Notes: generated by a model not told the origin, from the sequence alone. A stretch of DNA of 64,000 bases from an uncultured Gammaproteobacteria bacterium (GCA_963773125.1 CAVZBC010000079.1:28761-92760), one strand, 5' to 3'; positions 1 to 64,000 are shown, numbered from the stretch's first letter. Translations and numbers: made by a program.

Positions 1-180
1 TTCAAGACTCAGTCTATGGCAATCTTCAAGTGATATTCCCCCTTCTGTATCAACAAAAACCCGAACCAACCATCTTCCTTTACGTTGCTGCAGTTGCAAC
101 TCAACAAGGTCGAAACCCTGAACTTGGAGCAGAGGTTCTACAAAATCAGTAACACTCTGAAGGAGCATGTCGCGATACAT
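1..180 (-). CDS. rimP: Ribosome maturation factor RimP, N-terminal part (gene runs off the window start)
   Basis: Minus-strand translation from ATG 178-180 gives MYRDMLLQSVTDFVEPLLQVQGFDLVELQLQQRKGRWLVRVFVDTEGGISLEDCHRLS. This fits the RimP N-terminal pattern (GFeLV, LrVfvD, gi.leDC). It is absent from the ORF track because it is truncated. Confidence 0.6.
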   Translation of the reverse strand, partial: MYRDMLLQSVTDFVEPLLQVQGFDLVELQLQQRKGRWLVRVFVDTEGGISLEDCHRLSLE

Positions 181-198
181 GGGAATGCGGAGGTAATG

Positions 199-225
199 AA
201 AAAAAAAGTGGGCGAAACGCCCACT
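199..225 (-). terminator. Rho-independent terminator downstream of rseP
   Basis: Perfect 8-bp stem AGTGGGCG / CGCCCACT (207-214 / 218-225) with a 3-nt loop. On the minus strand it is followed by a run of 8 T (plus-strand A run 199-206). Confidence 0.7.
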
Positions 226-338
226 AACACAAGTGGTTATATTCTTATATAACTATGACAAAGATTAGAGACTATTGCAAGGGAAAATCCTCTGCACCGA
301 AAATACGGACTGGGATTGGGTAAACACTTTATTCGGGA

Positions 339-1409
339 TTAGTTAAGGAAAAAGAGATTCATAACGTCATTATAAAAAGCAAAGAGCATGAGGCCAACCA
401 GGATGAGTAGACCAACTTGTTGTGCAATCTCCCGTTTCCGGAGACTCAAGGGTTTGCCATTAATAAACTCAATAAGAAAAAAGAGGAGATGCCCGCCGTC
501 TAATACCGGGATTGGGAAGAGATTCAAGATTGCTAGGCTTACGCTAATCCCAGCTGTAAAAAAGAGGACATTCCGCCACCCATAATCGGCTTGTCGGCCA
601 ATCTCCCGGGCGATCCCGAGAGGCCCTGCCAGGCTTTCGGTAGCTGGGATGGCGCCCGAAAGTATTTTCCCAAAACCAATAACGCTGAGCTTCGTAATTC
701 TCCAAGTCCAGGCAAAGCCTTGCCACAGAGCAATGAGAGGATTACTCCGTTCAACAATGATTTCTCCAGGCCGTAGCTCAACACCGATCCGCCATTCTTG
801 CGACGCGGGGTCTAGCTGGGGAGTGAGAGGCAGGGTCAGGCCTTGCCCTCCACGCGTGACTTCCAGTATGAGAGAATGCCCTTCGCTTGCAGTGATTTTG
901 GCTTTCAGCTCATGAATCCGTTGAATCGGAACACCATCAAGGGCTACTATAATATCGTCCGTGCGTAAACCCGCTTGAGCGGCTGCAGAGTCGTCCATCA
1001 CTCTGCCCACTTGTACAGATTTCTCGACAGGAAGCCCCACAATATGTATAAAAGCAATGAGTACAACGGCGAACAACAAATTGAAAAATGGGCCCGCTGC
1101 CACGATAAGTGTACGTATCCACAATGGTTGATGAAGAAATGAGCCTTCCGGGTTGCTCACTTCTTCGTCGGGGGTCTCGCCATACATTTTCACGTACCCC
1201 CCCAAGGGGACTGCTGACACGCGGTACTCTGTCCCTCCCCATTGTCTATGCCATAGCGCGGGGCCAAACCCGAGGGAGAATCGTTCGACGTGCACTCGCG
1301 ACTTTTTGGCAAAGATAAAATGCCCGAATTCGTGCACGAAAATAAGTGCCCCAAGCACGATAATAAAGAGAAGGCCTGTCTCGAAGAACCCTGCTATTGT
1401 CACCTGCAA
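339..1409 (-). CDS. rseP: RIP site-2 zinc metalloprotease RseP (M50 family)
   Basis: 356-aa ORF with the HExxH motif in a TM segment (FVHEFGHFIFAKK), a central PDZ-like region and the C-terminal NLFPIPVLDGGH motif. The annotated start codon is TTG; a GTG two codons downstream is also possible. Confidence 0.9.
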   Translation of the reverse strand: MQVTIAGFFETGLLFIIVLGALIFVHEFGHFIFAKKSRVHVERFSLGFGPALWHRQWGGTEYRVSAVPLGGYVKMYGETPDEEVSNPEGSFLHQPLWIRTLIVAAGPFFNLLFAVVLIAFIHIVGLPVEKSVQVGRVMDDSAAAQAGLRTDDIIVALDGVPIQRIHELKAKITASEGHSLILEVTRGGQGLTLPLTPQLDPASQEWRIGVELRPGEIIVERSNPLIALWQGFAWTWRITKLSVIGFGKILSGAIPATESLAGPLGIAREIGRQADYGWRNVLFFTAGISVSLAILNLFPIPVLDGGHLLFFLIEFINGKPLSLRKREIAQQVGLLILVGLMLFAFYNDVMNLFFLN

Positions 1410-1454
1410 AATCCACTCCCTTGTTGCAATTGGACTACTCTGTCATACAATACA

Positions 1455-2135
1455 TCATTTCTGCCCCGAAAAATCTGTAGGTGTTAAGACTTCTGTGTCC
1501 GGAGGAAGGGAGAGTTCAAACGTTTGGGAGGGTAAAGCAGCGTGAGTCTGGAGCGCTTCTAGGCGTATTTCGGTAATATTCCCAATGGTATCGTGAATGA
1601 TAAGGTATTCTATAAAGTAGTTTTGTGCATTCACTACAATTTGCAGTTCGGTAAAGCTCGCCTGAGGAGAATGGGGTAGCAGGCGGAGACTCCTGCTGCC
1701 TGTCTGAGTATTGGGTAACAGTGAAATCGTAAATGCTTCCCGAAGTTTACCTACTCCGGCTAAAAAAAGCAACGCAACATTGCGACGGTTGTCTTCATCG
1801 ATCTTGCTCTGGAGGACTTGACGTCGTCTCGGTGTGTAGATACGGAGGATATTCCCATCGTAAAGAATTGTCTGAGAGTCAGGTTGTGTGTATTCCCAGC
1901 GGATATGATGTGGCTTTTCAATATACAGACGCCCAGCCGAAGTTTGCTGTCGGTCTATCGATGTTAAAGTGGCCACTTGAATAAACTCAGCTGTTAGGGC
2001 TGGGGTGCGATCATAGTTCGCTTGAATACGGTCAATCAGTGGGTTGACATCTTCAACACTACCACCAGAGGTCTCTACTACTCCAAGGATGACGCATAAT
2101 AAGATTACACAGAACCCAAGGTTTACACATCTCAT
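1455..2135 (-). CDS. LolA-like outer-membrane lipoprotein carrier protein
   Basis: 226-aa ORF with an N-terminal signal peptide and a LolA-type core (RLYIEKPHHIRWEYTQPDSQTILYDGNILRIYTPRRRQV). Confidence 0.6.
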   Translation of the reverse strand: MRCVNLGFCVILLCVILGVVETSGGSVEDVNPLIDRIQANYDRTPALTAEFIQVATLTSIDRQQTSAGRLYIEKPHHIRWEYTQPDSQTILYDGNILRIYTPRRRQVLQSKIDEDNRRNVALLFLAGVGKLREAFTISLLPNTQTGSRSLRLLPHSPQASFTELQIVVNAQNYFIEYLIIHDTIGNITEIRLEALQTHAALPSQTFELSLPPDTEVLTPTDFSGQK

Positions 2136-2205
2136 GATGGATGGCTTTCGTATCTAATGGAGAATACAGGCATGCAGCTCCTCATCGACGAAGCATCTTG
2201 AGGGC

Positions 2206-3085
2206 TCACACCGTTTGTAGAGCCGCGTGGAGTTTTTGTACCAATGCGATATTTTCAGTATGTCCGGTCATATTCGCCCGTATGTGTCCTCGGAGTGGTT
2301 TGCCCAATAAGTAGAAGTCTCCAATAATGTCAAGAACTTTATGACGAGCAAATTCGTCTGGGAAACGGAGTTGAACACTATTGACGATCTTTTCGTCGTC
2401 AATGAGGATGACGTTATTGAACCGTCCGCCCTCCACCAATCCTAGGGCGTGCATTTTCTCTACATCTCTTAAAAAGGCAAAAGTTCGTGCCGGCGCAATG
2501 TCTCGCCGATAACTTGAGCCGTCTTGATGCTCGTAGGTAATTTCTTGCATGCCGAGTGGTTTGGGATAACGTAAACAATACGATACCCGAAAACCGTCGT
2601 AGGGCTCTACGAGAATATATTTGGCATCGGGCTGCAGGTCGCCTACATGGTAACAGCGGTCGACAACAAATTCTTCCACAGCCATGTTTTGCTCTTCAAC
2701 CCCTCCTTCTTCAATGAGCTGGCAGAAGTCGGCGGCAGACCCATCCATAATGGGGATCTCATCGCTGATTTTAATGAGTAGATTTGAAATGCGATAGGCA
2801 TGCAGGACTGACATGATGTGCTCGATAGTTCTCGCGGCAATCCTCCCTTTTCGGAGACTGGTGCAGAAATCAGTCGATTCGACAAAGTCGATCGACGCTG
2901 GCAAGGTTTCGCCAGAGGTAATGTTACTGAAGATAATACCACTGTTAGGAGGCAAAGGAGACAATATCATGCCAGTCTTTAGACCCGATTGGAGTCCTTG
3001 CCCGTGCAGGACTACACTGCGACGCAGCGTCCGTTGATTAGACTGATATGATGGTGGCGTAGAAGTGGGCGCCTGGTCAGCCACA
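2206..3085 (-). CDS. lpxC: UDP-3-O-acyl-N-acetylglucosamine deacetylase LpxC
   Basis: The C-terminal ~290 aa of ORF 2206..3381 are LpxC-like, from QRTLRRSVVLHGQGLQSGLKTGMILSPLPPNSGIIF (compare E. coli KQRTLKRIV.ATGVGLHTGKKV) through to HK.LD.IGD and the HxxN tail. The likely own start is GTG 3083-3085. There is no in-frame stop between it and the upstream regulator remnant. Confidence 0.85.
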
Positions 3086-4407
3086 TGAATGCGTTGTCGT
3101 AACACCCGCGCTGACCTGCTGGCGTGGGGCAGTATCGGCAGTCTCTCGGCTCTGGCGATTTTGGTAGTACGGCACACTAGATTCCCAGGCGCGTCGCGCC
3201 TCATTGTGAGTAAGGCTTCTCGGGGAGGAGAAGGCAGCCTCAAGTTATGGGCAGAACGGAGCGCTAGGGGTATGTCCGACAAACTCAGACGATTTCCTGT
3301 CGTAGTATAGACCATCTGTTTAAGAGTATGCTTGAACTCTTGAACGTTCCCCGGCCAAGAGTAATGGACGAGGGTTGCCATCCCTCATCGTCAATTTCTC
3401 TCGGCGAAGGACACCGTACATACGTAAAAAATGTTGGACGAGAAGGGGGATGTCGGTTTTGTGATCACGTAGGGGAGGCGTTTCGATGTAAAGTTGCTGG
3501 AGACAAGTAGCGAGAGCGGGCAGAATCCCCCTGCTTTGTTGGGTACTAGGGGAATTTGTCGTATAGGAAGCAACGATACGGATATTGAAAGGAATCGGGA
3601 TTTTTCCTCCTACTCGTGTAATGGTAGAGGTTTCGAGTGCTTGGAGAAGCTTTTCCTGCGTTTCCAGAGGCAGATGGTGTAGTTCGTCGAGAAAAAGGGT
3701 GCCTCCGTTGGCAAGCTCCAAATATCCTTTGGTTGGTGTATGTTGCCAATCGTCAGGAATGCCGATGCAGCCGAACAGCCTACGGGCTGCGTTAGATTCT
3801 GTTAGGCTGATACATTTACAGCGCACATAAGGGCCTTCACGGCGTTCACTGCCATTATGCAGCAAGGCGAGCGATGAGTGCCTTGCCACTACCTTCCTCT
3901 CCCTGAATAAGGACAGGAGTATCAGACTGCCATGCTTGTTCTAGAGAATACCGAAGCGCATGTATCTGGAAAGATTCACCTACCAGTAAATGCGATTGAT
4001 ACGGACTCGCTTGCTGCGACAAGCTGCATCAAGCCTTGTTGACGTCGATTCAAAGCCTGCTTCACGGTGAGAAGTAGACGGTCGAGAGAGAGCGGTTTCT
4101 CGACATAATCGAACGCTCCGAGTTTAGTCGCTCTGACTGCGGTTTCAATACTGCCGTGTCCCGACATGACAATTACCTCAGTCTCTGCGTACTGTGCCTT
4201 CAGAGCCTGCAGGGTTTCGATACCATCCATGCCGGGGAGCCAAACATCGAGAAGTACCAAATCTGGGGACTCGGTATGAATCAAATGCAAAGCCTGCTCG
4301 CCATCGCGCGCGCACGAGACCTCAAAGCCTTCATTACGCAGGAGTCCCGCGAGGGTCCGCACAATACTTTCTTCGTCATCTACAATGAGAATATGACTGT
4401 TATACAT
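3077..4407 (-). pseudogene. Sigma54-dependent NtrC-family response regulator, broken by at least 3 frameshifts
   Basis: The protein is spread over four frames:
- Receiver domain: ORF 3976..4407 (ILIVDDE.., D in LLDVWLPGMDG).
- Linker and Walker A, in a second frame at ~3868-3985: LVGESFQIHALRYSLEQAWQSDTPVLIQGEEGSGK.
- Rest of the AAA+ domain: ORF 3320..3889 (GGTLFLDELHHLP).
- WPGNVQEF and the HTH-like tail: frame of ORF 2206..3381.
The lower boundary is uncertain; one frame has a TGA at 3077-3079. Confidence 0.65.
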
Positions 4408-4544
4408 GCAGTCCTTTCATCTCAGAGTTCATAGTTGCAATTTAAAAACGCTACTCGGTGGCGAATTGTTTCCGTTTGATAGCCATTCATTCCCCTTATT
4501 ACAGAAAGCGCGGGCTCAGGGAGTAGAGTTCCATGTGCGTAGGA

Positions 4545-4888
4545 TTAAGTGATAGGTAATTCGATGAGAAACGTTGCACCAGCAGCATGCCGGTGTTTCA
4601 CCACCTTGATGAAACCGCAGTGGTCTGTAAGGATGCGGCATACCAGGCTAAGCCCAAGTCCTGTGCCGTGTTGTTTGGTCGAAAAATATGGCTCAAAGAT
4701 TTTCCCCCGAAATTGGTCAGGAATCCCAGGCCCTGTACCGCGTATCTCCACTTGCACTCTCTGCTGAGCTAAATTACAGCAAGTTCTGATATAGATAGTC
4801 CCTCTCCCCTGCATGGCGTGAACGGCATTTTCAATAAGATTGATAAAGACACGCTTGATTTGCTCAGGTACGAATCAACGCGAGAAAT
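4545..4888 (-). pseudogene. Sensor histidine kinase, C-terminal HATPase fragment
   Basis: Contains N-box EQIKRVFINLIENAVHA, G1 GTGPGIP and G2 GTGLGLSLV. There is an in-frame TGA at 4875-4877. No DHp/H-box is present upstream, and the fragment abuts the IS end. Confidence 0.7.
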
Positions 4889-6250
4889 GGGCGTAAATTA
4901 CTCAAAGTTGACAGGTATTGAGCATGCCATCACGCTGCCGTGCGCCTCTGAAGCCACTTTCGAGCGAGTCGTGTGGCCGAACGGTGGCACTGTTCCTCGA
5001 TGACTTCCCACGCCAACGCCCGTTGCAAGGCAAACGCGCTCCAGGGTTGGTCCGCAGGCACTTCGTGTGCCTTGAGCCGCAGCAACAGCAAGTAGGCCAT
5101 AATCGAGATGGCGATCGAGCGTTCGACACGCCCCACGTCTTTAGTGACTTGATGCTGACCCATGCCCACGACGCCCTTGAGTTCTCGGAACAGCAGCTCT
5201 GCCCACCCCCTGCGCAGGTAGATCGCCACGATTTGACGCGCACTGACGGTCTCGGGCAGATTGGTCACCAGCAGTTTGGTCTGTTTCGGCCCGTCGTTGT
5301 GCCGACATTTGCTCAAGACAAGGGTGACGTCTCCCAGATGCCGAAGCTGCACGCGTTTGGCAAACACCCAGAAGGTGCGGCGCCGCTGCCCCGTGACCGT
5401 GGGCAAGCGGATGCGCTGGTAGTGCCACCGTGGCAGATGCGTCACCAGCGCTTTGAGACTTTTGCCATCTTCGCATTTCCAGCTCCGGGCAATAGCAAAC
5501 ACGTACCAGTAATCCAGGGCTTGAATGAGACGCATATTGGCTCTGGAGGCCTACGCCGCATCGGCCACGACGATCACTTCTCGACACCACGCCGGAGGAC
5601 GGAAGTTGCACAGCATCTGCCTGAACACGGCATTTTCGGGCTGATAGTCGGGAGTGTCTTTGCGCCGCACCAGGGCAAAGTCGACCGGAATCCGGTACAC
5701 GTGCCAGTGGGCCAGCAACACCACGATGCGAAAGCCGAAGACGTAGGGATGGGGCTGACTGAGCCGGGTTTTGTAGGCCACGGGATGCTTGGCGCCGCGT
5801 TTGCCCTTGAGCGTGCTGTTGGCGATGAGATATAGGAGGCCATCGTCGGGTGGCGGAAAGGCCCGCATGACCTGCTCGGCGAACCACCAGAGCAGGGTTT
5901 TGCTGCACCAGTACGCCGCCCAGAGGAGCCGGCGGTAGTGCTGGGAGGCTAGGTGCGTGGGGCCATGCCGTGCCAGGGCTTGCACATTGGCCCGCTGGCC
6001 ATAGATGAGATGGAGGACCAGCAGCCAACAGAAAATCAGGTGATGCCGGTGGCGAAAACAGGGCTTTCACACTCCTAGGCACTGCGTTACGCGGTGCGGT
6101 AGACACGTCAGGGACATGGCTCGAGTCTCCCGTGGGGTACTTGGTCGATCGGGCAAAATCAGCCAAGTATTCCCGGGATGGCTCGGCCTGTAAAGGGATT
6201 ACGCAATCAGACATTACTCAACCTGTCATCTTTGAGTACATTAGATGCCT
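4889..6250 (-). mobile_element. IS4-superfamily (IS4/IS701-like) insertion sequence, ~1.36 kb, apparently non-functional
   Basis: Imperfect terminal inverted repeats: 4899-4925 TACTCAAAGTTGACAGGTATTGAGCAT versus the reverse complement of ~6212-6238 TACTCAAAGATGACAGGTTGAGTAAT. Weaker similarity extends ~10 nt further out on each side. A single DDE transposase gene fills the interior. Ends are good to about +/-10 nt. No clean target-site duplication was found. Confidence 0.75.
4930..6214 (-). pseudogene. DDE transposase (IS4-type Y-2-R-3-E-6-K signature) with one frameshift and one in-frame TAG
   Basis: ORFs 5551..5985 and 4930..5535 are in the same frame, separated only by TAG at 5551-5553 (VVADAA*ASRANM), where this family normally has DxxY. 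The signature YLRRGWAELLFRELK is present. The N-terminal ~50 codons (MSDCVIPLQAEPSREYLADF..) lie in another frame, with the shift near 6055-6075. Confidence 0.75.
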
Positions 6251-6890
6251 CGAATACTTGGCGATAAGACCGCCTAGACAGCCAGCCGCTGAGATTTCGA
6301 GAAGGTCGGCAGCGGCTGTGTTTACAGTTGTCACTCATCCGTGACTGTCGAAAGATATCACGCCGGCAGCAATATCCTCGAGCATGGTTTCCATGCAAGA
6401 GCGTCGACGATCGAGCGCGATGTTCGTAGCTCCGCGTTGGTCTGCTCTATGGCCATTTTACTGCGTCGCAAATCGCGTGTCATCTGATTAAAAGAGGCAA
6501 CAAGCAGACCGAGTTCATCATGGCTCGTTGCATGTAGAATATCGTCCAGATTTCCGTGTGCCACTCGCGGCGGGTACCCTCGGCTAATTGCTCGATCGGA
6601 ATGGTGATGCCCTGCGCCAGGTGCAGTCCCACCCAGATGGTTGAAAACGTGATCAGGAGGGTGATCATAAGAAACGTCATCACATAACTCGTCTTTATGG
6701 GGCCTTTTAGCGTTTTGAGGTGCGTGTAATCATCGAAGGTCCGAAGAATGCATTGCCGCTTTGTGATGAGACCACGGGGGAGATAATAGGTAACAACTAG
6801 GGTCATGCGGTGTGTATGAGAACGACGTAGCACTGGCGCTAGTTTATGCCAGAGGGGTAAGCGTTGTGCTGAGTACCGAGATGTCTTCAT
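6251..6890 (-). pseudogene. Sensor histidine kinase, N-terminal fragment (TM sensor, HAMP, start of PAS)
   Basis: ORF 6480..6890 gives the TM region and the start of HAMP (PIEQLAEGTRR). A 1-nt shift near 6561 leads to VAHGNLDDILHATSHDELGLLVASFNQMTRDL. A further shift leads to the PAS start METMLEDIAAGVISFDSHG, then an in-frame TGA at 6335-6337, then VTTVNTAAADLLEIS. The sequence then runs into the IS inverted repeat. Confidence 0.65.
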
Positions 6891-7021
6891 TGAGCGTGTA
6901 TGGACAGATGGGTGAGTGACAAGTATTTCAGTACGTTATGTACATACTATAGGAGGTTGACGCGAAAGAGCAAGCCTTTTCACAGATCTATGAGCCCTGA
7001 GGTTGACAGTTGTGAGCGCGG

Positions 7022-9714
7022 TTAAGGGAATCGCCGCGCTTCATTTTGCAACTCAGCGAGCTTGTTCAGCGCTTCAAGTGGCGAAAGTTGGTCCAAACAT
7101 AGGGTCCGGAGGTGATGCAAGAGTTGGGAAGCCAGGTTATCAAAGAGGGATAATTGTTGTGTGACTGGGGGTACTGTGGACGAGTGCGGGGAAGGATGGT
7201 TGCCTGACTGCACATGAGCGGGAGGGGCCATGGACTCAAAGTTGGTGAGTAATTGACGTGCCCGCTCGAGCACCGTGGCAGGGAGACCTGCGAGGCGGGC
7301 GACCTGGATGCCGTAGCTACGATCGGCACTTCCTGGAAGAATTTTGCGGAGGAAGACAATTTTATCCCCCCACTCTCGCACGGCGGCATTGTAGTTACAC
7401 ACACGTTCTAAAGGGGCTGCCAGGACGGTTAACTCATGATAGTGTGTGGCAAACAACGTGCGTGGACGAATATCTGCCTGCTCATGTAAGTGCTCAATGA
7501 CGGCCCAGGCAATGCTCATCCCGTCGTAGGTGCTCGTCCCTCGTCCAACTTCATCGAGCAGGACGAGACTCCGAGAGGTTGCGTTATGCAGAATGTTCGC
7601 TGTTTCAGTCATTTCTACCATGAACGTACTTTGCCCTTTCGCCAGGAGATCTTGGGCCCCTACGCGGGTAAATATCCGGTCAACCAGACCAATGCGGGCC
7701 TCGCGGGCAGGCACAAAACACCCGATTTGCGCCAGCAGTACAATAAGCGCAATCTGCCGCATGTAGGTCGATTTCCCAGCCATATTTGGACCGGTTAATA
7801 GGAGGATCTGTTGCGTATCGCGATCGAGAACGACATCATTTGGCACGAAGCGCTCGTCCTGATAGGTCACCTCTAAAATAGGGTGACGGCCATCCATAAT
7901 GGCGATGACATGACTATCGTCGAGCTGGGGACGACAATACTGGCGTGTCAAAGCTACTTCCGCTAACGCCGTAAGCACGTCGAGTTGACCCAACATCTGG
8001 GCGACATGTTGGATACGCATGGTATGGGAGGCAAGGTGCTCACATAGCTGGCTGTACAGTTGCCGTTCAAGATGGAGCGCCTGTTCTTCGGCTCGTAACA
8101 TTTGCACTTCACGATCTTTGAGGGCTGGAGTGACAAACCGCTCAGCATTGACGAGAGTTTGTTTCCGCACATAGTCCTCAGGGATCTGGGTGAGATGAGA
8201 CTTGCGTACCTCGATGTAATATCCGAAGACTTTGTTGAAACCAATATGTAAAGAGGTAATGCCGGTGCGTTGGCGCTCCTGCACTTCGAACTGGCTCAGC
8301 CAGGTTTTCCCACAGGTACTATAGTCTCGGAGAGAGTCGAGCTCGGCATGATAGCCTGGACGAATGACGTGACCGTCTCGCAGTGTTCCGGGAGGATCAT
8401 CGACGATCGCAGCAGCAATCAATGCCTCAACATCAGCCAGGGAGTCTGACTGTTCGACCAGGGTCATGAGCAGGCGACTTTGGCAGGTACGCAAGCCGGT
8501 TTCTATATCAGGGAGTTTCGCAATGGAGTGCCGAAGCGCCATGAGTTCGCGAGGCGTGACCGTGCCAAGAGACAAGCGACCCAGAATGCGTTCAAGATCG
8601 GCAATGCCTGCTAGCATGTGCTGGAGGTGACTACGGAGGTGCGGAGCCTCTACGAGTTGCGCAATAGCCTCCTGGCGCGCCTGCAAGGGGGAAAGGAGAC
8701 ATAAAGGTTGCGACAGCCATTGCCGCAAGAGACGTCCTCCCATAGCGGTGACTGTCTGGTCAAGAACATGTAACAAGGAACCAGTACGATTCCGCGACAG
8801 TGACGATTGAAATATTTCCAAGTTTCGTCTCGTCACCTCATCGAGCATCATAAAGTCGCTGGTATTATAGAAATGGAGGCCGCGGAGATGTTGTACAGCA
8901 TTTTGTTGGGTCGCGTGGACGTAGGCTAGCAATGCGCCAGCGGCCGAGATAGCGAGGGCGTGGTCTTCACAACCAAAGCCTTCCAGGGTGCGTACGGCGA
9001 ACTGCTGGGTTAACACACTATAGGCTTTAGCAGGGTGAAAATGCTGCGCCTCCCAGGGCTGCACCACGGTTGTGTAAACGTCTCTGCTGTCGCCTCAAAA
9101 ATATCGAGGGCAAAGGGTAAGGGGGTTGGGACCAGAACCTCCCGTGGCTGCACGCGTTCATACTCACGACGGAGAGCCTGTTGCCAGTCAGGAGTGTCCC
9201 AGGTAGTGACAGCAAACGCTCCTGTTGAAATGTCAACGTAGGCGAACCCTGCCCCACTGGTGGTGAATGCCACGCTGGCGAGGAAGTTGTACTCCTTAGG
9301 GGCTAAGGCACCGCCGCTGGTGATAGTGCCCGGCGTGATCAGGCGAATAATATCCCGCTTTACAAGGCCTTTTGCCTGTGCCGGGTCTTCAACCTGTTCA
9401 CAAATGGCTACCTTAAAACCCTGCTGAATTAAACGATCGATATAGCCATCCGCACTATGGGCGGGGACACCACACATAGGAATCGGCTCATCCTGAAATT
9501 TTTGCCGTGACGTCAACACGATATCCAAGGCTTTTGCCGCTACGACAGCATCCTCATAGAACAATTCGTAAAAGTCTCCCATGCGGAAAAGGAGGAGCGC
9601 CTCTCCCGCTTTGTCCTTCATGCGGAAGTATTGCTCCAGCATAGGTGTGAGCTGGACAATGTCACTAGCTCGGGGAGCAGTTGGAGGGAATGCAGATTCG
9701 GGCATGATAATCAT
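7022..9714 (-). CDS. mutS: DNA mismatch repair protein MutS (one frameshift in this assembly)
   Basis: The mismatch-binding domain is in ORF 9010..9714 ([21 protein letters not shown]). The core, clamp and ATPase domains are in ORF 7022..9067 ([21 protein letters not shown]). The two ORFs overlap at 9010-9067 in different frames. The span is 2693 nt = 3n-1. Confidence 0.9.
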
Positions 9715-9761
9715 CCTAACTCTGGTTGCTTTAGCGCTCTCCGGGCGCTGTAGCCGGCAAC

Positions 9762-10199
9762 TTAGCGCTGTAGGTATTGCATGACTTCCGCTTCGAGCGC
9801 TTCCATACGTCGCCGTTCTGGGAGTGACTGATCGTGGTCGTAGCCAAGCAGATGAAGTAGCCCATGTATGATGAGGAAGGTGACTCGCTCTTCAAGAGAT
9901 TGCTGCAGGTGGTACGCTTCACGCCCCGCTATCGGTAAAGAAACGATCACATCGCCCAGCAAGGGACTGACTGGTGCGTTTGCACAGATGCCTGACTGAG
10001 GAAACGCCAGCACATTGGTTGGACGATCTTGCTGACGGTAGTCTCGGTTCAGCGTCTGCAAGAGTCGATCGCTGCCAAATACGACGCTGAGTTCACGATC
10101 GGCACAGCCGAGATAGGTCATGGCCCGTTGTACATGGCGCTTGATCGTTGCCGTACAAATGACAATGGTACGCTGACGGTTTTGTATAGCAATAGTCAT
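9762..10199 (-). CDS. ybeY: rRNA maturation endoribonuclease YbeY
   Basis: 145-aa ORF with the [11 protein letters not shown] zinc-binding motif. It sits next to phoH, as usual. Confidence 0.9.
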
Positions 10200-10231
10200 A
10201 CGAGATGCTGTCTACCGTTATGACAGGGCTG

Positions 10232-11227
10232 TCACGTGTCTAAGGGCTGAGAATTTTGCTGCTGTAGCTCGTAGCGATCATATGCTTTAACGATTTCTTG
10301 CACGAGCGGATGACGAACCACATCACGTTCCGAAAAGTAAACGAATTCGATCCCGTCAATATTGTGTAGAATACGTTGAATCTGAATCAAGCCAGAGGTC
10401 TTGCCGTTCGGAAGATCTACCTGGGTAATGTCGCCTGTTATCACCATCTTCGAGTAGAAACCCAGCCGGGTGAGGAACATCTTCATCTGTTCGATCGTGG
10501 CGTTCTGGGCTTCATCCAAAATGACAAAGGAATCATTCAGGGTCCGGCCACGCATGAAAGCCAGCGGTGCGACTTCAATGGCACCTCGTTCGATAAGACG
10601 TTGGGCTTTTTCGAACTCTAGCATATCGTAAAGGGCATCGTACAGAGGACGCAGGTAGGGGTTCACTTTTTCCAGCAGATCGCCGGGCAGAAAGCCCAGT
10701 TTTTCCCCCGCTTCGACAGCCGGGCGTGCCAGAATGATACGACTAAACTCTTTTCGATCCAGGCCGGCAACCGCCATGGCCATCGCCAGGTAGGTCTTGC
10801 CGGTTCCAGCAGGGCCAATGCCAATAACGATGTCGTGGTGACGCATCGCTTGCACGTAACGTCGTTGGCCGAGGCTTTTCGGATTGATAAAGCGCTTGTT
10901 GGAGGGAATAGGTATGCGGTCATCCAGAAGTGTTTGAGACGTGAGGTCTTCTCCATTTTCGAGGAGGCGGAGGAGAAAGCCAAAATCAGCCATGTCAAGG
11001 CTGACACCTGATTCCAGAAGGCGATATGCCCCATCTAGAAGTCGTTCGGCGAGAAGGGTTGCCTCCGGTTTTCCCGCAATAGTCACGGTGGCATCATCTG
11101 TCGTAATACGGACTCCCAGCTGCTCTTCGAGGTAGTGGAGATTTGCATCATGAATGCCAAATAACAACGGGAGTGCACGACCATGTTTTAATTCAATCTG
11201 GCGTTCCATAGGACCTGGGTGCTTCAC
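10232..11227 (-). CDS. phoH: PhoH-like ATPase (YbeZ)
   Basis: 331-aa ORF with Walker A GPAGTGKTYLAMA and the PhoH core (ILDEAQN, ITGDITQVDLP). Confidence 0.9.
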   Translation of the reverse strand: MKHPGPMERQIELKHGRALPLLFGIHDANLHYLEEQLGVRITTDDATVTIAGKPEATLLAERLLDGAYRLLESGVSLDMADFGFLLRLLENGEDLTSQTLLDDRIPIPSNKRFINPKSLGQRRYVQAMRHHDIVIGIGPAGTGKTYLAMAMAVAGLDRKEFSRIILARPAVEAGEKLGFLPGDLLEKVNPYLRPLYDALYDMLEFEKAQRLIERGAIEVAPLAFMRGRTLNDSFVILDEAQNATIEQMKMFLTRLGFYSKMVITGDITQVDLPNGKTSGLIQIQRILHNIDGIEFVYFSERDVVRHPLVQEIVKAYDRYELQQQNSQPLDT

Positions 11228-11244
11228 CTCCGAAGATATGTGGT

Positions 11245-13938
11245 TTATTGTAAGGCTTCTAGAAGCGCTTGCTGTATGCTATCAATAGCTATCGTATCGA
11301 CAATCTTCTGCCCCTGAGAATCGGTAACGTAGAACACATCAATGGCTCTGTTGGCTTCGGTGGAAATTTTTGCCAGTGAGATATCAAGTCCTTGTTCAAA
11401 TAGGATACGCGTGAGTTTATAGAGTAGACCAAGGCGGTCTTGCGTTTGCACCTCAAAGACCGTATGGCTATCGGAGATCGTATTGTCGATCATCACCTGC
11501 GGCGGCTGCGCAAACGTCTCGAATTTGCGTTCATGGACCGAATACCGGTGTTGTGATAAGACTGCCTCGAAGTGACGCTCCCCGGTCAGCGCTGCAAGGA
11601 GATCCGCTTCAACACGGGCCCATACCCGCTCATCAGTGACTGGTGTACTCTCGGTGGTTTCTACTTGCAATGTGTCCACTGCTAACCCGTCCTTGGAGGT
11701 ATAAATCTGCGCTCCCAAGATGTTGAGTCTGTTTCGACTGAGCGCCCCAGCAATCATGGCGAAAACACCGCGCCGTCCTTCAACACAGACGGTTATAGTC
11801 GTAAACCCAACCGACAGATTGTGTGAGATGTCGAGAACGACCGGGGCGGTCAAGGTCGGTTGCGTCAGACGAATGTGCTTGGCAATTTCTTCTGGAGGAG
11901 TAGCCACAAGGTATTTGGCGGGCATGACGTCGAGAAATCGATCGACATTAGCGGCAACTTGATGGCTATTGAGGGCCGTCATAATAGCCGGCCGGAGACG
12001 TTGGCGTAACTCTGCTTCAGAGGGGAGAGTATTCTGTTTATGGAGGAGATGGTCTAGCGTACGTCGGTAGAGATCAGCCAGTAGCGTGCCTTTCCAGACA
12101 GTCCATACCTCTGGCCCTACGCCAGACGTATCGGCATAGGTGAGGAGATAGAGTTGCTCAAGATACGGCACCGATTCAACAATACTCGCAAATTCCGCAA
12201 TGACTTTGGGGTCGGTGATATCACGACGCTGGGCTAAGTGATTCATAACCAAGTGGTTCACGACGAGGATTTGTAGGACATGGCGCTGTTCGGCTGAGAG
12301 GCCAAGCCGTTCACACACATGCTCGGTCAGTTCCCCACTGCGGTGGACATGCAATGCTTGTCTGGGACCAATATCTTTCCCGAGATCATGGAGCAACAAG
12401 GCAAATTTGAGCAGCGCTTTGTCGGAGGTCTGATGGTACAGCAGTGCCAAGGAGCGCAACGACGGTTCTTGTGTTTCTGACAGGCGTTCGAGTGCTTCGA
12501 TGCTGTGTAGCGTATGTTCGTCGACCGTATAGCGATGGTAGAGGTCATATTGTACCAAACAGTGCAGTGGGGCGAATTCGGGGATATAGGCTCCGAGCAG
12601 GCCGTGGCGATGCATGGCACGGAGCACCACGGTGGCTTGCGGCTGTGCAAGTATCCGGAAGAATAACTCCTTGGCCTCAGGCGCTCGGCGTACCGTCTCG
12701 TTTGCCAAGAGTGTGGCGTGCGTTTTAATAGCACGTGATAGTGTAGGTGCCAGAGGAATATGGTGCATCTGGGCTTTGAAAAACGCTTGTAACAGCAGCA
12801 GAGGGCGTGCGGTAAACTGGGTTGTCAGACACGGAGCTTCGTGGGTCAAGTACCCATCCACGATCATGAAACCGTCTCCAATGTCTCGGCGACGACGCCA
12901 AAAACGCCAAAAACGCGGTTGATAAGTATGCATTACGGCTTCGAGTACACTCAAGCAAAGATCAAACACCACATTGGCGTGTAGATAATAGTCATTCAGA
13001 AAGTGTTCAACAGCTTGTTTGTGCCCTGTCGGTTGAAAATCCAGGGCTACAGCAAGTTTTTCTTGGACATCTACAGAGAGAAGATCGTTTTTGCGGCCGT
13101 AGTGAAAGTGTAAGGTGTTCCGGACACGGAAAAGAAAATCCAGCGCTTCTTCCACGGCCTCTTGATCGGTTGACGTCAGTATCCCCTGCGTCACCAGGTC
13201 TGCTAAAGCACGGGTGTCGTAGCACGCCATGCTGAGCCACAGGGCCGTATGGTAATCTCGCAGCCCTCCTGGTCCTTCTTTGATGTTGGGTTCCATCAAA
13301 TTGACTGTGTTGGCAAATGCGGCATGGCGTTGCCGGCATTCAGTGATTTTTTGCCGCACGAAAGCACGCCGTTTCCGGGGGGTAAACCGTCGATGCCCAA
13401 CTTCTTCCCGAAACCAGTGAAAAAGAGCCCGGTCTCCATCTATGAACCGTGCTTCCATCATGGCGGTTTGGGCGGTGATGTCCGCGTCGGCCATATGGAT
13501 CACATCTCGCCGTGTGCGCACACTGTGCCCAAGCGTGTAGCCCACGTCCCACAGCAGATAGAGCGTTTCCCGTACTACCCCGTCTGGCGGGGTTTTCTGA
13601 CAGAGGAACATCAAATCGATGTCTGAGTGGGGATTCAGCTCTCCCCGCCCATATCCCCCGAGCGCCAAAAGTGCACAGGGGACGTTTGCAGAGGCATGGT
13701 GTGCCAGGACATACTGAAAAACGGTGCGTACTACATCATCGACGAGGGCAGTCAGATGACGCACAACATTGCGGCCACGGGCACCGGCCGCATGTTCTTG
13801 GCGAAGCCGTTCCTGCGCCGCGGCAATGAGAGTCTTGAGCCCTTGTAAAAAGTCGGGCCGGTCATAGCAGCGATCAAGCAGGGTGGCAAAGGAGCGAGGA
13901 GAACCGAGTGCGTCGTCCAGTTTCGACTGCGAGGTCAT
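11245..13938 (-). CDS. glnD: [Protein-PII] uridylyltransferase/uridylyl-removing enzyme GlnD
   Basis: ~897 aa with an N-terminal nucleotidyltransferase domain (GGYGRGELNPHSDIDL), an HD domain (LLLHDLGK) and two C-terminal ACT-like repeats. The likely start is ATG 13936-13938 (MTSQSKLDD), just after the xerD stop. Confidence 0.85.
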   Translation of the reverse strand: MTSQSKLDDALGSPRSFATLLDRCYDRPDFLQGLKTLIAAAQERLRQEHAAGARGRNVVRHLTALVDDVVRTVFQYVLAHHASANVPCALLALGGYGRGELNPHSDIDLMFLCQKTPPDGVVRETLYLLWDVGYTLGHSVRTRRDVIHMADADITAQTAMMEARFIDGDRALFHWFREEVGHRRFTPRKRRAFVRQKITECRQRHAAFANTVNLMEPNIKEGPGGLRDYHTALWLSMACYDTRALADLVTQGILTSTDQEAVEEALDFLFRVRNTLHFHYGRKNDLLSVDVQEKLAVALDFQPTGHKQAVEHFLNDYYLHANVVFDLCLSVLEAVMHTYQPRFWRFWRRRRDIGDGFMIVDGYLTHEAPCLTTQFTARPLLLLQAFFKAQMHHIPLAPTLSRAIKTHATLLANETVRRAPEAKELFFRILAQPQATVVLRAMHRHGLLGAYIPEFAPLHCLVQYDLYHRYTVDEHTLHSIEALERLSETQEPSLRSLALLYHQTSDKALLKFALLLHDLGKDIGPRQALHVHRSGELTEHVCERLGLSAEQRHVLQILVVNHLVMNHLAQRRDITDPKVIAEFASIVESVPYLEQLYLLTYADTSGVGPEVWTVWKGTLLADLYRRTLDHLLHKQNTLPSEAELRQRLRPAIMTALNSHQVAANVDRFLDVMPAKYLVATPPEEIAKHIRLTQPTLTAPVVLDISHNLSVGFTTITVCVEGRRGVFAMIAGALSRNRLNILGAQIYTSKDGLAVDTLQVETTESTPVTDERVWARVEADLLAALTGERHFEAVLSQHRYSVHERKFETFAQPPQVMIDNTISDSHTVFEVQTQDRLGLLYKLTRILFEQGLDISLAKISTEANRAIDVFYVTDSQGQKIVDTIAIDSIQQALLEALQ

Positions 13939-13948
13939 GCTGTTGCCC

Positions 13949-14845
13949 CTATGGCCGTGGATGATGCTGGCGATACATCTTATGCAAGTGCTGCTGCGCA
14001 ACATGCGTATAGATCTGCGTGGTGGAAATATCCGTATGCCCGAGCATGTGCTGCAGGGAGCGCAGGTCTATGCCACCTTCGAGCAGATGGGTCGCAAACG
14101 AGTGACGTAATGTGTGCGGGCTCACATGGGTAGTGATAGTGGCTTCTTGTACGTACCGCTTGACGATTTTCCACAGTCCTTGTCGTGTAAGGCCTTGTGC
14201 AGCGCGATTGACGAACACATGCGTAGCTTGCCGATTTTTGACGAGTTTGGGCCGTCCTTCAAGAAGATAATCATCGAGTTGTACAGCGGCCATGTCGCCA
14301 ACGGGGACGAGGCGCTCCTTGTCCCCCTTCCCTTTCACCTTCACATACCCTCCTATAGTGTTGATATCGTTCAAGGTCAGGCTCACGAGCTCGCTGGCGC
14401 GCATGCCTGTCGCATAGAGCAATTCCAGCAAGGCGGCGTCGCGTTTGCCAAGGGGGGTATTGGTATCAGGGGCTTGCAAGAGTCGTTCGACCTCTGCATG
14501 GGTGAGCGTGTGTGGAAGCCGCTGCCATTGGCGCGGAGTTTGGATATGGGCGGCAGGGTTATCAGCCATGGTGGAGCGTTCACTCATAAAAGCATAGAAG
14601 GCTTTTATGGCCACGAGTTCTCTGGCTGTAGTACGGGCTGAGATTCCCTGCTGACGACGGGCAGCAAGATACCCAATCACGTCGTCGCGAGTGAGCTGGT
14701 GCAATGGCGATGTGCCCTGCTGGTTCAGATAGTGACAAAAACGCTGTACATCCCCCACATACGCCTCGAGCGTGTTACGAGCAAGGCCTTTTTCGATAAG
14801 TAAATAGTGCTGAAAAGCGTCTAGTTGTATGTCGAGGGAAGACAT
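13949..14845 (-). CDS. xerD: Site-specific tyrosine recombinase XerD/XerC
   Basis: N-terminal SAM-like domain (FQHYLLIEKGLARNTLEAYVGDVQRF) and catalytic signature (HTLRHSFATHLLEGGIDLRSLQHMLGHTDISTTQIYTHV). The likely start is MSSLDIQ at 14845. The XerD versus XerC assignment is tentative. Confidence 0.75.
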   Translation of the reverse strand: MSSLDIQLDAFQHYLLIEKGLARNTLEAYVGDVQRFCHYLNQQGTSPLHQLTRDDVIGYLAARRQQGISARTTARELVAIKAFYAFMSERSTMADNPAAHIQTPRQWQRLPHTLTHAEVERLLQAPDTNTPLGKRDAALLELLYATGMRASELVSLTLNDINTIGGYVKVKGKGDKERLVPVGDMAAVQLDDYLLEGRPKLVKNRQATHVFVNRAAQGLTRQGLWKIVKRYVQEATITTHVSPHTLRHSFATHLLEGGIDLRSLQHMLGHTDISTTQIYTHVAQQHLHKMYRQHHPRP

Positions 14846-14953
14846 AGTCTCACTCTTTATACGTGACCTGATTCCAGCTGTAGCACATTCTCGCGATCCA
14901 AGCATAGCGCAAATAGCCCGAAGACGAAAGGGCCTTGTTGGACAGGGCGCTCG

Positions 14954-14982
14954 TTGACACCCTGCCGCACACTTGCTATACT
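14954..14982 (+). promoter_or_regulatory. Sigma70-type promoter of rpsT
   Basis: TTGACA (14954-14959), 17-nt spacer, TATACT (14977-14982). The AAGGAGG RBS at ~14995 and ATG 15012 follow. Confidence 0.6.
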
Positions 14983-15011
14983 CCTCAGCCGCGAAAGGAG
15001 GTGGATTTCAT

Positions 15012-15290
15012 ATGGCACAGAAAAACCCGTCCGCTGAGAAACGGACACGACAAAACCAGCGGCGCTATCAACGAAATTCTATGCTGCGCTCTGCTCTGCG
15101 TACGGCAGTAAAAAAGCTCGTTGTGGCGCTTGACTCGGGGGATGTGAATGCTGCCCAAGCCGAACTCCCAAAAGCCGTACGTGCTCTTGGTAAAGCACAT
15201 TCGAAAGGCGTGATTCACAAAAATCATGCGGCCCGCAAAATTTCCCGCCTGACTCGCAAAGTCAATACGTTAGTCGACTCTCAGTCTTAA
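15012..15290 (+). CDS. rpsT: 30S ribosomal protein S20
   Basis: MAQKNPSAEKRTRQNQRRYQRNSMLRSALRTAVKKL.. is a typical S20 sequence. The ATG is preceded by a strong RBS. Confidence 0.9.
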   Translation: MAQKNPSAEKRTRQNQRRYQRNSMLRSALRTAVKKLVVALDSGDVNAAQAELPKAVRALGKAHSKGVIHKNHAARKISRLTRKVNTLVDSQS

Positions 15291-16288
15291 TGACCTGCAC
15301 ACAGCTCAAGAATCAAACCTTCGAGGGTTGCCTGAGGAGGTTTGTTCGTCGTTTTGAACGCGATATCTGCTTCGACGGCTGCACTGTATAGCTGCCGTAG
15401 GCGCTCAGGGGGGAAGTAACGGCTTTGATGCGCCAAACGGCGACAGACGGGGAGCGGGAGCCCTAACGTTTTGGCAATGTGTCCGTCATCGTGAGACTGT
15501 TGGGCAAGTTGGCGCACACTCCACAGCAAACGCAGGTGGCGCACAAGCATGCTAAACACCACGAGAGGCGGCTCACCCTGGGTTAAGAGTTTCTCAAGGA
15601 CGGTGAAGGCTTGTACTATCTGACGGGTACCGATCGCATCTGATAAAGCGAAAATGGAATGCTGTCGTGAGGCGTAGCACACTGCCTGCACATCGGCCAC
15701 TGTAATCGTTTTGGCCTCGCCTGCATAGGTACACAGCTTGTCGATTTCCTGCTGCATCGTCCACAAGTCGTGTTGTTGATCCTGAGCGAGTGCCTGGATG
15801 GCCTCGCTTGAGATAGAACAATCGCCTTGTTTGACTTGCGTACGTATCCATTCGTGAAGTGGCGCTCCCTCAAGGTGATTACATGCAACAGTAAGCGCTT
15901 TTTGCCATAATCGGGCAGGAAACGTTTTAGGATTGCTCTCGGTACTACTACAGATGAGGGCTGTGCTCTCGGAGGGGTGCTCGGCGTAGGCGTCCAGTTG
16001 CTGCAAGTCGTCCTTCCGGAGCTGGTGCAGACCGTGTAAGACCACTACACGGTGGGAGGCCATCATAGGCAAGGTCCGGGCGATATCGAGCGCTTCGGGC
16101 AAGGTGTCGCTGGCCGCAGAAAAGACATCACAGTTAAAATCATGTGAGGCCCCTGCAAGAATGCGTTCGATCAACACAGTCGTGTACTGCTGGATGAGGT
16201 AGGATTCCTCTCCACATAACAGGTACAGTGGATCAATGCGCCTCGCAGACAGACGCTGCAAGATTTTGGCGATGGTGATGTGGGGCAC
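15287..16288 (-). CDS. holA: DNA polymerase III delta subunit HolA
   Basis: 333-aa ORF with a delta-subunit N-terminus (YLLCGEESYLIQQ). It has the classic position downstream of lptE. Confidence 0.75.
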   Translation of the reverse strand: MPHITIAKILQRLSARRIDPLYLLCGEESYLIQQYTTVLIERILAGASHDFNCDVFSAASDTLPEALDIARTLPMMASHRVVVLHGLHQLRKDDLQQLDAYAEHPSESTALICSSTESNPKTFPARLWQKALTVACNHLEGAPLHEWIRTQVKQGDCSISSEAIQALAQDQQHDLWTMQQEIDKLCTYAGEAKTITVADVQAVCYASRQHSIFALSDAIGTRQIVQAFTVLEKLLTQGEPPLVVFSMLVRHLRLLWSVRQLAQQSHDDGHIAKTLGLPLPVCRRLAHQSRYFPPERLRQLYSAAVEADIAFKTTNKPPQATLEGLILELCAGH

Positions 16289-16298
16289 CAGCGGCCTC

Positions 16299-16970
16299 CT
16301 AGAGAAGTCTTACTATCAGTAAGGCGGTCAGCGAGTCAGCGAACCGTTGTGCGAGACGAAATAGCGCCGCCTCTTTGGCGACGATATTCTCCCGTACTAC
16401 GCCAGTACTGGAGACCAGATACTCCGCCCAGGCGGAAACCTCTTGCTCCAACGTCGGACTAGGGGCATTACTGTCGATCAGCCGAACCAGGACGTCTGCC
16501 TCGAGACGATACTGTAGTGCGTTGTCATTCTCATCAAAGGCCAAAGGATAGATGCGAAATCTTCGGATAGTCCCTTCGACTCGCTGCGATGCCGTTGTGG
16601 CAGTGACGAGTGCAAAGGCCTGACTCCGCATAATGGCCTGACGTAGCGCTGTTGTCAGGTGGCTTTCCAATCCTGGCTCACGGGTATGATTCAGAAAAGG
16701 CGTCACAGCGAGAGACATGCGGCGCTTGGAGGTCATTGCTGTAGAGCCGACAAGCGTGTATCCACACCCTGGAACACTGCCGATCATGAGGCTGAGCACT
16801 AGGAGCAGCCACAGATATTCACTGCAGGGGTGACAGAGAGTTTTCAGCAGTTCACTCTTCCCAGGAAAAAATAGTATGCGGCGCGATGCGATGGAGTGTG
16901 AGGCGCTCACAACCCAAGACGCTCTCTTTCCTCGGGTTGTGTATGTACCATACATAGCTGCCGGTAGCAA
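16299..16970 (-). CDS. lptE: LPS-assembly lipoprotein LptE-like (start uncertain)
   Basis: A hydrophobic leader ends in a lipobox-like VPGC followed by GYTLVGS (compare the LptE CGF.LRG motif). It is immediately upstream of holA. The true start is probably well inside the ORF. Confidence 0.55.
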   Translation of the reverse strand: MLPAAMYGTYTTRGKRASWVVSASHSIASRRILFFPGKSELLKTLCHPCSEYLWLLLVLSLMIGSVPGCGYTLVGSTAMTSKRRMSLAVTPFLNHTREPGLESHLTTALRQAIMRSQAFALVTATTASQRVEGTIRRFRIYPLAFDENDNALQYRLEADVLVRLIDSNAPSPTLEQEVSAWAEYLVSSTGVVRENIVAKEAALFRLAQRFADSLTALLIVRLL

Positions 16971-16999
16971 GGGATATATTTGCCCGGAGCATAAAGCAG

Positions 17000-17028
17000 T
17001 TGCCGGAACTACCAGAAATCAGTATAGT
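17000..17028 (+). promoter_or_regulatory. Sigma70-type promoter of tRNA-Arg
   Basis: TTGCCG (17000-17005), 17-nt spacer, TATAGT (17023-17028), ~23 nt upstream of the tRNA 5' end. Confidence 0.5.
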
Positions 17029-17051
17029 ACATGGCAACCACTGTGCATGGT

Positions 17052-17126
17052 GCCCCCGTAGCTCAGCCCGGATAGAGCAACGGCCTCCGGAGCCGTGTGT
17101 CGGACGTTCAAATCGTCTCGGGGGTA
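17052..17126 (+). tRNA. tRNA-Arg (anticodon CCG)
   Basis: A hand-folded 75-nt cloverleaf:
- acceptor GCCCCCG/CGGGGGT;
- D arm GCTC/GAGC;
- anticodon stem ACGGC/GCCGT with loop CTCCGGA;
- T arm GGACG/CGTCT with loop TTCAAAT;
- discriminator A.
CCA is not fully encoded. Confidence 0.9.
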
Positions 17127-17302
17127 CCTCCTATTCCCTGGTCCTGCCACGCGTTGTTGCATACCACAGTGCCTTGAGGATACATTGCTGGGGTGAGATC
17201 AGCATTGCTTTTCGTGTCTACCCATGCTATCAACACGAGAGATGCATCTTCCCATGTGTAGACCCCCACGTTGACTGATCATGATGAGGAGTAGAGAGGG
17301 CT

Positions 17303-18187
17303 ATGGGAGGAGACCACAGCAAATCACGCCGCTGCCGGTTTCGTGACCTCATTGCTGCCCCAGAGATTCTGGTGTTGCCAGGAGCATGGGACGCCTTGTC
17401 AGCCCTCCTGATTGAACAGGCAGGTTTTCAAGGTGTCTATGTCACGGGTGGTGGCATTGCTCGCAGTAGTGGCGTGCCTGATATTGGCCTCATTACACTG
17501 AGTGAGCAAGTAGCACGGGTCAAAATGATTTGTGAGGCAGTGACAGTTCCTGTGTTGGCCGATGCCGATACAGGCTATGGTAACGCCCTGAACCTGATAC
17601 GCACGGTGCGGGAGATGGAGGCCGCCGGGGCCGCAGGAGTGCATATTGAGGATCAGGTGACCCCGAAACGTTGTGGACACTACGAGGGGAAAGAGGTTGT
17701 CGAGCGCAGGGAGTTCATCAAGAAGATCGAGGCCGCTTGCGCCGCACGGCGGGATGACGATTTTGTCATTATCGCCCGTACCGATGCGCGAGCCGTCTTA
17801 GGATTGGAAGAAGCCATCGCACGTGGGCAGGCAGCACACCAGGTTGGGGCCGATGTGGTGTTCATTGAAGCACCGCAGAGCCTGGAGGAGATCAAACGCA
17901 TTGCGGATGCTCTTGAGGTCCCTTTGCTACTCAATATGGTGACCAAAGGCGGTAGAACACCTTACGTCGCCACCGATGAGCTCGAACGCCTCGGCTACGA
18001 TATTGTCCTGTTTGCGTCTGAAGTGCAGCGGGCTTCGATCTTTGCCATGCAACGTCTTCTGGCGGATCTCCGTGTGCAACGTACCGCGGAATTTTTTGAG
18101 GACATGGTACATTTCCACGAGCGTGAACGTATTGTCAACACGGCCTATTATTTGCAACTTCAAGAGCGCTATCTGCGCTTGGACTGA
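17303..18187 (+). CDS. Isocitrate lyase/PEP mutase superfamily protein (2-methylisocitrate lyase / carboxyvinyl-carboxyphosphonate phosphorylmutase-like)
   Basis: 294-aa ORF with the motifs LPGAWDALSALLIEQAGF, ADADTGYGNA, GVHIEDQVTPKRCGH and IIARTDA. Confidence 0.75.
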   Translation: MGGDHSKSRRCRFRDLIAAPEILVLPGAWDALSALLIEQAGFQGVYVTGGGIARSSGVPDIGLITLSEQVARVKMICEAVTVPVLADADTGYGNALNLIRTVREMEAAGAAGVHIEDQVTPKRCGHYEGKEVVERREFIKKIEAACAARRDDDFVIIARTDARAVLGLEEAIARGQAAHQVGADVVFIEAPQSLEEIKRIADALEVPLLLNMVTKGGRTPYVATDELERLGYDIVLFASEVQRASIFAMQRLLADLRVQRTAEFFEDMVHFHERERIVNTAYYLQLQERYLRLD

Positions 18188-18202
18188 TGTGATGTACTGC
18201 TT

Positions 18203-19492
18203 ATGGAACGTGTAGAGATTTTCCCAGCACAGCAACTTGTAGACACCCATACCATCCCGGGCTCAAAGAGCTATACAAATCGTGCTTTGACCATTGCGGC
18301 GTTGGCGCGTGGCAACAGCGTCCTGCACGGGGCCCTCTTCAGCGATGATACACACGTGGCGCAGCAGGCACTCATCCGTCTTGGCGTGCCTATAGGACAG
18401 CAGGGCACCACCGTGCAAGTGGCCGGACAGCAGGGGCGCTTTACCGACCCCCAGCAGGCGCTGTACCTTGGCAATGCTGGAACTGCTATGCGCTTTTTTA
18501 CTGCCATGCTCACGTTGGCGGGATTCCCCTGCACCCTGACTGGCAACATGCGCATGCACCAACGGCCTATAGCTGACTTGCTCGATACCCTGAATGCTCT
18601 CGGGGCGGACACTACCAGTATAGCGGGGAATGGCTGCCCTCCTGTGCAGATCGGAGCGCGCCGGTTACGGGGCGGAGTAGCCACTATTTCAGGGGCAATC
18701 AGTAGTCAGTTTCTCTCTGCACTGTTGATGGTGGCTCCATACGCGTCTCAGGATGTCACGTTGATAGTGCGGGACACTCTCGTATCGGTTCCTTACGTGA
18801 ATATTACTCTCGATATCATGGCGCATTTTGGGGCGCAGGTGGAGCATGACGCGTATCGACGCTTTGTCATTCGGGGCCAACAGTGTTATGAAGGGTGTGA
18901 ATACACTATTGAAGGAGATGCGTCTTCTGCCACCTATTTTTGGGGCGTAGCAGCCCTACTCGGACAGGACATGACGATCACGAATGTACCGGCTACCTCA
19001 GTACAGGGGGATCTGCAATTTCTCCACGTCTTAGAACGGATGGGGTGTACAGTTCGACGTCAGCATGGCATTCGAGTCTCTGGCCCATCCCGGTTACAGC
19101 CCCTGGGAGAGATTGATCTGAATGCCCTCCCCGATGCAGCGATGACCGTGGCAGTGTTGGCGGCCTTCTGTCAGGGGGAAACGCGAATTCGTAACGTGGC
19201 GAATCTGCGCCTGAAGGAGACCAACCGCTTACAAGCGCTGACTGCAGAGTTGGGGAAACTTGGTGTTAACGTGAAAGAATTATCTGATGGCCTACAGATT
19301 GAAGGCAATCCAGCGGCACTCCATGGGGCTGACATCGCTACCTATGATGACCACCGGATGGCCATGTGTTTTGCCATGGCCGGAGCACGACTCCCTGGTA
19401 TACGTATTCAGGAGCCCGCCTGTGTGTCAAAAACCTATCCAGGTTTCTGGGAAGATCTACAACGGGTAGGAGTCCAGGTGAGAAAGGTCTAA
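18203..19492 (+). CDS. aroA: 3-phosphoshikimate 1-carboxyvinyltransferase (EPSP synthase)
   Basis: 429-aa ORF with the motifs PGSKSYTNRAL, LGNAGTAMRF and DHRMAMCFA. Confidence 0.9.
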   Translation: MERVEIFPAQQLVDTHTIPGSKSYTNRALTIAALARGNSVLHGALFSDDTHVAQQALIRLGVPIGQQGTTVQVAGQQGRFTDPQQALYLGNAGTAMRFFTAMLTLAGFPCTLTGNMRMHQRPIADLLDTLNALGADTTSIAGNGCPPVQIGARRLRGGVATISGAISSQFLSALLMVAPYASQDVTLIVRDTLVSVPYVNITLDIMAHFGAQVEHDAYRRFVIRGQQCYEGCEYTIEGDASSATYFWGVAALLGQDMTITNVPATSVQGDLQFLHVLERMGCTVRRQHGIRVSGPSRLQPLGEIDLNALPDAAMTVAVLAAFCQGETRIRNVANLRLKETNRLQALTAELGKLGVNVKELSDGLQIEGNPAALHGADIATYDDHRMAMCFAMAGARLPGIRIQEPACVSKTYPGFWEDLQRVGVQVRKV

Positions 19493-19495
19493 ACG

Positions 19496-20038
19496 GTGAA
19501 TGTGATTCTGACCGGCATGCGTGGCACGGGCAAGAGTAGTATAGGCCGGCTCCTGGCGAAGTTACTGGCGTTTACCTGTGTTGATACGGATGTCCTGATT
19601 GAAGAATGTGCCGGACAGCCAATTGCCGATATTGTTGCAGCCCACGGCTGGGCATATTTTCGGACCCTTGAACGACAAGTTGTGCAGCGGATTGCTATAG
19701 GTGACCAGCAAGTCGTTGCCACCGGAGGGGGCACCCTGATCGACCAGGACAACGCCCAGCGCTTGAAAACGTCGGGGATCGTCGTGTTACTCATCTGTGA
19801 TATTGCCACACTGCAGCAGCGCATCGCTGGGCAGGGCAATCGTCCTTCTTTGACCGGCCAAGGGTCAGCCGTGCTGGAACTGACCCAGGTATGGGAGGAG
19901 CGGCGCGCGCGGTACCTAGAGATCGCTGATCTCACCTACGACGTCTCATCAGAGAGCGCTGATAGCAGGTATGATCTCACACGCAAGGCCAAGGCCATCC
20001 ACCATCTACTCCAACAAGCTGGAACCGTCCGGAAGTGA
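19496..20038 (+). CDS. aroK: Shikimate kinase
   Basis: GTG start 4 nt after the aroA stop. Contains Walker A GMRGTGKSSIGR and GGG (ATGGGTL). Confidence 0.85.
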   Translation: MNVILTGMRGTGKSSIGRLLAKLLAFTCVDTDVLIEECAGQPIADIVAAHGWAYFRTLERQVVQRIAIGDQQVVATGGGTLIDQDNAQRLKTSGIVVLLICDIATLQQRIAGQGNRPSLTGQGSAVLELTQVWEERRARYLEIADLTYDVSSESADSRYDLTRKAKAIHHLLQQAGTVRK

Positions 20039-20078
20039 ACCTTGACGGGAAGCTATTTTAGCCCTACGAGAGGAGCGT

Positions 20079-20264
20079 ATGGGATTTTTGCACGATGTGT
20101 TTAGCGTCTGCAAGTTTCTCTTCGGTCTTGGCGCGCTATTCGCGCTGCTCGCGATTGGAGCCATCCTGGTGTGGTTTTGTCTGCGCCTGCTTGTGCTCCG
20201 TCTGTTGGTGGGACAACCCGCAGGGCGTTATGCGGGGTTACGCAAACTCTTTCAGGAGTTATAA
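20079..20264 (+). CDS. Small hydrophobic protein (61 aa), hypothetical
   Basis: ATG preceded by a GAGGAG RBS. One or two predicted TM helices. No recognisable family. Confidence 0.4.
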   Translation: MGFLHDVFSVCKFLFGLGALFALLAIGAILVWFCLRLLVLRLLVGQPAGRYAGLRKLFQEL

Positions 20265-20276
20265 AGCGAGCCTGTG

Positions 20277-21545
20277 TTACTCAACGCGGCTCGGATGGGA
20301 GTGGACCGGCACGGCTGACGCCTCGTCCGGATGAGGCAGGGATGCACTTGCCACAGTGCGGGTGCGCTGCCAGGTGTTCAGTAAGACTTTAATGATGGCC
20401 GCGACAGGAGTCGCCAGGAAGACGCCAGCAGTACCTGCGAGTTCTGCCCCGCAAAGGACTGCCACGATAATCACGGCTGGATGAAGATGAATATGCTGCC
20501 CCATGACGCGAGGCACGACAATATAGTCCTGCACCACACGTAAGCATACCAGCGCTAGTAACACCCATACAGCGAGCAGTGGATCCCGGACCACCGCGAC
20601 TAAACAGATGATCGCCCCAGCAAGTAGCGGTCCAAATACCGGAATGAATTCGAGGACTGCAGCCAACAAACCGAGGAGAAAACCGTATGGTATCCTCAAC
20701 AACGTCAGCAGTCCGATGATCCACACACCCATGAGCACGCACAAGGCGAGCTGGGTGCGAATGAATGCGGCCAACACGCCCTCAATAGCATCCAATATTT
20801 CTGCGATACGCTGACGTTGCTCGGGCCGGGGAACGTAGGCCAGGAAGCCGCCACGCAGACGACCGCTATCCTGTAACAAGAAAAACGCCAATAAGGGTGG
20901 GATGAGCAGCCACCAGGCCCGGGAAAGCGCCGTGGTGAGTTCTGTTACCAGCGTTTCAAAAATTGATAAAAGCGTTTGTACTCCTTTGGCAAGACCCGTG
21001 TTCACCAGCGGGCGCCAGGCTGTCGGCAGATTATAACGGAGGTATAAAGCCGCCAGATGATCCGTTGTTTCCTGGAGAAAGGTGACATAGGCTGGCACAC
21101 TCTGAATGAGACTCCCTCCCTCCTTCAAGGCAATAGGCAGAAACACCAGGGACAAGGCAATTATCGCAGCCAGACCAAAAAGGTATACAAGGGAGATAGT
21201 GAGAATACGAGGCAGGCGAGGCACCGGCAGAGACACGCGCCCACACTGTAATCGCCCGCGCGCGAATGTCCGCACGATTGGTTCCAACAGATAGCTCAGA
21301 AGTAGAGACAGGAGCAGCAGGAGCAAAATGGTCCGGAGCGCGTATAGTCCCCACAATAGTCCTAACATGGCCGCACAGACCAGCACGATTTTCATGATGA
21401 CCGGCAGAGGGAAAGCCTCACGATGTTGAGACAGCGCTGGGTAGTTGTTGGGGAGGCGGTCTGCCATACCGTGGCCTTCATTGCTTACGAGTTGATGTCT
21501 CACCCTCGCGGGCGGCTTGTGCAGCCTGGAATGGTTCTCAACCAA
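20277..21545 (-). CDS. AI-2E family transporter (PerM/UPF0118)
   Basis: Polytopic membrane protein with the typical C-terminal half (LEFIPVFGPLLAGAI). The start is possibly internal (MADRLPNNY). Confidence 0.7.
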   Translation of the reverse strand: MVENHSRLHKPPARVRHQLVSNEGHGMADRLPNNYPALSQHREAFPLPVIMKIVLVCAAMLGLLWGLYALRTILLLLLLSLLLSYLLEPIVRTFARGRLQCGRVSLPVPRLPRILTISLVYLFGLAAIIALSLVFLPIALKEGGSLIQSVPAYVTFLQETTDHLAALYLRYNLPTAWRPLVNTGLAKGVQTLLSIFETLVTELTTALSRAWWLLIPPLLAFFLLQDSGRLRGGFLAYVPRPEQRQRIAEILDAIEGVLAAFIRTQLALCVLMGVWIIGLLTLLRIPYGFLLGLLAAVLEFIPVFGPLLAGAIICLVAVVRDPLLAVWVLLALVCLRVVQDYIVVPRVMGQHIHLHPAVIIVAVLCGAELAGTAGVFLATPVAAIIKVLLNTWQRTRTVASASLPHPDEASAVPVHSHPSRVE

Positions 21546-21682
21546 TGTCCTGGTTGGATTTGCCCCAAACTACAGGACCAGGTTAAACGGCCGTTCTCGG
21601 TTAAGCCTTGAGATGTATGTATGGTAGCGAGGTCGTACATATTCCACAAGAGAGAATGCGGGAGACGCTGTCTGGATCGATT

Positions 21683-22444
21683 TCAAGGGATAGGATAGTA
21701 CCAGTTGAGGAGTTCTGGACCCCAGACCATGGCGATCAGCGCTCCTATGGCCAGGAATGGACCAAAGGGCACTGGGTCCTTGCGACCTTTTTTCTTCAGG
21801 AGGATAAGACTGACGCCGACCGAGGCGCCGAGCAAGGCACTAAACAGGATGGTCACTAAGACCGCCTGCCAACCGAGGAAGGCGCCGATCATGGCGATCA
21901 GTTTAATGTCCCCTCCCCCCATACCTCCTTGGCTCACCAGAGCGATAAGGAGAAATAGCCCCCCACCCAGGCATACACCGAGAATACCATTAACGATCCC
22001 CACGGAGGTCAGCGTAAGACTGGTAAATAATCCGACGAGTATCCCCGGTAGTGTGATGGCGTCAGGCACAATCTTATGGGCGAGATCAATAAAGGAGATA
22101 ATGAGGAGCGCCGTGGTAAGGAGGATAAAGATGACACTTTCCACTGTGAAGCCGAAGTGATGGTATAAGAAGACATACAATAAGCCGCAGAGCAGCTCGA
22201 CAAGCGGATAACGCCAGGAAATGATGACATGGCAATATGCACAGCGTCCCCCTAGCCACAGATAGCTGAGTACAGGGATATTGTGCCATGGACGAATAGG
22301 CTGCTGACAAAAGGGGCAATGAGAGCCTGGAGTCACAAGAGATTGCCTCCAGGGGAGACGATGGATACAGACATTGGCAAAACTCCCCACGATCGTGCCA
22401 AAAATGAAGGCAAAGAGATATTCAATGGTCAACAGAGTACTCAC
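21683..22444 (-). CDS. pilD: Prepilin peptidase / N-methyltransferase (A24 family, PilD)
   Basis: N-terminal Cys cluster (CPFCQQPI...GRCAYC), the catalytic region GGGDIKLIAMIGAFLGW, and the second Asp region. Confidence 0.9.
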   Translation of the reverse strand: MSTLLTIEYLFAFIFGTIVGSFANVCIHRLPWRQSLVTPGSHCPFCQQPIRPWHNIPVLSYLWLGGRCAYCHVIISWRYPLVELLCGLLYVFLYHHFGFTVESVIFILLTTALLIISFIDLAHKIVPDAITLPGILVGLFTSLTLTSVGIVNGILGVCLGGGLFLLIALVSQGGMGGGDIKLIAMIGAFLGWQAVLVTILFSALLGASVGVSLILLKKKGRKDPVPFGPFLAIGALIAMVWGPELLNWYYPIP

Positions 22445-22485
22445 CGGATCTCCTTCAAGTATGCCTAGGCGCTTCGCAGGAAGCC

Positions 22486-24583
22486 CTACGGGAACTCCCC
22501 TGGCTCTCGAGCTGTCTGATAATCCTGCAGCTGTGCTTGAATGAAGGCTACCAGGCCAGGATCATTGACAGGGTTGATATGGCTCAAGGCTTGTTGGACT
22601 ACGCGGGCTGCCGCCTGACTCTGCCCGGCAGCCTGATAGGCTGCAGCGAGCGTTCGCAGAGTGAGCGGGTGGCGGAAGTCTGTCCCTGCACAGGCCTGCT
22701 CGGCCAGCGCTACGGCCTCAGTAATGTCGTGTGCTGCAGGGGTCGCTTGCGTAATCAGCAGCCAGGCTAAGTTATTGGCAGCTTGAGGCCACTGGGGACG
22801 GCGCCGCAAGGCTTCACGATATGCCACCATAGCGTCACTGCGGTATCCCTGTTGCCATAAAATGCCTGCCAGATTATATGGCGCTTCGGGAAGCAGGGGC
22901 ATGAGCTGGGCCGCTTTGGTGAACGTCGCCATCGCTTCAGTCATTCGGCCCTGCTTCACCATGGCATCACCCAGGTTGTTATAGGGCAGCGCCCAGTCTG
23001 GTCTCAGCCGTAGCGCTGCGGTATAGTGGGCAATGGCTTCGTCGGCTTTCCCCTGCTTCGCCAGGGTAGTGCCAAGATTGTTGTGGGCTTCAGCCCACGA
23101 CGGTTTGAGGCTGAGGGCTTTGGTATAATGCCCGATAGCTGCGTTAAGCTCGCCCTGGGCAGCCAAAGCGTCGGCCAGATTATAGTGGGCTTCAGGCATC
23201 GTGGCCTTGAGCTGGAGCGCTGCGGTATAGTGGGCAATGGCCTGGGGAACGTTGCCCTGCTGCGCCAGGGTTAACCCCAGGTTGTTATGGGCGACAGCAC
23301 TGCGAGGATTTATCTGCAAGGCATGGGTAAACAAGGTGGTTGTATGACGCCAGATCTGGAGCTGTTGACTACTGCGCCACCCGAGAAGTCCAACGATTAT
23401 TACCGCCCCTACGAGGAGTCCTGGCCTGCGTTGACCCCACTCTTGTCCACACCAGCCTACGCCCAAGGCGATGCCAAGCATAGCAAAATAGGTGTAGCGA
23501 TCCGCCACAGTGGAATAGGCCTGAAACAGAAACGGCACCAGACCAAGAACGGGCAAGACACTGAGAGTGAAGACTACTGCAGCAATACCCGATTCCCCTA
23601 TACCGCCGCCGATGCCACCAGACTACGAAACACCCTATGCCAAGCAGCACGGCCGGAAATGCCGCCTTCCCTGCGGTCACCACCAGCTGTGGGGTGCGTC
23701 CGTAATCAGGTCCCAGCTGGAGCGGCCAGAGTATTTTCCAACCATAAAACACTAAGGCGTCGATGGCTACCAGGAGGCGCTGCCACCAGGTCGGGATAAA
23801 GGCCAGGGCCGCATCGGGCTGCTGCACCTTTGTCCAGACGCTCCAGGCCAGCGCCAATAGAAGCCAACCGCTAAGAGGATACCAGACTTTTCTTCCTACA
23901 TAACGCCCAGGGCATGCGGCAAGCACACCGGCAACCAGGGGGGTGACGACTACAGCCGGTTTTGCTAATAGGGCACATCCAAAAGCGACTGTCGCCAGTC
24001 CGTAATGGCTCCATAGCCGTTTTCTTCCTTGGGCGTGAGCAAATTCGAGGTATTGCCACACCGATATCAGGGCCAAAAAACCAGAGAGGACATCTTTCAG
24101 GCCACTCACCCAGGCCACTGCTTCTACTTGTAAAGGATGCAGGGCAAATACCAGAGCCCCCAAGGCGGCGGCCGTGATGCGGTGATGAGGTAGCCCAACA
24201 GAGGGCATCCAGAGGCATCCTACACGATAGACAATGAGGGTGTTTGCGAGATGCAGCAGTAGGTTGAGACGGTGAAACAGGTCCGCGGTAAGAGGACCGG
24301 GCAACAACGTGTGGGAAACCCAGACTAAGGCCCCCCAGACCGTATACGTCAGTGGGATATAGAGATGCTCGTATGGGCTGTGCCAGAAGGCAAGGATGTT
24401 GGCCCAGGTCAACGATATGAATCGAGGGTTGTCGTACACATGCAGATCATCATCCCAGGCGACAAAATTGAAGCCCAGCACTGGCCAAAAAATCGCCGTG
24501 GTTAGAGCCAGCAGGAGAAAGATCAGCCCCCATTGTTGCCAGCGCGGCAGGAGAACCGGGGGTGGGGAACTAAGGGAGTGCAT
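22486..24583 (-). CDS. TMTC-like GT-C membrane glycosyltransferase with TPR domain, paralogue 1 (one frameshift)
   Basis: The membrane domain is in ORF 23369..24637 (FVAWDDDLHVYDNPRF; FALHPLQVEAVAWVSGLKDVL). The last TMs plus ~5 TPRs are in ORF 22486..23556. A 1-nt insertion sits near 23589 (..YRGIG / IAAVVFTLSVLPVLGLVPF..). The span is 2098 nt = 3n+1. The start is inferred at ATG 24581-24583 (MHSLSS), by analogy with the other junctions. Confidence 0.75.
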
Positions 24584-26867
24584 GGCTCGGGGTCCTCTGG
24601 TCGATCTCGGTAAACTGGGCGGCGATTTGCCTGACAAGTTCTTGCTGTCCAGTCGATGTGGCCAGGGCTAAAGCCTGTTTGGCAGTCGTGTGTGCTCCTA
24701 TGACGGCTCCTGTGGCCCGGTAAGCCATGGCCAGCGTAAACAGCGCTGCCGCGTCGCTATAATGCGTGGCCTGGCATGTCTGTTCGGCAAGTGTCACGGC
24801 TTCCGCCACCTCGGATGGTGCAGGAGGACTCGGGGCAAGCAACAACCACACTAACGGCAGAGAGGCCTGCACCCAGCCTGGTCGTAGACGCAGGGCTGCA
24901 CGGTACGCGGCAAGCGCTTCTTGGCGTTGACCTTGATGAATGGCCGCCACGCCGAGGTTGTAGTAGGCCTCGGCCCATGCCGGCCGGAGTTGGAGGGCAG
25001 TGCGAAAATGCTGCATTGCCTCCGCGGCACGGTGTTGTTTCAGGAGTGCATCTCCGAGGTTGTTGTGCGCTTCTGCAAAGTCTGGTTGATACGTGAGCGC
25101 TTGCTGGTAATGGGTGATGGCTTCAGAGATACGTCCTGCGTCATCGAGGCTGCTGCCGAGGTTGTTATGCGCTTCGGCCCAGGCTGGCTTCAGTTGTACG
25201 GCCTGGATATAGTGAGTGAGTGCTTGTTCAAGCTGACCCTGGCGTCGTAACACATTCCCCAGATTATAGTGCACCTCGGCGGCCTCCGGGTCGAGCTGCA
25301 GGGCTTGGTGATACTGCGCTATGGCTTCGTCCACACGTCCCTGGTCGGCCAAGGCAAAACCGAGGTTGCTGTATGCCGCAATGAAATCGGGTTTGAGTTG
25401 TAAGGCTTTGGTATAGTGCGCCATAGCTTCTGCAGGTTGCCCCTGTTGAAACAACACCAGGCCGAGGTTGTTATAAACCGTGGCATAGTGCGGATTGAGC
25501 TGCAGCGCCTGTGCGTAGTGCGCCATGGCTTCTGTATAGTGTTCCTGTTGGGCGAACACCGTGCCAAGCTTACTGTGGGCGAGCGCACTCCGTGGATTGA
25601 CCTGCAAGGCGTGGGTGAAGAGCGTCATGGTATCATGCCAGATGCCCACCTGCTGGGCGCTCCTCCATCCCAACAGAGCAATGCAGAGTCCCGTCGTGAC
25701 CAGCACGAGCTTGACGGATTGGACTCGGCCTACTGCCCACCCGACTGCCAGCGCTGGCCCGATGACGGCAAGATACACGTAGCGATCCGCCACTGTAGAA
25801 TATCCCTGGAAAAAGAAAGGTACCCAGCCTAACACGGGAAGTAACGCTACCGTAAACAATTTGGCACCTAATGTGATCCCTGTAAGCCAGCGTCGTCCCC
25901 ACCACAGCCCAAATCCCAACAATACAGGTACACCTCCCGTCAGAAGCCACCAGCCCTGGTGTAATACCAGCAGTGGTGACCTGCCATAATCAGGACCCAA
26001 GCTGACCGGCCAGAGAAGCTTGCCGAGGTAGAATGCCAGCGCATCTGCCACTATCACAGGGCGATTCCACAGAGGGACAACGAAGTTCATGGCGGCATCA
26101 GGCTGCTGCCATTTGCTCCATACTCCCCACACGAGGGCGAGCACTATCCAGCCTGCCAGGGCTGAGGTGGCTTCCCTGCGCTGTTGACCCAGTCCACTTG
26201 TCGCCAGTAACCACGCAAGAAGAGGCACCATAACTGCCGCAGGTTTTGCCAGCAGGGAGAGTCCAAAAGCGCCTGTGGCTATCACGTAGTGGCAGGTCCG
26301 TTGCGAGCCCTGAGGCGCCTGCACGTATGCGAGGTATTGCCACAATGCCACAACTGCCCACCAGCCACAGAGCACGTCTTTGAGTCCACTCACCCACGCC
26401 ACGGCTTCGACTTGTAGGGGATGGAGTGCAAAGATAAAGGCGCCTGCTGCTGCAGCCCAGGGACTACGGTTAGGCCATAGCACTGGAGGATGGTGCCAGA
26501 GGAGCAAGCCAATGCGGTACACTACCAGGGTGCTGCCGAGATGGATGAGCAAGTTGAGACTGTGACAGAGGCGGGCGATCATGCCTTCTGCAAAAAAGGC
26601 CTCGGAGAACCACGTTAGCACGGCCCAGGTCGTGTAGGTTAAAGGCATATAGAGACCCGCATATGGGGCACGCCAAAACCTGCCTACCTGCGCCCACGTC
26701 GTGGGCTGAAAGCGTGGATTCGCATACACGTGATGGTCATCATCCCAGGCAACAAAGTCGTACTGCATGACGGGTCCTAACACGGCCATGGTAGCGAGCA
26801 GCAACAGCCCACCCAAGAGATATGGGAATGACCAGGCCACAGCAGGTGCCGGCTTAAGGAACTTCAT
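24570..26867 (-). CDS. TMTC-like GT-C membrane glycosyltransferase with TPR domain, paralogue 2 (765 aa, ~7 TPRs)
   Basis: FVAWDDDHHVYANPRF in the first loop, FALHPLQVEAVAWVSGLKDVL (DUF1736-like), YSTVADRY, then seven 34-aa TPR units (..AMAHYxxALQLxP..NLG..). Confidence 0.8.
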   Translation of the reverse strand: MKFLKPAPAVAWSFPYLLGGLLLLATMAVLGPVMQYDFVAWDDDHHVYANPRFQPTTWAQVGRFWRAPYAGLYMPLTYTTWAVLTWFSEAFFAEGMIARLCHSLNLLIHLGSTLVVYRIGLLLWHHPPVLWPNRSPWAAAAGAFIFALHPLQVEAVAWVSGLKDVLCGWWAVVALWQYLAYVQAPQGSQRTCHYVIATGAFGLSLLAKPAAVMVPLLAWLLATSGLGQQRREATSALAGWIVLALVWGVWSKWQQPDAAMNFVVPLWNRPVIVADALAFYLGKLLWPVSLGPDYGRSPLLVLHQGWWLLTGGVPVLLGFGLWWGRRWLTGITLGAKLFTVALLPVLGWVPFFFQGYSTVADRYVYLAVIGPALAVGWAVGRVQSVKLVLVTTGLCIALLGWRSAQQVGIWHDTMTLFTHALQVNPRSALAHSKLGTVFAQQEHYTEAMAHYAQALQLNPHYATVYNNLGLVLFQQGQPAEAMAHYTKALQLKPDFIAAYSNLGFALADQGRVDEAIAQYHQALQLDPEAAEVHYNLGNVLRRQGQLEQALTHYIQAVQLKPAWAEAHNNLGSSLDDAGRISEAITHYQQALTYQPDFAEAHNNLGDALLKQHRAAEAMQHFRTALQLRPAWAEAYYNLGVAAIHQGQRQEALAAYRAALRLRPGWVQASLPLVWLLLAPSPPAPSEVAEAVTLAEQTCQATHYSDAAALFTLAMAYRATGAVIGAHTTAKQALALATSTGQQELVRQIAAQFTEIDQRTPSHALP

Positions 26868-28626
26868 GATGTGTGAACCTCTGTGTGTATGCGGGGAGCA
26901 GGGCTTCGATCTGGTGGACCAGGGAAAAATTTCTGGTCGCTCTCGCCTGCGCCAGGGCTGTTCGGTATGCCGAAACGGCCTCGGTGATGCGGCCTTGCTG
27001 CGAGAAAATATTTCCTATGTTGTAGTAGACATCCGACCAGCCGGGTTTTAAGAGCAAGGCTGTGGCATACTGCGCGAGTGCTGCGTCATGTTGCCCCTGG
27101 GCACCGAGGGTAACTCCCAGGTTGTTATGCGCCGCGGCCCAGCCAGGTCGGTAGTGCAGAGCGGTGTTATGGTGGGTGATAGCGTCATCGAACTTGCCCA
27201 TCATAGTGAAAATTTTCCCCAGGTTATAGTGTGCTTCTGGAAGATCAGGCCGTAGTTGTACGGCCGTCTGAAACGACGTGAGTGCTGCGTCCAGACGCCC
27301 TTCCTTGGCGAAGGTAAGACCGAGGTTGTTATGTGACATGGCACTCTGGGGGTTCACCTGCAAAGCGTGCGTGAGGAGGGTCATGGTATCGCGCCATATG
27401 TGCACTTGCTCGATACTGCGCCAGGCGAGCAGGCTGACCAGGAGGGCTCCAGCAATCCACACGCTGTACCTCCGACTATGGTTCTGGATCCACCACCCTC
27501 CCCCGAGCGCTACTCCCACCATGGCAAGGTATACATAACGGTCAGCCACAGTAGAGTAGGCCTGAAACATAAAGGGGATAAAGCCGAGGACGGGTGCCAA
27601 GCCAGCAACAAACACGCTGCCAGCGAGGAGGAGCCCTGGCCATTGTGTTCTCCGGCGCCACAGGATCACCCCGAGCCCAAGTGGCACCATACCCGTAAGC
27701 AGCCCCCTGCCCTGCTCGATAACTATTTGAGGCATCCGTCCATAGTCCGGGCCCAGGCTCATGGGCCACAGCAGTTTGCCCAGGTAAAAAGCCATGGTAT
27801 CAAGCGCCAGCAATGGTCGAACCCATAACGGGGCCACGAACGAGAGGGCCATATCGGGCTGCTGGCTCTTAGTCCAAATGCCCCATGCTAGCGCTATGAG
27901 CAGCCATCCGCTCAAGGCCCGACAGGCCTGTTGCCACGGTTGTCCGAGTCCTCCTATCGCCAGGAGCGCGGCCATGATTGGCCCAGCGACAGCCATTGGT
28001 TTGGAAAGCAGTGCACAGCCAAACGCTACTGTGGCGATGCTATAGTGGAGTGTTTGTTTCCACTTCTGGTGGCTCTGTACAAAGCTCAGGTACTGCCACA
28101 GAGCCACAACTGTCCACCAGCCACACAGGACGTCTTTGAGACCGCTCACCCACGCCACGGCTTCTACTTGCAGCGGATGCAGACCAAACAACAAGGCTCC
28201 GAAGCCAGAAGCGACAACCGACTGCATGCTGGGGGGTGTCCGACGATGAAAAAGCAGCAGGCTGATACGGTACACCACAAGTACACTGCCGATGTGCAGG
28301 AGCAGGTTGAGGCGATGAAATGCTTCCGCTGGCATGGGGGCGGCGTGCTCTGTCTGACTCAGCCAGGCAATAGCGGCCCAGACCGTGTAGGTCAATGGAA
28401 TGTAGAGGTGTTCATAAGGCGCACGCCAAAAAATCTCCAGGTTGGACCAGGTGAATGGGGACAGGTATGGGTTGGCGTAGACATGCAGATCATCGTCCCA
28501 CACCACGAAATCGAAGCGAGTAACTGGGCCAAATACCAGCAGGAGGACGCTGACCAAAATAAGGGCCGCTCCCCACACAGGGCGGATATTGCTGACAGGG
28601 GTGACCATGGAGTTACGGCATGCCAT
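26854..28626 (-). CDS. TMTC-like GT-C membrane glycosyltransferase with TPR domain, paralogue 3 (~590 aa, ~4 TPRs)
   Basis: FVVWDDDLHVYANPYL, FGLHPLQVEAVAWVSGLKDVL and four TPR units. The start is chosen at ATG 28624-28626 (MACRNSM), which gives the same 14-nt overlap as the other junctions. ATG 28606-28608 is also possible. Confidence 0.75.
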   Translation of the reverse strand: MACRNSMVTPVSNIRPVWGAALILVSVLLLVFGPVTRFDFVVWDDDLHVYANPYLSPFTWSNLEIFWRAPYEHLYIPLTYTVWAAIAWLSQTEHAAPMPAEAFHRLNLLLHIGSVLVVYRISLLLFHRRTPPSMQSVVASGFGALLFGLHPLQVEAVAWVSGLKDVLCGWWTVVALWQYLSFVQSHQKWKQTLHYSIATVAFGCALLSKPMAVAGPIMAALLAIGGLGQPWQQACRALSGWLLIALAWGIWTKSQQPDMALSFVAPLWVRPLLALDTMAFYLGKLLWPMSLGPDYGRMPQIVIEQGRGLLTGMVPLGLGVILWRRRTQWPGLLLAGSVFVAGLAPVLGFIPFMFQAYSTVADRYVYLAMVGVALGGGWWIQNHSRRYSVWIAGALLVSLLAWRSIEQVHIWRDTMTLLTHALQVNPQSAMSHNNLGLTFAKEGRLDAALTSFQTAVQLRPDLPEAHYNLGKIFTMMGKFDDAITHHNTALHYRPGWAAAHNNLGVTLGAQGQHDAALAQYATALLLKPGWSDVYYNIGNIFSQQGRITEAVSAYRTALAQARATRNFSLVHQIEALLPAYTQRFTHHEVP

Positions 28627-30688
28627 ACAACACCTCCTTCTGGACAAGGTCTGGGAAGTAGGTATGGACCCGAGCGACGATATCGGCATCTGCAGCGGCA
28701 GTCGCCAGGTCCAGGGCCTGCTGGGCCGTTGCGTACGCCTGGGCCGCATGTTGCACAGCCTGGTACGCCACCGCCAGAACAAAGACTGCCAGAGGGTCGC
28801 GGTACTGTGTCGCGACACAGGCTTGTTCAGCCAGGGTTACGGCCTCGGCACCCCTCTGCACTGCAGGTGAGGGGTGTGTCGCTACAAGCCATGCCAGTTG
28901 GGTAGCAGCCTGGGGCCAGGTTGGTCGTAATTGGATGGCCATACGCAAGGCCGCGATGGCCGCATCGTGCTGGCCCAGGTGTGACAACGCCAGACTAAGA
29001 TTGAAGTAGGCCTTGGCATGGTTAGGCTTCAGTTGCAGCGCCCGGGCAAATTGCCGCATTGCTGCACCATATTGCTCCTGGGCAGCCAGAGCAATACCCA
29101 GGTTGTTATAGGTTTCCGCGCTATCTGGGGCGATTGCTAACGCCTGTGTAAAATGCTCTATGGCCTCCACAGGCTGACCCTGGCGCACCAAAGCAAGACC
29201 GAGATTGTTATAGGCGTTCACATAATCCGGCCTGAGACGTATCGCCTGGGTATACGCTGCAATGGCTGCGTCCAGCTTGCCCTGATGAGCCAGGGCGAGT
29301 CCAAGGTTGTTGTGGGTGTAGGCAGAATCTGGGCGCACCTGGAGCGCCTGCTGATAGTGCGCTATGGCCTCTTCGAGGCGGCCTTGTGCGGCAAAGGTGA
29401 AGCCCATATTATTGTGCGCCAGAGCGCTCCGTGGGTTCACCTGCAGGGCATGGGTGAACAGGGTTTCAGTATTCTGCCACACCTGCACCTGGGTGTGGCT
29501 CTTCCATCCCATAAGACCCAGAACCAGCAGGCCCAGCAGTGTGCAGACCGTATGCAGTCTGGTGTACTGCCCGGCCCATGCCAGGCCAATGGCTGGACCA
29601 AGGAGGCTCAGATAGGTATACCGGTCAGCCACGGTGGAATGCCCTTGAAAGAGAAAGGGCACGAATCCCAGGACAGGGAGTAGGCCGATGCTAAATACCG
29701 CCGCAGCGAGCCACAAGCCCCAGTATGAGTGGCGTTTCCACCATAGCACCAGCAGTCCGAAGGGCAGTATCGCCATGGTAGCGCTCCATCCTTGCGCGAC
29801 AATACTCTGCGGTGTGCGCCCGTAATCTGTGCCCAAACCGACAGGCCAGAAGAGCTTGCTGAGATAAAAAGTTATGGTGTCCACAGCAATGAGTGGTCGT
29901 GTCCAGAAAGGGGTAAGGGACACAATGGCCGTATTCGGTTGTTGGGTTTTGGTCCAGATACTCCAGACGATGGCTGTGCACAGCCATGGCCCAAGCCATC
30001 GGGCTGCCTGCTTCCAGGGCTGCCCTATGCCGCTTGTGGCCAATACCCAGGCGAGCGCAGGGACAACCACGGATGATGGCTTGGCTAGCAAGGCGAGGAT
30101 AAAGGCTGCGGTGGCGAGTCCATAGTGTATCCAGCGTCGTTGCACGGCTTGGGCTTGTACACATGCCAGATACTGCCAGAGTGCGATGAGTCCCCAGCAG
30201 CCTGCGAGGACATCTTTCAGACCACTCACCCAGGCCATCGCCTCCACCTGCAACGGGTGGAGGCCGAAAATCAGTCCAGCAACCGCTGCCATTCCTGCCG
30301 TATGGGCCGCCGTTCCCGCTTTGCGCTGATCCAACAGCAATATGACTAGACGGTACACTATGAGTACGTTGACAAGATGGAGTAAAAGGTTAAGCGCGTG
30401 GAACAGGTCGGCGGTATAGGAGCCTGGTGCAAGGCGTTGGGAGAGCCAGGCGACGGCCGCCCACACGTTGTAGGTTACAGGAATGTAGAGATATTCATAA
30501 GGCTGGCGCCAAAAGGCTCCAACCTGTGCCCAAGTCACAGGATGGAAGCGTGGATTGTCATAAACGTGTAGCGCATCGTCCCACGCCACAAAGTCGTAGC
30601 CCAACACAGGACTATATATGGTAGCCGTAATGGCGACGACCAGGAGGCTAAGAAGTGTAACAATATGGCTTTTCTTCTGTCCGCACAT
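28613..30688 (-). CDS. TMTC-like GT-C membrane glycosyltransferase with TPR domain, paralogue 4 (691 aa, ~5 TPRs)
   Basis: FVAWDDALHVYDNPRF, FGLHPLQVEAMAWVSGLKDVL, HSTVADRY, and five TPR units plus a capping helix. Confidence 0.8.
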   Translation of the reverse strand: MCGQKKSHIVTLLSLLVVAITATIYSPVLGYDFVAWDDALHVYDNPRFHPVTWAQVGAFWRQPYEYLYIPVTYNVWAAVAWLSQRLAPGSYTADLFHALNLLLHLVNVLIVYRLVILLLDQRKAGTAAHTAGMAAVAGLIFGLHPLQVEAMAWVSGLKDVLAGCWGLIALWQYLACVQAQAVQRRWIHYGLATAAFILALLAKPSSVVVPALAWVLATSGIGQPWKQAARWLGPWLCTAIVWSIWTKTQQPNTAIVSLTPFWTRPLIAVDTITFYLSKLFWPVGLGTDYGRTPQSIVAQGWSATMAILPFGLLVLWWKRHSYWGLWLAAAVFSIGLLPVLGFVPFLFQGHSTVADRYTYLSLLGPAIGLAWAGQYTRLHTVCTLLGLLVLGLMGWKSHTQVQVWQNTETLFTHALQVNPRSALAHNNMGFTFAAQGRLEEAIAHYQQALQVRPDSAYTHNNLGLALAHQGKLDAAIAAYTQAIRLRPDYVNAYNNLGLALVRQGQPVEAIEHFTQALAIAPDSAETYNNLGIALAAQEQYGAAMRQFARALQLKPNHAKAYFNLSLALSHLGQHDAAIAALRMAIQLRPTWPQAATQLAWLVATHPSPAVQRGAEAVTLAEQACVATQYRDPLAVFVLAVAYQAVQHAAQAYATAQQALDLATAAADADIVARVHTYFPDLVQKEVLYGMP

Positions 30689-30835
30689 GGCTCTCGTCGG
30701 GGGATCAGTACCAGCGCCTGTGACAGGTCTGGCAAAATAGACTGCCGCTGTTTTCTCTGCTCTCGCAAAGGTCCTATCGGCAGAAACCGGTTTTCAATCG
30801 AGTCTGTTTTTTTGCCAGAGGTCAACGTGCTGCAT

Positions 30836-32515
30836 TTATGGCAGTGATGGCTCATCCGTTGGTGTCATACCTCTTGCCAGTGCGTCAGGGGCAACCCGTT
30901 TGAAGATGTAGACAGCTTCTGAGCCGCGGTCGAAGTCTGTTCTTGCCCCAAAATTGTGCCACGGCAATTCAGGGCGGTGTGTATCACGCCAATACACGTC
31001 GAGGACCTCGACCAGTTGAAACTGGGAGAGTGGACCACTGTCGCCCCTGTTCAGAGGGTGTTGCAAGAAAAAGGTAAGAAGCTGTGTCGTCGCTGCATGA
31101 CTGCCAAAGGCGATAAACCAGTCAGGAAGGTATTGCTCGATGAACACAGGGGCCTGTAGGGTAGTAACTACTGAGCGCGGCAGCTGTGTATGATGGTTCA
31201 ACAGACAACAGAATACCAGTGTCTCCCCTGTATAAAACATAAGAGGGTAATTCATATGCGGTGGGTAGGCAAACACCAGATCATCATGCTTGGCGTGGCG
31301 TTCCAGAAACTCGCTCACGGCTCTGTACGCAGTGGGGTAATCTTCATGAACTTCCTTGAGGTAGGCTGGGAGAAGCCAGCGAAATTCGCTGTGGAACGGC
31401 GTCAGCGTAAAGACATTCGTCGTCACATTGACCAGAAAAAAGGTCATGGCTACGGCCGGCATTTTTTCATGGAGGGTCCCGAGCAGGATGCCAACCACGC
31501 CAGTGAAAAATGGCAGCACTGGAATGAGATATCGCACGTCAGCGATAGTCGAAGCGCCGGTCGGTTGTGGCGAAAATAGGGCGAGGCAAGCGACATAGAT
31601 GAGACTCAGGATGAGCCATTCTCGCATAGTGCGCATGACGGGAGTCTGCTGGGTGCGGCAGCGTATGAGGAACACTCCTCCTCCTACTGCAGCGATCCAT
31701 GGAAAATAGCCAATAAGGTTGAGATCGCGGAGATTCCACCACAAGAGTGTTGCTTTGCGAATGTACCAAACTTCCCTGGCAGGAATGTCTGGGCGATACC
31801 ATATCTCATAGTAGAGGGCATATGGGATCGTCGCCGCAGCAATCAGGGAGAGTGTGCAGAGTCCTTTCCCCCACTCCTTGACGGATAGATCGTGGCTATG
31901 GAACACGCCATGCACACTCATCAAGGCAAGTAAAAACGCCCCGCCGAGTAAATGGTTGCTATAGAAGAGTAGCGTTGCCCAGAGGGCTAGAGCGAGAAAA
32001 TCACCCCAGTGTTTGGTACGTAGACAGGCACGGTAGCTCAGGTAAGTCAAGAGCGAGAAGAGCAGTGCTAAGGCATAGTATCTACATTGCCGGATATTCA
32101 GGAGAAATGCCGTTGAAAAGGCGAGACTGCCTGCGGCATACCCCCAGAACTGCATCTTGTTCCCGAGGATGTCGTGCATCAACCGGATGAACACGACCAC
32201 GCTGAGCAAACCCGCGATGACAAAGGGGAAGCGCCCAGCCCAGGTCGAGGCGCCAAAGGCCCGGAAAGAGGCGGCTGTGACAATGTATTCCAAGGGAGGA
32301 TTGATGATGCGCAAGTGTGGATCGAGCAGGGTGCCATTCCGAAAAGCGAAGAGATTACGGCCATCCCAGCCTGTGAAATGCCCTGTGGCGAGAAAATTCT
32401 TGGCGATGATGCCAACGTGGGCTTCATCGTCCCAAAAATAGGTATTGTGCAGGTGAGCAAGGCTCACATAAGTACAGGCCAGGCACCCCAGAATGAGGAC
32501 GTATAGAGGTTTCAT
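30836..32515 (-). CDS. ArnT/PMT_2-like GT-C glycosyltransferase (GT39/GT83-type), no TPR domain
   Basis: Polytopic protein with YFWDDEAHVGIIAKNFLATGHF in the first loop and NPPLEYIVTAASFRAFGASTWAGRFPFVIAGLL, which follows the ArnT pattern (DE..ya.iA, kPPL.yw, fG.s.wa.R). ATG 32513-32515 is preceded by a GAGGAGG RBS. Confidence 0.7.
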   Translation of the reverse strand: MKPLYVLILGCLACTYVSLAHLHNTYFWDDEAHVGIIAKNFLATGHFTGWDGRNLFAFRNGTLLDPHLRIINPPLEYIVTAASFRAFGASTWAGRFPFVIAGLLSVVVFIRLMHDILGNKMQFWGYAAGSLAFSTAFLLNIRQCRYYALALLFSLLTYLSYRACLRTKHWGDFLALALWATLLFYSNHLLGGAFLLALMSVHGVFHSHDLSVKEWGKGLCTLSLIAAATIPYALYYEIWYRPDIPAREVWYIRKATLLWWNLRDLNLIGYFPWIAAVGGGVFLIRCRTQQTPVMRTMREWLILSLIYVACLALFSPQPTGASTIADVRYLIPVLPFFTGVVGILLGTLHEKMPAVAMTFFLVNVTTNVFTLTPFHSEFRWLLPAYLKEVHEDYPTAYRAVSEFLERHAKHDDLVFAYPPHMNYPLMFYTGETLVFCCLLNHHTQLPRSVVTTLQAPVFIEQYLPDWFIAFGSHAATTQLLTFFLQHPLNRGDSGPLSQFQLVEVLDVYWRDTHRPELPWHNFGARTDFDRGSEAVYIFKRVAPDALARGMTPTDEPSLP

Positions 32516-32550
32516 TGGGCCTCCTCTGCACCAATGGCGTCTCAGGCTGT

Positions 32551-34316
32551 TCAATGACTTGCCAGGCGTTTGAGGAAGGCCATTTCTCGGCGGGGGTCCT
32601 CAACATGATTGAAGTAAAACCGTTTGAACTTCAAAAAAGTAGTGGACACTTCCTCAGACGACAAGGTGTGTAATCGAGCGATATACGCATCGAGCTGGGT
32701 GGGAAAATCCATGAACACTGCTCCGCGCTGCTGCAGCGCTGCCATGAGGGGTGGATCCCAATGCAGGATCCGACCGCGAACCCCATCCAGGAGGATTTCA
32801 CTCCTAGGGATGAACTGATCGAGACCCAGGGCAAAGGGACCGCCTGGGTGAAAGATGAAATGGACTTGTCGTTCGTCGATGAGATACGACACCGGAGCGT
32901 GTTTTTCATGACCAATACGCCCACGATGTTGGAGAGTCTGCCTGGCAATGAAACGGTCCGTCAGACCGGTTTCGCTCTCGATGGCGATGGGGATCGCGGC
33001 GCGGTAGACGAGCCGTGCTTCTGCACCAAAAAAGGCCACCCGTACGGGCAGGCCGGCAAAGTAGCGTTTCAAAACGACGGCATGATGATCGGTCGTCTCA
33101 TCCCGCCTTGACACATAATACATCCACTCATTGCTGATGCCCTTGACCCATTGCGTGTCTGTAACCGGAAAGGGAGTGAGCAGGAAACTCAGACTCAGTA
33201 GAGCTGCTAGACCAATATGGATCAAGGGTTGTACAGCGGAGAGTCGAATCAGGCCGAGCTCGAGTACAATGAGATAGAAAGGCACAGTGGGGACGAGCAT
33301 GCGGGCAAACATAAAGTCTCCACCGATACGTATGATGTAAACCGTATACGTAAAAGCAAAAGTACCTGCGAGGAGCGCCTGAGGCATCAACTGCCGTTCC
33401 TGAGACAGCTTCTGCTGGCAGACGCCAGGCTCTCCACAGCACAGCAAGGAGACAAAGGGGGGCTGGCAAGAGTGCCCAGTACTTACGAAAGTACAACACG
33501 GCGTATTGCCAGCCCTGCGCATACCAGGTCAAGTAAGCGGACTTGGCGTAATAGGTGTTGGGGAAGAAATCTTCGTAGTACAACAGCCGCCAGGCTACAA
33601 ACGGCACCCATAGCACAGCGACACTTAGACCATAGATGAGAGTGCATTGGAACCGGGGTGTTGCCGTCAACACCACAAAGAGACCGGCGATAGCGGCGAG
33701 AAGTATACCATCAGGCCTAGTCAAAGCCGCTAACCCAAAGACAAGGCCAGCTCGCGACAAGCTGTTTAGGGCCGAGAGCTGCGGGAGTCAGTAGGAGATA
33801 TCCGACCAGAAGCAAGAAGGTATACAGGGAGGTTTCAAGCCCACTCGTGGCATAGATGTTCCAGTCCAAATGAAACGCCGCTCCCAAGGCAGCTATTGGT
33901 AATGCCAGCGGGCCGGTGGACACCAGTTGTCGGAGCCGAAAGTGATAGGTGATGAGCAAGGACACTGAGCCTACATAGCAGGCGATGCCCCAGAACTGCG
34001 ACCATCCTTCAGCGGTGTATCCTAAGGCCAGACCGGGGGTAATCCAGAGCGTCCAAAGAAAATTTGTATAGCCTTCAACGCGCTCTCCTGCATTGAAGAC
34101 CAGGCCGAGTCCTGCCAGTAGGTTATGGGCGTATCGATAGCTAATATAAGCATCGTCACATATCCAGGCTGCAGCAACTGCTGCAGCAAGACTCCAGATA
34201 AATGCGAGTAAGGCGCTATAGCCGACTGTACGGGACTGCTGAAGAGCTGCCGTGGCGGCTCTGACCTTGTTCAACACGTCAGTTGTTCCTTTCAGGGTGA
34301 GCAATGAGCGGAGCAA
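32551..34316 (-). CDS. Second non-TPR GT-C-like membrane protein with a C-terminal soluble domain (two frameshifts)
   Basis: Three consecutive ORFs (33717..34316, 33128..33760, 32551..33522) read as one polytopic protein. The first loop carries a DD motif (WICDDAYISYRYAHNLLAGLGLVFNAGERVEGYTNFLW). Shifts lie at ~33717-33760 and ~33400-33522. The start codon is uncertain (TTG 34316 or a downstream GTG). Confidence 0.55.
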
Positions 34317-34605
34317 TAACGATCAGCATAAGGAGCGCCGCGTGTGCCTCACAAGCGTACTAGCCAGGAAGCAATAAATATGCCAGGTGTCTGGAGAGGC
34401 AAGGCCTGCCTTGGAGAGAGAGCATCACCTCGCCTCGCCGTTTCGTCGCTGCTCCATTCACCTGTGAACGCACTTTCCATCCTCTCTCCGTTCTTTTTAC
34501 TGTCAGATTTTTGACTAGAATGCCATAAAGCTACCGCGCTGAGAGGACAAACGGGCCAGAAAGATAGGAAGGACGCTGGCAAACTCTCGCTACTATGTCA
34601 TCCAG

Positions 34606-34649
34606 AAAGGGCGGCATGATGTTTGCTAAATCCCATTTAAAGGGCGGCA
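34606..34649. promoter_or_regulatory. Two perfect 11-nt direct repeats (AAAGGGCGGCA) in the divergent promoter region
   Basis: Copies at 34606-34616 and 34639-34649, 33 nt start to start (about three helical turns). They lie upstream of the sigma54-like element and the ppm1-like gene. Confidence 0.5.
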
Positions 34650-34667
34650 AGTGGAGTCTAATAGATC

Positions 34668-34683
34668 TGGCACAGACGAGGCT
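34668..34683 (+). promoter_or_regulatory. Sigma54-like -24/-12 promoter element upstream of the ppm1-like gene
   Basis: TGGCACAGACGAGGCT has a perfect -24 TGGCAC and correctly spaced GG-N10-GC, but a weak -12 (AGGC instead of TTGC). It is followed by RBS AAGGAG (~34698) and ATG 34714. Confidence 0.35.
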
Positions 34684-34713
34684 CTCGTTTGCAGATGAAG
34701 GAGTGACGGCTGC

Positions 34714-35551
34714 ATGGTAAGTTCTGAGATTACTTCTAGACGAGCCGAGGTCCAGACACTTCTTCCAGAAATGCCACAGTTATCCATTATTGTGCCCACG
34801 TTTCAGGAGGTTTCAAACCTCCCGTTGTTGGTCGCGGAAATCACCTCAGCTGTGGCACCGATGCTTCCAGATTGGGAGGTGATCATCGTAGATGACAATA
34901 GTCAGGATGGGTCTGTTGAGGTCTGCGAACGGTTACGGGATGAAGGGTACCCCGATCAGAATCGTGGTCCGTACCAATGCCCGTGGGCTTTCCTCCGCCG
35001 TTGTTGAAGGTTTTACGCATGCACGAGCCCCTGTGCTGTTGGTCATGGATGCTGATCTTTCACATCCTGCGGACGCCATTCCTCGTCTCTATACAGCTAT
35101 TATAGAGGGCGCTGATTTTGCTATCGGTTCGCGGTATATTCCAGGTGGGAGCACCGATGATCGGTGGAGTGCATACCGCTGGCTCAATTCCAAAGTGGCC
35201 TCTGTGCTAGCCAAACCATTGGCGTCGTTGAGTGATCCTACCGCTGGATTTTTTGCGTTACCCCGCGCGCTGCTAGGGCAGTGTGCACCGCTGAATCCTG
35301 TGGGATATAAGATTGCCCTTGAAATTCTCATCAAAAGTCGGGCCTGCCGTATCCAGGAAATTCCGATTCATTTTCGCACCCGACGGTTTGGCAAGAGCAA
35401 ACTAAAGCTGAAACAGCAGGTGCTTTACCTCTCTCACCTGTATGCTCTCTACAGGTTTAAATTTTCCCAGACTGCTCCTCTTCCACACACAACCACAGCA
35501 GCCCTTCCCTCCCCCTCAGTACCGCTGCACGATAGAGAAAAAGTCCGATAA
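34714..35551 (+). CDS. GT2 polyprenyl-phosphate sugar (mannose-type) synthase, Dpm1/Ppm1/GtrB-like (one frameshift)
   Basis: The motifs are LSIIVPTFQEVSNLPLL...WEVIIVDDNSQDGS (ORF 34714..35007), then IRIVVRTNARGLSSAVVEGF...VMDADLSHP (ORF 34892..35551). The span is 838 nt = 3n+1. Confidence 0.8.
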
Positions 35552-37368
35552 TGCGACACAAACAAAACTATTTGATCGCACTAGCAGCGTTAGCTCTCAT
35601 AGTGTTCTATCACATGATATTTCGACAATTCTTCCCAAATATGCATGGGAAAATGGGTCACGATTATGCCTTATTCTTGCCTAAACTATTAGATGGGTAC
35701 TTTTGGTTCAGTATAAACGGCATTTTTTCTATTCCATGGTTTACCCCAGCATTTTGTGGAGGTATCCCCCTTTTTCCAGATCCACAGAGTATTTATTATT
35801 CTGTTCCACAGTTTCTGAGTTTTGTATTCGATCCAGTTACTAGTGTGCATATGACAGTTATGCTCTTTGCTATATTAGGATTCTTGGGGTTTTATATATT
35901 ACTGCAGAGAGTGTTTCAAACAGGAGCATGGCTGGCTCTATTAGGGGGAGGGCTTTTTCTCTTTAACGGGTTTTATATACATCGGATGCTTATAGGGCAC
36001 CTTACCTATCATCCCTTCATGCTGATCCCGCTGCTCGCCTTCTTTCTTTTACGCTCCGGTGCTGCGACACCGTCACGGGGAGCGAGAGGCGTTATGTTGG
36101 ATGGGGTGATGGCGGGGATAGTACTGGCGTATATGTTTCAGGCAGGAATGGTCAACGTGACCCTTCCCGCCGTCGGCAGTGTTATTATCATCGGGTTAAT
36201 GTATGAAGCGATCCATCACAAAACAGTACGATTCGGGTTACGGCTGATCTGTGCAGGGGGCATCGCTGTCGCGTTCTGCAGTGCTAAATTGGTTGCGGCT
36301 ATGGCATATCTGCACTACTTTGGGCGGGACATGTACAAACTCCCAGGAACACAGACTCTGGCAGAGGCGGTGCTGATCGCGCTGCATTCGTTATTTATTG
36401 CTCCTGCCTTCGCGCTTGCGCATGAGATGTTGGTCAATGTGCAGTGGGGTCTGGACCGACATGAATTCGAGTTCGGGGTGACCTTGGTGCCCTTGGTATG
36501 GCTATTCGGAGGCAGCATGGCCATGATCCATCGTGCACGAAAGCACGGGTTGTCCTGTCATTCCCTACGCCAACAGTGGTTCCGTATCGTTCTCATCGGT
36601 GGTCTCCTCTTTCTACCGATCTGTCTGAACTATTATACGCCTACCTGGAATGCCATCCTCAAGCACCTACCGATTCTCAAAAATAGTACCTCACTTATTC
36701 GCTGGATAAGCCTCTATATCCCGGTGGTCATTGTGCTTACCGCCCTCGCCGGGGCAGTGCTGCGCTCACCAACCTTCCATCCGTATGCAGTGGTCGCGAG
36801 TTTGGCGACCGTGGTCCTGCTCAATATCTGGACTGATCGTCAGTTCTATCATGATCAAAGCTATGATCCCCGCCAGATTGTCACGGCCTATAACGAGGTA
36901 CAACTGCAGGGCAGGTCGCCAGGGATTACGCATATTGTCATGTATACGGATCAGAGGGGCCGAGGGATAATGCCCCAGGGGCGGAATGACGTTTTGGTGC
37001 AGGGCGGTTCTCAGTTACTGTGCTACGAACCCCTGTTTGGTTATGCCTTGGAGAAGTTTCCCATACGAACCTTGCGTCCGGATTCGGTATTCGCGGTGCG
37101 TGAGGAATACCTCAATCTGAAGAATCCTGTGTGCTATGTCTACCCGCTGGAAAATGCCTGTGAGCCAGGAGAGCATTTCTTAGTAGATCAACAGGAAGTG
37201 GCAAAAGCTTTCAGCACCTACAAACCGATTCCCTTTCGTCTGCCAGCGTGGCAGAAAGCCGCTAATGTTTTCAATCTCCTTACGCTAGTGGGGAGTGGTG
37301 GAGTCCTGCTCGTCGCTGGTGGAGCAAGCTGTCGTCGCTGGTGGAAAAGCCGTAGAGCATCAATATGA
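35551..37368 (+). CDS. 605-aa polytopic membrane protein of unknown family (candidate GT-C/GtrC/YfhO-type partner)
   Basis: The ATG overlaps the ppm1-like stop (TAATG at 35549-35553). It has about 12 predicted TM helices plus a ~190-aa C-terminal soluble part. I recognise no motif. The first ~450 nt are markedly AT-rich. Confidence 0.6.
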   Translation: MRHKQNYLIALAALALIVFYHMIFRQFFPNMHGKMGHDYALFLPKLLDGYFWFSINGIFSIPWFTPAFCGGIPLFPDPQSIYYSVPQFLSFVFDPVTSVHMTVMLFAILGFLGFYILLQRVFQTGAWLALLGGGLFLFNGFYIHRMLIGHLTYHPFMLIPLLAFFLLRSGAATPSRGARGVMLDGVMAGIVLAYMFQAGMVNVTLPAVGSVIIIGLMYEAIHHKTVRFGLRLICAGGIAVAFCSAKLVAAMAYLHYFGRDMYKLPGTQTLAEAVLIALHSLFIAPAFALAHEMLVNVQWGLDRHEFEFGVTLVPLVWLFGGSMAMIHRARKHGLSCHSLRQQWFRIVLIGGLLFLPICLNYYTPTWNAILKHLPILKNSTSLIRWISLYIPVVIVLTALAGAVLRSPTFHPYAVVASLATVVLLNIWTDRQFYHDQSYDPRQIVTAYNEVQLQGRSPGITHIVMYTDQRGRGIMPQGRNDVLVQGGSQLLCYEPLFGYALEKFPIRTLRPDSVFAVREEYLNLKNPVCYVYPLENACEPGEHFLVDQQEVAKAFSTYKPIPFRLPAWQKAANVFNLLTLVGSGGVLLVAGGASCRRWWKSRRASI

Positions 37369-37461
37369 CCGGGTGAATGGGCTGGGAAGGAAGGATGGGT
37401 AATCCTGAACGAGAGGACTCAGGTAGCAGCCGGGTGCCACCGGAGTCCCCTCAAGGCAAGG

Positions 37462-37480
37462 GGTATTACCGGCTAATACC
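37462..37480 (-). terminator. Stem-loop directly downstream of the pilin gene (no U-tract)
   Basis: GGTATTA-gccgg-TAATACC on the minus strand (7-bp stem), 9 nt after the pilin stop codon. It lies in the convergent gap with the 605-aa gene. Confidence 0.3.
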
Positions 37481-37488
37481 GCCAGGAG

Positions 37489-37890
37489 TCACCGTAATGG
37501 TTTTCCCGTCGTCCCATCGGGCACGTTGACGGTCATGGTCAGCGAGTAATCGCTGCCGTCAGACGTGAACGAGACGCTGGTAATCTGCAAGTCTTGCGAG
37601 TTGGATTTCAATGAGCCGCCATTGGCATTCACAATGCTCATGAGCGAGGCCCAGTCCGTGATCGCAGAAGGATACAGATTGCCAGAGCTATCGGCGGCGA
37701 AGTTGGCCATTGAAGCGCGGATACTTTCGCCAGTCCCTACTGCCGAAGCGACCCGGCTCTTGTTACGATAGGCAAGAAAATTCGGCACTGCAATAGCAGC
37801 AAGAATACCGATGATCGCCACGACGATCATCAATTCAATCAGAGTGAAACCTTGTTCCTGTTTACGCGCTTGGCGAAGTCTACTCAGCAT
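37489..37890 (-). CDS. pilA: Type IV pilin (prepilin with class III signal peptide), 133 aa
   Basis: [45 protein letters not shown] has the G-FTLIE cleavage/methylation motif with E5. The N-terminal helix is very similar to Geobacter-type PilA. A GGAGG RBS precedes the start. Confidence 0.9.
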
Positions 37891-38423
37891 GAATGAACCT
37901 CCAGCAAAGTTAAGGTCGATAGAGTTTGAAGAGACATCAGTCTGGTGTACTTATGGGGCCTCGCTCTTCACCTCCTTTTCGTGTGGGGAGCACTGTGCTC
38001 CAATGATAGCGCTCGTCCATCGGCCCAACTCGAGATCCACATCTGGTGTAGACTCGCGCCGGCAACCCAGCCACCCAGTGACCGCCATGCAGACATGCTG
38101 TTCACACGCCTTTTGTGCCTTCACTGCACGGTCCTTTGGGCCTGTTGGCTTTGCGTCCTATCCTTTCCGAATAGTTTGCCCTCGTTCCGCAGTTCCCCAC
38201 ACACCTTCGTTGCGGCGCGGAGGAGAACTGGAACAGACCCGCATCACGTTTTGTTGCGCACGGGTACTTTTCGACGACTGATACATACCTGATAACTTCC
38301 GTAGGACTTCCGTAGTGTCAGGCCTTCCTCTTATCGGCCGCCCCAGGAGGGAACTTTAGAGTATTCTTGGTGATACAGATCACTACGGTGTGGGAGGGAT
38401 GCGAAGAAAAGCGCGGGTATGCT

Positions 38424-39487
38424 TCACGCTGGAGGCATTGGCAGTCCCAGCCGCTGGCGGATTTGGGTCTCTAGCGTGGCTACGACCTCGGGGGCGCTGT
38501 GGAGGAACGCTTTCGCATTTTCTCGCCCCTGGCCGAGGCGAGTGTTGTGATGCGAGAACCAGGGGCCATTTTTGACAATCACTCCGTGTTCTACAGCGAG
38601 ATCAAGCAGTTCGCTCAGACGCGAAATCCCCTCACTATGAAGAATATCAAACTCCGCCTGCCGAAAGGGAGGAGCGAGTTTATTTTTGACCACCCGCACC
38701 CGGGCGCGACTGCCAAAGATGGTTTCCCCACTTTTTAGGATATTGATGCGTCGAATATCGAGTCGCACTGAGGCATAGAATTTCAGGGCATTCCCACCCG
38801 TCGTGGTTTCGGGATTCCCAAACACCACACCGAGTTTTTGCCGCAGTTGATTCAGAAAGATAACGCTCGTGTGGGATTTACTGATTATCGCTGTGAGCTT
38901 GCGCAGCGCCTGAGACATCAGGCGTGCTTGTACTCCCATGGGCGCTGCGCCCATATCACCGTCAAGTTCTGCTTTGGGAACAAGGGCGGCGACCGAATCG
39001 ATGACAATAACGTCGAGAGCACCGCTACGCACCAATAAATCCACGATTTCCAGCGCTTGTTCGCCCGTGTCCGGCTGAGAGACGAACAGCTCCGCAGTTT
39101 CTACGCCGAGCTTGCGGGCGTAGAAGGCGTCGAGAGCGTGTTCAGCGTCAATGAAGGCAGCCAGCCCACCCTGCTTTTGGGCTTCGGCAATGACGTGTAA
39201 GGCGAGAGTCGTTTTCCCTGAGGCTTCAGGGCCGTAGATTTCGACGACACGTCCCCGGGGAATGCCACCGATGCCCAGGGCCGCATCGAGCGCTATCGAA
39301 CCAGTCGAAATGGCGCGCACATCGGCAAAGGCTTGTGAAGTCCCGAGACGCATGACACTCCCTCGTCCAAACTGTTGTTCAATATGGCCAATGGCGTAGC
39401 TGCAAGGCCTTTGCCTTGTCGGTCTTGTCGGCTGACATAACGCTTTCCTGTGGCTGATCTCGATACTATACACGCGCGGCAACTCAT
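38424..39487 (-). CDS. recA: Recombinase RecA (one frameshift near the 5' end)
   Basis: The core is in ORF 38424..39599 ([26 protein letters not shown]). The true N-terminus (..RQGKGLAAT..) is in ORF 39293..39487, whose ATG forms an ATGA overlap with the thpR stop. The span is 1064 nt = 3n-1. Confidence 0.9.
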
Positions 39488-40051
39488 TCGTGCTGCAAGG
39501 GGACAGAGCGTAACATAGTATACACCGCGCCGTCGCGATGCAACTGGCTTTGCAGCAGCGACACATGCTCGACAAACATCTCTCCGAAGTGTCGATCACG
39601 ATACGCCTCCAGGACGGTGGTAAGCTGGAGACTGTTCACACGTTGTTGCCCGCGGGCTAGGGTGAGGTGGGGACGAAATGGGCGATTATCCGGCGCGAAG
39701 CCTAAAGGCGTCAGTGCGGTTTCGAGACGCCGATGCAGCGGCTGCAAGGTGTCAGGCGGGGCGTCTACACCCATCCATAAAACCCGTGGGTGAGTCGGGT
39801 TTGGGAAACATCCGAGACTCACGTATGGACATCGTAAACGGCGCCAGAGTTATGACGGCTTGTTGCATGGCGTGTGCGATGGGGTCGATGGTCTCTGGGG
39901 AGATGTCACCGAGAAACTTCAGTGTCAAGTGCACCTGGGCTGGTTTCACCCACCGAAAGGCGAGTGAGCATCTCTGGAGGGCTGCTTGCACGTCCGCAAA
40001 GGATTGTTGCAACGTTACAGGAGGCGTAAGGGCGATAAACGCACGTATCAT
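39484..40051 (-). CDS. thpR: RNA 2',3'-cyclic phosphodiesterase / 2'-5' RNA ligase ThpR (one frameshift)
   Basis: The two HxT motifs lie in separate ORFs: HLTLKFLG (39752..40051) and HLTLARG (39484..39822). The span is 568 nt = 3n+1. Confidence 0.8.
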
Positions 40052-40192
40052 GACGCGTGTATCCAGTGGTATGGCTCACAGGCTGCATGAGAAAGCGAAG
40101 CCAGGAGCAGGAACACCCAACACCGACGATAGAGCCACAGGTCCCAGGCGCAATAGGACAGTCGCCACTCTACCCGCCTGTGGCGACGATTC

Positions 40193-41378
40193 TTACAAAA
40201 CCGTCCTTAATGTGGCGCATTCCTTTACAGCGGCCATAGCACATTCCCGCGCCCATCGATCGGCGTGTATGGCGACACTCGCATCGAGAATCGGTTCTGG
40301 CGTATGTTGTGCCATGGTCGCTTCGATCACGGTCGGAATATCCAGAAAGGCGATAGTCTCGTCGAGAAACGCTTGCACCGCCACTTCGTTCGCTGCATTC
40401 AGCACGGCTGGCATGGTTCCCCCGGCACGGGCGGCATCAAAGGCGAGCTGTAAGCAAGGGAAACGCTGGAAGTCTGGAGGATAAAAACTGAGCGTCTGGA
40501 TGTCGAAGAGATTCAGAGAGGGGAATGTGTTTGGCAGTCGCTCCGGATAGGCCAGGGCATAGGAGATAGGAATACGCATGTCAGGGATACCGAGTTGCGC
40601 CAGTACTGAACCATCATAAAATTCTACCATAGAATGGATAATGCTCTGCGGATGCACGACAACTTGCACCTGTTCGGCCGGCACCTGAAACAGGTGATGC
40701 GCTTCGATAACCTCCAGCCCTTTGTTCATCATCGTTGCAGAGTCGATGGTGATCTTTCGACCCATTTTCCAGTTGGGATGGTTGAGCGCTTCAGCAACGC
40801 TCACATGTTGCATGGCTTCGAGAGAGCGTTCGCGAAAGGGCCCCCCCGAGGCAGTCAGCAGCAGACGACGTAAGGCCGGACGATGATGTCCGTGCAGCGC
40901 TTGAAAAATGGCATTGTGTTCGCTATCGACTGGAATAATCTGGCCCCATGTCGGTTTATCAGGGCGGATGACCAGTTCGCCTGCCATGACCAGGGTCTCT
41001 TTGTTGGCCAAGGCGACGTTGATGCCTGCTTCGACAGCCCGGATGGTGGGTAAGAGTCCAATAGCGCCCACCACGGCTGACATCAACTAGCTCCACACCA
41101 TTGTAGGTCGCAGCGCGGCATAAACCTTCCAGGCCACCATCGACCTCGATGTCGAGACCCTGTAACCGTCGCTCGAGGAGGGCGGCTTTCTCTGCATCGT
41201 ACAAGACTGCAAGCCGTGGACGAAAGCGGCGTGCTTGCTGTTCGATGAGATCAAGGTTTGAGTGGGCTGCGAGCGTTACCACGTCAAATTTGTCGGGATG
41301 CGTAGCGACCACATCTAAGGTATTCACGCCGATTGAGCCTGTAGAACCGAGGACTGCAAGGCCTTTACGGGTGTTCAT
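40193..41378 (-). CDS. dxr: 1-deoxy-D-xylulose 5-phosphate reductoisomerase (one frameshift)
   Basis: The N-terminus LAVLGSTGSIGVNTLDV is in ORF 40959..41378, and the remainder (NKETLVMAGE, DSEHNAIFQ) is in ORF 40193..41086. The span is 1186 nt = 3n+1. Confidence 0.9.
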
Positions 41379-41417
41379 AAGGTCTCCCTCACATCATTCG
41401 TGTCCAGGCATGTCTCC

Positions 41418-42234
41418 TTAGGGCACACGCACGTGAAAGAAGGAATCTACAGCATAAAACAACATGGGAGCAGCAAGCAACACGCTATCAATACGGTCTA
41501 AAATCCCACCATGTCCAGGAATGAGTTCCCCGGAGTCCTTGACCCCTGCATAACGTTTGATAAGCGACTCCCCGAGATCACTGACTTGCGCAGCCATCGA
41601 AATGAGTAACCCAAGTACCACACTGTGCCAGAGCTGCAGATGCGGTACAAGGAGAGGCGCACTGAGTATGGCTGTAAGTATGCAGCCCGCCGCACCCCCA
41701 ATGGCCCCTTCCCACGTTTTGCCAGGACTGATGGTCGGCGCAAGCTTTCGTCGTCCCATCCCCTGCCCTACGTACATCGCCACAGAGTCACCAACCCAAA
41801 TGAGGAGGCAGAGGAAGAAAATATACCACTGCCCCTCGGAAAAATTTCTCAGGAGCACTAGATGACTCAGACTCCAGCCGAGAAAGACTACCCCAAACAG
41901 ACTATGTAACAATGCGGAAAATCGTTGTGTACCGCACTGTGACGGTAACAGGGCACGCAGCGTGAGTATCATGATACTGCCAGACAGAGCCAAAGGTAGC
42001 CAGACTTTGCCGCCAAGATAGGCGACGAGTACTAAGGAAGCCGCCACGGCATAACTGACCTTTGGATAGAAAGGCACCTGGATCAGCGCGAGCATGTGGA
42101 AATATTCCCGTAAACTCAGCGTGAGCAGCGCCAGAGTGAAAAGCAGAAACAGCTGCTGCAGGGGCGTAATAGAGAAACAGTAGGAGCGGAGGAAGAATTA
42201 CTGCAGCACTGGTAACACGCTTGAAATGTTCCAT
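41418..42234 (-). CDS. cdsA: Phosphatidate cytidylyltransferase CdsA (one frameshift)
   Basis: The C-terminal signature (SDLGESLIKRYAGVKDSGELIPGHGGILDRIDS) is in ORF 41418..42095. The N-terminal TMs are in ORF 41902..42282, with the likely start at MEHFKRV. The span is 817 nt = 3n+1. Confidence 0.85.
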
Positions 42235-42329
42235 GGGTTGTCCACACGGACTCCCTACACGACGTTTACGGAGAAACAACAAAACAATTCCCCAGGCATC
42301 TCCAGAGACATGCAGATGATCCCCCGATG

Positions 42330-43150
42330 TCAGGACTGCATAGCTTGTAGCAGTTGTTCGTGCGTCAAACCGAAGCGCCGTTCACGTTTCTGATAATCGA
42401 GCAGCGCCAGTAAAAGATCATCGCTACGGAAGTCAGGCCATAGTACTGATGTGAAGTACAGTTCGGCGTATGCGGATTGCCAGAGCAGAAAATTGCTCAG
42501 GCGAATTTCTCCACTGGTACGGATGAGGAGATCTACGTCGGGAGACCAGCGGTGTCAAGGGAGGCAGCAAAGAGTGATTCATCGATATCGTCAACGCGCA
42601 GTCGACCTTCTTGTATCTGACGCGCTAAACGCCGGGCAGTCCGCACAATTTCAGCATGGGAACCATAGCCCAAGGCTAAGGTAAAGACCATGCCATCGCA
42701 GGCCGCCGTCCGCCCAATGGTCTCTGCGACAAGGAGTTGTATAGAGCGCGGTAGCGTCCCAATATCGCCAATGGTGTTGAAACGAATATTCTCCTGGCAC
42801 ATGCGTTCGACTTCTTTGCGGAGAAAGTGCCGCAGAATACGGACAAGCACTGCGACCTCTGCCCGAGGGCGCTCCAGGTTTTCAGTGGACAGCGCAAAGA
42901 GGGTGAGGGCTTGAATACCCAGACGACGACAGGTTGTGACAATCTCATCGACGGATTTTACACCGGCTCGATGGCCAGCATTGCGAGGCAAATGACGACG
43001 CTGTGCCCAACGCCCGTTGCCGTCCATCACGATCGCGAGATGTTTGGGAAGCCTATCCTTGTTGAGCTGGCTGAGCAGCGTTGGATCCAACCTTTGCCTC
43101 TCCTTGTGGGATGTCTCAAGAGGGATAGTTGCAAGACGCCCTTGCTGCAT
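42330..43150 (-). CDS. uppS: Undecaprenyl-diphosphate synthase UppS (one frameshift near the 3' third)
   Basis: [13 protein letters not shown] is in ORF 42533..43150. My own translation of 42330-42540 in another frame gives [46 protein letters not shown]. The span is 821 nt = 3n-1. Confidence 0.85.
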
Positions 43151-43315
43151 GCGTTACTGAGAGCGCAGTCCTGAAGCACGCAAGGACACAAAGAAGTACT
43201 CAGAGTATACCTGCTAGAAACTCCGAAGTCTCTCCTGTCTATATCGGTCATTCTTGACAGAAACTTGAATCCCTGGGGTGATGGCAGTGCAGAAAGCGTT
43301 GGGAGCCTGTCCTCC

Positions 43316-43874
43316 TTAGACTTCCATGACTTCACGTTCTTTGACCTGTAGGAGTTCGTCAACTTTGGTAATAAAACCATCGGTAATTTTCTGAACGTGT
43401 TCTTGACCGCGGCGGAGATCATCCTCGGTAATCTCCTTGGCCTTTTCTTGCACTTTCAGCGAGTCGTTCCCTTCCCGCCGTATATTGCGGAGGGCAATTT
43501 TGGTCTCCTCACCAATTCTCTTGACCTGTTTCACCAAGTCCTTGCGACGCTCTTCCGTCAGTGGCGGGATAGCCAGACGAATCAGTTTACCATCGTTGAC
43601 TGGAGTTAATCCGAGGTCAGAACGTTGTATGGCTTTCTCTATGATGCCCAATTGCGATTTATCCCAGGGTTGAATACTAATCAGACGACTTTCCGGGACA
43701 GTCAATGTCGCCAGCTGATTGAGGGGGGTCGGCGTGCCATAGTAGTCGACCACTATGCCATCGAGCAGGGCGAGAGATGCTCTGCCGGTACGGATACGTG
43801 ACAGATCTCTGCCAAGCGTAGCGATGGAGCGTATCCATCTTCTGCTCAACTTCTTGGTATGTTTCTTCAAGCAT
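43316..43874 (-). CDS. frr: Ribosome recycling factor (one frameshift near the 5' end)
   Basis: [14 protein letters not shown] (ATG 43872-43874) is in one frame, then [38 protein letters not shown] in ORF 43316..43870. The span is 559 nt = 3n+1, which gives 185 aa. Confidence 0.9.
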
Positions 43875-43876
43875 GC

Positions 43877-44620
43877 TTATTCCCCTCTTACAAAAGTCCC
43901 AATACGCTTGCCTTCCAAGATCGACTGAATGCTGCCGGATTTTTTGAAATCGAACACAACAATGGGTAACTGATTTTCCATACAGAGGGAAATCGCCGTA
44001 GCGTCCATCACTTTCAAGCCACGCTGTAGCACGTCGAGATAGGTCAACTGTTGCAATTTTACCGCTTCCGGATGAATCATAGGGTCCGCATCGTAGATGC
44101 CATCCACTTTTGTCGCTTTGAGGATGATTTCCGCACCAATTTCCGCAGCGCGGAGGGCAGCGGTGGTATCCGTGGTGAAATATGGATTGCCTGTCCCACC
44201 AGCAAAGATGATCACCCGCCCTTTTTCGAGATGACGAATGGCACGTCGACGGATATAGGGTTCGGCGAAGGCCCGCATTTCAAAAGATGTTTGTACCCTG
44301 GTAATCACGCCGACTTTTTCGAGGGCCGACTGGAGGGAGAGTCCATTAATGACCGTTGCCAGCATGCCCATATAGTCGGCCGTGACTCGTTCGATGCCGT
44401 ACACGCTCGCTTCTGTGCCGCGGAAGATATTCCCCCCCCCAATGACGAGAGCAAGTTGCCCCCCTAATTGATGGGCAGCATGAATCTCGCTGGCAATATA
44501 CTGCAGCATATCAGCATCAATGCCATACCCCTGCTTGCCCATGAGCGCTTCACCGCTCAGTTTGAGGAGAATTCGGTGGTAGGTGAGCGTTGGCACGTTG
44601 GCGGCTCCTTCTTGGGACAT
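43877..44620 (-). CDS. pyrH: UMP kinase
   Basis: 247-aa intact ORF with the motifs [21 protein letters not shown] and [15 protein letters not shown]. Confidence 0.95.
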
Positions 44621-44646
44621 GGAAAGAGGGGGAGTCGAGGGAATAG

Positions 44647-45247
44647 TTACGACGTTTCTCCTAGTACGAAGCGGGTAAAGCGACTCACAGTAATGTTCTC
44701 ACCAGTCTTGGCAATTTTCGCTTTGATGAGAGCGTCCACTGTTGCATCAGGGTCCTTCACAAACGGTTGTTCTAGCAGACAGACCTCCTGGAAATATTTT
44801 TCGAGACGCCCTTCAACAATCTTGGGGAGGATGTTGCTCTGGTCGTCCTGCCGCGCGGGCTTGTTCCTCCAAAATACTGCGCTCTTTCGCCAGCATTTCT
44901 TCAGGAACGTCTTGGCGAGACACATAGAGTGGATTGCTGGCGGCTACCTGCATGGCAATGTCACGAACGAGTTCCTGGAATTCGTCTGTGCGGGCAACAA
45001 AGTCCGTTTCACAATTGACTTCCACGAGGACTCCTAAACGTCCTCCCCCGTGAATATACGAACCAACCGCCCCTTCACGGGTCGCCTTGGCACTGCGCTT
45101 CGCTGCGGCTTGCAAGCCTTTCTTCCGTAGATAGTCAATGGCTTGTTCTACTGAACCATCGGAGGCGGCGAGGGCTTCCTTGCAATCCATGATGCCCGCC
45201 CCGGTCTTGTCGCGCAGTTCTTTCACCATGCCTGAGGTGATCTGCAT
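44647..45247 (-). CDS. tsf: Elongation factor Ts, short (~199 aa) form (one frameshift)
   Basis: The N-terminal UBA-like domain ([27 protein letters not shown]) is in ORF 44813..45247. The C-terminal part ([23 protein letters not shown]) is in ORF 44647..44925. The span is 601 nt = 3n+1. Confidence 0.9.
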
Positions 45248-45275
45248 CGCGTTCTCCCTTTCGAGGGCTTCGCCC

Positions 45276-46121
45276 TCATTCGTCTCGGTCGGCAGGTGCT
45301 GCAGGGTCGGAAGCCAGCGGCATCTCAGCAGAGGCTATAGATTCCATCGGCGTGTCATCCTCCGAGAGACTGATGGCACTTTCTGCGGAAAGTGGTGGCG
45401 CTTCTGTTGGCACGTCTGCAGCCGGGAGATGGGCTTGGTGCTCGTGCATTCCTTCGATCGCAGCATCGGCAAGTTTCGCGGTAATGAGCCGGAGGGCACG
45501 AATAGCATCGTCGTTGCCCGGAATGACAAAGTCGATGTCGTCCGGGTCGCAGTTGGTATCGACAATGGCAATCGTAGGAATCCGCAGCTTTTTTGCCTCG
45601 CTAATAGCGATACGTTCTTTTTTGCAGTCAATGACAAACACCGCACTGGGTAGGGCATCCATATCTTTGATGCCGCCCAATATCTTTTCCAACTTGTTCA
45701 TCTTTTTCTGCAGCCCGAGGGCTTCCTTCTTGAGCAAGCTCTCCCAGGCGCCTGATTCTTGCATCTGCTCGTATTCTTTGAGGCGGTTAAGACCTTGCTT
45801 GACGGTCGCAAAGTTCGTCAGCGTGCCGCCCAGCCAGCGCTGGTTGACATAGAATTGCTGGGACCGCACGGCCTCACTCGAAACAATATCCTGGGCCTGC
45901 TTCTTCGTCCCGACAAACAGGACTCTGCCTCCACGGGCTGTGGTATTGCGCACAAACTCATAGGCCTCGCGAAAGCGATTGAGAGTCTGTTGCAAGTCAA
46001 TGATGTAAATACCATTACGAGAGCCGAAGAGGAAACGTTTCATCTTCGGATTCCACCGATTTGTCTGATGGCCAAAATGTGCCCCAGATTCTAAAAGCTG
46101 CCTGAGAGTTATAACTGCCAA
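45276..46121 (-). CDS. rpsB: 30S ribosomal protein S2 (with a ~40-aa acidic/Pro-rich C-terminal tail)
   Basis: [19 protein letters not shown] is present. The start is TTG, preceded by GGTAGGAGGTG. Confidence 0.95.
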
Positions 46122-46206
46122 GGGATATCACCTCCTACCACTGCCAGCGCTCGCCAGCGACGATTGGCGCACAATGGGCTGCGAAGTTCCAGACCTATAC
46201 ACTCGC

Positions 46207-46602
46207 CTAACGCTTGGAGTATTGGAAGCGTTTACGAGCTTTCTTTTGACCATACTTCTTGCGTTCTTTGACACGTGGATCACGTGTTAAGAAACCGGCC
46301 TGTTTGAGGATGGGACGTAGCGTTTCATCCGTTTGAAGTAACGCTTTTGAGATGCCATGCCGGAGGGCACTCGCCTGGCCGGACAAACCACCGCCCCGCA
46401 CCGTTGCAAGGACATCAAACCGACCTAATGTATTCGTCAGACGTAGCGGCTCCTGCGCTGTCCTCTGGTAGGTGTCAAGCGGGAAGTGGGCCGCAAAAGG
46501 TCGCCGATTGACCGTGATAGTCCCACTGCCTGGCATCAACCAAACACGGGCAATGGCTGACTTGCGTTTGCCCGTTTCGTAGTATCGTACTGCTTCTGCC
46601 AT
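46207..46602 (-). CDS. rpsI: 30S ribosomal protein S9
   Basis: [16 protein letters not shown]...[12 protein letters not shown]. The start is taken at MAEAVRYY. Confidence 0.95.
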
Positions 46603-46665
46603 CCTGCCTCCACGCAATAAATGCCCCACCATATCAGACAGCAACGGGACTTCCGTCGTTCTTCA

Positions 46666-47097
46666 TCAAGACAACTGCAAAGGTTCAGGGCGTTGGGCCG
46701 CATGCGGATGGGTACTGGAGGCGTAGACCTTGAGCTTCCGTATCATGGCCGCTCCTAGCTTACTCTTTGGGAGCATGCCTCGCACCGCCAGTTCAATAAT
46801 CCGCTCCGGGTGCTGTTGCCGCATTTTCTCCGCCACGGTTTCGCGAAAACCTCCTGGGTAGCCGGTATGCCAACGGTAGGTTTTTTGCTGCCATTTTTTC
46901 CCCGTCAGCGTGACCTTCTCAGCGTTCACCACGATGACAAAGTCTCCTGTATCGACATGCGGCGTAAAAAACGGCTTGTGTTTGCCACGGAGGATTTTGG
47001 CAACCTCACTGGCAAGACGGCCCAGGACGAGATTTTCCGCATCGATAACGTACCACTTGCGTGTAACATCTTCTTTACGGATGGAAAGAGTCCGCAT
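46666..47097 (-). CDS. rplM: 50S ribosomal protein L13
   Basis: [42 protein letters not shown]. Confidence 0.95.
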
Positions 47098-47218
47098 TAT
47101 ACCTACTCCAGACGAACGACCAATACTTACGCTGTGAACGTAGCAAAGCATAGGAAGCACGCGCCTGTTTGTCAAGGATACATTCCTATGGTTTCTGCCA
47201 CTACCCACTCCGTGACAC

Positions 47219-47602
47219 TCAATAAGAAAAATACCCTGGCGGACTAAAAGCCGCAGGGATATGCACCACCTCAGGGTTGCCGTGCGGCCCGAGCGTGACG
47301 GCTATGACATCAAAGCGTAGCGCTACCCCTTGTATTGCCTGCTGTTGCACATACGTCATGGCCGCATAGACGATCTTTTGTTGTTTACGAGTATCCACCA
47401 TCGCCTGCGGCGCCCCAAAAGCCATGTGGCCTTTGGTCTTCACCTCGATAAAGACCAGCGTAGGTCCGTCCCAGGCGATGATATCAATCTCACCACGGCG
47501 ACAACGGTAATTCTGTTGTTGGATGCGGTATCCCTGCCCTTGGAGGTGTGCCAGGGCGAGATCTTCACCACGTTGTCCACGTTGCCGGCGCCATAGACTC
47601 AT
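47219..47602 (-). CDS. yraN: YraN family (UPF0102) endonuclease-like protein
   Basis: [45 protein letters not shown]. Confidence 0.85.
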
Positions 47603-47610
47603 GAGATGAC

Positions 47611-48258
47611 CTACTGGTGCTCCTGTGGGCTGCAGGGCAGTGGCAGAACGCCTCGAAAACTCCGACGGTGAATGGCACAAGGGCCATAGCGCTGTAAACG
47701 CGCGTAGTGTTCGCGAGTCGGGTAGCCTTTATGTCGCTCAAAACCGTAGAGCGGATAGTGTTGGGCATAGTCGCTCATCAGTCGATCTCGCGTGACTTTC
47801 GCTACGATAGAGGCCGCCGCAATCGAGGCACAGCAGGCATCTCCGCCAACGATCGTCTGTTGCGACACGGCCATGGGTAAACCTTGCGAGCCATCGATGA
47901 GCAGGAGTTCCGGCCCCAAGGTTAGCTGCCGAATCGCCTGCATCATGGCTTGTTTTGTTGCCCACAAGATGTTGTGGCGATCGATCTGATCATGCGTCAC
48001 GATACCAATACCATACGCTAGTGCACGGTGGTGAATGTCGGGAAACACTGTCTCGCGCTGGTGCGCTGTCAGACGTTTAGAGTCTTGTAGACCCACAGGG
48101 GTATCGCCAGGGCACAAGATAACCGCCGCGGCGACAACTGGGCCAGCTAAAGGACCACGACCAGCTTCATCTATACCAGCAATATACCTGTAACCGGCGG
48201 TCTGGGCGTCTCTCTCAAAGGGTCGGAATGTGTGCGATGCAGCCAGACGGCGTCCCAT
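47611..48258 (-). CDS. rnhB: Ribonuclease HII
   Basis: IAGIDEAGRGPLAGPVVAAAV, DSKRLT and ASIVAKVTRD. Confidence 0.9.
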   Translation of the reverse strand: MGRRLAASHTFRPFERDAQTAGYRYIAGIDEAGRGPLAGPVVAAAVILCPGDTPVGLQDSKRLTAHQRETVFPDIHHRALAYGIGIVTHDQIDRHNILWATKQAMMQAIRQLTLGPELLLIDGSQGLPMAVSQQTIVGGDACCASIAAASIVAKVTRDRLMSDYAQHYPLYGFERHKGYPTREHYARLQRYGPCAIHRRSFRGVLPLPCSPQEHQ

Positions 48259-48278
48259 CTTGCCTCCCCTACCCTGCT

Positions 48279-48626
48279 CTAGTTGAGGCGTCTCTCCTTA
48301 ATACGGGCAGCCCTGCCGCGCAGTTTACGCAGATAAAAGAGTTTGGCCCGCCGTACACGTCCCCGCCGCACCAGTTGGAGGGCATCGATTTTGGGCGAAT
48401 GCAGCGGAAAAATGCGTTCGACGCCGATCCCGTAGGACACCTTACGCACCGTGAAGGTCCGACGTAGACCGCAGCCTTGTATCGCAATAACGATGCCTTC
48501 GAACGCCTGTATCCGTTCTCTCGTCCCTTCAACGATACGAACGTGGACACGCAGTGTATCTCCCGGACGAAACTCTGGGAGATCTTGCTTCATCTGCATT
48601 TTGTCAATATGCGCTAGCTGATGCAT
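48279..48626 (-). CDS. rplS: 50S ribosomal protein L19
   Basis: [33 protein letters not shown]. Confidence 0.95.
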
Positions 48627-48645
48627 ATTTCAGAATCCTCTCTTC

Positions 48646-49254
48646 TCAAACGTCAGGGGCAGCCACGGGTTGCAAGGGGATGTTCGGTAATCCCAGTAAC
48701 CGATCGAGCATGATACCAGCCGCTACACGAACCGGGAGATGATTGTATGATGTAGGGCCATAAATCGGATCCAAAATATATTCACAGCGGGTAATCAGTT
48801 CTTCCGCGAGTCCCCAGCCAGTACCGAGGAGCAATAAAAACACTGCATTATGCCCCCAGAGTATGTCACGGAACGCCGCATAAGAAATCCTCCCGGGAAA
48901 TGGGCGAGCGTCCGTGGCAATGTAGCGTGGTGTGGCTCCACAACGCTGCACGATATCGTGTTCAAGGGCTTCTAAACTCTCAACAATATGGAGATGATGC
49001 AACGCTTCCGCACGGGTAGGATTGTACACGGCACCATACCCTTGCGTCCAGTGGGCAATCATATGTTGCGCTAACTCTTGTTGACGCCGCAGCGGCGTGA
49101 CAACGTAGCAGCCTTGGGTGCCATAGGTCACGGTGAGGCGCGCAAGATCATGCAGGTTCAAGGTGGTAAGGGAGGTCGCAACCACCTGTCGGGTTTTGTT
49201 ATACACGGGGAAGTGGACGAGAGCCACAAATAATTTTGGCCTTGCCGTCCCCAT
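48646..49254 (-). CDS. Predicted SPOUT-type RNA methyltransferase-like protein (COG4752 / Methyltrn_RNA_4-like)
   Basis: 202-aa ORF inserted between trmD and rplS. From memory, its pattern LVHFPVYNKTRQVVATSLTTLNLHDLARLTVTYG...VVTPL matches that family. The assignment is not verified by a search. Confidence 0.5.
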   Translation of the reverse strand: MGTARPKLFVALVHFPVYNKTRQVVATSLTTLNLHDLARLTVTYGTQGCYVVTPLRRQQELAQHMIAHWTQGYGAVYNPTRAEALHHLHIVESLEALEHDIVQRCGATPRYIATDARPFPGRISYAAFRDILWGHNAVFLLLLGTGWGLAEELITRCEYILDPIYGPTSYNHLPVRVAAGIMLDRLLGLPNIPLQPVAAPDV

Positions 49255-49259
49255 ACTGG

Positions 49260-49991
49260 TCAGCCCCGCTGTTTGTGTAACTCTCGTAATGTCGCGACAT
49301 CTGGCTCGGAAAGCGGCACCCGCTGCAACAGGTCAGGACGGCGTTCAAGAGTCGTTTTGAGCGATTGTCGGCGTCGCCACTTGGCAATAGCAGTGTGGTT
49401 TCCTGACAGCAATACCTCCGGCACGCGCCGCCCTGCATACTCCGCCGGGCGGGTATATTGGGGGCCTTGCAACAGATGATTGAATAACGAGTCCTCTACC
49501 ACCGACCGCGGATCACCAATGACTTCTGGGATCATCCGTCCGACAGCGTCGACAAGGACCATGGCGGGCAGTTCACCGCCCGTGAGAATGTAGTCGCCGA
49601 TGGAAATTTCAGTGTCGACATACTGCTGCACGCGCGCATCGACACCGCCATAGCGTCCACAAATGAGGAGCAAGCGTTCCTGCTGAGCGAGAGATCGTAC
49701 GAGGTCCTGGGTCAATAGCGCGCCTTGGGGACTCAGCAAAACTACGTAGGCCGGTCCAAAACGGGCCTGTATGTCGTGGAGACCCTTGACAATGGGCTCC
49801 GGTTTCATGATCATGCCGGCACCGCCGCCATAAGGGGCGTCGTCTGTGACACGGTGGCGGTCCGCCGTAAAATCTCGAATGTTGTGCAGATGGAGGCAGA
49901 GTAAGCTGCGCTCCTGGGCCCGCTGCAAAATACTGCCCTCAAGGGGGGAAGCAAACATTTCTGGAAAAATGGTCAGGATATGAATGTCCAT
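49260..49991 (-). CDS. trmD: tRNA (guanine37-N1)-methyltransferase
   Basis: MDIHILTIFPEMF, DDAPYGGGAGM and GRYGGVDAR. Confidence 0.95.
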   Translation of the reverse strand: MDIHILTIFPEMFASPLEGSILQRAQERSLLCLHLHNIRDFTADRHRVTDDAPYGGGAGMIMKPEPIVKGLHDIQARFGPAYVVLLSPQGALLTQDLVRSLAQQERLLLICGRYGGVDARVQQYVDTEISIGDYILTGGELPAMVLVDAVGRMIPEVIGDPRSVVEDSLFNHLLQGPQYTRPAEYAGRRVPEVLLSGNHTAIAKWRRRQSLKTTLERRPDLLQRVPLSEPDVATLRELHKQRG

Positions 49992-49999
49992 AGTACAGA

Positions 50000-50521
50000 C
50001 TACTCAAGAATCCCTAGCTCAGGAAAAAGGTGCATGCTGCCCTGCACCAGATCAATGGCCCGCACGACATCTTTGAGGGCTGGGATAAGCACTTCGCGCG
50101 CACCGTGGCGCACTACATAGACGTCATTACTCCCGGTGTAGATGATGTCGGCGATAGTGCCGAGGTATTGACCATCGCTTGCATACACAGCGAGTCCCTC
50201 AATCTCGAACCAATAGTATTCCCCCGGCGGCAAGGGAGGAAACCAGTGGCGAGGAATCAACACTTCCCATTCTCGCAGAGCTTCGGCATGCCTGACGTCA
50301 TGACACTCATTGAGGCGCAACAGCAGGCGTTGCTTGATTGCTCGCCAATCGACGACCCAACGCTCTTGTTTCTTGTCCTTGCCCTGTCGCAGGAGGAGGG
50401 GTTGGTCGGTGAGGTCGGGGAGCAGCGTGAGATCGTATACATACGGCAGCATAACGACCTCCCCATGGAGTCCGTGAGGTTTGGTTAAACGGCCGATGGC
50501 AATGAAGGCCTCTTGTTGCAT
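50000..50521 (-). CDS. rimM: 16S rRNA processing protein RimM
   Basis: IAIGRLTKPHGLHGEV with a PRC-barrel C-terminus. It has the operon position between rpsP and trmD. Confidence 0.9.
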   Translation of the reverse strand: MQQEAFIAIGRLTKPHGLHGEVVMLPYVYDLTLLPDLTDQPLLLRQGKDKKQERWVVDWRAIKQRLLLRLNECHDVRHAEALREWEVLIPRHWFPPLPPGEYYWFEIEGLAVYASDGQYLGTIADIIYTGSNDVYVVRHGAREVLIPALKDVVRAIDLVQGSMHLFPELGILE

Positions 50522-50629
50522 TCTCCCCCTCGTCTTCTCCCTTACATACGCCTCAACCAGGCCAGGTAATGATACCCTCCACGAACAGCCACGAGTAGCA
50601 GACTACACGACAATGATAACGAGGTGAGG

Positions 50630-50878
50630 TCAAGAGTTCATAATTCCTTGACGCGAGAAAATGTCCCTGACAGTCTCAGAAGGTAAGGCTCCCTGGGACA
50701 GCCAGAGACGGACTCGGTCAAGCTTTACATGAACTTCGGCCGGATTGGCAAGGGGGTTATACGTCCCCAGGGTTTCAATAAACCGACCGTCACGCGGTGA
50801 GCGGGAATCTGCCACCACGATACGATAAAATGGACGCTTTTTTGCTCCGATACGTTTTAAACGAATACGAACGGCCAC
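50630..50878 (-). CDS. rpsP: 30S ribosomal protein S16
   Basis: [35 protein letters not shown]. Confidence 0.95.
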
Positions 50879-50918
50879 GGGATATTTCCTCTCTTTCCTA
50901 CAACAGTGCCATGAGGTC

Positions 50919-52253
50919 TTAAAAGGGACGCGGAAACGGCAGCTTATTCCACTTCCCCTTCCCTTTCTGCTTGCCCAAAAAGGTGCGCATCAATTTCTGG
51001 GTTTGGGCAAACTGTTTCAAGAGCCGATTGACGTCTTCCACAGTTGTACCGCTCCCACGCGCAATACGTTTGCGTCTACTCCCACCAATGATCGTGTGGT
51101 TCCGTCGTTCAGCCGGTGTCATGGAGTTGATGATGGCTTCCACGCGCCTGAGTTCTCCATCATCAACAGCCGGCAGCTTCGCGCTCTTCATCCCTGGGAT
51201 CATCGACATAAGGCTGTCCAGGGGGCCCATTTGTTTGAGCTGGCGTAACTGTTGTTGAAAGTCCTCAAGGGTAAAGGTGGCATGTTGAATCTTTTGCGCC
51301 AAGGCCGTTGCAGTATCGCGATCAATGGTCTGCTCGGCTTTTTCAATCAGGGTCAAGACATCCCCCATGCCGAGAATGCGCGACGTCATCCGATCGGGAT
51401 GAAACGGCTCCAGGGCCTCAAGCTTTTCACCGACCCCGACGAATTGAATTGGCTTGCCCACGACAGCTTTGATAGAGAGGGCGGCACCCCCACGGGCATC
51501 GCCATCGAGTTTGGTTAAGATGGTGGCATCAATCCCAATCGCCTCATCGAAAGCCGTGGCAACTTTCACGGCCTCTTGACCGGTCATGGCGTCAACCACC
51601 AGGAGGCTGTGATGGGGGGCAATTGCCTGTTTAATGTTCCGTAGTTCCTGCATGAGTGTGTCGTCAATCTGTAAGCGACCTGCCGTATCGATAATGACGA
51701 CATCACAGCCGAGTGTGGAGGCATGATCCACGGCCTTACGGCAGATGGACACGGCGTCACGGCTGCCTTCTTGTATAAAGACAGGCAGCGCCAGACTCTC
51801 TGCCAAAATACGTAGCTGGTCTATCGCGGCAGGGCGATAGATATCCGCGGCCACGAGCAATGGGCGATGCCCCGTGCTCTGTACCGTTTTGGCGAGTTTT
51901 GCTGCAGACGTGGTTTTGCCCGCTCCGTGGAGGCCAACGAGGAGCATGATGGTGGGCGGTTTAGAGGCCATGGCTAACGGCCGATGCACACCACCCATCA
52001 GCGCTGTCAACTCATCGCGGACGATCTTGACTACCTGCTGTCCAGGGGTCAGACTGCGCATCACTTCCTGCCCTAACGCCTGATCGCGCACACGCTGGAC
52101 GAAATCCTTCACCACCTGGAAATTGACGTCAGCCTCCAACAGTGCCAGGCGGACCTCACGCATGGCATCTTTGATGTTTGCTTCTGACAGCTTCCCACGT
52201 CCCCGAAGATGGGAGAAGATGCCATCAAGTTTGGCAGTGAGTGATTCAAACAC
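50919..52253 (-). CDS. ffh: Signal recognition particle protein Ffh
   Basis: 444-aa ORF with an NG domain ([24 protein letters not shown]) and a Met-rich M domain. Confidence 0.95.
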
Positions 52254-52324
52254 GTGCGATTCCTTGCTCTTATATGACGGATACCTGGGCTGCAGGACGC
52301 TCTGTGCACGGAGCCAGCCAATGA

Positions 52325-52354
52325 ATGTATGACCCTTCCCCGCCGTTTGTCAAG
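52325..52354 (-). promoter_or_regulatory. Sigma70-type promoter of ffh
   Basis: Read on the minus strand: TTGACA (52354-52349), 18-nt spacer, TACATT (52330-52325). It lies ~70 nt upstream of the ffh ATG. Confidence 0.45.
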
Positions 52355-52413
52355 CGATGTTGCGTGCCTGTCGATACCATGCTGCCTGGGAGCGACAACA
52401 CGCCACATCTGTG

Positions 52414-52587
52414 TTACGCCTTGAGCGCTCGAATAGCCTGGGCGTAGTCAGGTTGACCAAAGATAGCGGTGCCGGCGACAAGAATATCGGCACCAGCCTC
52501 GTGGATGTGTCGGGCATTGTCGGATTTCACGTCCCCGTCCACTTCAATCATGACACGCAAATGGCGTGACTCGATAGGGCGCAATAT
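52414..52587 (-). pseudogene. rpe: Remnant of ribulose-phosphate 3-epimerase (C-terminal ~55 codons only)
   Basis: My translation gives [57 protein letters not shown]. This is the Rpe C-terminus (IEVDGG..., AGAd.lVaGSaiF). It starts immediately after the rsmB stop codon (52588-52590). The N-terminal ~160 codons are absent. Confidence 0.7.
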
Positions 52588-54015
52588 TTACCACAGTGTA
52601 CCTCTCTCTGGCGGCGTGTGGTGGCGACGGAAGCGGGCGACAAAGACCCCCTCAGTGTCCCATTGTTCAGGGGTGAGGTCGAGAGTGCCAGCTGTGACTG
52701 CAGGAACCAATGGACGCCTCTCCAGGTCTGCATCCACATCGACGAGCCGCATGTGCGGATGGCACGCCAGAAAACGTGCCACCACCTCGTGGTTTCCTCT
52801 GGCTCGTTCGTACACACACTGTATACCAGGAGCCCATCGGGCGCGAGGAGCTTCTGAGCATTGTGCAGGATACTCTCGCTGGAGTGTGGACAGGGAGAAG
52901 AGATCCGCCGCGGTCTTGCGCCACTTGATGTCGGGGTGGCGCCGTAGCACACCCAGGCCAGAGCATGGGGCATCGACGAGAATACGATCGAAGACCTGCC
53001 GAAACGGTAGTGTCTCTGTGGCGTCAGCTACCACGGTGGTGATACTCGACAACCCTAAGCGGCATACATTGTTCCGCAGCATGTGCAACCGACTCTGGTG
53101 GACATCGCAGGCAAAAATCCGACCTGTGTCCTGCATGAGCTGGGCCAGATGGGTGGTTTTTCCCCCCGGGGCAGCACAGACATCAAGCACACGCTGCCCG
53201 GCCTGCGGCAGACACAAAGGCGCTACCAGCATCGCTCCAGCATCTTGGACTTGAAAGAGACCGTCCTGATAGCTGGGTAACGCGTCCAACTGGTCCGTTC
53301 CGCGCACTACCAGGCCATCGGACATGAGCGTAGACGGCACGACGTCTTGCAGACCTTCCTCATGCAGGCGCTGGATAAGCTCCGTGGTGGTCGTGCGCAG
53401 GGTATTAGTGCGGAGGGTGACCCCAGGAATACGATTGTTCGCGTCACACAGGGTCTGCGTACGTTCCCAGCCATAGCGCTGCAGCCAGCGTTCTACCAGC
53501 CATTGTGGGTGTGAAAAGGCGATAGCGAGGTGCGCCGCCGGTTGGGTCGTGGCATCCGGAAAGGGCCAGGCATGGTATTGGCGCAGCACCGCGCGTAAGA
53601 CCCCGTTGACCAGGCGGGCCGTGCCTGCATGGCCGAAATGCCGCGCTAATGTGACGGTTTCATGCACCGCGGCATGATGTGGTACACGGCTCATCCACAG
53701 ACACTGATAGACGCCCAGACGTAACGCATTGCGGATCCATGGCGTAAGGTCTTCCAGGGGATACCGACAGACGTGACTCAGTAACCAATCAATCCGCGCT
53801 CGCCAGCGTATAACACCATAGACACATTCTGTGACAAACGCCCGGTCGCGCCGATCCAGCGGACACCCCTGCAGGGTGTGACGGAGGAGCACATCCGTAT
53901 AGGCCTGTTGCGTATCGAGTGCATACAGGAGCTGCATGGCTGTCTGACGGGCGGAAATGTTTGGCGTGGTCTTAGGCAAAGCGGTGTCCTTGTTGGAGAC
54001 GATATCCTTGTACAA
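52588..54015 (-). CDS. rsmB: 16S rRNA (cytosine967-C5)-methyltransferase RsmB
   Basis: NusB-like N-terminus (ARQTAMQLLYAL) and a methyltransferase core (VLDVCAAPGGKT, DRILVDAPCSGLGVLRRHPD). The annotated start is a TTG overlapping fmt; the exact start is uncertain. Confidence 0.85.
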   Translation of the reverse strand: MYKDIVSNKDTALPKTTPNISARQTAMQLLYALDTQQAYTDVLLRHTLQGCPLDRRDRAFVTECVYGVIRWRARIDWLLSHVCRYPLEDLTPWIRNALRLGVYQCLWMSRVPHHAAVHETVTLARHFGHAGTARLVNGVLRAVLRQYHAWPFPDATTQPAAHLAIAFSHPQWLVERWLQRYGWERTQTLCDANNRIPGVTLRTNTLRTTTTELIQRLHEEGLQDVVPSTLMSDGLVVRGTDQLDALPSYQDGLFQVQDAGAMLVAPLCLPQAGQRVLDVCAAPGGKTTHLAQLMQDTGRIFACDVHQSRLHMLRNNVCRLGLSSITTVVADATETLPFRQVFDRILVDAPCSGLGVLRRHPDIKWRKTAADLFSLSTLQREYPAQCSEAPRARWAPGIQCVYERARGNHEVVARFLACHPHMRLVDVDADLERRPLVPAVTAGTLDLTPEQWDTEGVFVARFRRHHTPPERGTLW

Positions 54016-54901
54016 AGTCTCGTGCGGACATGCGACGGCGATTGGCTGGTTGGAGCTCTAAAATGACCAACTGTTGTGACCCGCACGCCAGGCAGAAGCC
54101 CTCGGGGGTGAGCGCCGTAACCGTTCCCGGGGGAAGAGGGGACGACTCGTCCAGGACTGCTGCACGCCAGAGCTTGATTTCTTGCCCATGGTACGTAGCC
54201 GAGGCGCCAGGCCACGGTACCAGGCCCCGAATACGATTATGCAGGGTAGTCGCCGATTGTTGCCAGTCAAGCCGCCCCAGTTCTCGGGTCAGCTTGGGAG
54301 CGTGCGACGCCCCGTCCTCTGGCTGGGGTTGGGGTGTCAGTGTATCCTGAGCAAGCCCTGTCAGGACGTTGAGCATGCCAACCGCTCCCGCTTCCGCGAG
54401 CCGTTCCGCCACACTGATGGCGTCATCATCCGCAGTAATAGAGGATGCTTCACTCCAGAGTATAGGCCCGGTGTCAACATGGGCATCCATCTGGATAATG
54501 GTATAGCCGGTGCAAGTTTCCCCCTGTATCAAGGCCCAGTTAATGGGGGCGGGACCGCGATATTTGGGCAGCAAAGAGGCATGCAGATTGAGACAGCCAT
54601 AGGGAGGCAAAGTGAGTACGGCCGCTGGAAGGATGTTGCCGTATGCCACCACAATGATGACGTCCGGATGCCACCCCGCGAGCGCCTCTACCACCGCTTG
54701 ACTACGCAGCGTGGCTGGTTGTAACACCGGCAGACCATATGCCAGAGCCAGTGTTTTGACTGGAGATGGGGCCAGCTGCTGGCCGCGTCCACGCGGCCGG
54801 TCGGGTTGGGTCACCACGGCAGCGATCTCATGGGAGGATGCCTGGAGCCAGCGCAAGGTCGGACAGGCAAAGCCGGCAGTGCCCATAAAAATGAGGCGCA
54901 T
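53972..54901 (-). CDS. fmt: Methionyl-tRNA formyltransferase
   Basis: MRLIFMGTAGFACPTL and NLHASLLPKYRGPAPI. Confidence 0.95.
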   Translation of the reverse strand: MRLIFMGTAGFACPTLRWLQASSHEIAAVVTQPDRPRGRGQQLAPSPVKTLALAYGLPVLQPATLRSQAVVEALAGWHPDVIIVVAYGNILPAAVLTLPPYGCLNLHASLLPKYRGPAPINWALIQGETCTGYTIIQMDAHVDTGPILWSEASSITADDDAISVAERLAEAGAVGMLNVLTGLAQDTLTPQPQPEDGASHAPKLTRELGRLDWQQSATTLHNRIRGLVPWPGASATYHGQEIKLWRAAVLDESSPLPPGTVTALTPEGFCLACGSQQLVILELQPANRRRMSARDFVQGYRLQQGHRFA

Positions 54902-54921
54902 GTTCCTTCCCCTGTGTCGTG

Positions 54922-55437
54922 CTACTCTTGCTGGCGTTGACGCTGCGCCCGACGATATTTCCGCTTGACGAGGTCGCGGCCGACCGGACCCATGCGGTCG
55001 AAGAACAGCAGTCCTTGCAGATGATCCATCTCGTGCTGCAAGGCACGGGCGAGCAGCCCTTCGCCGGTGATCTCCACTGCCTCACCAGCACGGTTCAAAC
55101 CCCGTAGCAGCACTTTGGCGGCCCGCGGCGTCAGACCATAGATGCCTGGAACGCTGAGACACCCTTCGTCTTCACGTACACGGCCGTCGAGCAGGACGAG
55201 TTGAGGATTGATAAAGGTCATTAAGGCATGCGGATCCTTGCCGCTCGTGACATCGACAACGAACACTTGCAAGGAGACGCCGACCTGCGGGGCTGCCAGG
55301 CCAATCCCAGGCGCTGCATACATCGTCTCGACCATGTCGTCGATCAATCGCTGCAGGTCCGCATCGAGTACCGGGACTGGTTGAGCCTTCTGGCGCAGTA
55401 CGGGCTCGGGAAAGGCATGGATGGAACGCACGGCCAT
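54922..55437 (-). CDS. def: Peptide deformylase
   Basis: GIGLAAPQVG, EGCLSVPG and HEMDHLQG. Confidence 0.95.
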   Translation of the reverse strand: MAVRSIHAFPEPVLRQKAQPVPVLDADLQRLIDDMVETMYAAPGIGLAAPQVGVSLQVFVVDVTSGKDPHALMTFINPQLVLLDGRVREDEGCLSVPGIYGLTPRAAKVLLRGLNRAGEAVEITGEGLLARALQHEMDHLQGLLFFDRMGPVGRDLVKRKYRRAQRQRQQE

Positions 55438-55559
55438 GCGGTGTTTGCCTCACGGAGACATTATGGACAGAAAGGGCATGCATATAAAAAAGGTCGAGAA
55501 CGCTAGTTTATAGCTGATTTTCGCCACCGGTGCAACGCAGCGCTGTCGTGCTCGGGGGA

Positions 55560-58013
55560 TTACATAAAGGTTAACGGGTCAATGTCCACCGTCAGCCGCA
55601 CACCCCGGTTTTGCTGGCGGTCGTGGGACACTTCGCTCAGGGCATTGTGTAAGCAGCGGTGCAAGAGGCGACTGGAAGTCGCTTTCAGTAAGACATGCCA
55701 ACGGTACCGGTTGTGGATTTTGGCAACTGGGGCTTCGGCTGGACCTAAGATGACGAGGTGCTGTTTGTCCGGGATATGACGTTGTAACACCGTTCCTATC
55801 CAGGCGCTTACGGTCTGGACGCGCTGGGCATCAGGGCTGTCGAGCAGTAGGCGAGCGAGGCGCGTAAACGGTGGATAGAACAGGGGCTGGCGCCGCTGCA
55901 ACTCATCGTGAAAAAATCCGGCATAATCATGATGTTTGGCGAAGTTGACGCTGTAATGTTCAGGACGAAACGTTTGAATGAAGACTTCACCGCCCGCGGT
56001 GCCGCGACCAGCCCGTCCAGCGACCTGGGTGAGGAGTTGGAACAAACGCTCTGGGGCACGAAAATCGGGTATCGCCAAAGTGGCATCGGCAGACACAACC
56101 CCCACGAGGGTAATGTTTGGGTAATCATGTCCTTTGGCAATCATCTGGGTGCCGATGAGAATGTCGATGTCACCGCGTCCGAGCGTACGGAGTATCTGTT
56201 GATGGGCGGACTTCCGACGCGTCGTATCCCGGTCCATGCGCCCAAGGCGCGCCGTTGGAAAGAGGGCCCGGAGGATGTCTTCTACTTGCTGGGTGCCGAC
56301 TCCAAAGGGGAGTAAGGCGAGGCTTTGGCAGGCTGCGCAGGTCGACGGTGCTGGTTGAGAAAAATCACAGTAATGGCATTTCAAGGTGCGATCCCGTCGA
56401 TGATACGTCAGTGACACACTGCAGCGGATACAGTGGGGCACCACCCCACAGTCTCGACACTGCAAGTAGGAAGCGAAGCCGCGACGATTGATCAGAATGA
56501 GACATTGTTCGCTCCGTTGCAGGCAGTCAGCGATGGCCTGCGCCAGGGGCGTAGTAATGACACGTTCGTTCGGGGTCGTCCGGGTGCGTTGATCGATCAC
56601 CGTAATGCGGGGTAACGGCTTTTCTTCCACACGATGGGGCAGCGCCAGGAGGAGATATTTGCCACCTTTGGCATGATGAAACGTCTCGAGCGCTGGCGTG
56701 GCGCTACCCAAGACAACTACAGCATGGTTCTGTTGCGCGCGGACAATGGCGACGTCACGCGCATTGTAGCGCGGCGTTTCTTCTTGTTTGTATGACGTAT
56801 CATGTTCTTCATCGACAATGAGTAGGCCGAGATGCGGTACTGGTGCGAAGATCGCCGAACGGGCACCGATAGCGATACGAGCGTCGCCAGAGGCCAGGCG
56901 ACGCCATTCATCAAAACGTTCTCCAGCCGAGAGGCCACTGTGGAGGACGGCGACACGAGAAGAGAAGCGTGCCACAAAGCGCTCCACGAGTTGATCCGTC
57001 AGCGAAATTTCCGGTACGAGGATAACGGCTGTTTTGCCTTGCCCAAGGGCGGTAGCAATGCTCCGCATGTACACTTCGGTCTTGCCACTGCCGGTGACAC
57101 CGTGGAGGAGGATGGGGATGTCGTCCGGGGCTGAGAGTTTGGCTTCGATCTGCAGCAGGGCATGCTGTTGGGCCTGGTTGAGTACCGGAGGTGCGGCGGG
57201 CTGGGTCGGCGACGATGGAACCACGCGGCGAAATGTTGCCTCTTGCGTGATGCGTACGATGCCCTGCTGGGCCAGCCGTTGCACCGCCGCAGTGGCGCCT
57301 GGGACTTGCCGGCGGAGGGCAGATAATTCCCAGGTGTCCTGGTCGTGTAACAGCGCCAGGATGGCTGCCTGGGTTGGGGCGCGCGATTGCAGACGTTGCT
57401 GCAGGGCACAGACGTCCGCAGAGGACATCTGCAAGCGTACACGCGAGACAAGACGTTGCCGAGCTTTCGGCGGGAGGAGTTGTTGGCTCGTCTGGAGCAA
57501 GCCCTCTGATACCAGACGACGTAGGAGGGCACCGAGGTGTCGACCAGCGAGCTTGGCTTCCAACTCATGTTGTTGCTGAGGCTCGTGCTCGGCAAGACAG
57601 GCCAGCATGGCTCCGCTTTGTCCACTTGGCCAGTTTTGGGGCTGTTGTCGGGCCTCGGCAGTAAGGGTGTACACAGTCGTACTGCGCACCCGAAAGCCTT
57701 CTGGGACGGTAGCCTTGAGTACCAGACCCCAGGGGCACATGTAGTAATTGGCGATCCAGCGGGTAAGTTGCAAGAGGTCCTGTGTCAACAGCGGCGCATC
57801 ATCAAGAATCTGCTGTATGTCGCGGAGATTATCGACCTCGCTCGTGTTGCGTAAGCCGACGATGTACCCAAGCTGCTGGCGAGTGCCGACGGGGACGAGG
57901 ACGCGTTGGCCTACCTGGCAGCGGGACTGCATGGCTGGTGGGATGTGATAATCTAAAGAGGTCTCTAAAGGAAGTTCGACAACGACCTCGGCGAAGGATG
58001 AGAGGGTTTGCAT
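55560..58013 (-). CDS. priA: Primosomal protein N' (replication restart helicase PriA)
   Basis: Walker A GVTGSGKTE, DEEHD, and a Cys-rich zinc-binding insert (CRDCG..CIRCS..CHYC..CAAC). The start is taken at MQTLSSFAEV. Confidence 0.9.
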   Translation of the reverse strand: MQTLSSFAEVVVELPLETSLDYHIPPAMQSRCQVGQRVLVPVGTRQQLGYIVGLRNTSEVDNLRDIQQILDDAPLLTQDLLQLTRWIANYYMCPWGLVLKATVPEGFRVRSTTVYTLTAEARQQPQNWPSGQSGAMLACLAEHEPQQQHELEAKLAGRHLGALLRRLVSEGLLQTSQQLLPPKARQRLVSRVRLQMSSADVCALQQRLQSRAPTQAAILALLHDQDTWELSALRRQVPGATAAVQRLAQQGIVRITQEATFRRVVPSSPTQPAAPPVLNQAQQHALLQIEAKLSAPDDIPILLHGVTGSGKTEVYMRSIATALGQGKTAVILVPEISLTDQLVERFVARFSSRVAVLHSGLSAGERFDEWRRLASGDARIAIGARSAIFAPVPHLGLLIVDEEHDTSYKQEETPRYNARDVAIVRAQQNHAVVVLGSATPALETFHHAKGGKYLLLALPHRVEEKPLPRITVIDQRTRTTPNERVITTPLAQAIADCLQRSEQCLILINRRGFASYLQCRDCGVVPHCIRCSVSLTYHRRDRTLKCHYCDFSQPAPSTCAACQSLALLPFGVGTQQVEDILRALFPTARLGRMDRDTTRRKSAHQQILRTLGRGDIDILIGTQMIAKGHDYPNITLVGVVSADATLAIPDFRAPERLFQLLTQVAGRAGRGTAGGEVFIQTFRPEHYSVNFAKHHDYAGFFHDELQRRQPLFYPPFTRLARLLLDSPDAQRVQTVSAWIGTVLQRHIPDKQHLVILGPAEAPVAKIHNRYRWHVLLKATSSRLLHRCLHNALSEVSHDRQQNRGVRLTVDIDPLTFM

Positions 58014-58301
58014 AACGACACCCTGCGTAGGAGGACACACGACTAGCGTCCAGTGTAGCGTAGTGAGCGCTTTTCAGCAAAGGCCCGCGGCCCTTCCTTG
58101 AAGAGAAGCGCCATAGTCTACCTCCCCAGGAGGCAGAGGCTCGTTCCCCACAACGGCGACCGAGCAGGCGTCTTGCCGATGGAGATCCTGGAGAGCGTAA
58201 GAGCCGTAACACAAGAGCTGCTGGAGGAGAAATGCGCTGGGCCAGTGAGTGTTTCTATGTCGCTCACTGGCCCTTTTGCCGCAGTCGGAAGGCAGAGAAG
58301 A

Positions 58302-58673
58302 CTAGCGATCGATATGCGAGCGACCTGAGGAACTGCGGCTTTCCATCTCTTCTTGACAGGCGCGACAGAAGCGCGCCCACGGGATAGCTTCGAGACGTTT
58401 TATCTCGATAGGGTCCTCGCAATTGGCGCAGATGCCGTAGTCATCGTTATCAATGCGTTCGATGGCGTCTTCTACTGCGCGCAACTCGTCAAGTTCGCGG
58501 CTTTTCAACATGAAAGTGATTTCACGGTCTCGGGCGCTGCTGGCAATATCCAGTGAGTCACCCCGGGTGAGCTCCTCGCTGGATTGCGGAGCACGACTCT
58601 CAGAGACTTTGGCGAGGATGGCCTGACGACGCTTTTCAAGATTCGCTCGGATTGTGCTAAATTCTTCCCGCAT
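58302..58673 (-). CDS. dksA: DksA/TraR-family C4 zinc-finger regulator
   Basis: 123 aa with a coiled-coil N-terminus and CANCEDPIEIKRLEAIPWARFCRAC (C-x2-C-x17-C-x2-C). Confidence 0.8.
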   Translation of the reverse strand: MREEFSTIRANLEKRRQAILAKVSESRAPQSSEELTRGDSLDIASSARDREITFMLKSRELDELRAVEDAIERIDNDDYGICANCEDPIEIKRLEAIPWARFCRACQEEMESRSSSGRSHIDR

Positions 58674-58932
58674 AAGGTGTGATCCTCTATTGTACTAACA
58701 CCTTAATAGACATTCTCACCAAGAGAAGGCCCCAACGTGAAGTAGAGATGAAAAAAACCCAGGCCAAAAAGGCTGGGCTTCGTTGCAGCACTCGCTATTT
58801 GAGTTGTATGGGAGCCTTGACAGTCCGAATCCGTCCCATGCATGTTTGATGACCCTAGGGTTATTCTATCCTCAGAAGTGCTATATTATATTGGGAATGT
58901 GCTAGGGTGTCAAACACACTCCAGCAGGCGGC

Positions 58933-58962
58933 TTGACAAGGCCAGGAGCCCGTTGTTACAAT
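58933..58962 (+). promoter_or_regulatory. Sigma70-type promoter of the B12-domain/meaB/prpD-family operon
   Basis: TTGACA (58933-58938), 18-nt spacer, TACAAT (58957-58962), ~60 nt upstream of ATG 59023. Confidence 0.5.
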
Positions 58963-59022
58963 CGGCCCCTAGAAATTCGTGGGTGTGCGGGTTGTGCAGC
59001 ATGGCATACGGGAGGAAAACTG

Positions 59023-59430
59023 ATGGCCACAGAGCGGCAAATCCGAGTCCTGCTGGCCAAACCTGGCCTGGATGGGCATGATCGTGGCGTCAAGGTGCTT
59101 GCCTTAGCCCTCCGTGATGCTGGTCTCGAAGTCATATACACCGGCTTACGACAGACGCCAGAGCAAATCGTTGCTGCTGCAATACAAGAAGATGTCGATG
59201 TCGTTGGCCTAAGCTGCCTTTCTGGAGCCCACAATTATCTCTTTCCCCGCGTGGTTGAACTGCTACGAGAGCAGGGTGCCCATGATGTTCTGGTGATTGC
59301 TGGTGGTATCATTCCAGAAAGGGATATCCCCGAACTCAAGGCGAAGGGGACGCAAGAGGTTTTTGGCCCCGGCTCCTCCACTGCCGATATTGTGGGATAC
59401 ATCAAGAAGCATGCCCCCCACAAGTCCTGA
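59023..59430 (+). CDS. Stand-alone cobalamin-binding domain protein (acyl-CoA mutase small subunit-like)
   Basis: [41 protein letters not shown] has the DxHxxG B12-binding motif and Rossmann-like remainder of the methylmalonyl-CoA mutase C-terminal domain. Confidence 0.8.
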
Positions 59431-59530
59431 GAGCCCTTCTGTGCCCATCACCTTGAGCGTCGCATGGCCCTGGTCGAGCTTCTGCTGTTCACAGGTATCG
59501 AGGGGGATTACCGAACGAAGGAACTCCCTG

Positions 59531-60487
59531 GTGAATGTAGTGAAGAGAATGCTCGCTGGCGACCAGCGAGCCCTGGCACGCCTGATTTCACATGTGGAAC
59601 GGCATAGCACGGATGTTCCTGCCATCATGAAATGCGTCTATCCGGCGCTTGGCACAGGATACTGTGTGGGTATCACTGGCCCGCCAGGAGCCGGCAAAAG
59701 CACTATCACCGATAAAATTACCGCCTACGCCCGCCAGCAGGAGAAAACCGTTGGTATTGTCGCTGTGGACCCCAGCAGCCCATTTTCTGGGGGAGCCGTC
59801 CTGGGCGACCGTATTCGCATGCAGCAACATTACCTCGACTCTGGGGTGTTTATCCGTAGCATGGCCACGCGTGGCAGTCATGGCGGGCTGCCACAAAGCG
59901 CCAAAGGTGTAATCAAGTTGTTCGATGCGTTTGGCAAGGAGCTTATCCTTGTCGAAACCGTGGGGGTTGGGCAGACTGAACTCGACATCGTCGAGGCAGC
60001 CGACACCACGGTGGTCATTCTGGTGCCCGAGGCTGGCGATAGCATTCAGGCGATGAAAGCCGGTCTCATGGAAATTGCCGATATCTTCGTCGTCAATAAG
60101 GCTGACCGCGAAGGTGCGGAACGGATGCTGACGGAATTACGCTTACTTATGCACCTGCATCCAAAATATGACTGGTGGGAAGTGCCCGTGTTGGCCACCC
60201 AGGCCCATAAGGACGTTGGCATTATCGAGCTATATGCGGCGATCGAGACACATCGGCGCACCCTCGAAGAGACTGGCCAGTTGGCGGTGCGACGCCAAGC
60301 GCAGCGTCGCAAAGAATTGCTGGCATTGCTACAGCACCACCTTTTACAAGATTTGCTCGCCCAACTTGCACAGGAGGAGACACTCCAGGAACTCGTCAAA
60401 CAGGTCCAAGACGCCACCATCGATCCGTATACCGCAGCGCAACGCATTCTCGCAGACAAGAGAGGATCCGCCGATGGGACTCACTGA
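59531..60487 (+). CDS. meaB: MeaB/ArgK-type G-protein chaperone of B12-dependent mutases
   Basis: GDQRALARLISHVE, P-loop GITGPPGAGKST, VETVGVGQ and NKADREG. The start lies between GTG 59531 and ATG 59549. Confidence 0.85.
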   Translation: MNVVKRMLAGDQRALARLISHVERHSTDVPAIMKCVYPALGTGYCVGITGPPGAGKSTITDKITAYARQQEKTVGIVAVDPSSPFSGGAVLGDRIRMQQHYLDSGVFIRSMATRGSHGGLPQSAKGVIKLFDAFGKELILVETVGVGQTELDIVEAADTTVVILVPEAGDSIQAMKAGLMEIADIFVVNKADREGAERMLTELRLLMHLHPKYDWWEVPVLATQAHKDVGIIELYAAIETHRRTLEETGQLAVRRQAQRRKELLALLQHHLLQDLLAQLAQEETLQELVKQVQDATIDPYTAAQRILADKRGSADGTH

Positions 60488-61850
60488 GCAGGTAGTGCAC
60501 TTCATGACTGAAACGACCTACGAGCAGTTGCCCCCTATCGCTGTGACACAGGCCAAGCGGGCCCTCCTCGATACCATTGGGGTGACTCTGGCTGGGCACC
60601 AGGAAGAGGCCGGGCGGATTATGACACAATGGGTACGCGAGTCGGGCGGCAGCCAGGAAGCCATGGTGCTTGGCACAGCGTTCTACACCTCGCCTGCATT
60701 AGCAGCGCTGGCCAATGGGACACTCGGACATGCGCTGGATTTTGATGACGTCACGACCCATTTGCGCGGCCATCCAAGTATCCCCGTCGCCCCAGCTGTC
60801 TTCGCCCTTGGCGAGGCGGTGGGTGCCAGCGGCACAGACGTGCTGACAGCCTTCATCCTTGGGGTAGAACTGGAGGCAAAAATTGGTAAAGCCATGACCT
60901 CGGCCCATCCTCGCCGTGGCTGGCATCCCACAGCGACCATCGGGACGCTGGGTGCTGCCGCTGCAGCAGCAAAAATTCTTGAGCTCAATAGCCTACAAAC
61001 ACAAATGGCGTTGGGGATTGCCGCCTCGAAAGCCGCAGGCCTGCGGCAAAATTTCGGTACTATGACAAAACCATTGCATGCCGGGGAGGCGGCGCGTAGC
61101 GGTGTAGAAGCGGCGCAGCTGGCGCAACGGGGATTTACGGCAGATGCGCATATCCTGGAAAGTCGCTTTGGGTTTTTTCATACCTTTGTTGGAGCCGGGG
61201 AGTTTGATGTGGAGGTGGTATTACAGGACTTCGGGACCCCCTATGAAATTGTCTCACCAGGCATTGGCGTAAAACCCTATCCGGCCTGCCGGCAGACGCA
61301 TCGGGCCATCGATGCCATGCTTGATCTGGTGCACACCCATCACCTGCAGCCCGATGACGTCAGTGAAATTGTCTGTGAAGTGAGCGCCCGCATGCAGGAT
61401 TTCCTCATCCATCACCGGCCACAAAATGGCTTAGAGGGCAAATTCAGTATGGAGTATTGCATGGCTGCGGCCTTATTGCATGGCCAGATGGGCCTGCAGC
61501 AATTCTCCGACACGAGCGTCCGCGATCCGCGCGCCCAATCCTTACTCCAACTGGTGCGTTTGGAGCATCCTGACCAGCATGCTGCCGACTGGGATACCGC
61601 CATGCCGGACGTCATCAAGGTCACGCTGCATGATGGTCGGCAGTTCCATCAACGCGTGGATATTCCGAAGGGGGATCCGGCTTTGCCATTGTCATGGGAA
61701 GAGCTCGAAGCAAAATTCCGGGATTGTGCTGTGGCCGTTTTAACGCCAGCGCAGATACAAGAGGCCGTGCAGCACATTGCCCACCTGGAGGAATTAGACA
61801 CGTTGCAACCCCTGATGGCGAGTTTAACAGGGATTGGCGGCGCGGCCTAG
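60474..61850 (+). CDS. MmgE/PrpD family protein (2-methylcitrate dehydratase-like)
   Basis: 458 aa from MGLTEQVVHFMTETTYEQLPPIAVTQAKRALLDTIGV, then GHALDFDD and KPYPACRQTH. It overlaps the meaB stop by 14 nt. Confidence 0.8.
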   Translation: MGLTEQVVHFMTETTYEQLPPIAVTQAKRALLDTIGVTLAGHQEEAGRIMTQWVRESGGSQEAMVLGTAFYTSPALAALANGTLGHALDFDDVTTHLRGHPSIPVAPAVFALGEAVGASGTDVLTAFILGVELEAKIGKAMTSAHPRRGWHPTATIGTLGAAAAAAKILELNSLQTQMALGIAASKAAGLRQNFGTMTKPLHAGEAARSGVEAAQLAQRGFTADAHILESRFGFFHTFVGAGEFDVEVVLQDFGTPYEIVSPGIGVKPYPACRQTHRAIDAMLDLVHTHHLQPDDVSEIVCEVSARMQDFLIHHRPQNGLEGKFSMEYCMAAALLHGQMGLQQFSDTSVRDPRAQSLLQLVRLEHPDQHAADWDTAMPDVIKVTLHDGRQFHQRVDIPKGDPALPLSWEELEAKFRDCAVAVLTPAQIQEAVQHIAHLEELDTLQPLMASLTGIGGAA

Positions 61851-61884
61851 TACTCGGGAGACGCTGGCAGAGGGACGTTGACTG

Positions 61885-62127
61885 ATGACCACACGGAAAA
61901 AACCGCAGACTATCGAGTACGCCTTTCGTTTTGCCAAAGGGACAAATACCGAACGCGCGCGGATGGTCGAGATGATACGAGTCAATCTTGGAGAGCTGCT
62001 GACCATGGTGGTACTCACGCACGCTGGCCAGGAGGTAGCAGTGGATGGTTTCCGCTTACGTGATGACTCCACAATCGTCTACGATCTCCATTCCCCAGTT
62101 GCTCAGAGTGAAGGACGAAGCCAATGA
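61885..62127 (+). CDS. Hypothetical 80-aa protein
   Basis: ATG with a GAGGGA ~9 nt upstream. No recognisable motifs. It converges on the MBL-fold gene. Confidence 0.3.
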   Translation: MTTRKKPQTIEYAFRFAKGTNTERARMVEMIRVNLGELLTMVVLTHAGQEVAVDGFRLRDDSTIVYDLHSPVAQSEGRSQ

Positions 62128-62170
62128 GTCACAGCAGCATGGAGGTCCTCCGTCCCTGCCTCTTACCTCT

Positions 62171-63187
62171 CTACTCTACAGCAACAACTTTTTCAAACAG
62201 GACATGGCCGTTGTCACGTCTCCGGGTGACCTGGTGACGTGCTTCGAGCAGCTCGAGATGGGCGAGCGTTTCGCCGAGCATGAGCCAGTGATCAAAGGGG
62301 TCTTGGCGACTGGGAAACGTGTGACGCGCCACAGTATAGGCGGTTTGCGGGCCGTCGTTCAGGGTCTCGAGCATCATTGCCAGACGCCTATCGTGGTGGG
62401 CCAACAATGCATCAATGCGTTCCTGCGGATCGTGAATCAAGGGACCATGGGACGGCAGGCCCAGGGAGAAACCGAGGCGACGGGTTTTTTCGAGGGATAG
62501 CAGGTAGTCACGCAGAGGGTTATACCGATGCGCTAGCCCAAGGGGATGACGGTCCGAGTGAATCGAGATATTTGGTGTGATGCGCTGCAGGAGATGATCG
62601 CCCGTGAAGGCAAGGTGTAATTCTGGACAATAGACACAGATGTGGCCAACGGCGTGCCCAGGAGTAAAGACAACAGTCCAGGTTTTTCCGCCCAGCTGAA
62701 TCGTTTCGTCGTCTGTCACCTGGCGTGTCACTCTGAAGGGCAACGTGAGCGTCCGAAAACGTTGACGCATTGACCGGAATACTTCCAGGCTGGGGGCGGG
62801 AAGACCATGTTCGAGAAAAAACGTCTCTGGAGCCATGTACACCGGGCCATGCCCCTCTTCATCGCTCCACAAGCCGAGAAATCGTTCACTATCAACGTGC
62901 ATCACAATCTGTGCCGTGGATTGCTGTTGGATGAGGCCCGCCAGCCCGGCGTGATCACTGTGAAAGTGCGTGATAATGACGTACCGTAAATCGGCAAAAG
63001 ACACCCCGAGCTGGGCCAGACTTGTGTGCAGCGTGGTCGCAGTGGCCGGGGTGTTAGTGCCAGTATCAATGAGTAAACACCCGTCTGGATCTTTGACGAG
63101 ATAGAGATTGATGTCTCGGAGCTTGAAGGGAATCGGTACCTGAAATTCGTATATATTCTCGGCGACTTCTTGAATGTGCGTATCCAT
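62171..63187 (-). CDS. MBL-fold metallo-hydrolase
   Basis: IITHFHSDHAG (HxHxDH), with downstream His/Asp ligands (TPGHAVGH). The start is taken at MDTHIQEV. Confidence 0.8.
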   Translation of the reverse strand: MDTHIQEVAENIYEFQVPIPFKLRDINLYLVKDPDGCLLIDTGTNTPATATTLHTSLAQLGVSFADLRYVIITHFHSDHAGLAGLIQQQSTAQIVMHVDSERFLGLWSDEEGHGPVYMAPETFFLEHGLPAPSLEVFRSMRQRFRTLTLPFRVTRQVTDDETIQLGGKTWTVVFTPGHAVGHICVYCPELHLAFTGDHLLQRITPNISIHSDRHPLGLAHRYNPLRDYLLSLEKTRRLGFSLGLPSHGPLIHDPQERIDALLAHHDRRLAMMLETLNDGPQTAYTVARHTFPSRQDPFDHWLMLGETLAHLELLEARHQVTRRRDNGHVLFEKVVAVE

Positions 63188-63320
63188 GGAGATCCCTAAG
63201 TAGAGATTATTAGAGAACGTATGGTGGAATACGGCAAACAAACGTTTGATTGCCTAAGCATAACGCACCGGCCCTCTTCTGGCAATCCGAGGCAGCAATA
63301 TGAGTATTTCCCCGGCTGGC

Positions 63321-63794
63321 TTACGGCTTACGAGATGGCGGCAACACAGCATCTCGGCGTGCGACAAGAAAGGCATCGATGATAGCGTAGCCCCACACCA
63401 TGAGGGCCAGCACCTTGCCAATGAGTAGGGAAAGACTGACCACGGCGGTCGTGCCCAGTATCATGAGGAGCATGCCTTTCACCACTTGTCCATTGTAGAG
63501 TTGTCCCAAACCACAGACGAGGGATAACGCCGCTGCGAGCCAGGGTCGGAGCGCGCTATGGTGAGACGGGGGGTATGCTTCGGGAGGCACGGCTGACACG
63601 GTATGGGGTCCCTCCTGAAGGTGGGCTGGTGGGTGTCTCGTAGGGAAGAACGGCGGTGGCGGGTGTGGTTTGCCCAAGGCCGCGGCAAGGGCATAGACCA
63701 CACCTGCTGGTAATGCGCAGTCGCAATGGGCACAGGCCTGCCGCATTTCCTGCAGCGGCTGATGACAATATGGACAATGCACAATGATCGCCAT
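63321..63794 (-). CDS. Zinc-ribbon / proline-rich linker / two-TM membrane protein, hypothetical
   Basis: MAIIVHCPYCHQPL..CAHCDC (CxxC..CxxC), a Pro-rich linker, then GLGQLYNGQVVKG and hydrophobic helices (TM2-like). Confidence 0.5.
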   Translation of the reverse strand: MAIIVHCPYCHQPLQEMRQACAHCDCALPAGVVYALAAALGKPHPPPPFFPTRHPPAHLQEGPHTVSAVPPEAYPPSHHSALRPWLAAALSLVCGLGQLYNGQVVKGMLLMILGTTAVVSLSLLIGKVLALMVWGYAIIDAFLVARRDAVLPPSRKP

Positions 63795-64000
63795 AAGTCC
63801 CTCCTCGTCAGAGCCGCGGCCTGATCGGGGCTCTGATGGTTTTCCGGCGTGTTCCACACGCACGCTGGAGCGTTTTCGCGCAGCATTGCTGGCAGGCACT
63901 GCAGCGATGCTGGCGTTGCCTCCGAGTTATCGACCGGTGCTCCCTACCCCACCAGCGCCGCGCGAGGTTTGATCGAGCTGGTCTGGGAAGACCTCGAGGA

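Follow-up and report, generated by a model that had tools for sequence, protein, structure and literature searches.

Gene organization of the island

The genes between positions 21683 and 37890 of the window, the whole 64,000-nt stretch of DNA that was analysed, which comes from an uncultured Tectimicrobiota bacterium, are listed in Table 1. ORF calls and Pfam searches recovered every gene claimed in the preliminary description and agreed with its coordinates. The array on the minus strand ends with pilD, which lies 41 nt downstream of paralogue A. The real starts of paralogues A and C are internal ATGs, so each paralogue overlaps the next by an identical 14 nt, and the C/D overlap has the same arrangement in the related contig L002. 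The GT2 gene is divergent from the GT-C array. The overlap between the GT2 stop and the start of the 605-aa gene is likewise found in L002, L003, L012 and L013, and the two genes are translationally coupled. The pilin gene is convergent with the 605-aa gene and lies downstream of recA. A search for a flippase found no further ORF or Pfam match between 21683 and 37890.

Several reading frames are interrupted in the window. One frameshift was located in paralogue A (near 23576-23583), two in the AftB-like GT-C (near 33750-33766 and 33410-33414) and one in the GT2 (near 34943-34953), and the 3' end of the pilin gene is interrupted at an A-run near 37497-37500. The same island is present in L002 without interruptions, so the breaks are likely to be assembly errors rather than gene decay. 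With tblastn, the intact 698-aa L002 orthologue covered both frames of paralogue A at 90-91% identity, and the frames of the AftB-like GT-C were mapped with the L002 protein. The pilin orthologue in L002 has 141 aa; because the A-run indel cuts off the 3' end, the real length of the pilin is probably about 141 aa and not the 133 aa called.

Table 1. Genes of the island, with positions counted from the first letter of the window.
Product	Size	Position	Strand	Remarks
pilD, prepilin peptidase / N-methyltransferase	253 aa	21683-22444	-	Pfam A24_N_bact 3.4e-34, Peptidase_A24 1.6e-20
Paralogue A, TMTC-like TPR GT-C	698 aa with one frameshift bridged	22486-24583	-	Two overlapping ORFs
Paralogue B, TMTC-like TPR GT-C	765 aa	24570-26867	-	Pfam: TPR families only
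Paralogue C, TMTC-like TPR GT-C	590 aa from internal ATG	26854-28626	-	Fewest TPRs
Paralogue D, TMTC-like TPR GT-C	691 aa	28613-30688	-	
TPR-less GT-C-like membrane protein	ORF 572 aa, 559 aa from ATG 32515	30836-32515	-	
AftB-like GT-C, second DD-motif GT-C	574 aa in L002	32554-34277	-	Three frames here
Dpm1/DPMS-like GT2	About 279 aa with one frameshift bridged	34714-35551	+	Pfam Glycos_transf_2 on both halves
Polytopic membrane protein	605 aa	35551-37368	+	Start overlaps GT2 stop
Type IV prepilin	133 aa as called	37489-37890	-	N_methyl 1.2e-10

Homology of the four TPR paralogues to TMTC proteins

The preliminary description had assigned the four TPR paralogues to the TMTC family from motifs taken as PMT_2/DUF1736 hallmarks. 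The family assignment was borne out, but on other grounds. The Pfam models PMT_2 and DUF1736 gave no match at E<=10 to the four paralogues or to 18 family members, and human TMTCs match DUF1736 at below 1e-30 (PMC7801869). Failure of profile searches to link the membrane domains to these models had been named beforehand as evidence against the assignment, and for the Pfam models this was the outcome, because neither matches. The link was rescued by direct profile comparison with TMTC. An hhalign comparison of a profile of 18 bacterial membrane-domain sequences with one of the N-domains of human and fly TMTC1-4 gave a probability of 99.3% and an E-value of 1.2e-20 over 347 columns at about 21% identity, and the alignment (query 15-386, template 4-399) covers the whole length of the membrane domain. 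HMM searches with hmmsearch match in both directions, with 44-71 bits one way and 43-48 bits in reverse. The animal TMTC HMM scored 47.6 bits on paralogue A, 43.3 on C and 46.2 on D, and gave no match to the controls (the 572-, 574- and 605-aa proteins, the GT2, the pilin and RecA). The Pfam PMT and MIR domains had no match on the four paralogues, a profile search of PDB sequences did not find PMT, ArnT or STT3, and Pmt chains were absent from the results of the PDB sequence search.

The individual motifs were then only partly as described. The first-loop motif is present and reads FV[AV]WDD, not F[VA]WDD; HPLQVEAVAWVSGLKDVL is exact in paralogues A, B and C and carries one substitution in D. 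HPLQVE, named as a DUF1736 hallmark, aligns with the TMTC segment at TM3/EL2 and thus falls outside DUF1736, which is the TM7-TM8 loop of TMTC (PMC7801869; hhalign). That loop aligns in profile-profile mode only, with DY replacing the TMTC DW. In the hhalign alignment, DD of the family pairs with DD of TMTC, LYIPLTY with SHKSYRPL, LAKP with CKE, PDYGR with CDW and TVADRY with VAERV, and LFALHPLQVEAVAWVSGLKDVL pairs with a 21-letter TMTC segment. D42/D43, H149-P-x-x-x-E154, K163-D164, K208, D293-Y294 and D361-R362 vary little or not at all across 66 homologues, and paralogues A to D have them all; of these, D42/D43, H149/P150/E154, K163/D164, K208 and D361/R362 align to TMTC motifs and are invariant or at least 90% conserved. 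When the family-invariant residues were checked, each of the four paralogues kept 27 of 27. The TPR domains of the paralogues (41-50% identity) have diverged to about the same extent as their membrane domains (49-55%). From these alignments, we regard the membrane domains as truly homologous to the N-terminal GT-C domain of TMTC.

Fold and topology

The AlphaFold2 model of paralogue B (pLDDT 92.4) shows a membrane domain at about residues 1-410 and a TPR domain from about residue 413. The Foldseek check proposed for the membrane domain matched the GT-C fold: the six best matches of the membrane-only model are GT-C enzymes only, namely STT3, AglB, Pmt4 (TMq 0.52) and ArnT, with marginal E-values of 9e-3 to 0.1. 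The AlphaFold2 helix map and the TMTC alignment predict eleven TM helices with a cytoplasmic N-terminus and an extracytoplasmic C-terminal TPR domain. The density of K+R in 18 sequences is 0.21 in the loops assigned to the cytoplasm and 0.062 in the periplasmic loops. The helix map and the charge density together predict periplasmic TPRs, as had been anticipated.

The GT2 and the other membrane proteins

The GT2 had been described as Dpm1/Ppm1-like, and the closest match of its L002 orthologue is indeed an archaeal enzyme of this kind, the P. furiosus Dol-P-Man synthase 5mlz (E 2e-47, residues 20-248), with weaker matches to ArnC (1.5e-20) and GtrB (7e-9). No NCBIfam model reached its cut-off on the GT2. 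The protein is a candidate polyprenyl-phosphate hexose synthase.

The 572-aa protein carries FWDDEAHV as its first-loop motif and ends in a soluble domain. It scored against Pfam PMT_2 with E 4.6e-4 and 20.9 bits, under the 26.1 cut-off, and its orthologues in L002 and L003 have PMT_2 on record. Orthologues are present in L001, L002 and L014, the gene lies directly upstream of the TPR array in every case, and 572-like genes adjoin TMTC-like genes at the distant loci L026, L054 and L083. The second DD-motif GT-C was present as described and resembles AftB, an arabinofuranosyltransferase of family GT89, by its match to PDB 9dlf_C (E 1.5e-11, residues 34-340); it also scored against NCBIfam NF041481 with E 2.2e-15 and 55.7 bits against a cut-off of 1050. 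No UbiA or DprE gene was found in the window, and a UbiA-family gene is present in the variant island of L001. In the first loop of the 605-aa protein, G-H-D-Y and D48 are invariant; its C-terminal domain contains Cys, and there is a last TM helix. It had no match in Pfam, NCBIfam or PDB, hhalign did not connect it with the TMTC-like profile, and no fold was assigned.

Linkage to pilus genes and proposed function

The pilin has the leader ...QEQG|FTLIELMIV and no Cys. It had been called Ser/Thr-rich, which is correct to a moderate degree only, as S+T make up 29% of the globular part. Related metagenomic genomes of the lineage show a common frame of pilD, TPR array, GT2 plus 605-aa gene, and pilin. 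In L012, the order is pilD, four TPR genes, GT2+610, TPR, pilin and recA; in L013/L014, it is pilin, GT2+604, about ten nucleotide-sugar genes, a 577-aa GT-C and the TPR array. The pattern is beyond chance, with the 27 invariant residues kept and the gene order recurring in five related contigs. Glycosyltransferase genes adjoin the pilin gene in the window, L002, L003, L012, L013, L066 and L070. In L066, two TMTC-like genes follow the pilin gene, with a 17-nt gap, and L070 has the order pilB, pilC, sigma-54 activator, pilin, TMTC-like, TMTC-like and two prepilins. The link to the pilin as a glycosylation target is suggestive.

We give about an even chance to the reading that the region is a periplasmic glycosylation island whose TMTC-like enzymes modify exported proteins, with prepilin-type proteins as the likeliest acceptors. 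What follows on the donor sugar, the protein acceptors, the pilin target and the part played by the three remaining membrane proteins is inferred. On the cytoplasmic side of the membrane, the Dpm1/DPMS-like GT2 would load a hexose onto a polyprenyl phosphate, which is presumably undecaprenyl phosphate. The sequence of a GT2 does not fix the sugar, and our best guess is mannose. The lipid-linked sugar would be flipped by a component encoded outside the island, and the four TMTC1-4-homologous GT-Cs, each with a DD catalytic loop, would pass it to exported proteins. The periplasmic TPR domains may choose the acceptors, of which the likeliest would be prepilin-type proteins, the neighbouring pilin among them, that the co-transcribed PilD processes. 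The 572-aa GT-C, the AftB-like GT-C and the GT2-coupled 605-aa protein may extend or diversify the glycan.

The enzymes could instead O-glycosylate other envelope or secreted proteins and not pilins, which we consider rather unlikely; the positions of pilD and the pilin gene would then be inherited synteny. The proposed check of co-occurrence across relatives found the island frame conserved within the lineage. In a survey of 80 distant loci with homologues 33-48% identical, pilD was nearby in 0 of 80 and a DPMS-like GT2 in 3 (L020, L061 and L087, where it adjoins TMTC-like genes), and most TMTC-like genes were singletons in unrelated contexts. In L012 and L013, the pilin gene lies within a conserved uppS-cdsA-dxr-pgpA-ligT-recA-pilin block, so the lineage positions of pilin and pilD could be conserved synteny rather than a matter of function, and the window has no further type IV pilus genes. 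However, in five related contigs (L001, L002, L003, L012 and the P0001 contig), the closely packed genes on the minus strand likewise end with pilD, placed after the TPR genes as here, and TMTC-like pairs stand right after a pilin gene in two unrelated loci, L066 and L070, the latter in a pilB-pilC-pilR-like cluster.

It is quite unlikely that the GT-Cs modify a periplasmic glycolipid or polysaccharide (LPS core, lipid A, O-antigen or exopolysaccharide), as ArnT, GtrC and AftB do, with the TPRs docking assembly or export machinery. ArnT, Emb and AftA are among the Foldseek neighbours of the membrane-only model, and AftB, to which one of the island GT-Cs is similar, is an enzyme of cell-wall arabinan. 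GT9 (heptosyltransferase-family) genes adjoin two of the distant homologues, a hint of LPS; the nucleotide-sugar gene set of the L013/L014 variant is large and typical of polysaccharide loci, and the decoration of polysaccharides by three-component GT2/flippase/GT-C systems is well known (PMC11127046). Against this, the sole detectable sequence relatives of known role are the TMTCs, which act on proteins, several paralogues each with their own TPR domain mirror the TMTC1-4 setup linked to acceptor choice, and the adjacency to pilin occurs again in L066 and L070.

The automatic names given to the TPR proteins by JGI ('Tfp pilus assembly protein PilF', 'TadD'), an NCBIfam similarity to Tgl and PilW and the co-transcription with pilD would fit a non-catalytic, PilF/PilW/Tgl-like role as scaffolds on which the pilus or a secretin is assembled, but this is very improbable, as the Tgl/PilW matches span the TPR region only and are far under the cut-offs, and conservation is highest in the 400-aa membrane domain, which retains the TMTC-aligned motif residues and has a GT-C fold. 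It is equally improbable that the island is decaying, with paralogue A, the AftB-like GT-C, the GT2 and the pilin as pseudogenes and the system non-functional in this organism: there are five frame disruptions inside 16 kb, but mutS, dxr, cdsA and uppS, all of them essential, are likewise split or truncated in the window, several disruption sites lie at short homopolymer runs, the products share 85-91% identity with intact orthologues along the full length once bridged (tblastn), and the sister assembly L003 fragments the same genes differently.

The favoured reading of a protein-modifying island may be carried further, as a tentative possibility: bacterial TMTC homologues in general would be TPR-guided protein O-glycosyltransferases with clients including type IV pilins and pseudopilins, the tandem paralogues giving acceptor specificity and the Dpm1-like synthase a lipid-phosphate hexose as donor. 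The literature search found no functional work on bacterial TMTC homologues and no biochemistry for bacterial members. If true, this would be a third, previously unrecognised bacterial route of pilin or protein O-glycosylation besides the PglL/TfpO-type oligosaccharyltransferases and TfpW, and it would give metazoan cadherin O-mannosylation a prokaryotic counterpart, perhaps its ancestor. The island offers a testable donor and acceptor for a very large uncharacterised bacterial enzyme family.

Comparison with known glycosylation systems

Metazoan TMTC1-4 (CAZy GT105) are ER protein O-mannosyltransferases for cadherins and protocadherins. The island paralogues share with them the DD, HP..E, (K/R)-x-D, K and (D/E)-R motifs, the predicted eleven TM helices with the N-terminus inside and C-terminal extracytoplasmic TPRs, and the occurrence of several paralogues per genome, and a Dol-P-Man-synthase-like GT2 is encoded nearby. 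Unlike TMTC, the island enzymes belong to a bacterial host and would lie in the inner membrane, facing the periplasm. They have no Pfam DUF1736 (PF08409) match and carry DY for the TMTC DW, dolichol is excluded as their lipid carrier, there is no evident cadherin-type acceptor, and their genes form an array ending with pilD.

In P. aeruginosa, pilin glycosylation genes adjoin pilA and encode the O-oligosaccharyltransferase TfpO/PilO or the GT-C arabinofuranosyltransferase TfpW. Glycosylation genes similarly lie beside a type IV pilin gene in the window lineage, L066 and L070, and the island GT-Cs, like TfpW, would use a lipid-phosphate sugar in the periplasm. The island also has an AftB-like GT-C, and the variant island of L001 has a UbiA-family gene. 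However, the TMTC-like enzymes have TPRs and probably belong to another GT-C family than TfpW, and the window lacks DprE1/DprE2 and UbiA genes. Wzy_C, the domain of TfpO/PilO-type O-oligosaccharyltransferases, had no Pfam match on any island protein.

In actinobacterial O-mannosylation, the GT2 Ppm1 makes polyprenyl-phosphate mannose and Pmt (GT39) transfers the sugar to Ser/Thr of exported proteins. The island would follow the same logic of a GT2 donor and GT-C transfer. Unlike Pmt, its GT-Cs have no above-threshold PMT/PMT_2 match and no PDB Pmt match, carry TPRs, occur as several paralogues and belong to a diderm host.

Three-component periplasmic systems include GtrA/GtrB/GtrC, CsbB/YfhO and the pentofuranose systems of Kelly et al. 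2024 (PMC11127046). As in these systems, a lipid-phosphate sugar synthase (GT2 or UbiA-type) is encoded with GT-C transferases, and the island GT2 is translationally coupled to a large polytopic protein. In contrast, the island has no dedicated small flippase (GtrA or SMR-like) and has seven polytopic proteins, not one, and the known three-component systems act on polysaccharides or teichoic acids rather than on proteins. TMEM260, a metazoan O-mannosyltransferase of the GT-C type that bears TPRs, has distant homologues in bacteria (PMC10214176). The island paralogues resemble it in having 11 TM helices followed by extracytoplasmic TPRs, but the significant similarity that was found is to TMTC, and their Pfam matches are to TPR families only.

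Homology of the four TPR paralogues to the TMTC family

The four paralogous membrane proteins with TPRs encoded between pilD and the pilin gene (A, B, C and D) had been likened to animal TMTC1-4 (CAZy family GT105) in the preliminary description, with PMT_2 and DUF1736 as their hallmarks. These hallmarks were not recovered: with E-values of up to 10 allowed, neither Pfam model matched A-D or any of 18 diverse members of the family. Scanned against Pfam and NCBIfam, the membrane domains returned TPR families only, and no GT-C match for this domain came from searching PDB sequences by phmmer with a single sequence or by hmmsearch with a profile. The TPRs of A-D were confirmed by the Pfam scan. 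The HPLQVE motif, previously assigned to DUF1736, resembles the TMTC segment LFAVHPIHT, which is located at TM3, whereas DUF1736 corresponds to the TM7-TM8 loop of TMTC (Eisenhaber et al. 2021, PMC7801869).

The TMTC-family reading itself was upheld by profile comparison. A full-length profile was swamped by TPR matches, so a membrane-only alignment was built, and the published TMTC N-terminal-domain alignment (supplement of PMC7801869) was used as the animal reference. The bacterial profile matched 8/8 human and fly TMTCs with 44-71 bits (E-values of 6.5e-18 to 7.9e-10 with the database size set nominally to one million sequences). In the reverse direction, an HMM of the animal TMTCs scored A-D at 43-48 bits and did not match the controls, which were the 572/558-aa, 574-aa and 605/606-aa membrane proteins, GT2, pilin and RecA. 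Alignment of the two profiles by hhalign gave a probability of 99.3% and an E-value of 1.2e-20 over 347 columns (query 15-386, template 4-399).

The motifs aligned by hhalign coincide with the set assigned to catalysis and ligand binding in TMTC by Eisenhaber et al. (PMC7801869). They include the first-loop DD, the Asp of GRAD (GLKD in the bacterial proteins), the Lys of KE (KP), DW of the TM7-TM8 loop (DY) and AERV (ADRY); SHKSYRP and HPLQVEAV are also among the aligned pairs. Across 66 homologues, the aligned residues show no or almost no variation, and A-D keep all of them. We regard the enzyme homology and fold of A-D as firm.

Fold and topology of the membrane domain

The full-length AF2 model of B (pLDDT 92.4, pTM 0.84) matched only TPR proteins in Foldseek, and a membrane-only model was made because of this swamping (pLDDT 78.8, pTM 0.85). 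Highest among the matches of this second model were STT3 from yeast and dog, archaeal AglB, Pmt4 from Chaetomium (TM-score 0.52 on the query) and ArnT, and Emb and AftA followed at lower ranks; all of these are GT-C enzymes. The Foldseek E-values were marginal (9e-3 to 0.1), with probabilities at or near 1, and no TMTC chain was among the PDB matches. The model agrees with the GT-C fold proposed earlier.

Mapping of the model helices onto the TMTC alignment gave 11 TM helices and placed the TPR domain on one side together with four loops, those of DD, HP..E and ADRY and the long one between TM7 and TM8. In 18 sequences, the K+R content per residue was 0.21 in the short loops opposite the TPR side versus 0.062 on the TPR side. 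Together, the helix mapping and this charge bias predict a topology with the N-terminus inside and the TPR domain in the periplasm, as the preliminary description had supposed.

Gene organization and sequence quality of the island

The genes between pilD and the pilin gene are listed in the table.

Genes of the island, with positions in the window
Gene	Position	Strand	Remarks
AftB-like GT-C (574 aa in L002)	32554-34277	-	First gene of a packed minus-strand array (34277->21683)
TPR-less GT-C-like protein (572 aa)	30836-32515	-	Second in the array
Paralogue D	28613-30688	-	Polytopic domain of ~400 aa, then TPRs
Paralogue C	26854-28626	-	Polytopic domain of ~400 aa, then TPRs
Paralogue B	24570-26867	-	Polytopic domain of ~400 aa, then TPRs
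Paralogue A	22486-24583	-	Polytopic domain of ~400 aa, then TPRs
pilD	21683-22444	-	End of the array, 41 nt after A; Pfam match
GT2	34714-35551	+	Divergent from the minus-strand array; Pfam match
605-aa membrane protein	35551-37368	+	Start overlaps the GT2 stop
Prepilin	37489-37890	-	Convergent with the 605-aa gene, downstream of recA; Pfam prepilin N-methylation motif

Each junction between neighbouring paralogues is an overlap of exactly 14 nt (24570-24583, 26854-26867 and 28613-28626, using internal ATGs of A and C), and the same overlaps are present in the related contig L002. The junction was kept through tandem duplication and suggests that the paralogues are translationally coupled. Promoter and terminator scans across the island were uninformative.

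The island has five frame disruptions, of which two are in the AftB-like gene and one each in paralogue A, in GT2 and in an A-run at the 3' end of the pilin gene. Housekeeping genes are equally hit, since mutS (7022-9714) falls into two ORFs, and part of the Pfam profile is missing in the truncated dxr (40193-41378), cdsA (41418-42095) and uppS (42533-43150), which points to an indel-prone assembly across the whole window. In L002, a 788-kb ENA/NCBI contig, all the corresponding genes are intact and encode, in order, a pilin of 141 aa, the 606-aa protein, GT2 (278 aa), the 574-aa and 558-aa proteins, four paralogues of 697, 664, 765 and 698 aa, and PilD. Given these hits to housekeeping genes, the intact L002 copies and an identity of 85-91% between the bridged products of the window and the L002 proteins over the full length, we treated the disruptions as probable assembly indel errors and rejected gene decay. 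The pilin ORF of the window ends in ...GKPLR, while its L002 orthologue runs on ...GKTITVSPAGINR (window 37489-37520). With one more A in the AAAA of the window (AAAAA), the L002-like frame would be restored; the true pilin therefore probably has ~8 more residues, and additional Thr/Ser at the C-terminus. Elsewhere, the LpxC ORF (2206-3381) carries an N-terminal piece of an AAA+ lid domain (AAA_lid_14), probably because a frameshift has fused it artefactually to a sigma-54-type activator gene upstream.

The GC content of the island is not distinct from that of its flanks; recent horizontal acquisition was dropped because the base composition carries no foreign signature. For the Ffh protein of the window, identity is 80% to a 'Candidatus Tectomicrobia bacterium' MAG protein and 73-77% to proteins of Entotheonella and Entotheonellaceae, which makes the source an uncultured Tectimicrobiota member. 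At 13949-14905, housekeeping genes surround a gene for a tyrosine recombinase (Phage_integrase with a SAM-like N-domain). Because this gene also comes after rpsT in the related contig P0001, it is probably of XerC/D type and not a mobile-element marker.

Partner proteins of the island

The intact L002 copy of GT2 was used for comparison. It matched the dolichol-phosphate-mannose synthase of Pyrococcus furiosus (5mlz) with an E-value of 2e-47 over residues 20-248, far ahead of ArnC (1.5e-20) and GtrB (7e-9). The Dpm1/Ppm1-like label given before is appropriate in this respect, with the sugar itself not deducible from sequence. The 574-aa GT-C matched mycobacterial AftB (9dlf) with an E-value of 1.5e-11 and scored far below the cut-off of the NCBIfam AftB model.

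The TPR-less protein (572 aa; 558 aa in L002) gave sub-threshold matches to PMT_2 and Agl23, and phmmer and profile hmmsearch against the PDB returned no GT-C match for the 558-aa form. Its FWDDEAHV and STIADVRY motifs are common to the TMTC-like family, and hhalign of its family, with an alignment of only three sequences, against the TMTC-like profile gave a weak match (E 0.019). The shared WDD..H and ST[IV]AD motifs are suggestive only. In the related contigs L001, L002 and L014, the TPR array has a 572-like gene ahead of it, and L003 has fragments there. Such a gene also adjoins TMTC-like genes in three distant loci.

For the 605-aa protein, at least 297 family members were detected at E <= 1e-3, every one annotated as hypothetical. 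There is no Pfam or PDB match for this family and, by hhalign, no relationship to the TMTC-like profile. The family has invariant acidic residues in the first loop and a Cys-containing C-terminal domain, and the gene is translationally coupled to GT2 in L002, L003, L012 and L013. Family members also occur in sugar-biosynthesis clusters of one Entotheonellaceae and one Desulfobulbaceae genome, in the latter 3 kb from a TMTC-like gene. In the Desulfobulbaceae locus (L011, 1-14454), radical-SAM, DegT aminotransferase, methyltransferase and epimerase genes surround the 605-family gene; a gene of the sulfatase family and one for a TMTC-like TPR protein of 571 aa are 1-3 kb away. The 605-aa protein of the island may itself be a GT-C or a flippase, or may anchor the soluble GT2. 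Within the island, there is no gene for a GtrA-type flippase.

Conservation within the lineage

Within the lineage, the frame of the island is stable and its contents vary. The L002 and L003 islands match that of the window. L012 has pilD, four TPR genes, GT2 with the 610-aa orthologue of the 605-aa protein, a fifth TMTC-like gene, pilin and recA, without 558 or 574 genes. In L013/L014, the order is pilin, an HTTM-domain gene, a 216-aa gene, the 604-aa orthologue with GT2, about ten nucleotide-sugar genes, a 577-aa 572-like GT-C and the TPR array; in L013 (11847-13411), the 216-aa protein is family-less and the HTTM-domain protein is vitamin K-dependent gamma-carboxylase-like. L001 has UbiA, DUF362, the 559-aa 572-like gene, five TPR genes and pilD; in the stretch 46-3942, the UbiA-family prenyltransferase and DUF362 protein are encoded ahead of the 559-aa GT-C, which is itself upstream of the TPR array.

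Distant homologues and pilin adjacency

A single-protein scan of genome contigs gave only three distant loci. Outside the lineage, three homologues of ~45% identity are singletons. Two of these homologues (L007, 8512-9750; L009, 8614-9741) lie directly beside Glyco_transf_9 (GT9, heptosyltransferase-family) genes, which hints that some TMTC-like members may be connected with the LPS core and not with pili. That the system modifies LPS or exopolysaccharide is one of the main rivals to the reading proposed below.

A metagenome scan gave 80 loci with homologues at 33-48% identity. None of them had pilD near the TMTC-like genes, a DPMS-like GT2 and a 572-like gene were each present in 3/80, and tandem TMTC-like arrays were found in only a few. 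The other main rival is that TMTC-like enzymes glycosylate proteins unrelated to pilins. The 80 flanks contain three classical pilin-type genes, each of them immediately next to TMTC-like genes; three more prepilin-motif matches differ in kind and are taken to be of planctomycete type. In L066, a pilin gene is followed after 17 nt by a TMTC-like gene and then by a second one. In L070, genes for a pilB-like ATPase, a pilC-like platform protein, a sigma-54 activator, a pilin, TMTC-like proteins of 691 and 650 aa and two prepilins run in one direction (2742-15312), and the 691-aa protein scored 86 bits to animal TMTCs, the highest of the bacterial proteins compared and above every window paralogue. 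By a rough estimate, well under one pilin gene would be expected immediately upstream by chance across the 80 loci. The adjacency is suggestive, not statistically strong.

Proposed function and relation to known systems

The best-supported reading of the island is a periplasmic glycosylation system. The DPMS-like GT2 would supply a lipid-phosphate hexose, which A-D, as TMTC-homologous GT-C enzymes with periplasmic TPR domains, would transfer to exported proteins, most likely prepilin-type proteins, and three further membrane proteins may extend or vary the glycan. We consider A-D to be active transferases with good probability and lean slightly towards proteins as their acceptors. The inclusion of pilins among these acceptors is tentative, and mannose as the transferred sugar is a somewhat doubtful possibility.

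A profile search with the membrane domain detected 81,340 cluster representatives at E <= 1e-3 (16,475 at E <= 1e-30), and the family is therefore very large. Its members are annotated only as 'TPR repeat protein', as PilF/TadD or, in automatic JGI names, as 'protein O-mannosyl-transferase'. CAZy-based surveys list GT105 in bacterial data sets, TMTC homologues have been mentioned 'even among prokaryotes' (Eisenhaber et al., PMC7801869), and distant bacterial homologues were mentioned for the TMEM260 family (PMC10214176). In the literature found, which covered few subscription-journal papers, bacterial TMTC/GT105/DUF1736 function was limited to passing remarks on prokaryotic homologues, with no substrate, donor or phenotype for a bacterial TMTC homologue and no description of a pilin-linked TMTC-like locus.

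The island and the pilA-adjacent pairs of L066 and L070 provide a candidate donor synthase, candidate acceptors (prepilins) and catalytic residues open to mutation. If the proposal is true, a large set of bacterial 'TPR proteins' would gain a function, a new mechanism would be added for the glycosylation of pilins or envelope proteins, and TMTC enzymes, which had no chain among the PDB matches, would have tractable bacterial models and possibly structures. TMTC mutations lead to brain malformations in humans.

GT-C protein glycosylation and pilin-adjacent glycosylation islands are both known kinds of system, and the present island is a variant of both. The UbiA and DUF362 genes of L001 are like the polyprenyl-phosphoribose donor pathways of pentofuranose systems, and the variable cargo of the island between fixed ends is like that of known glycosylation islands.
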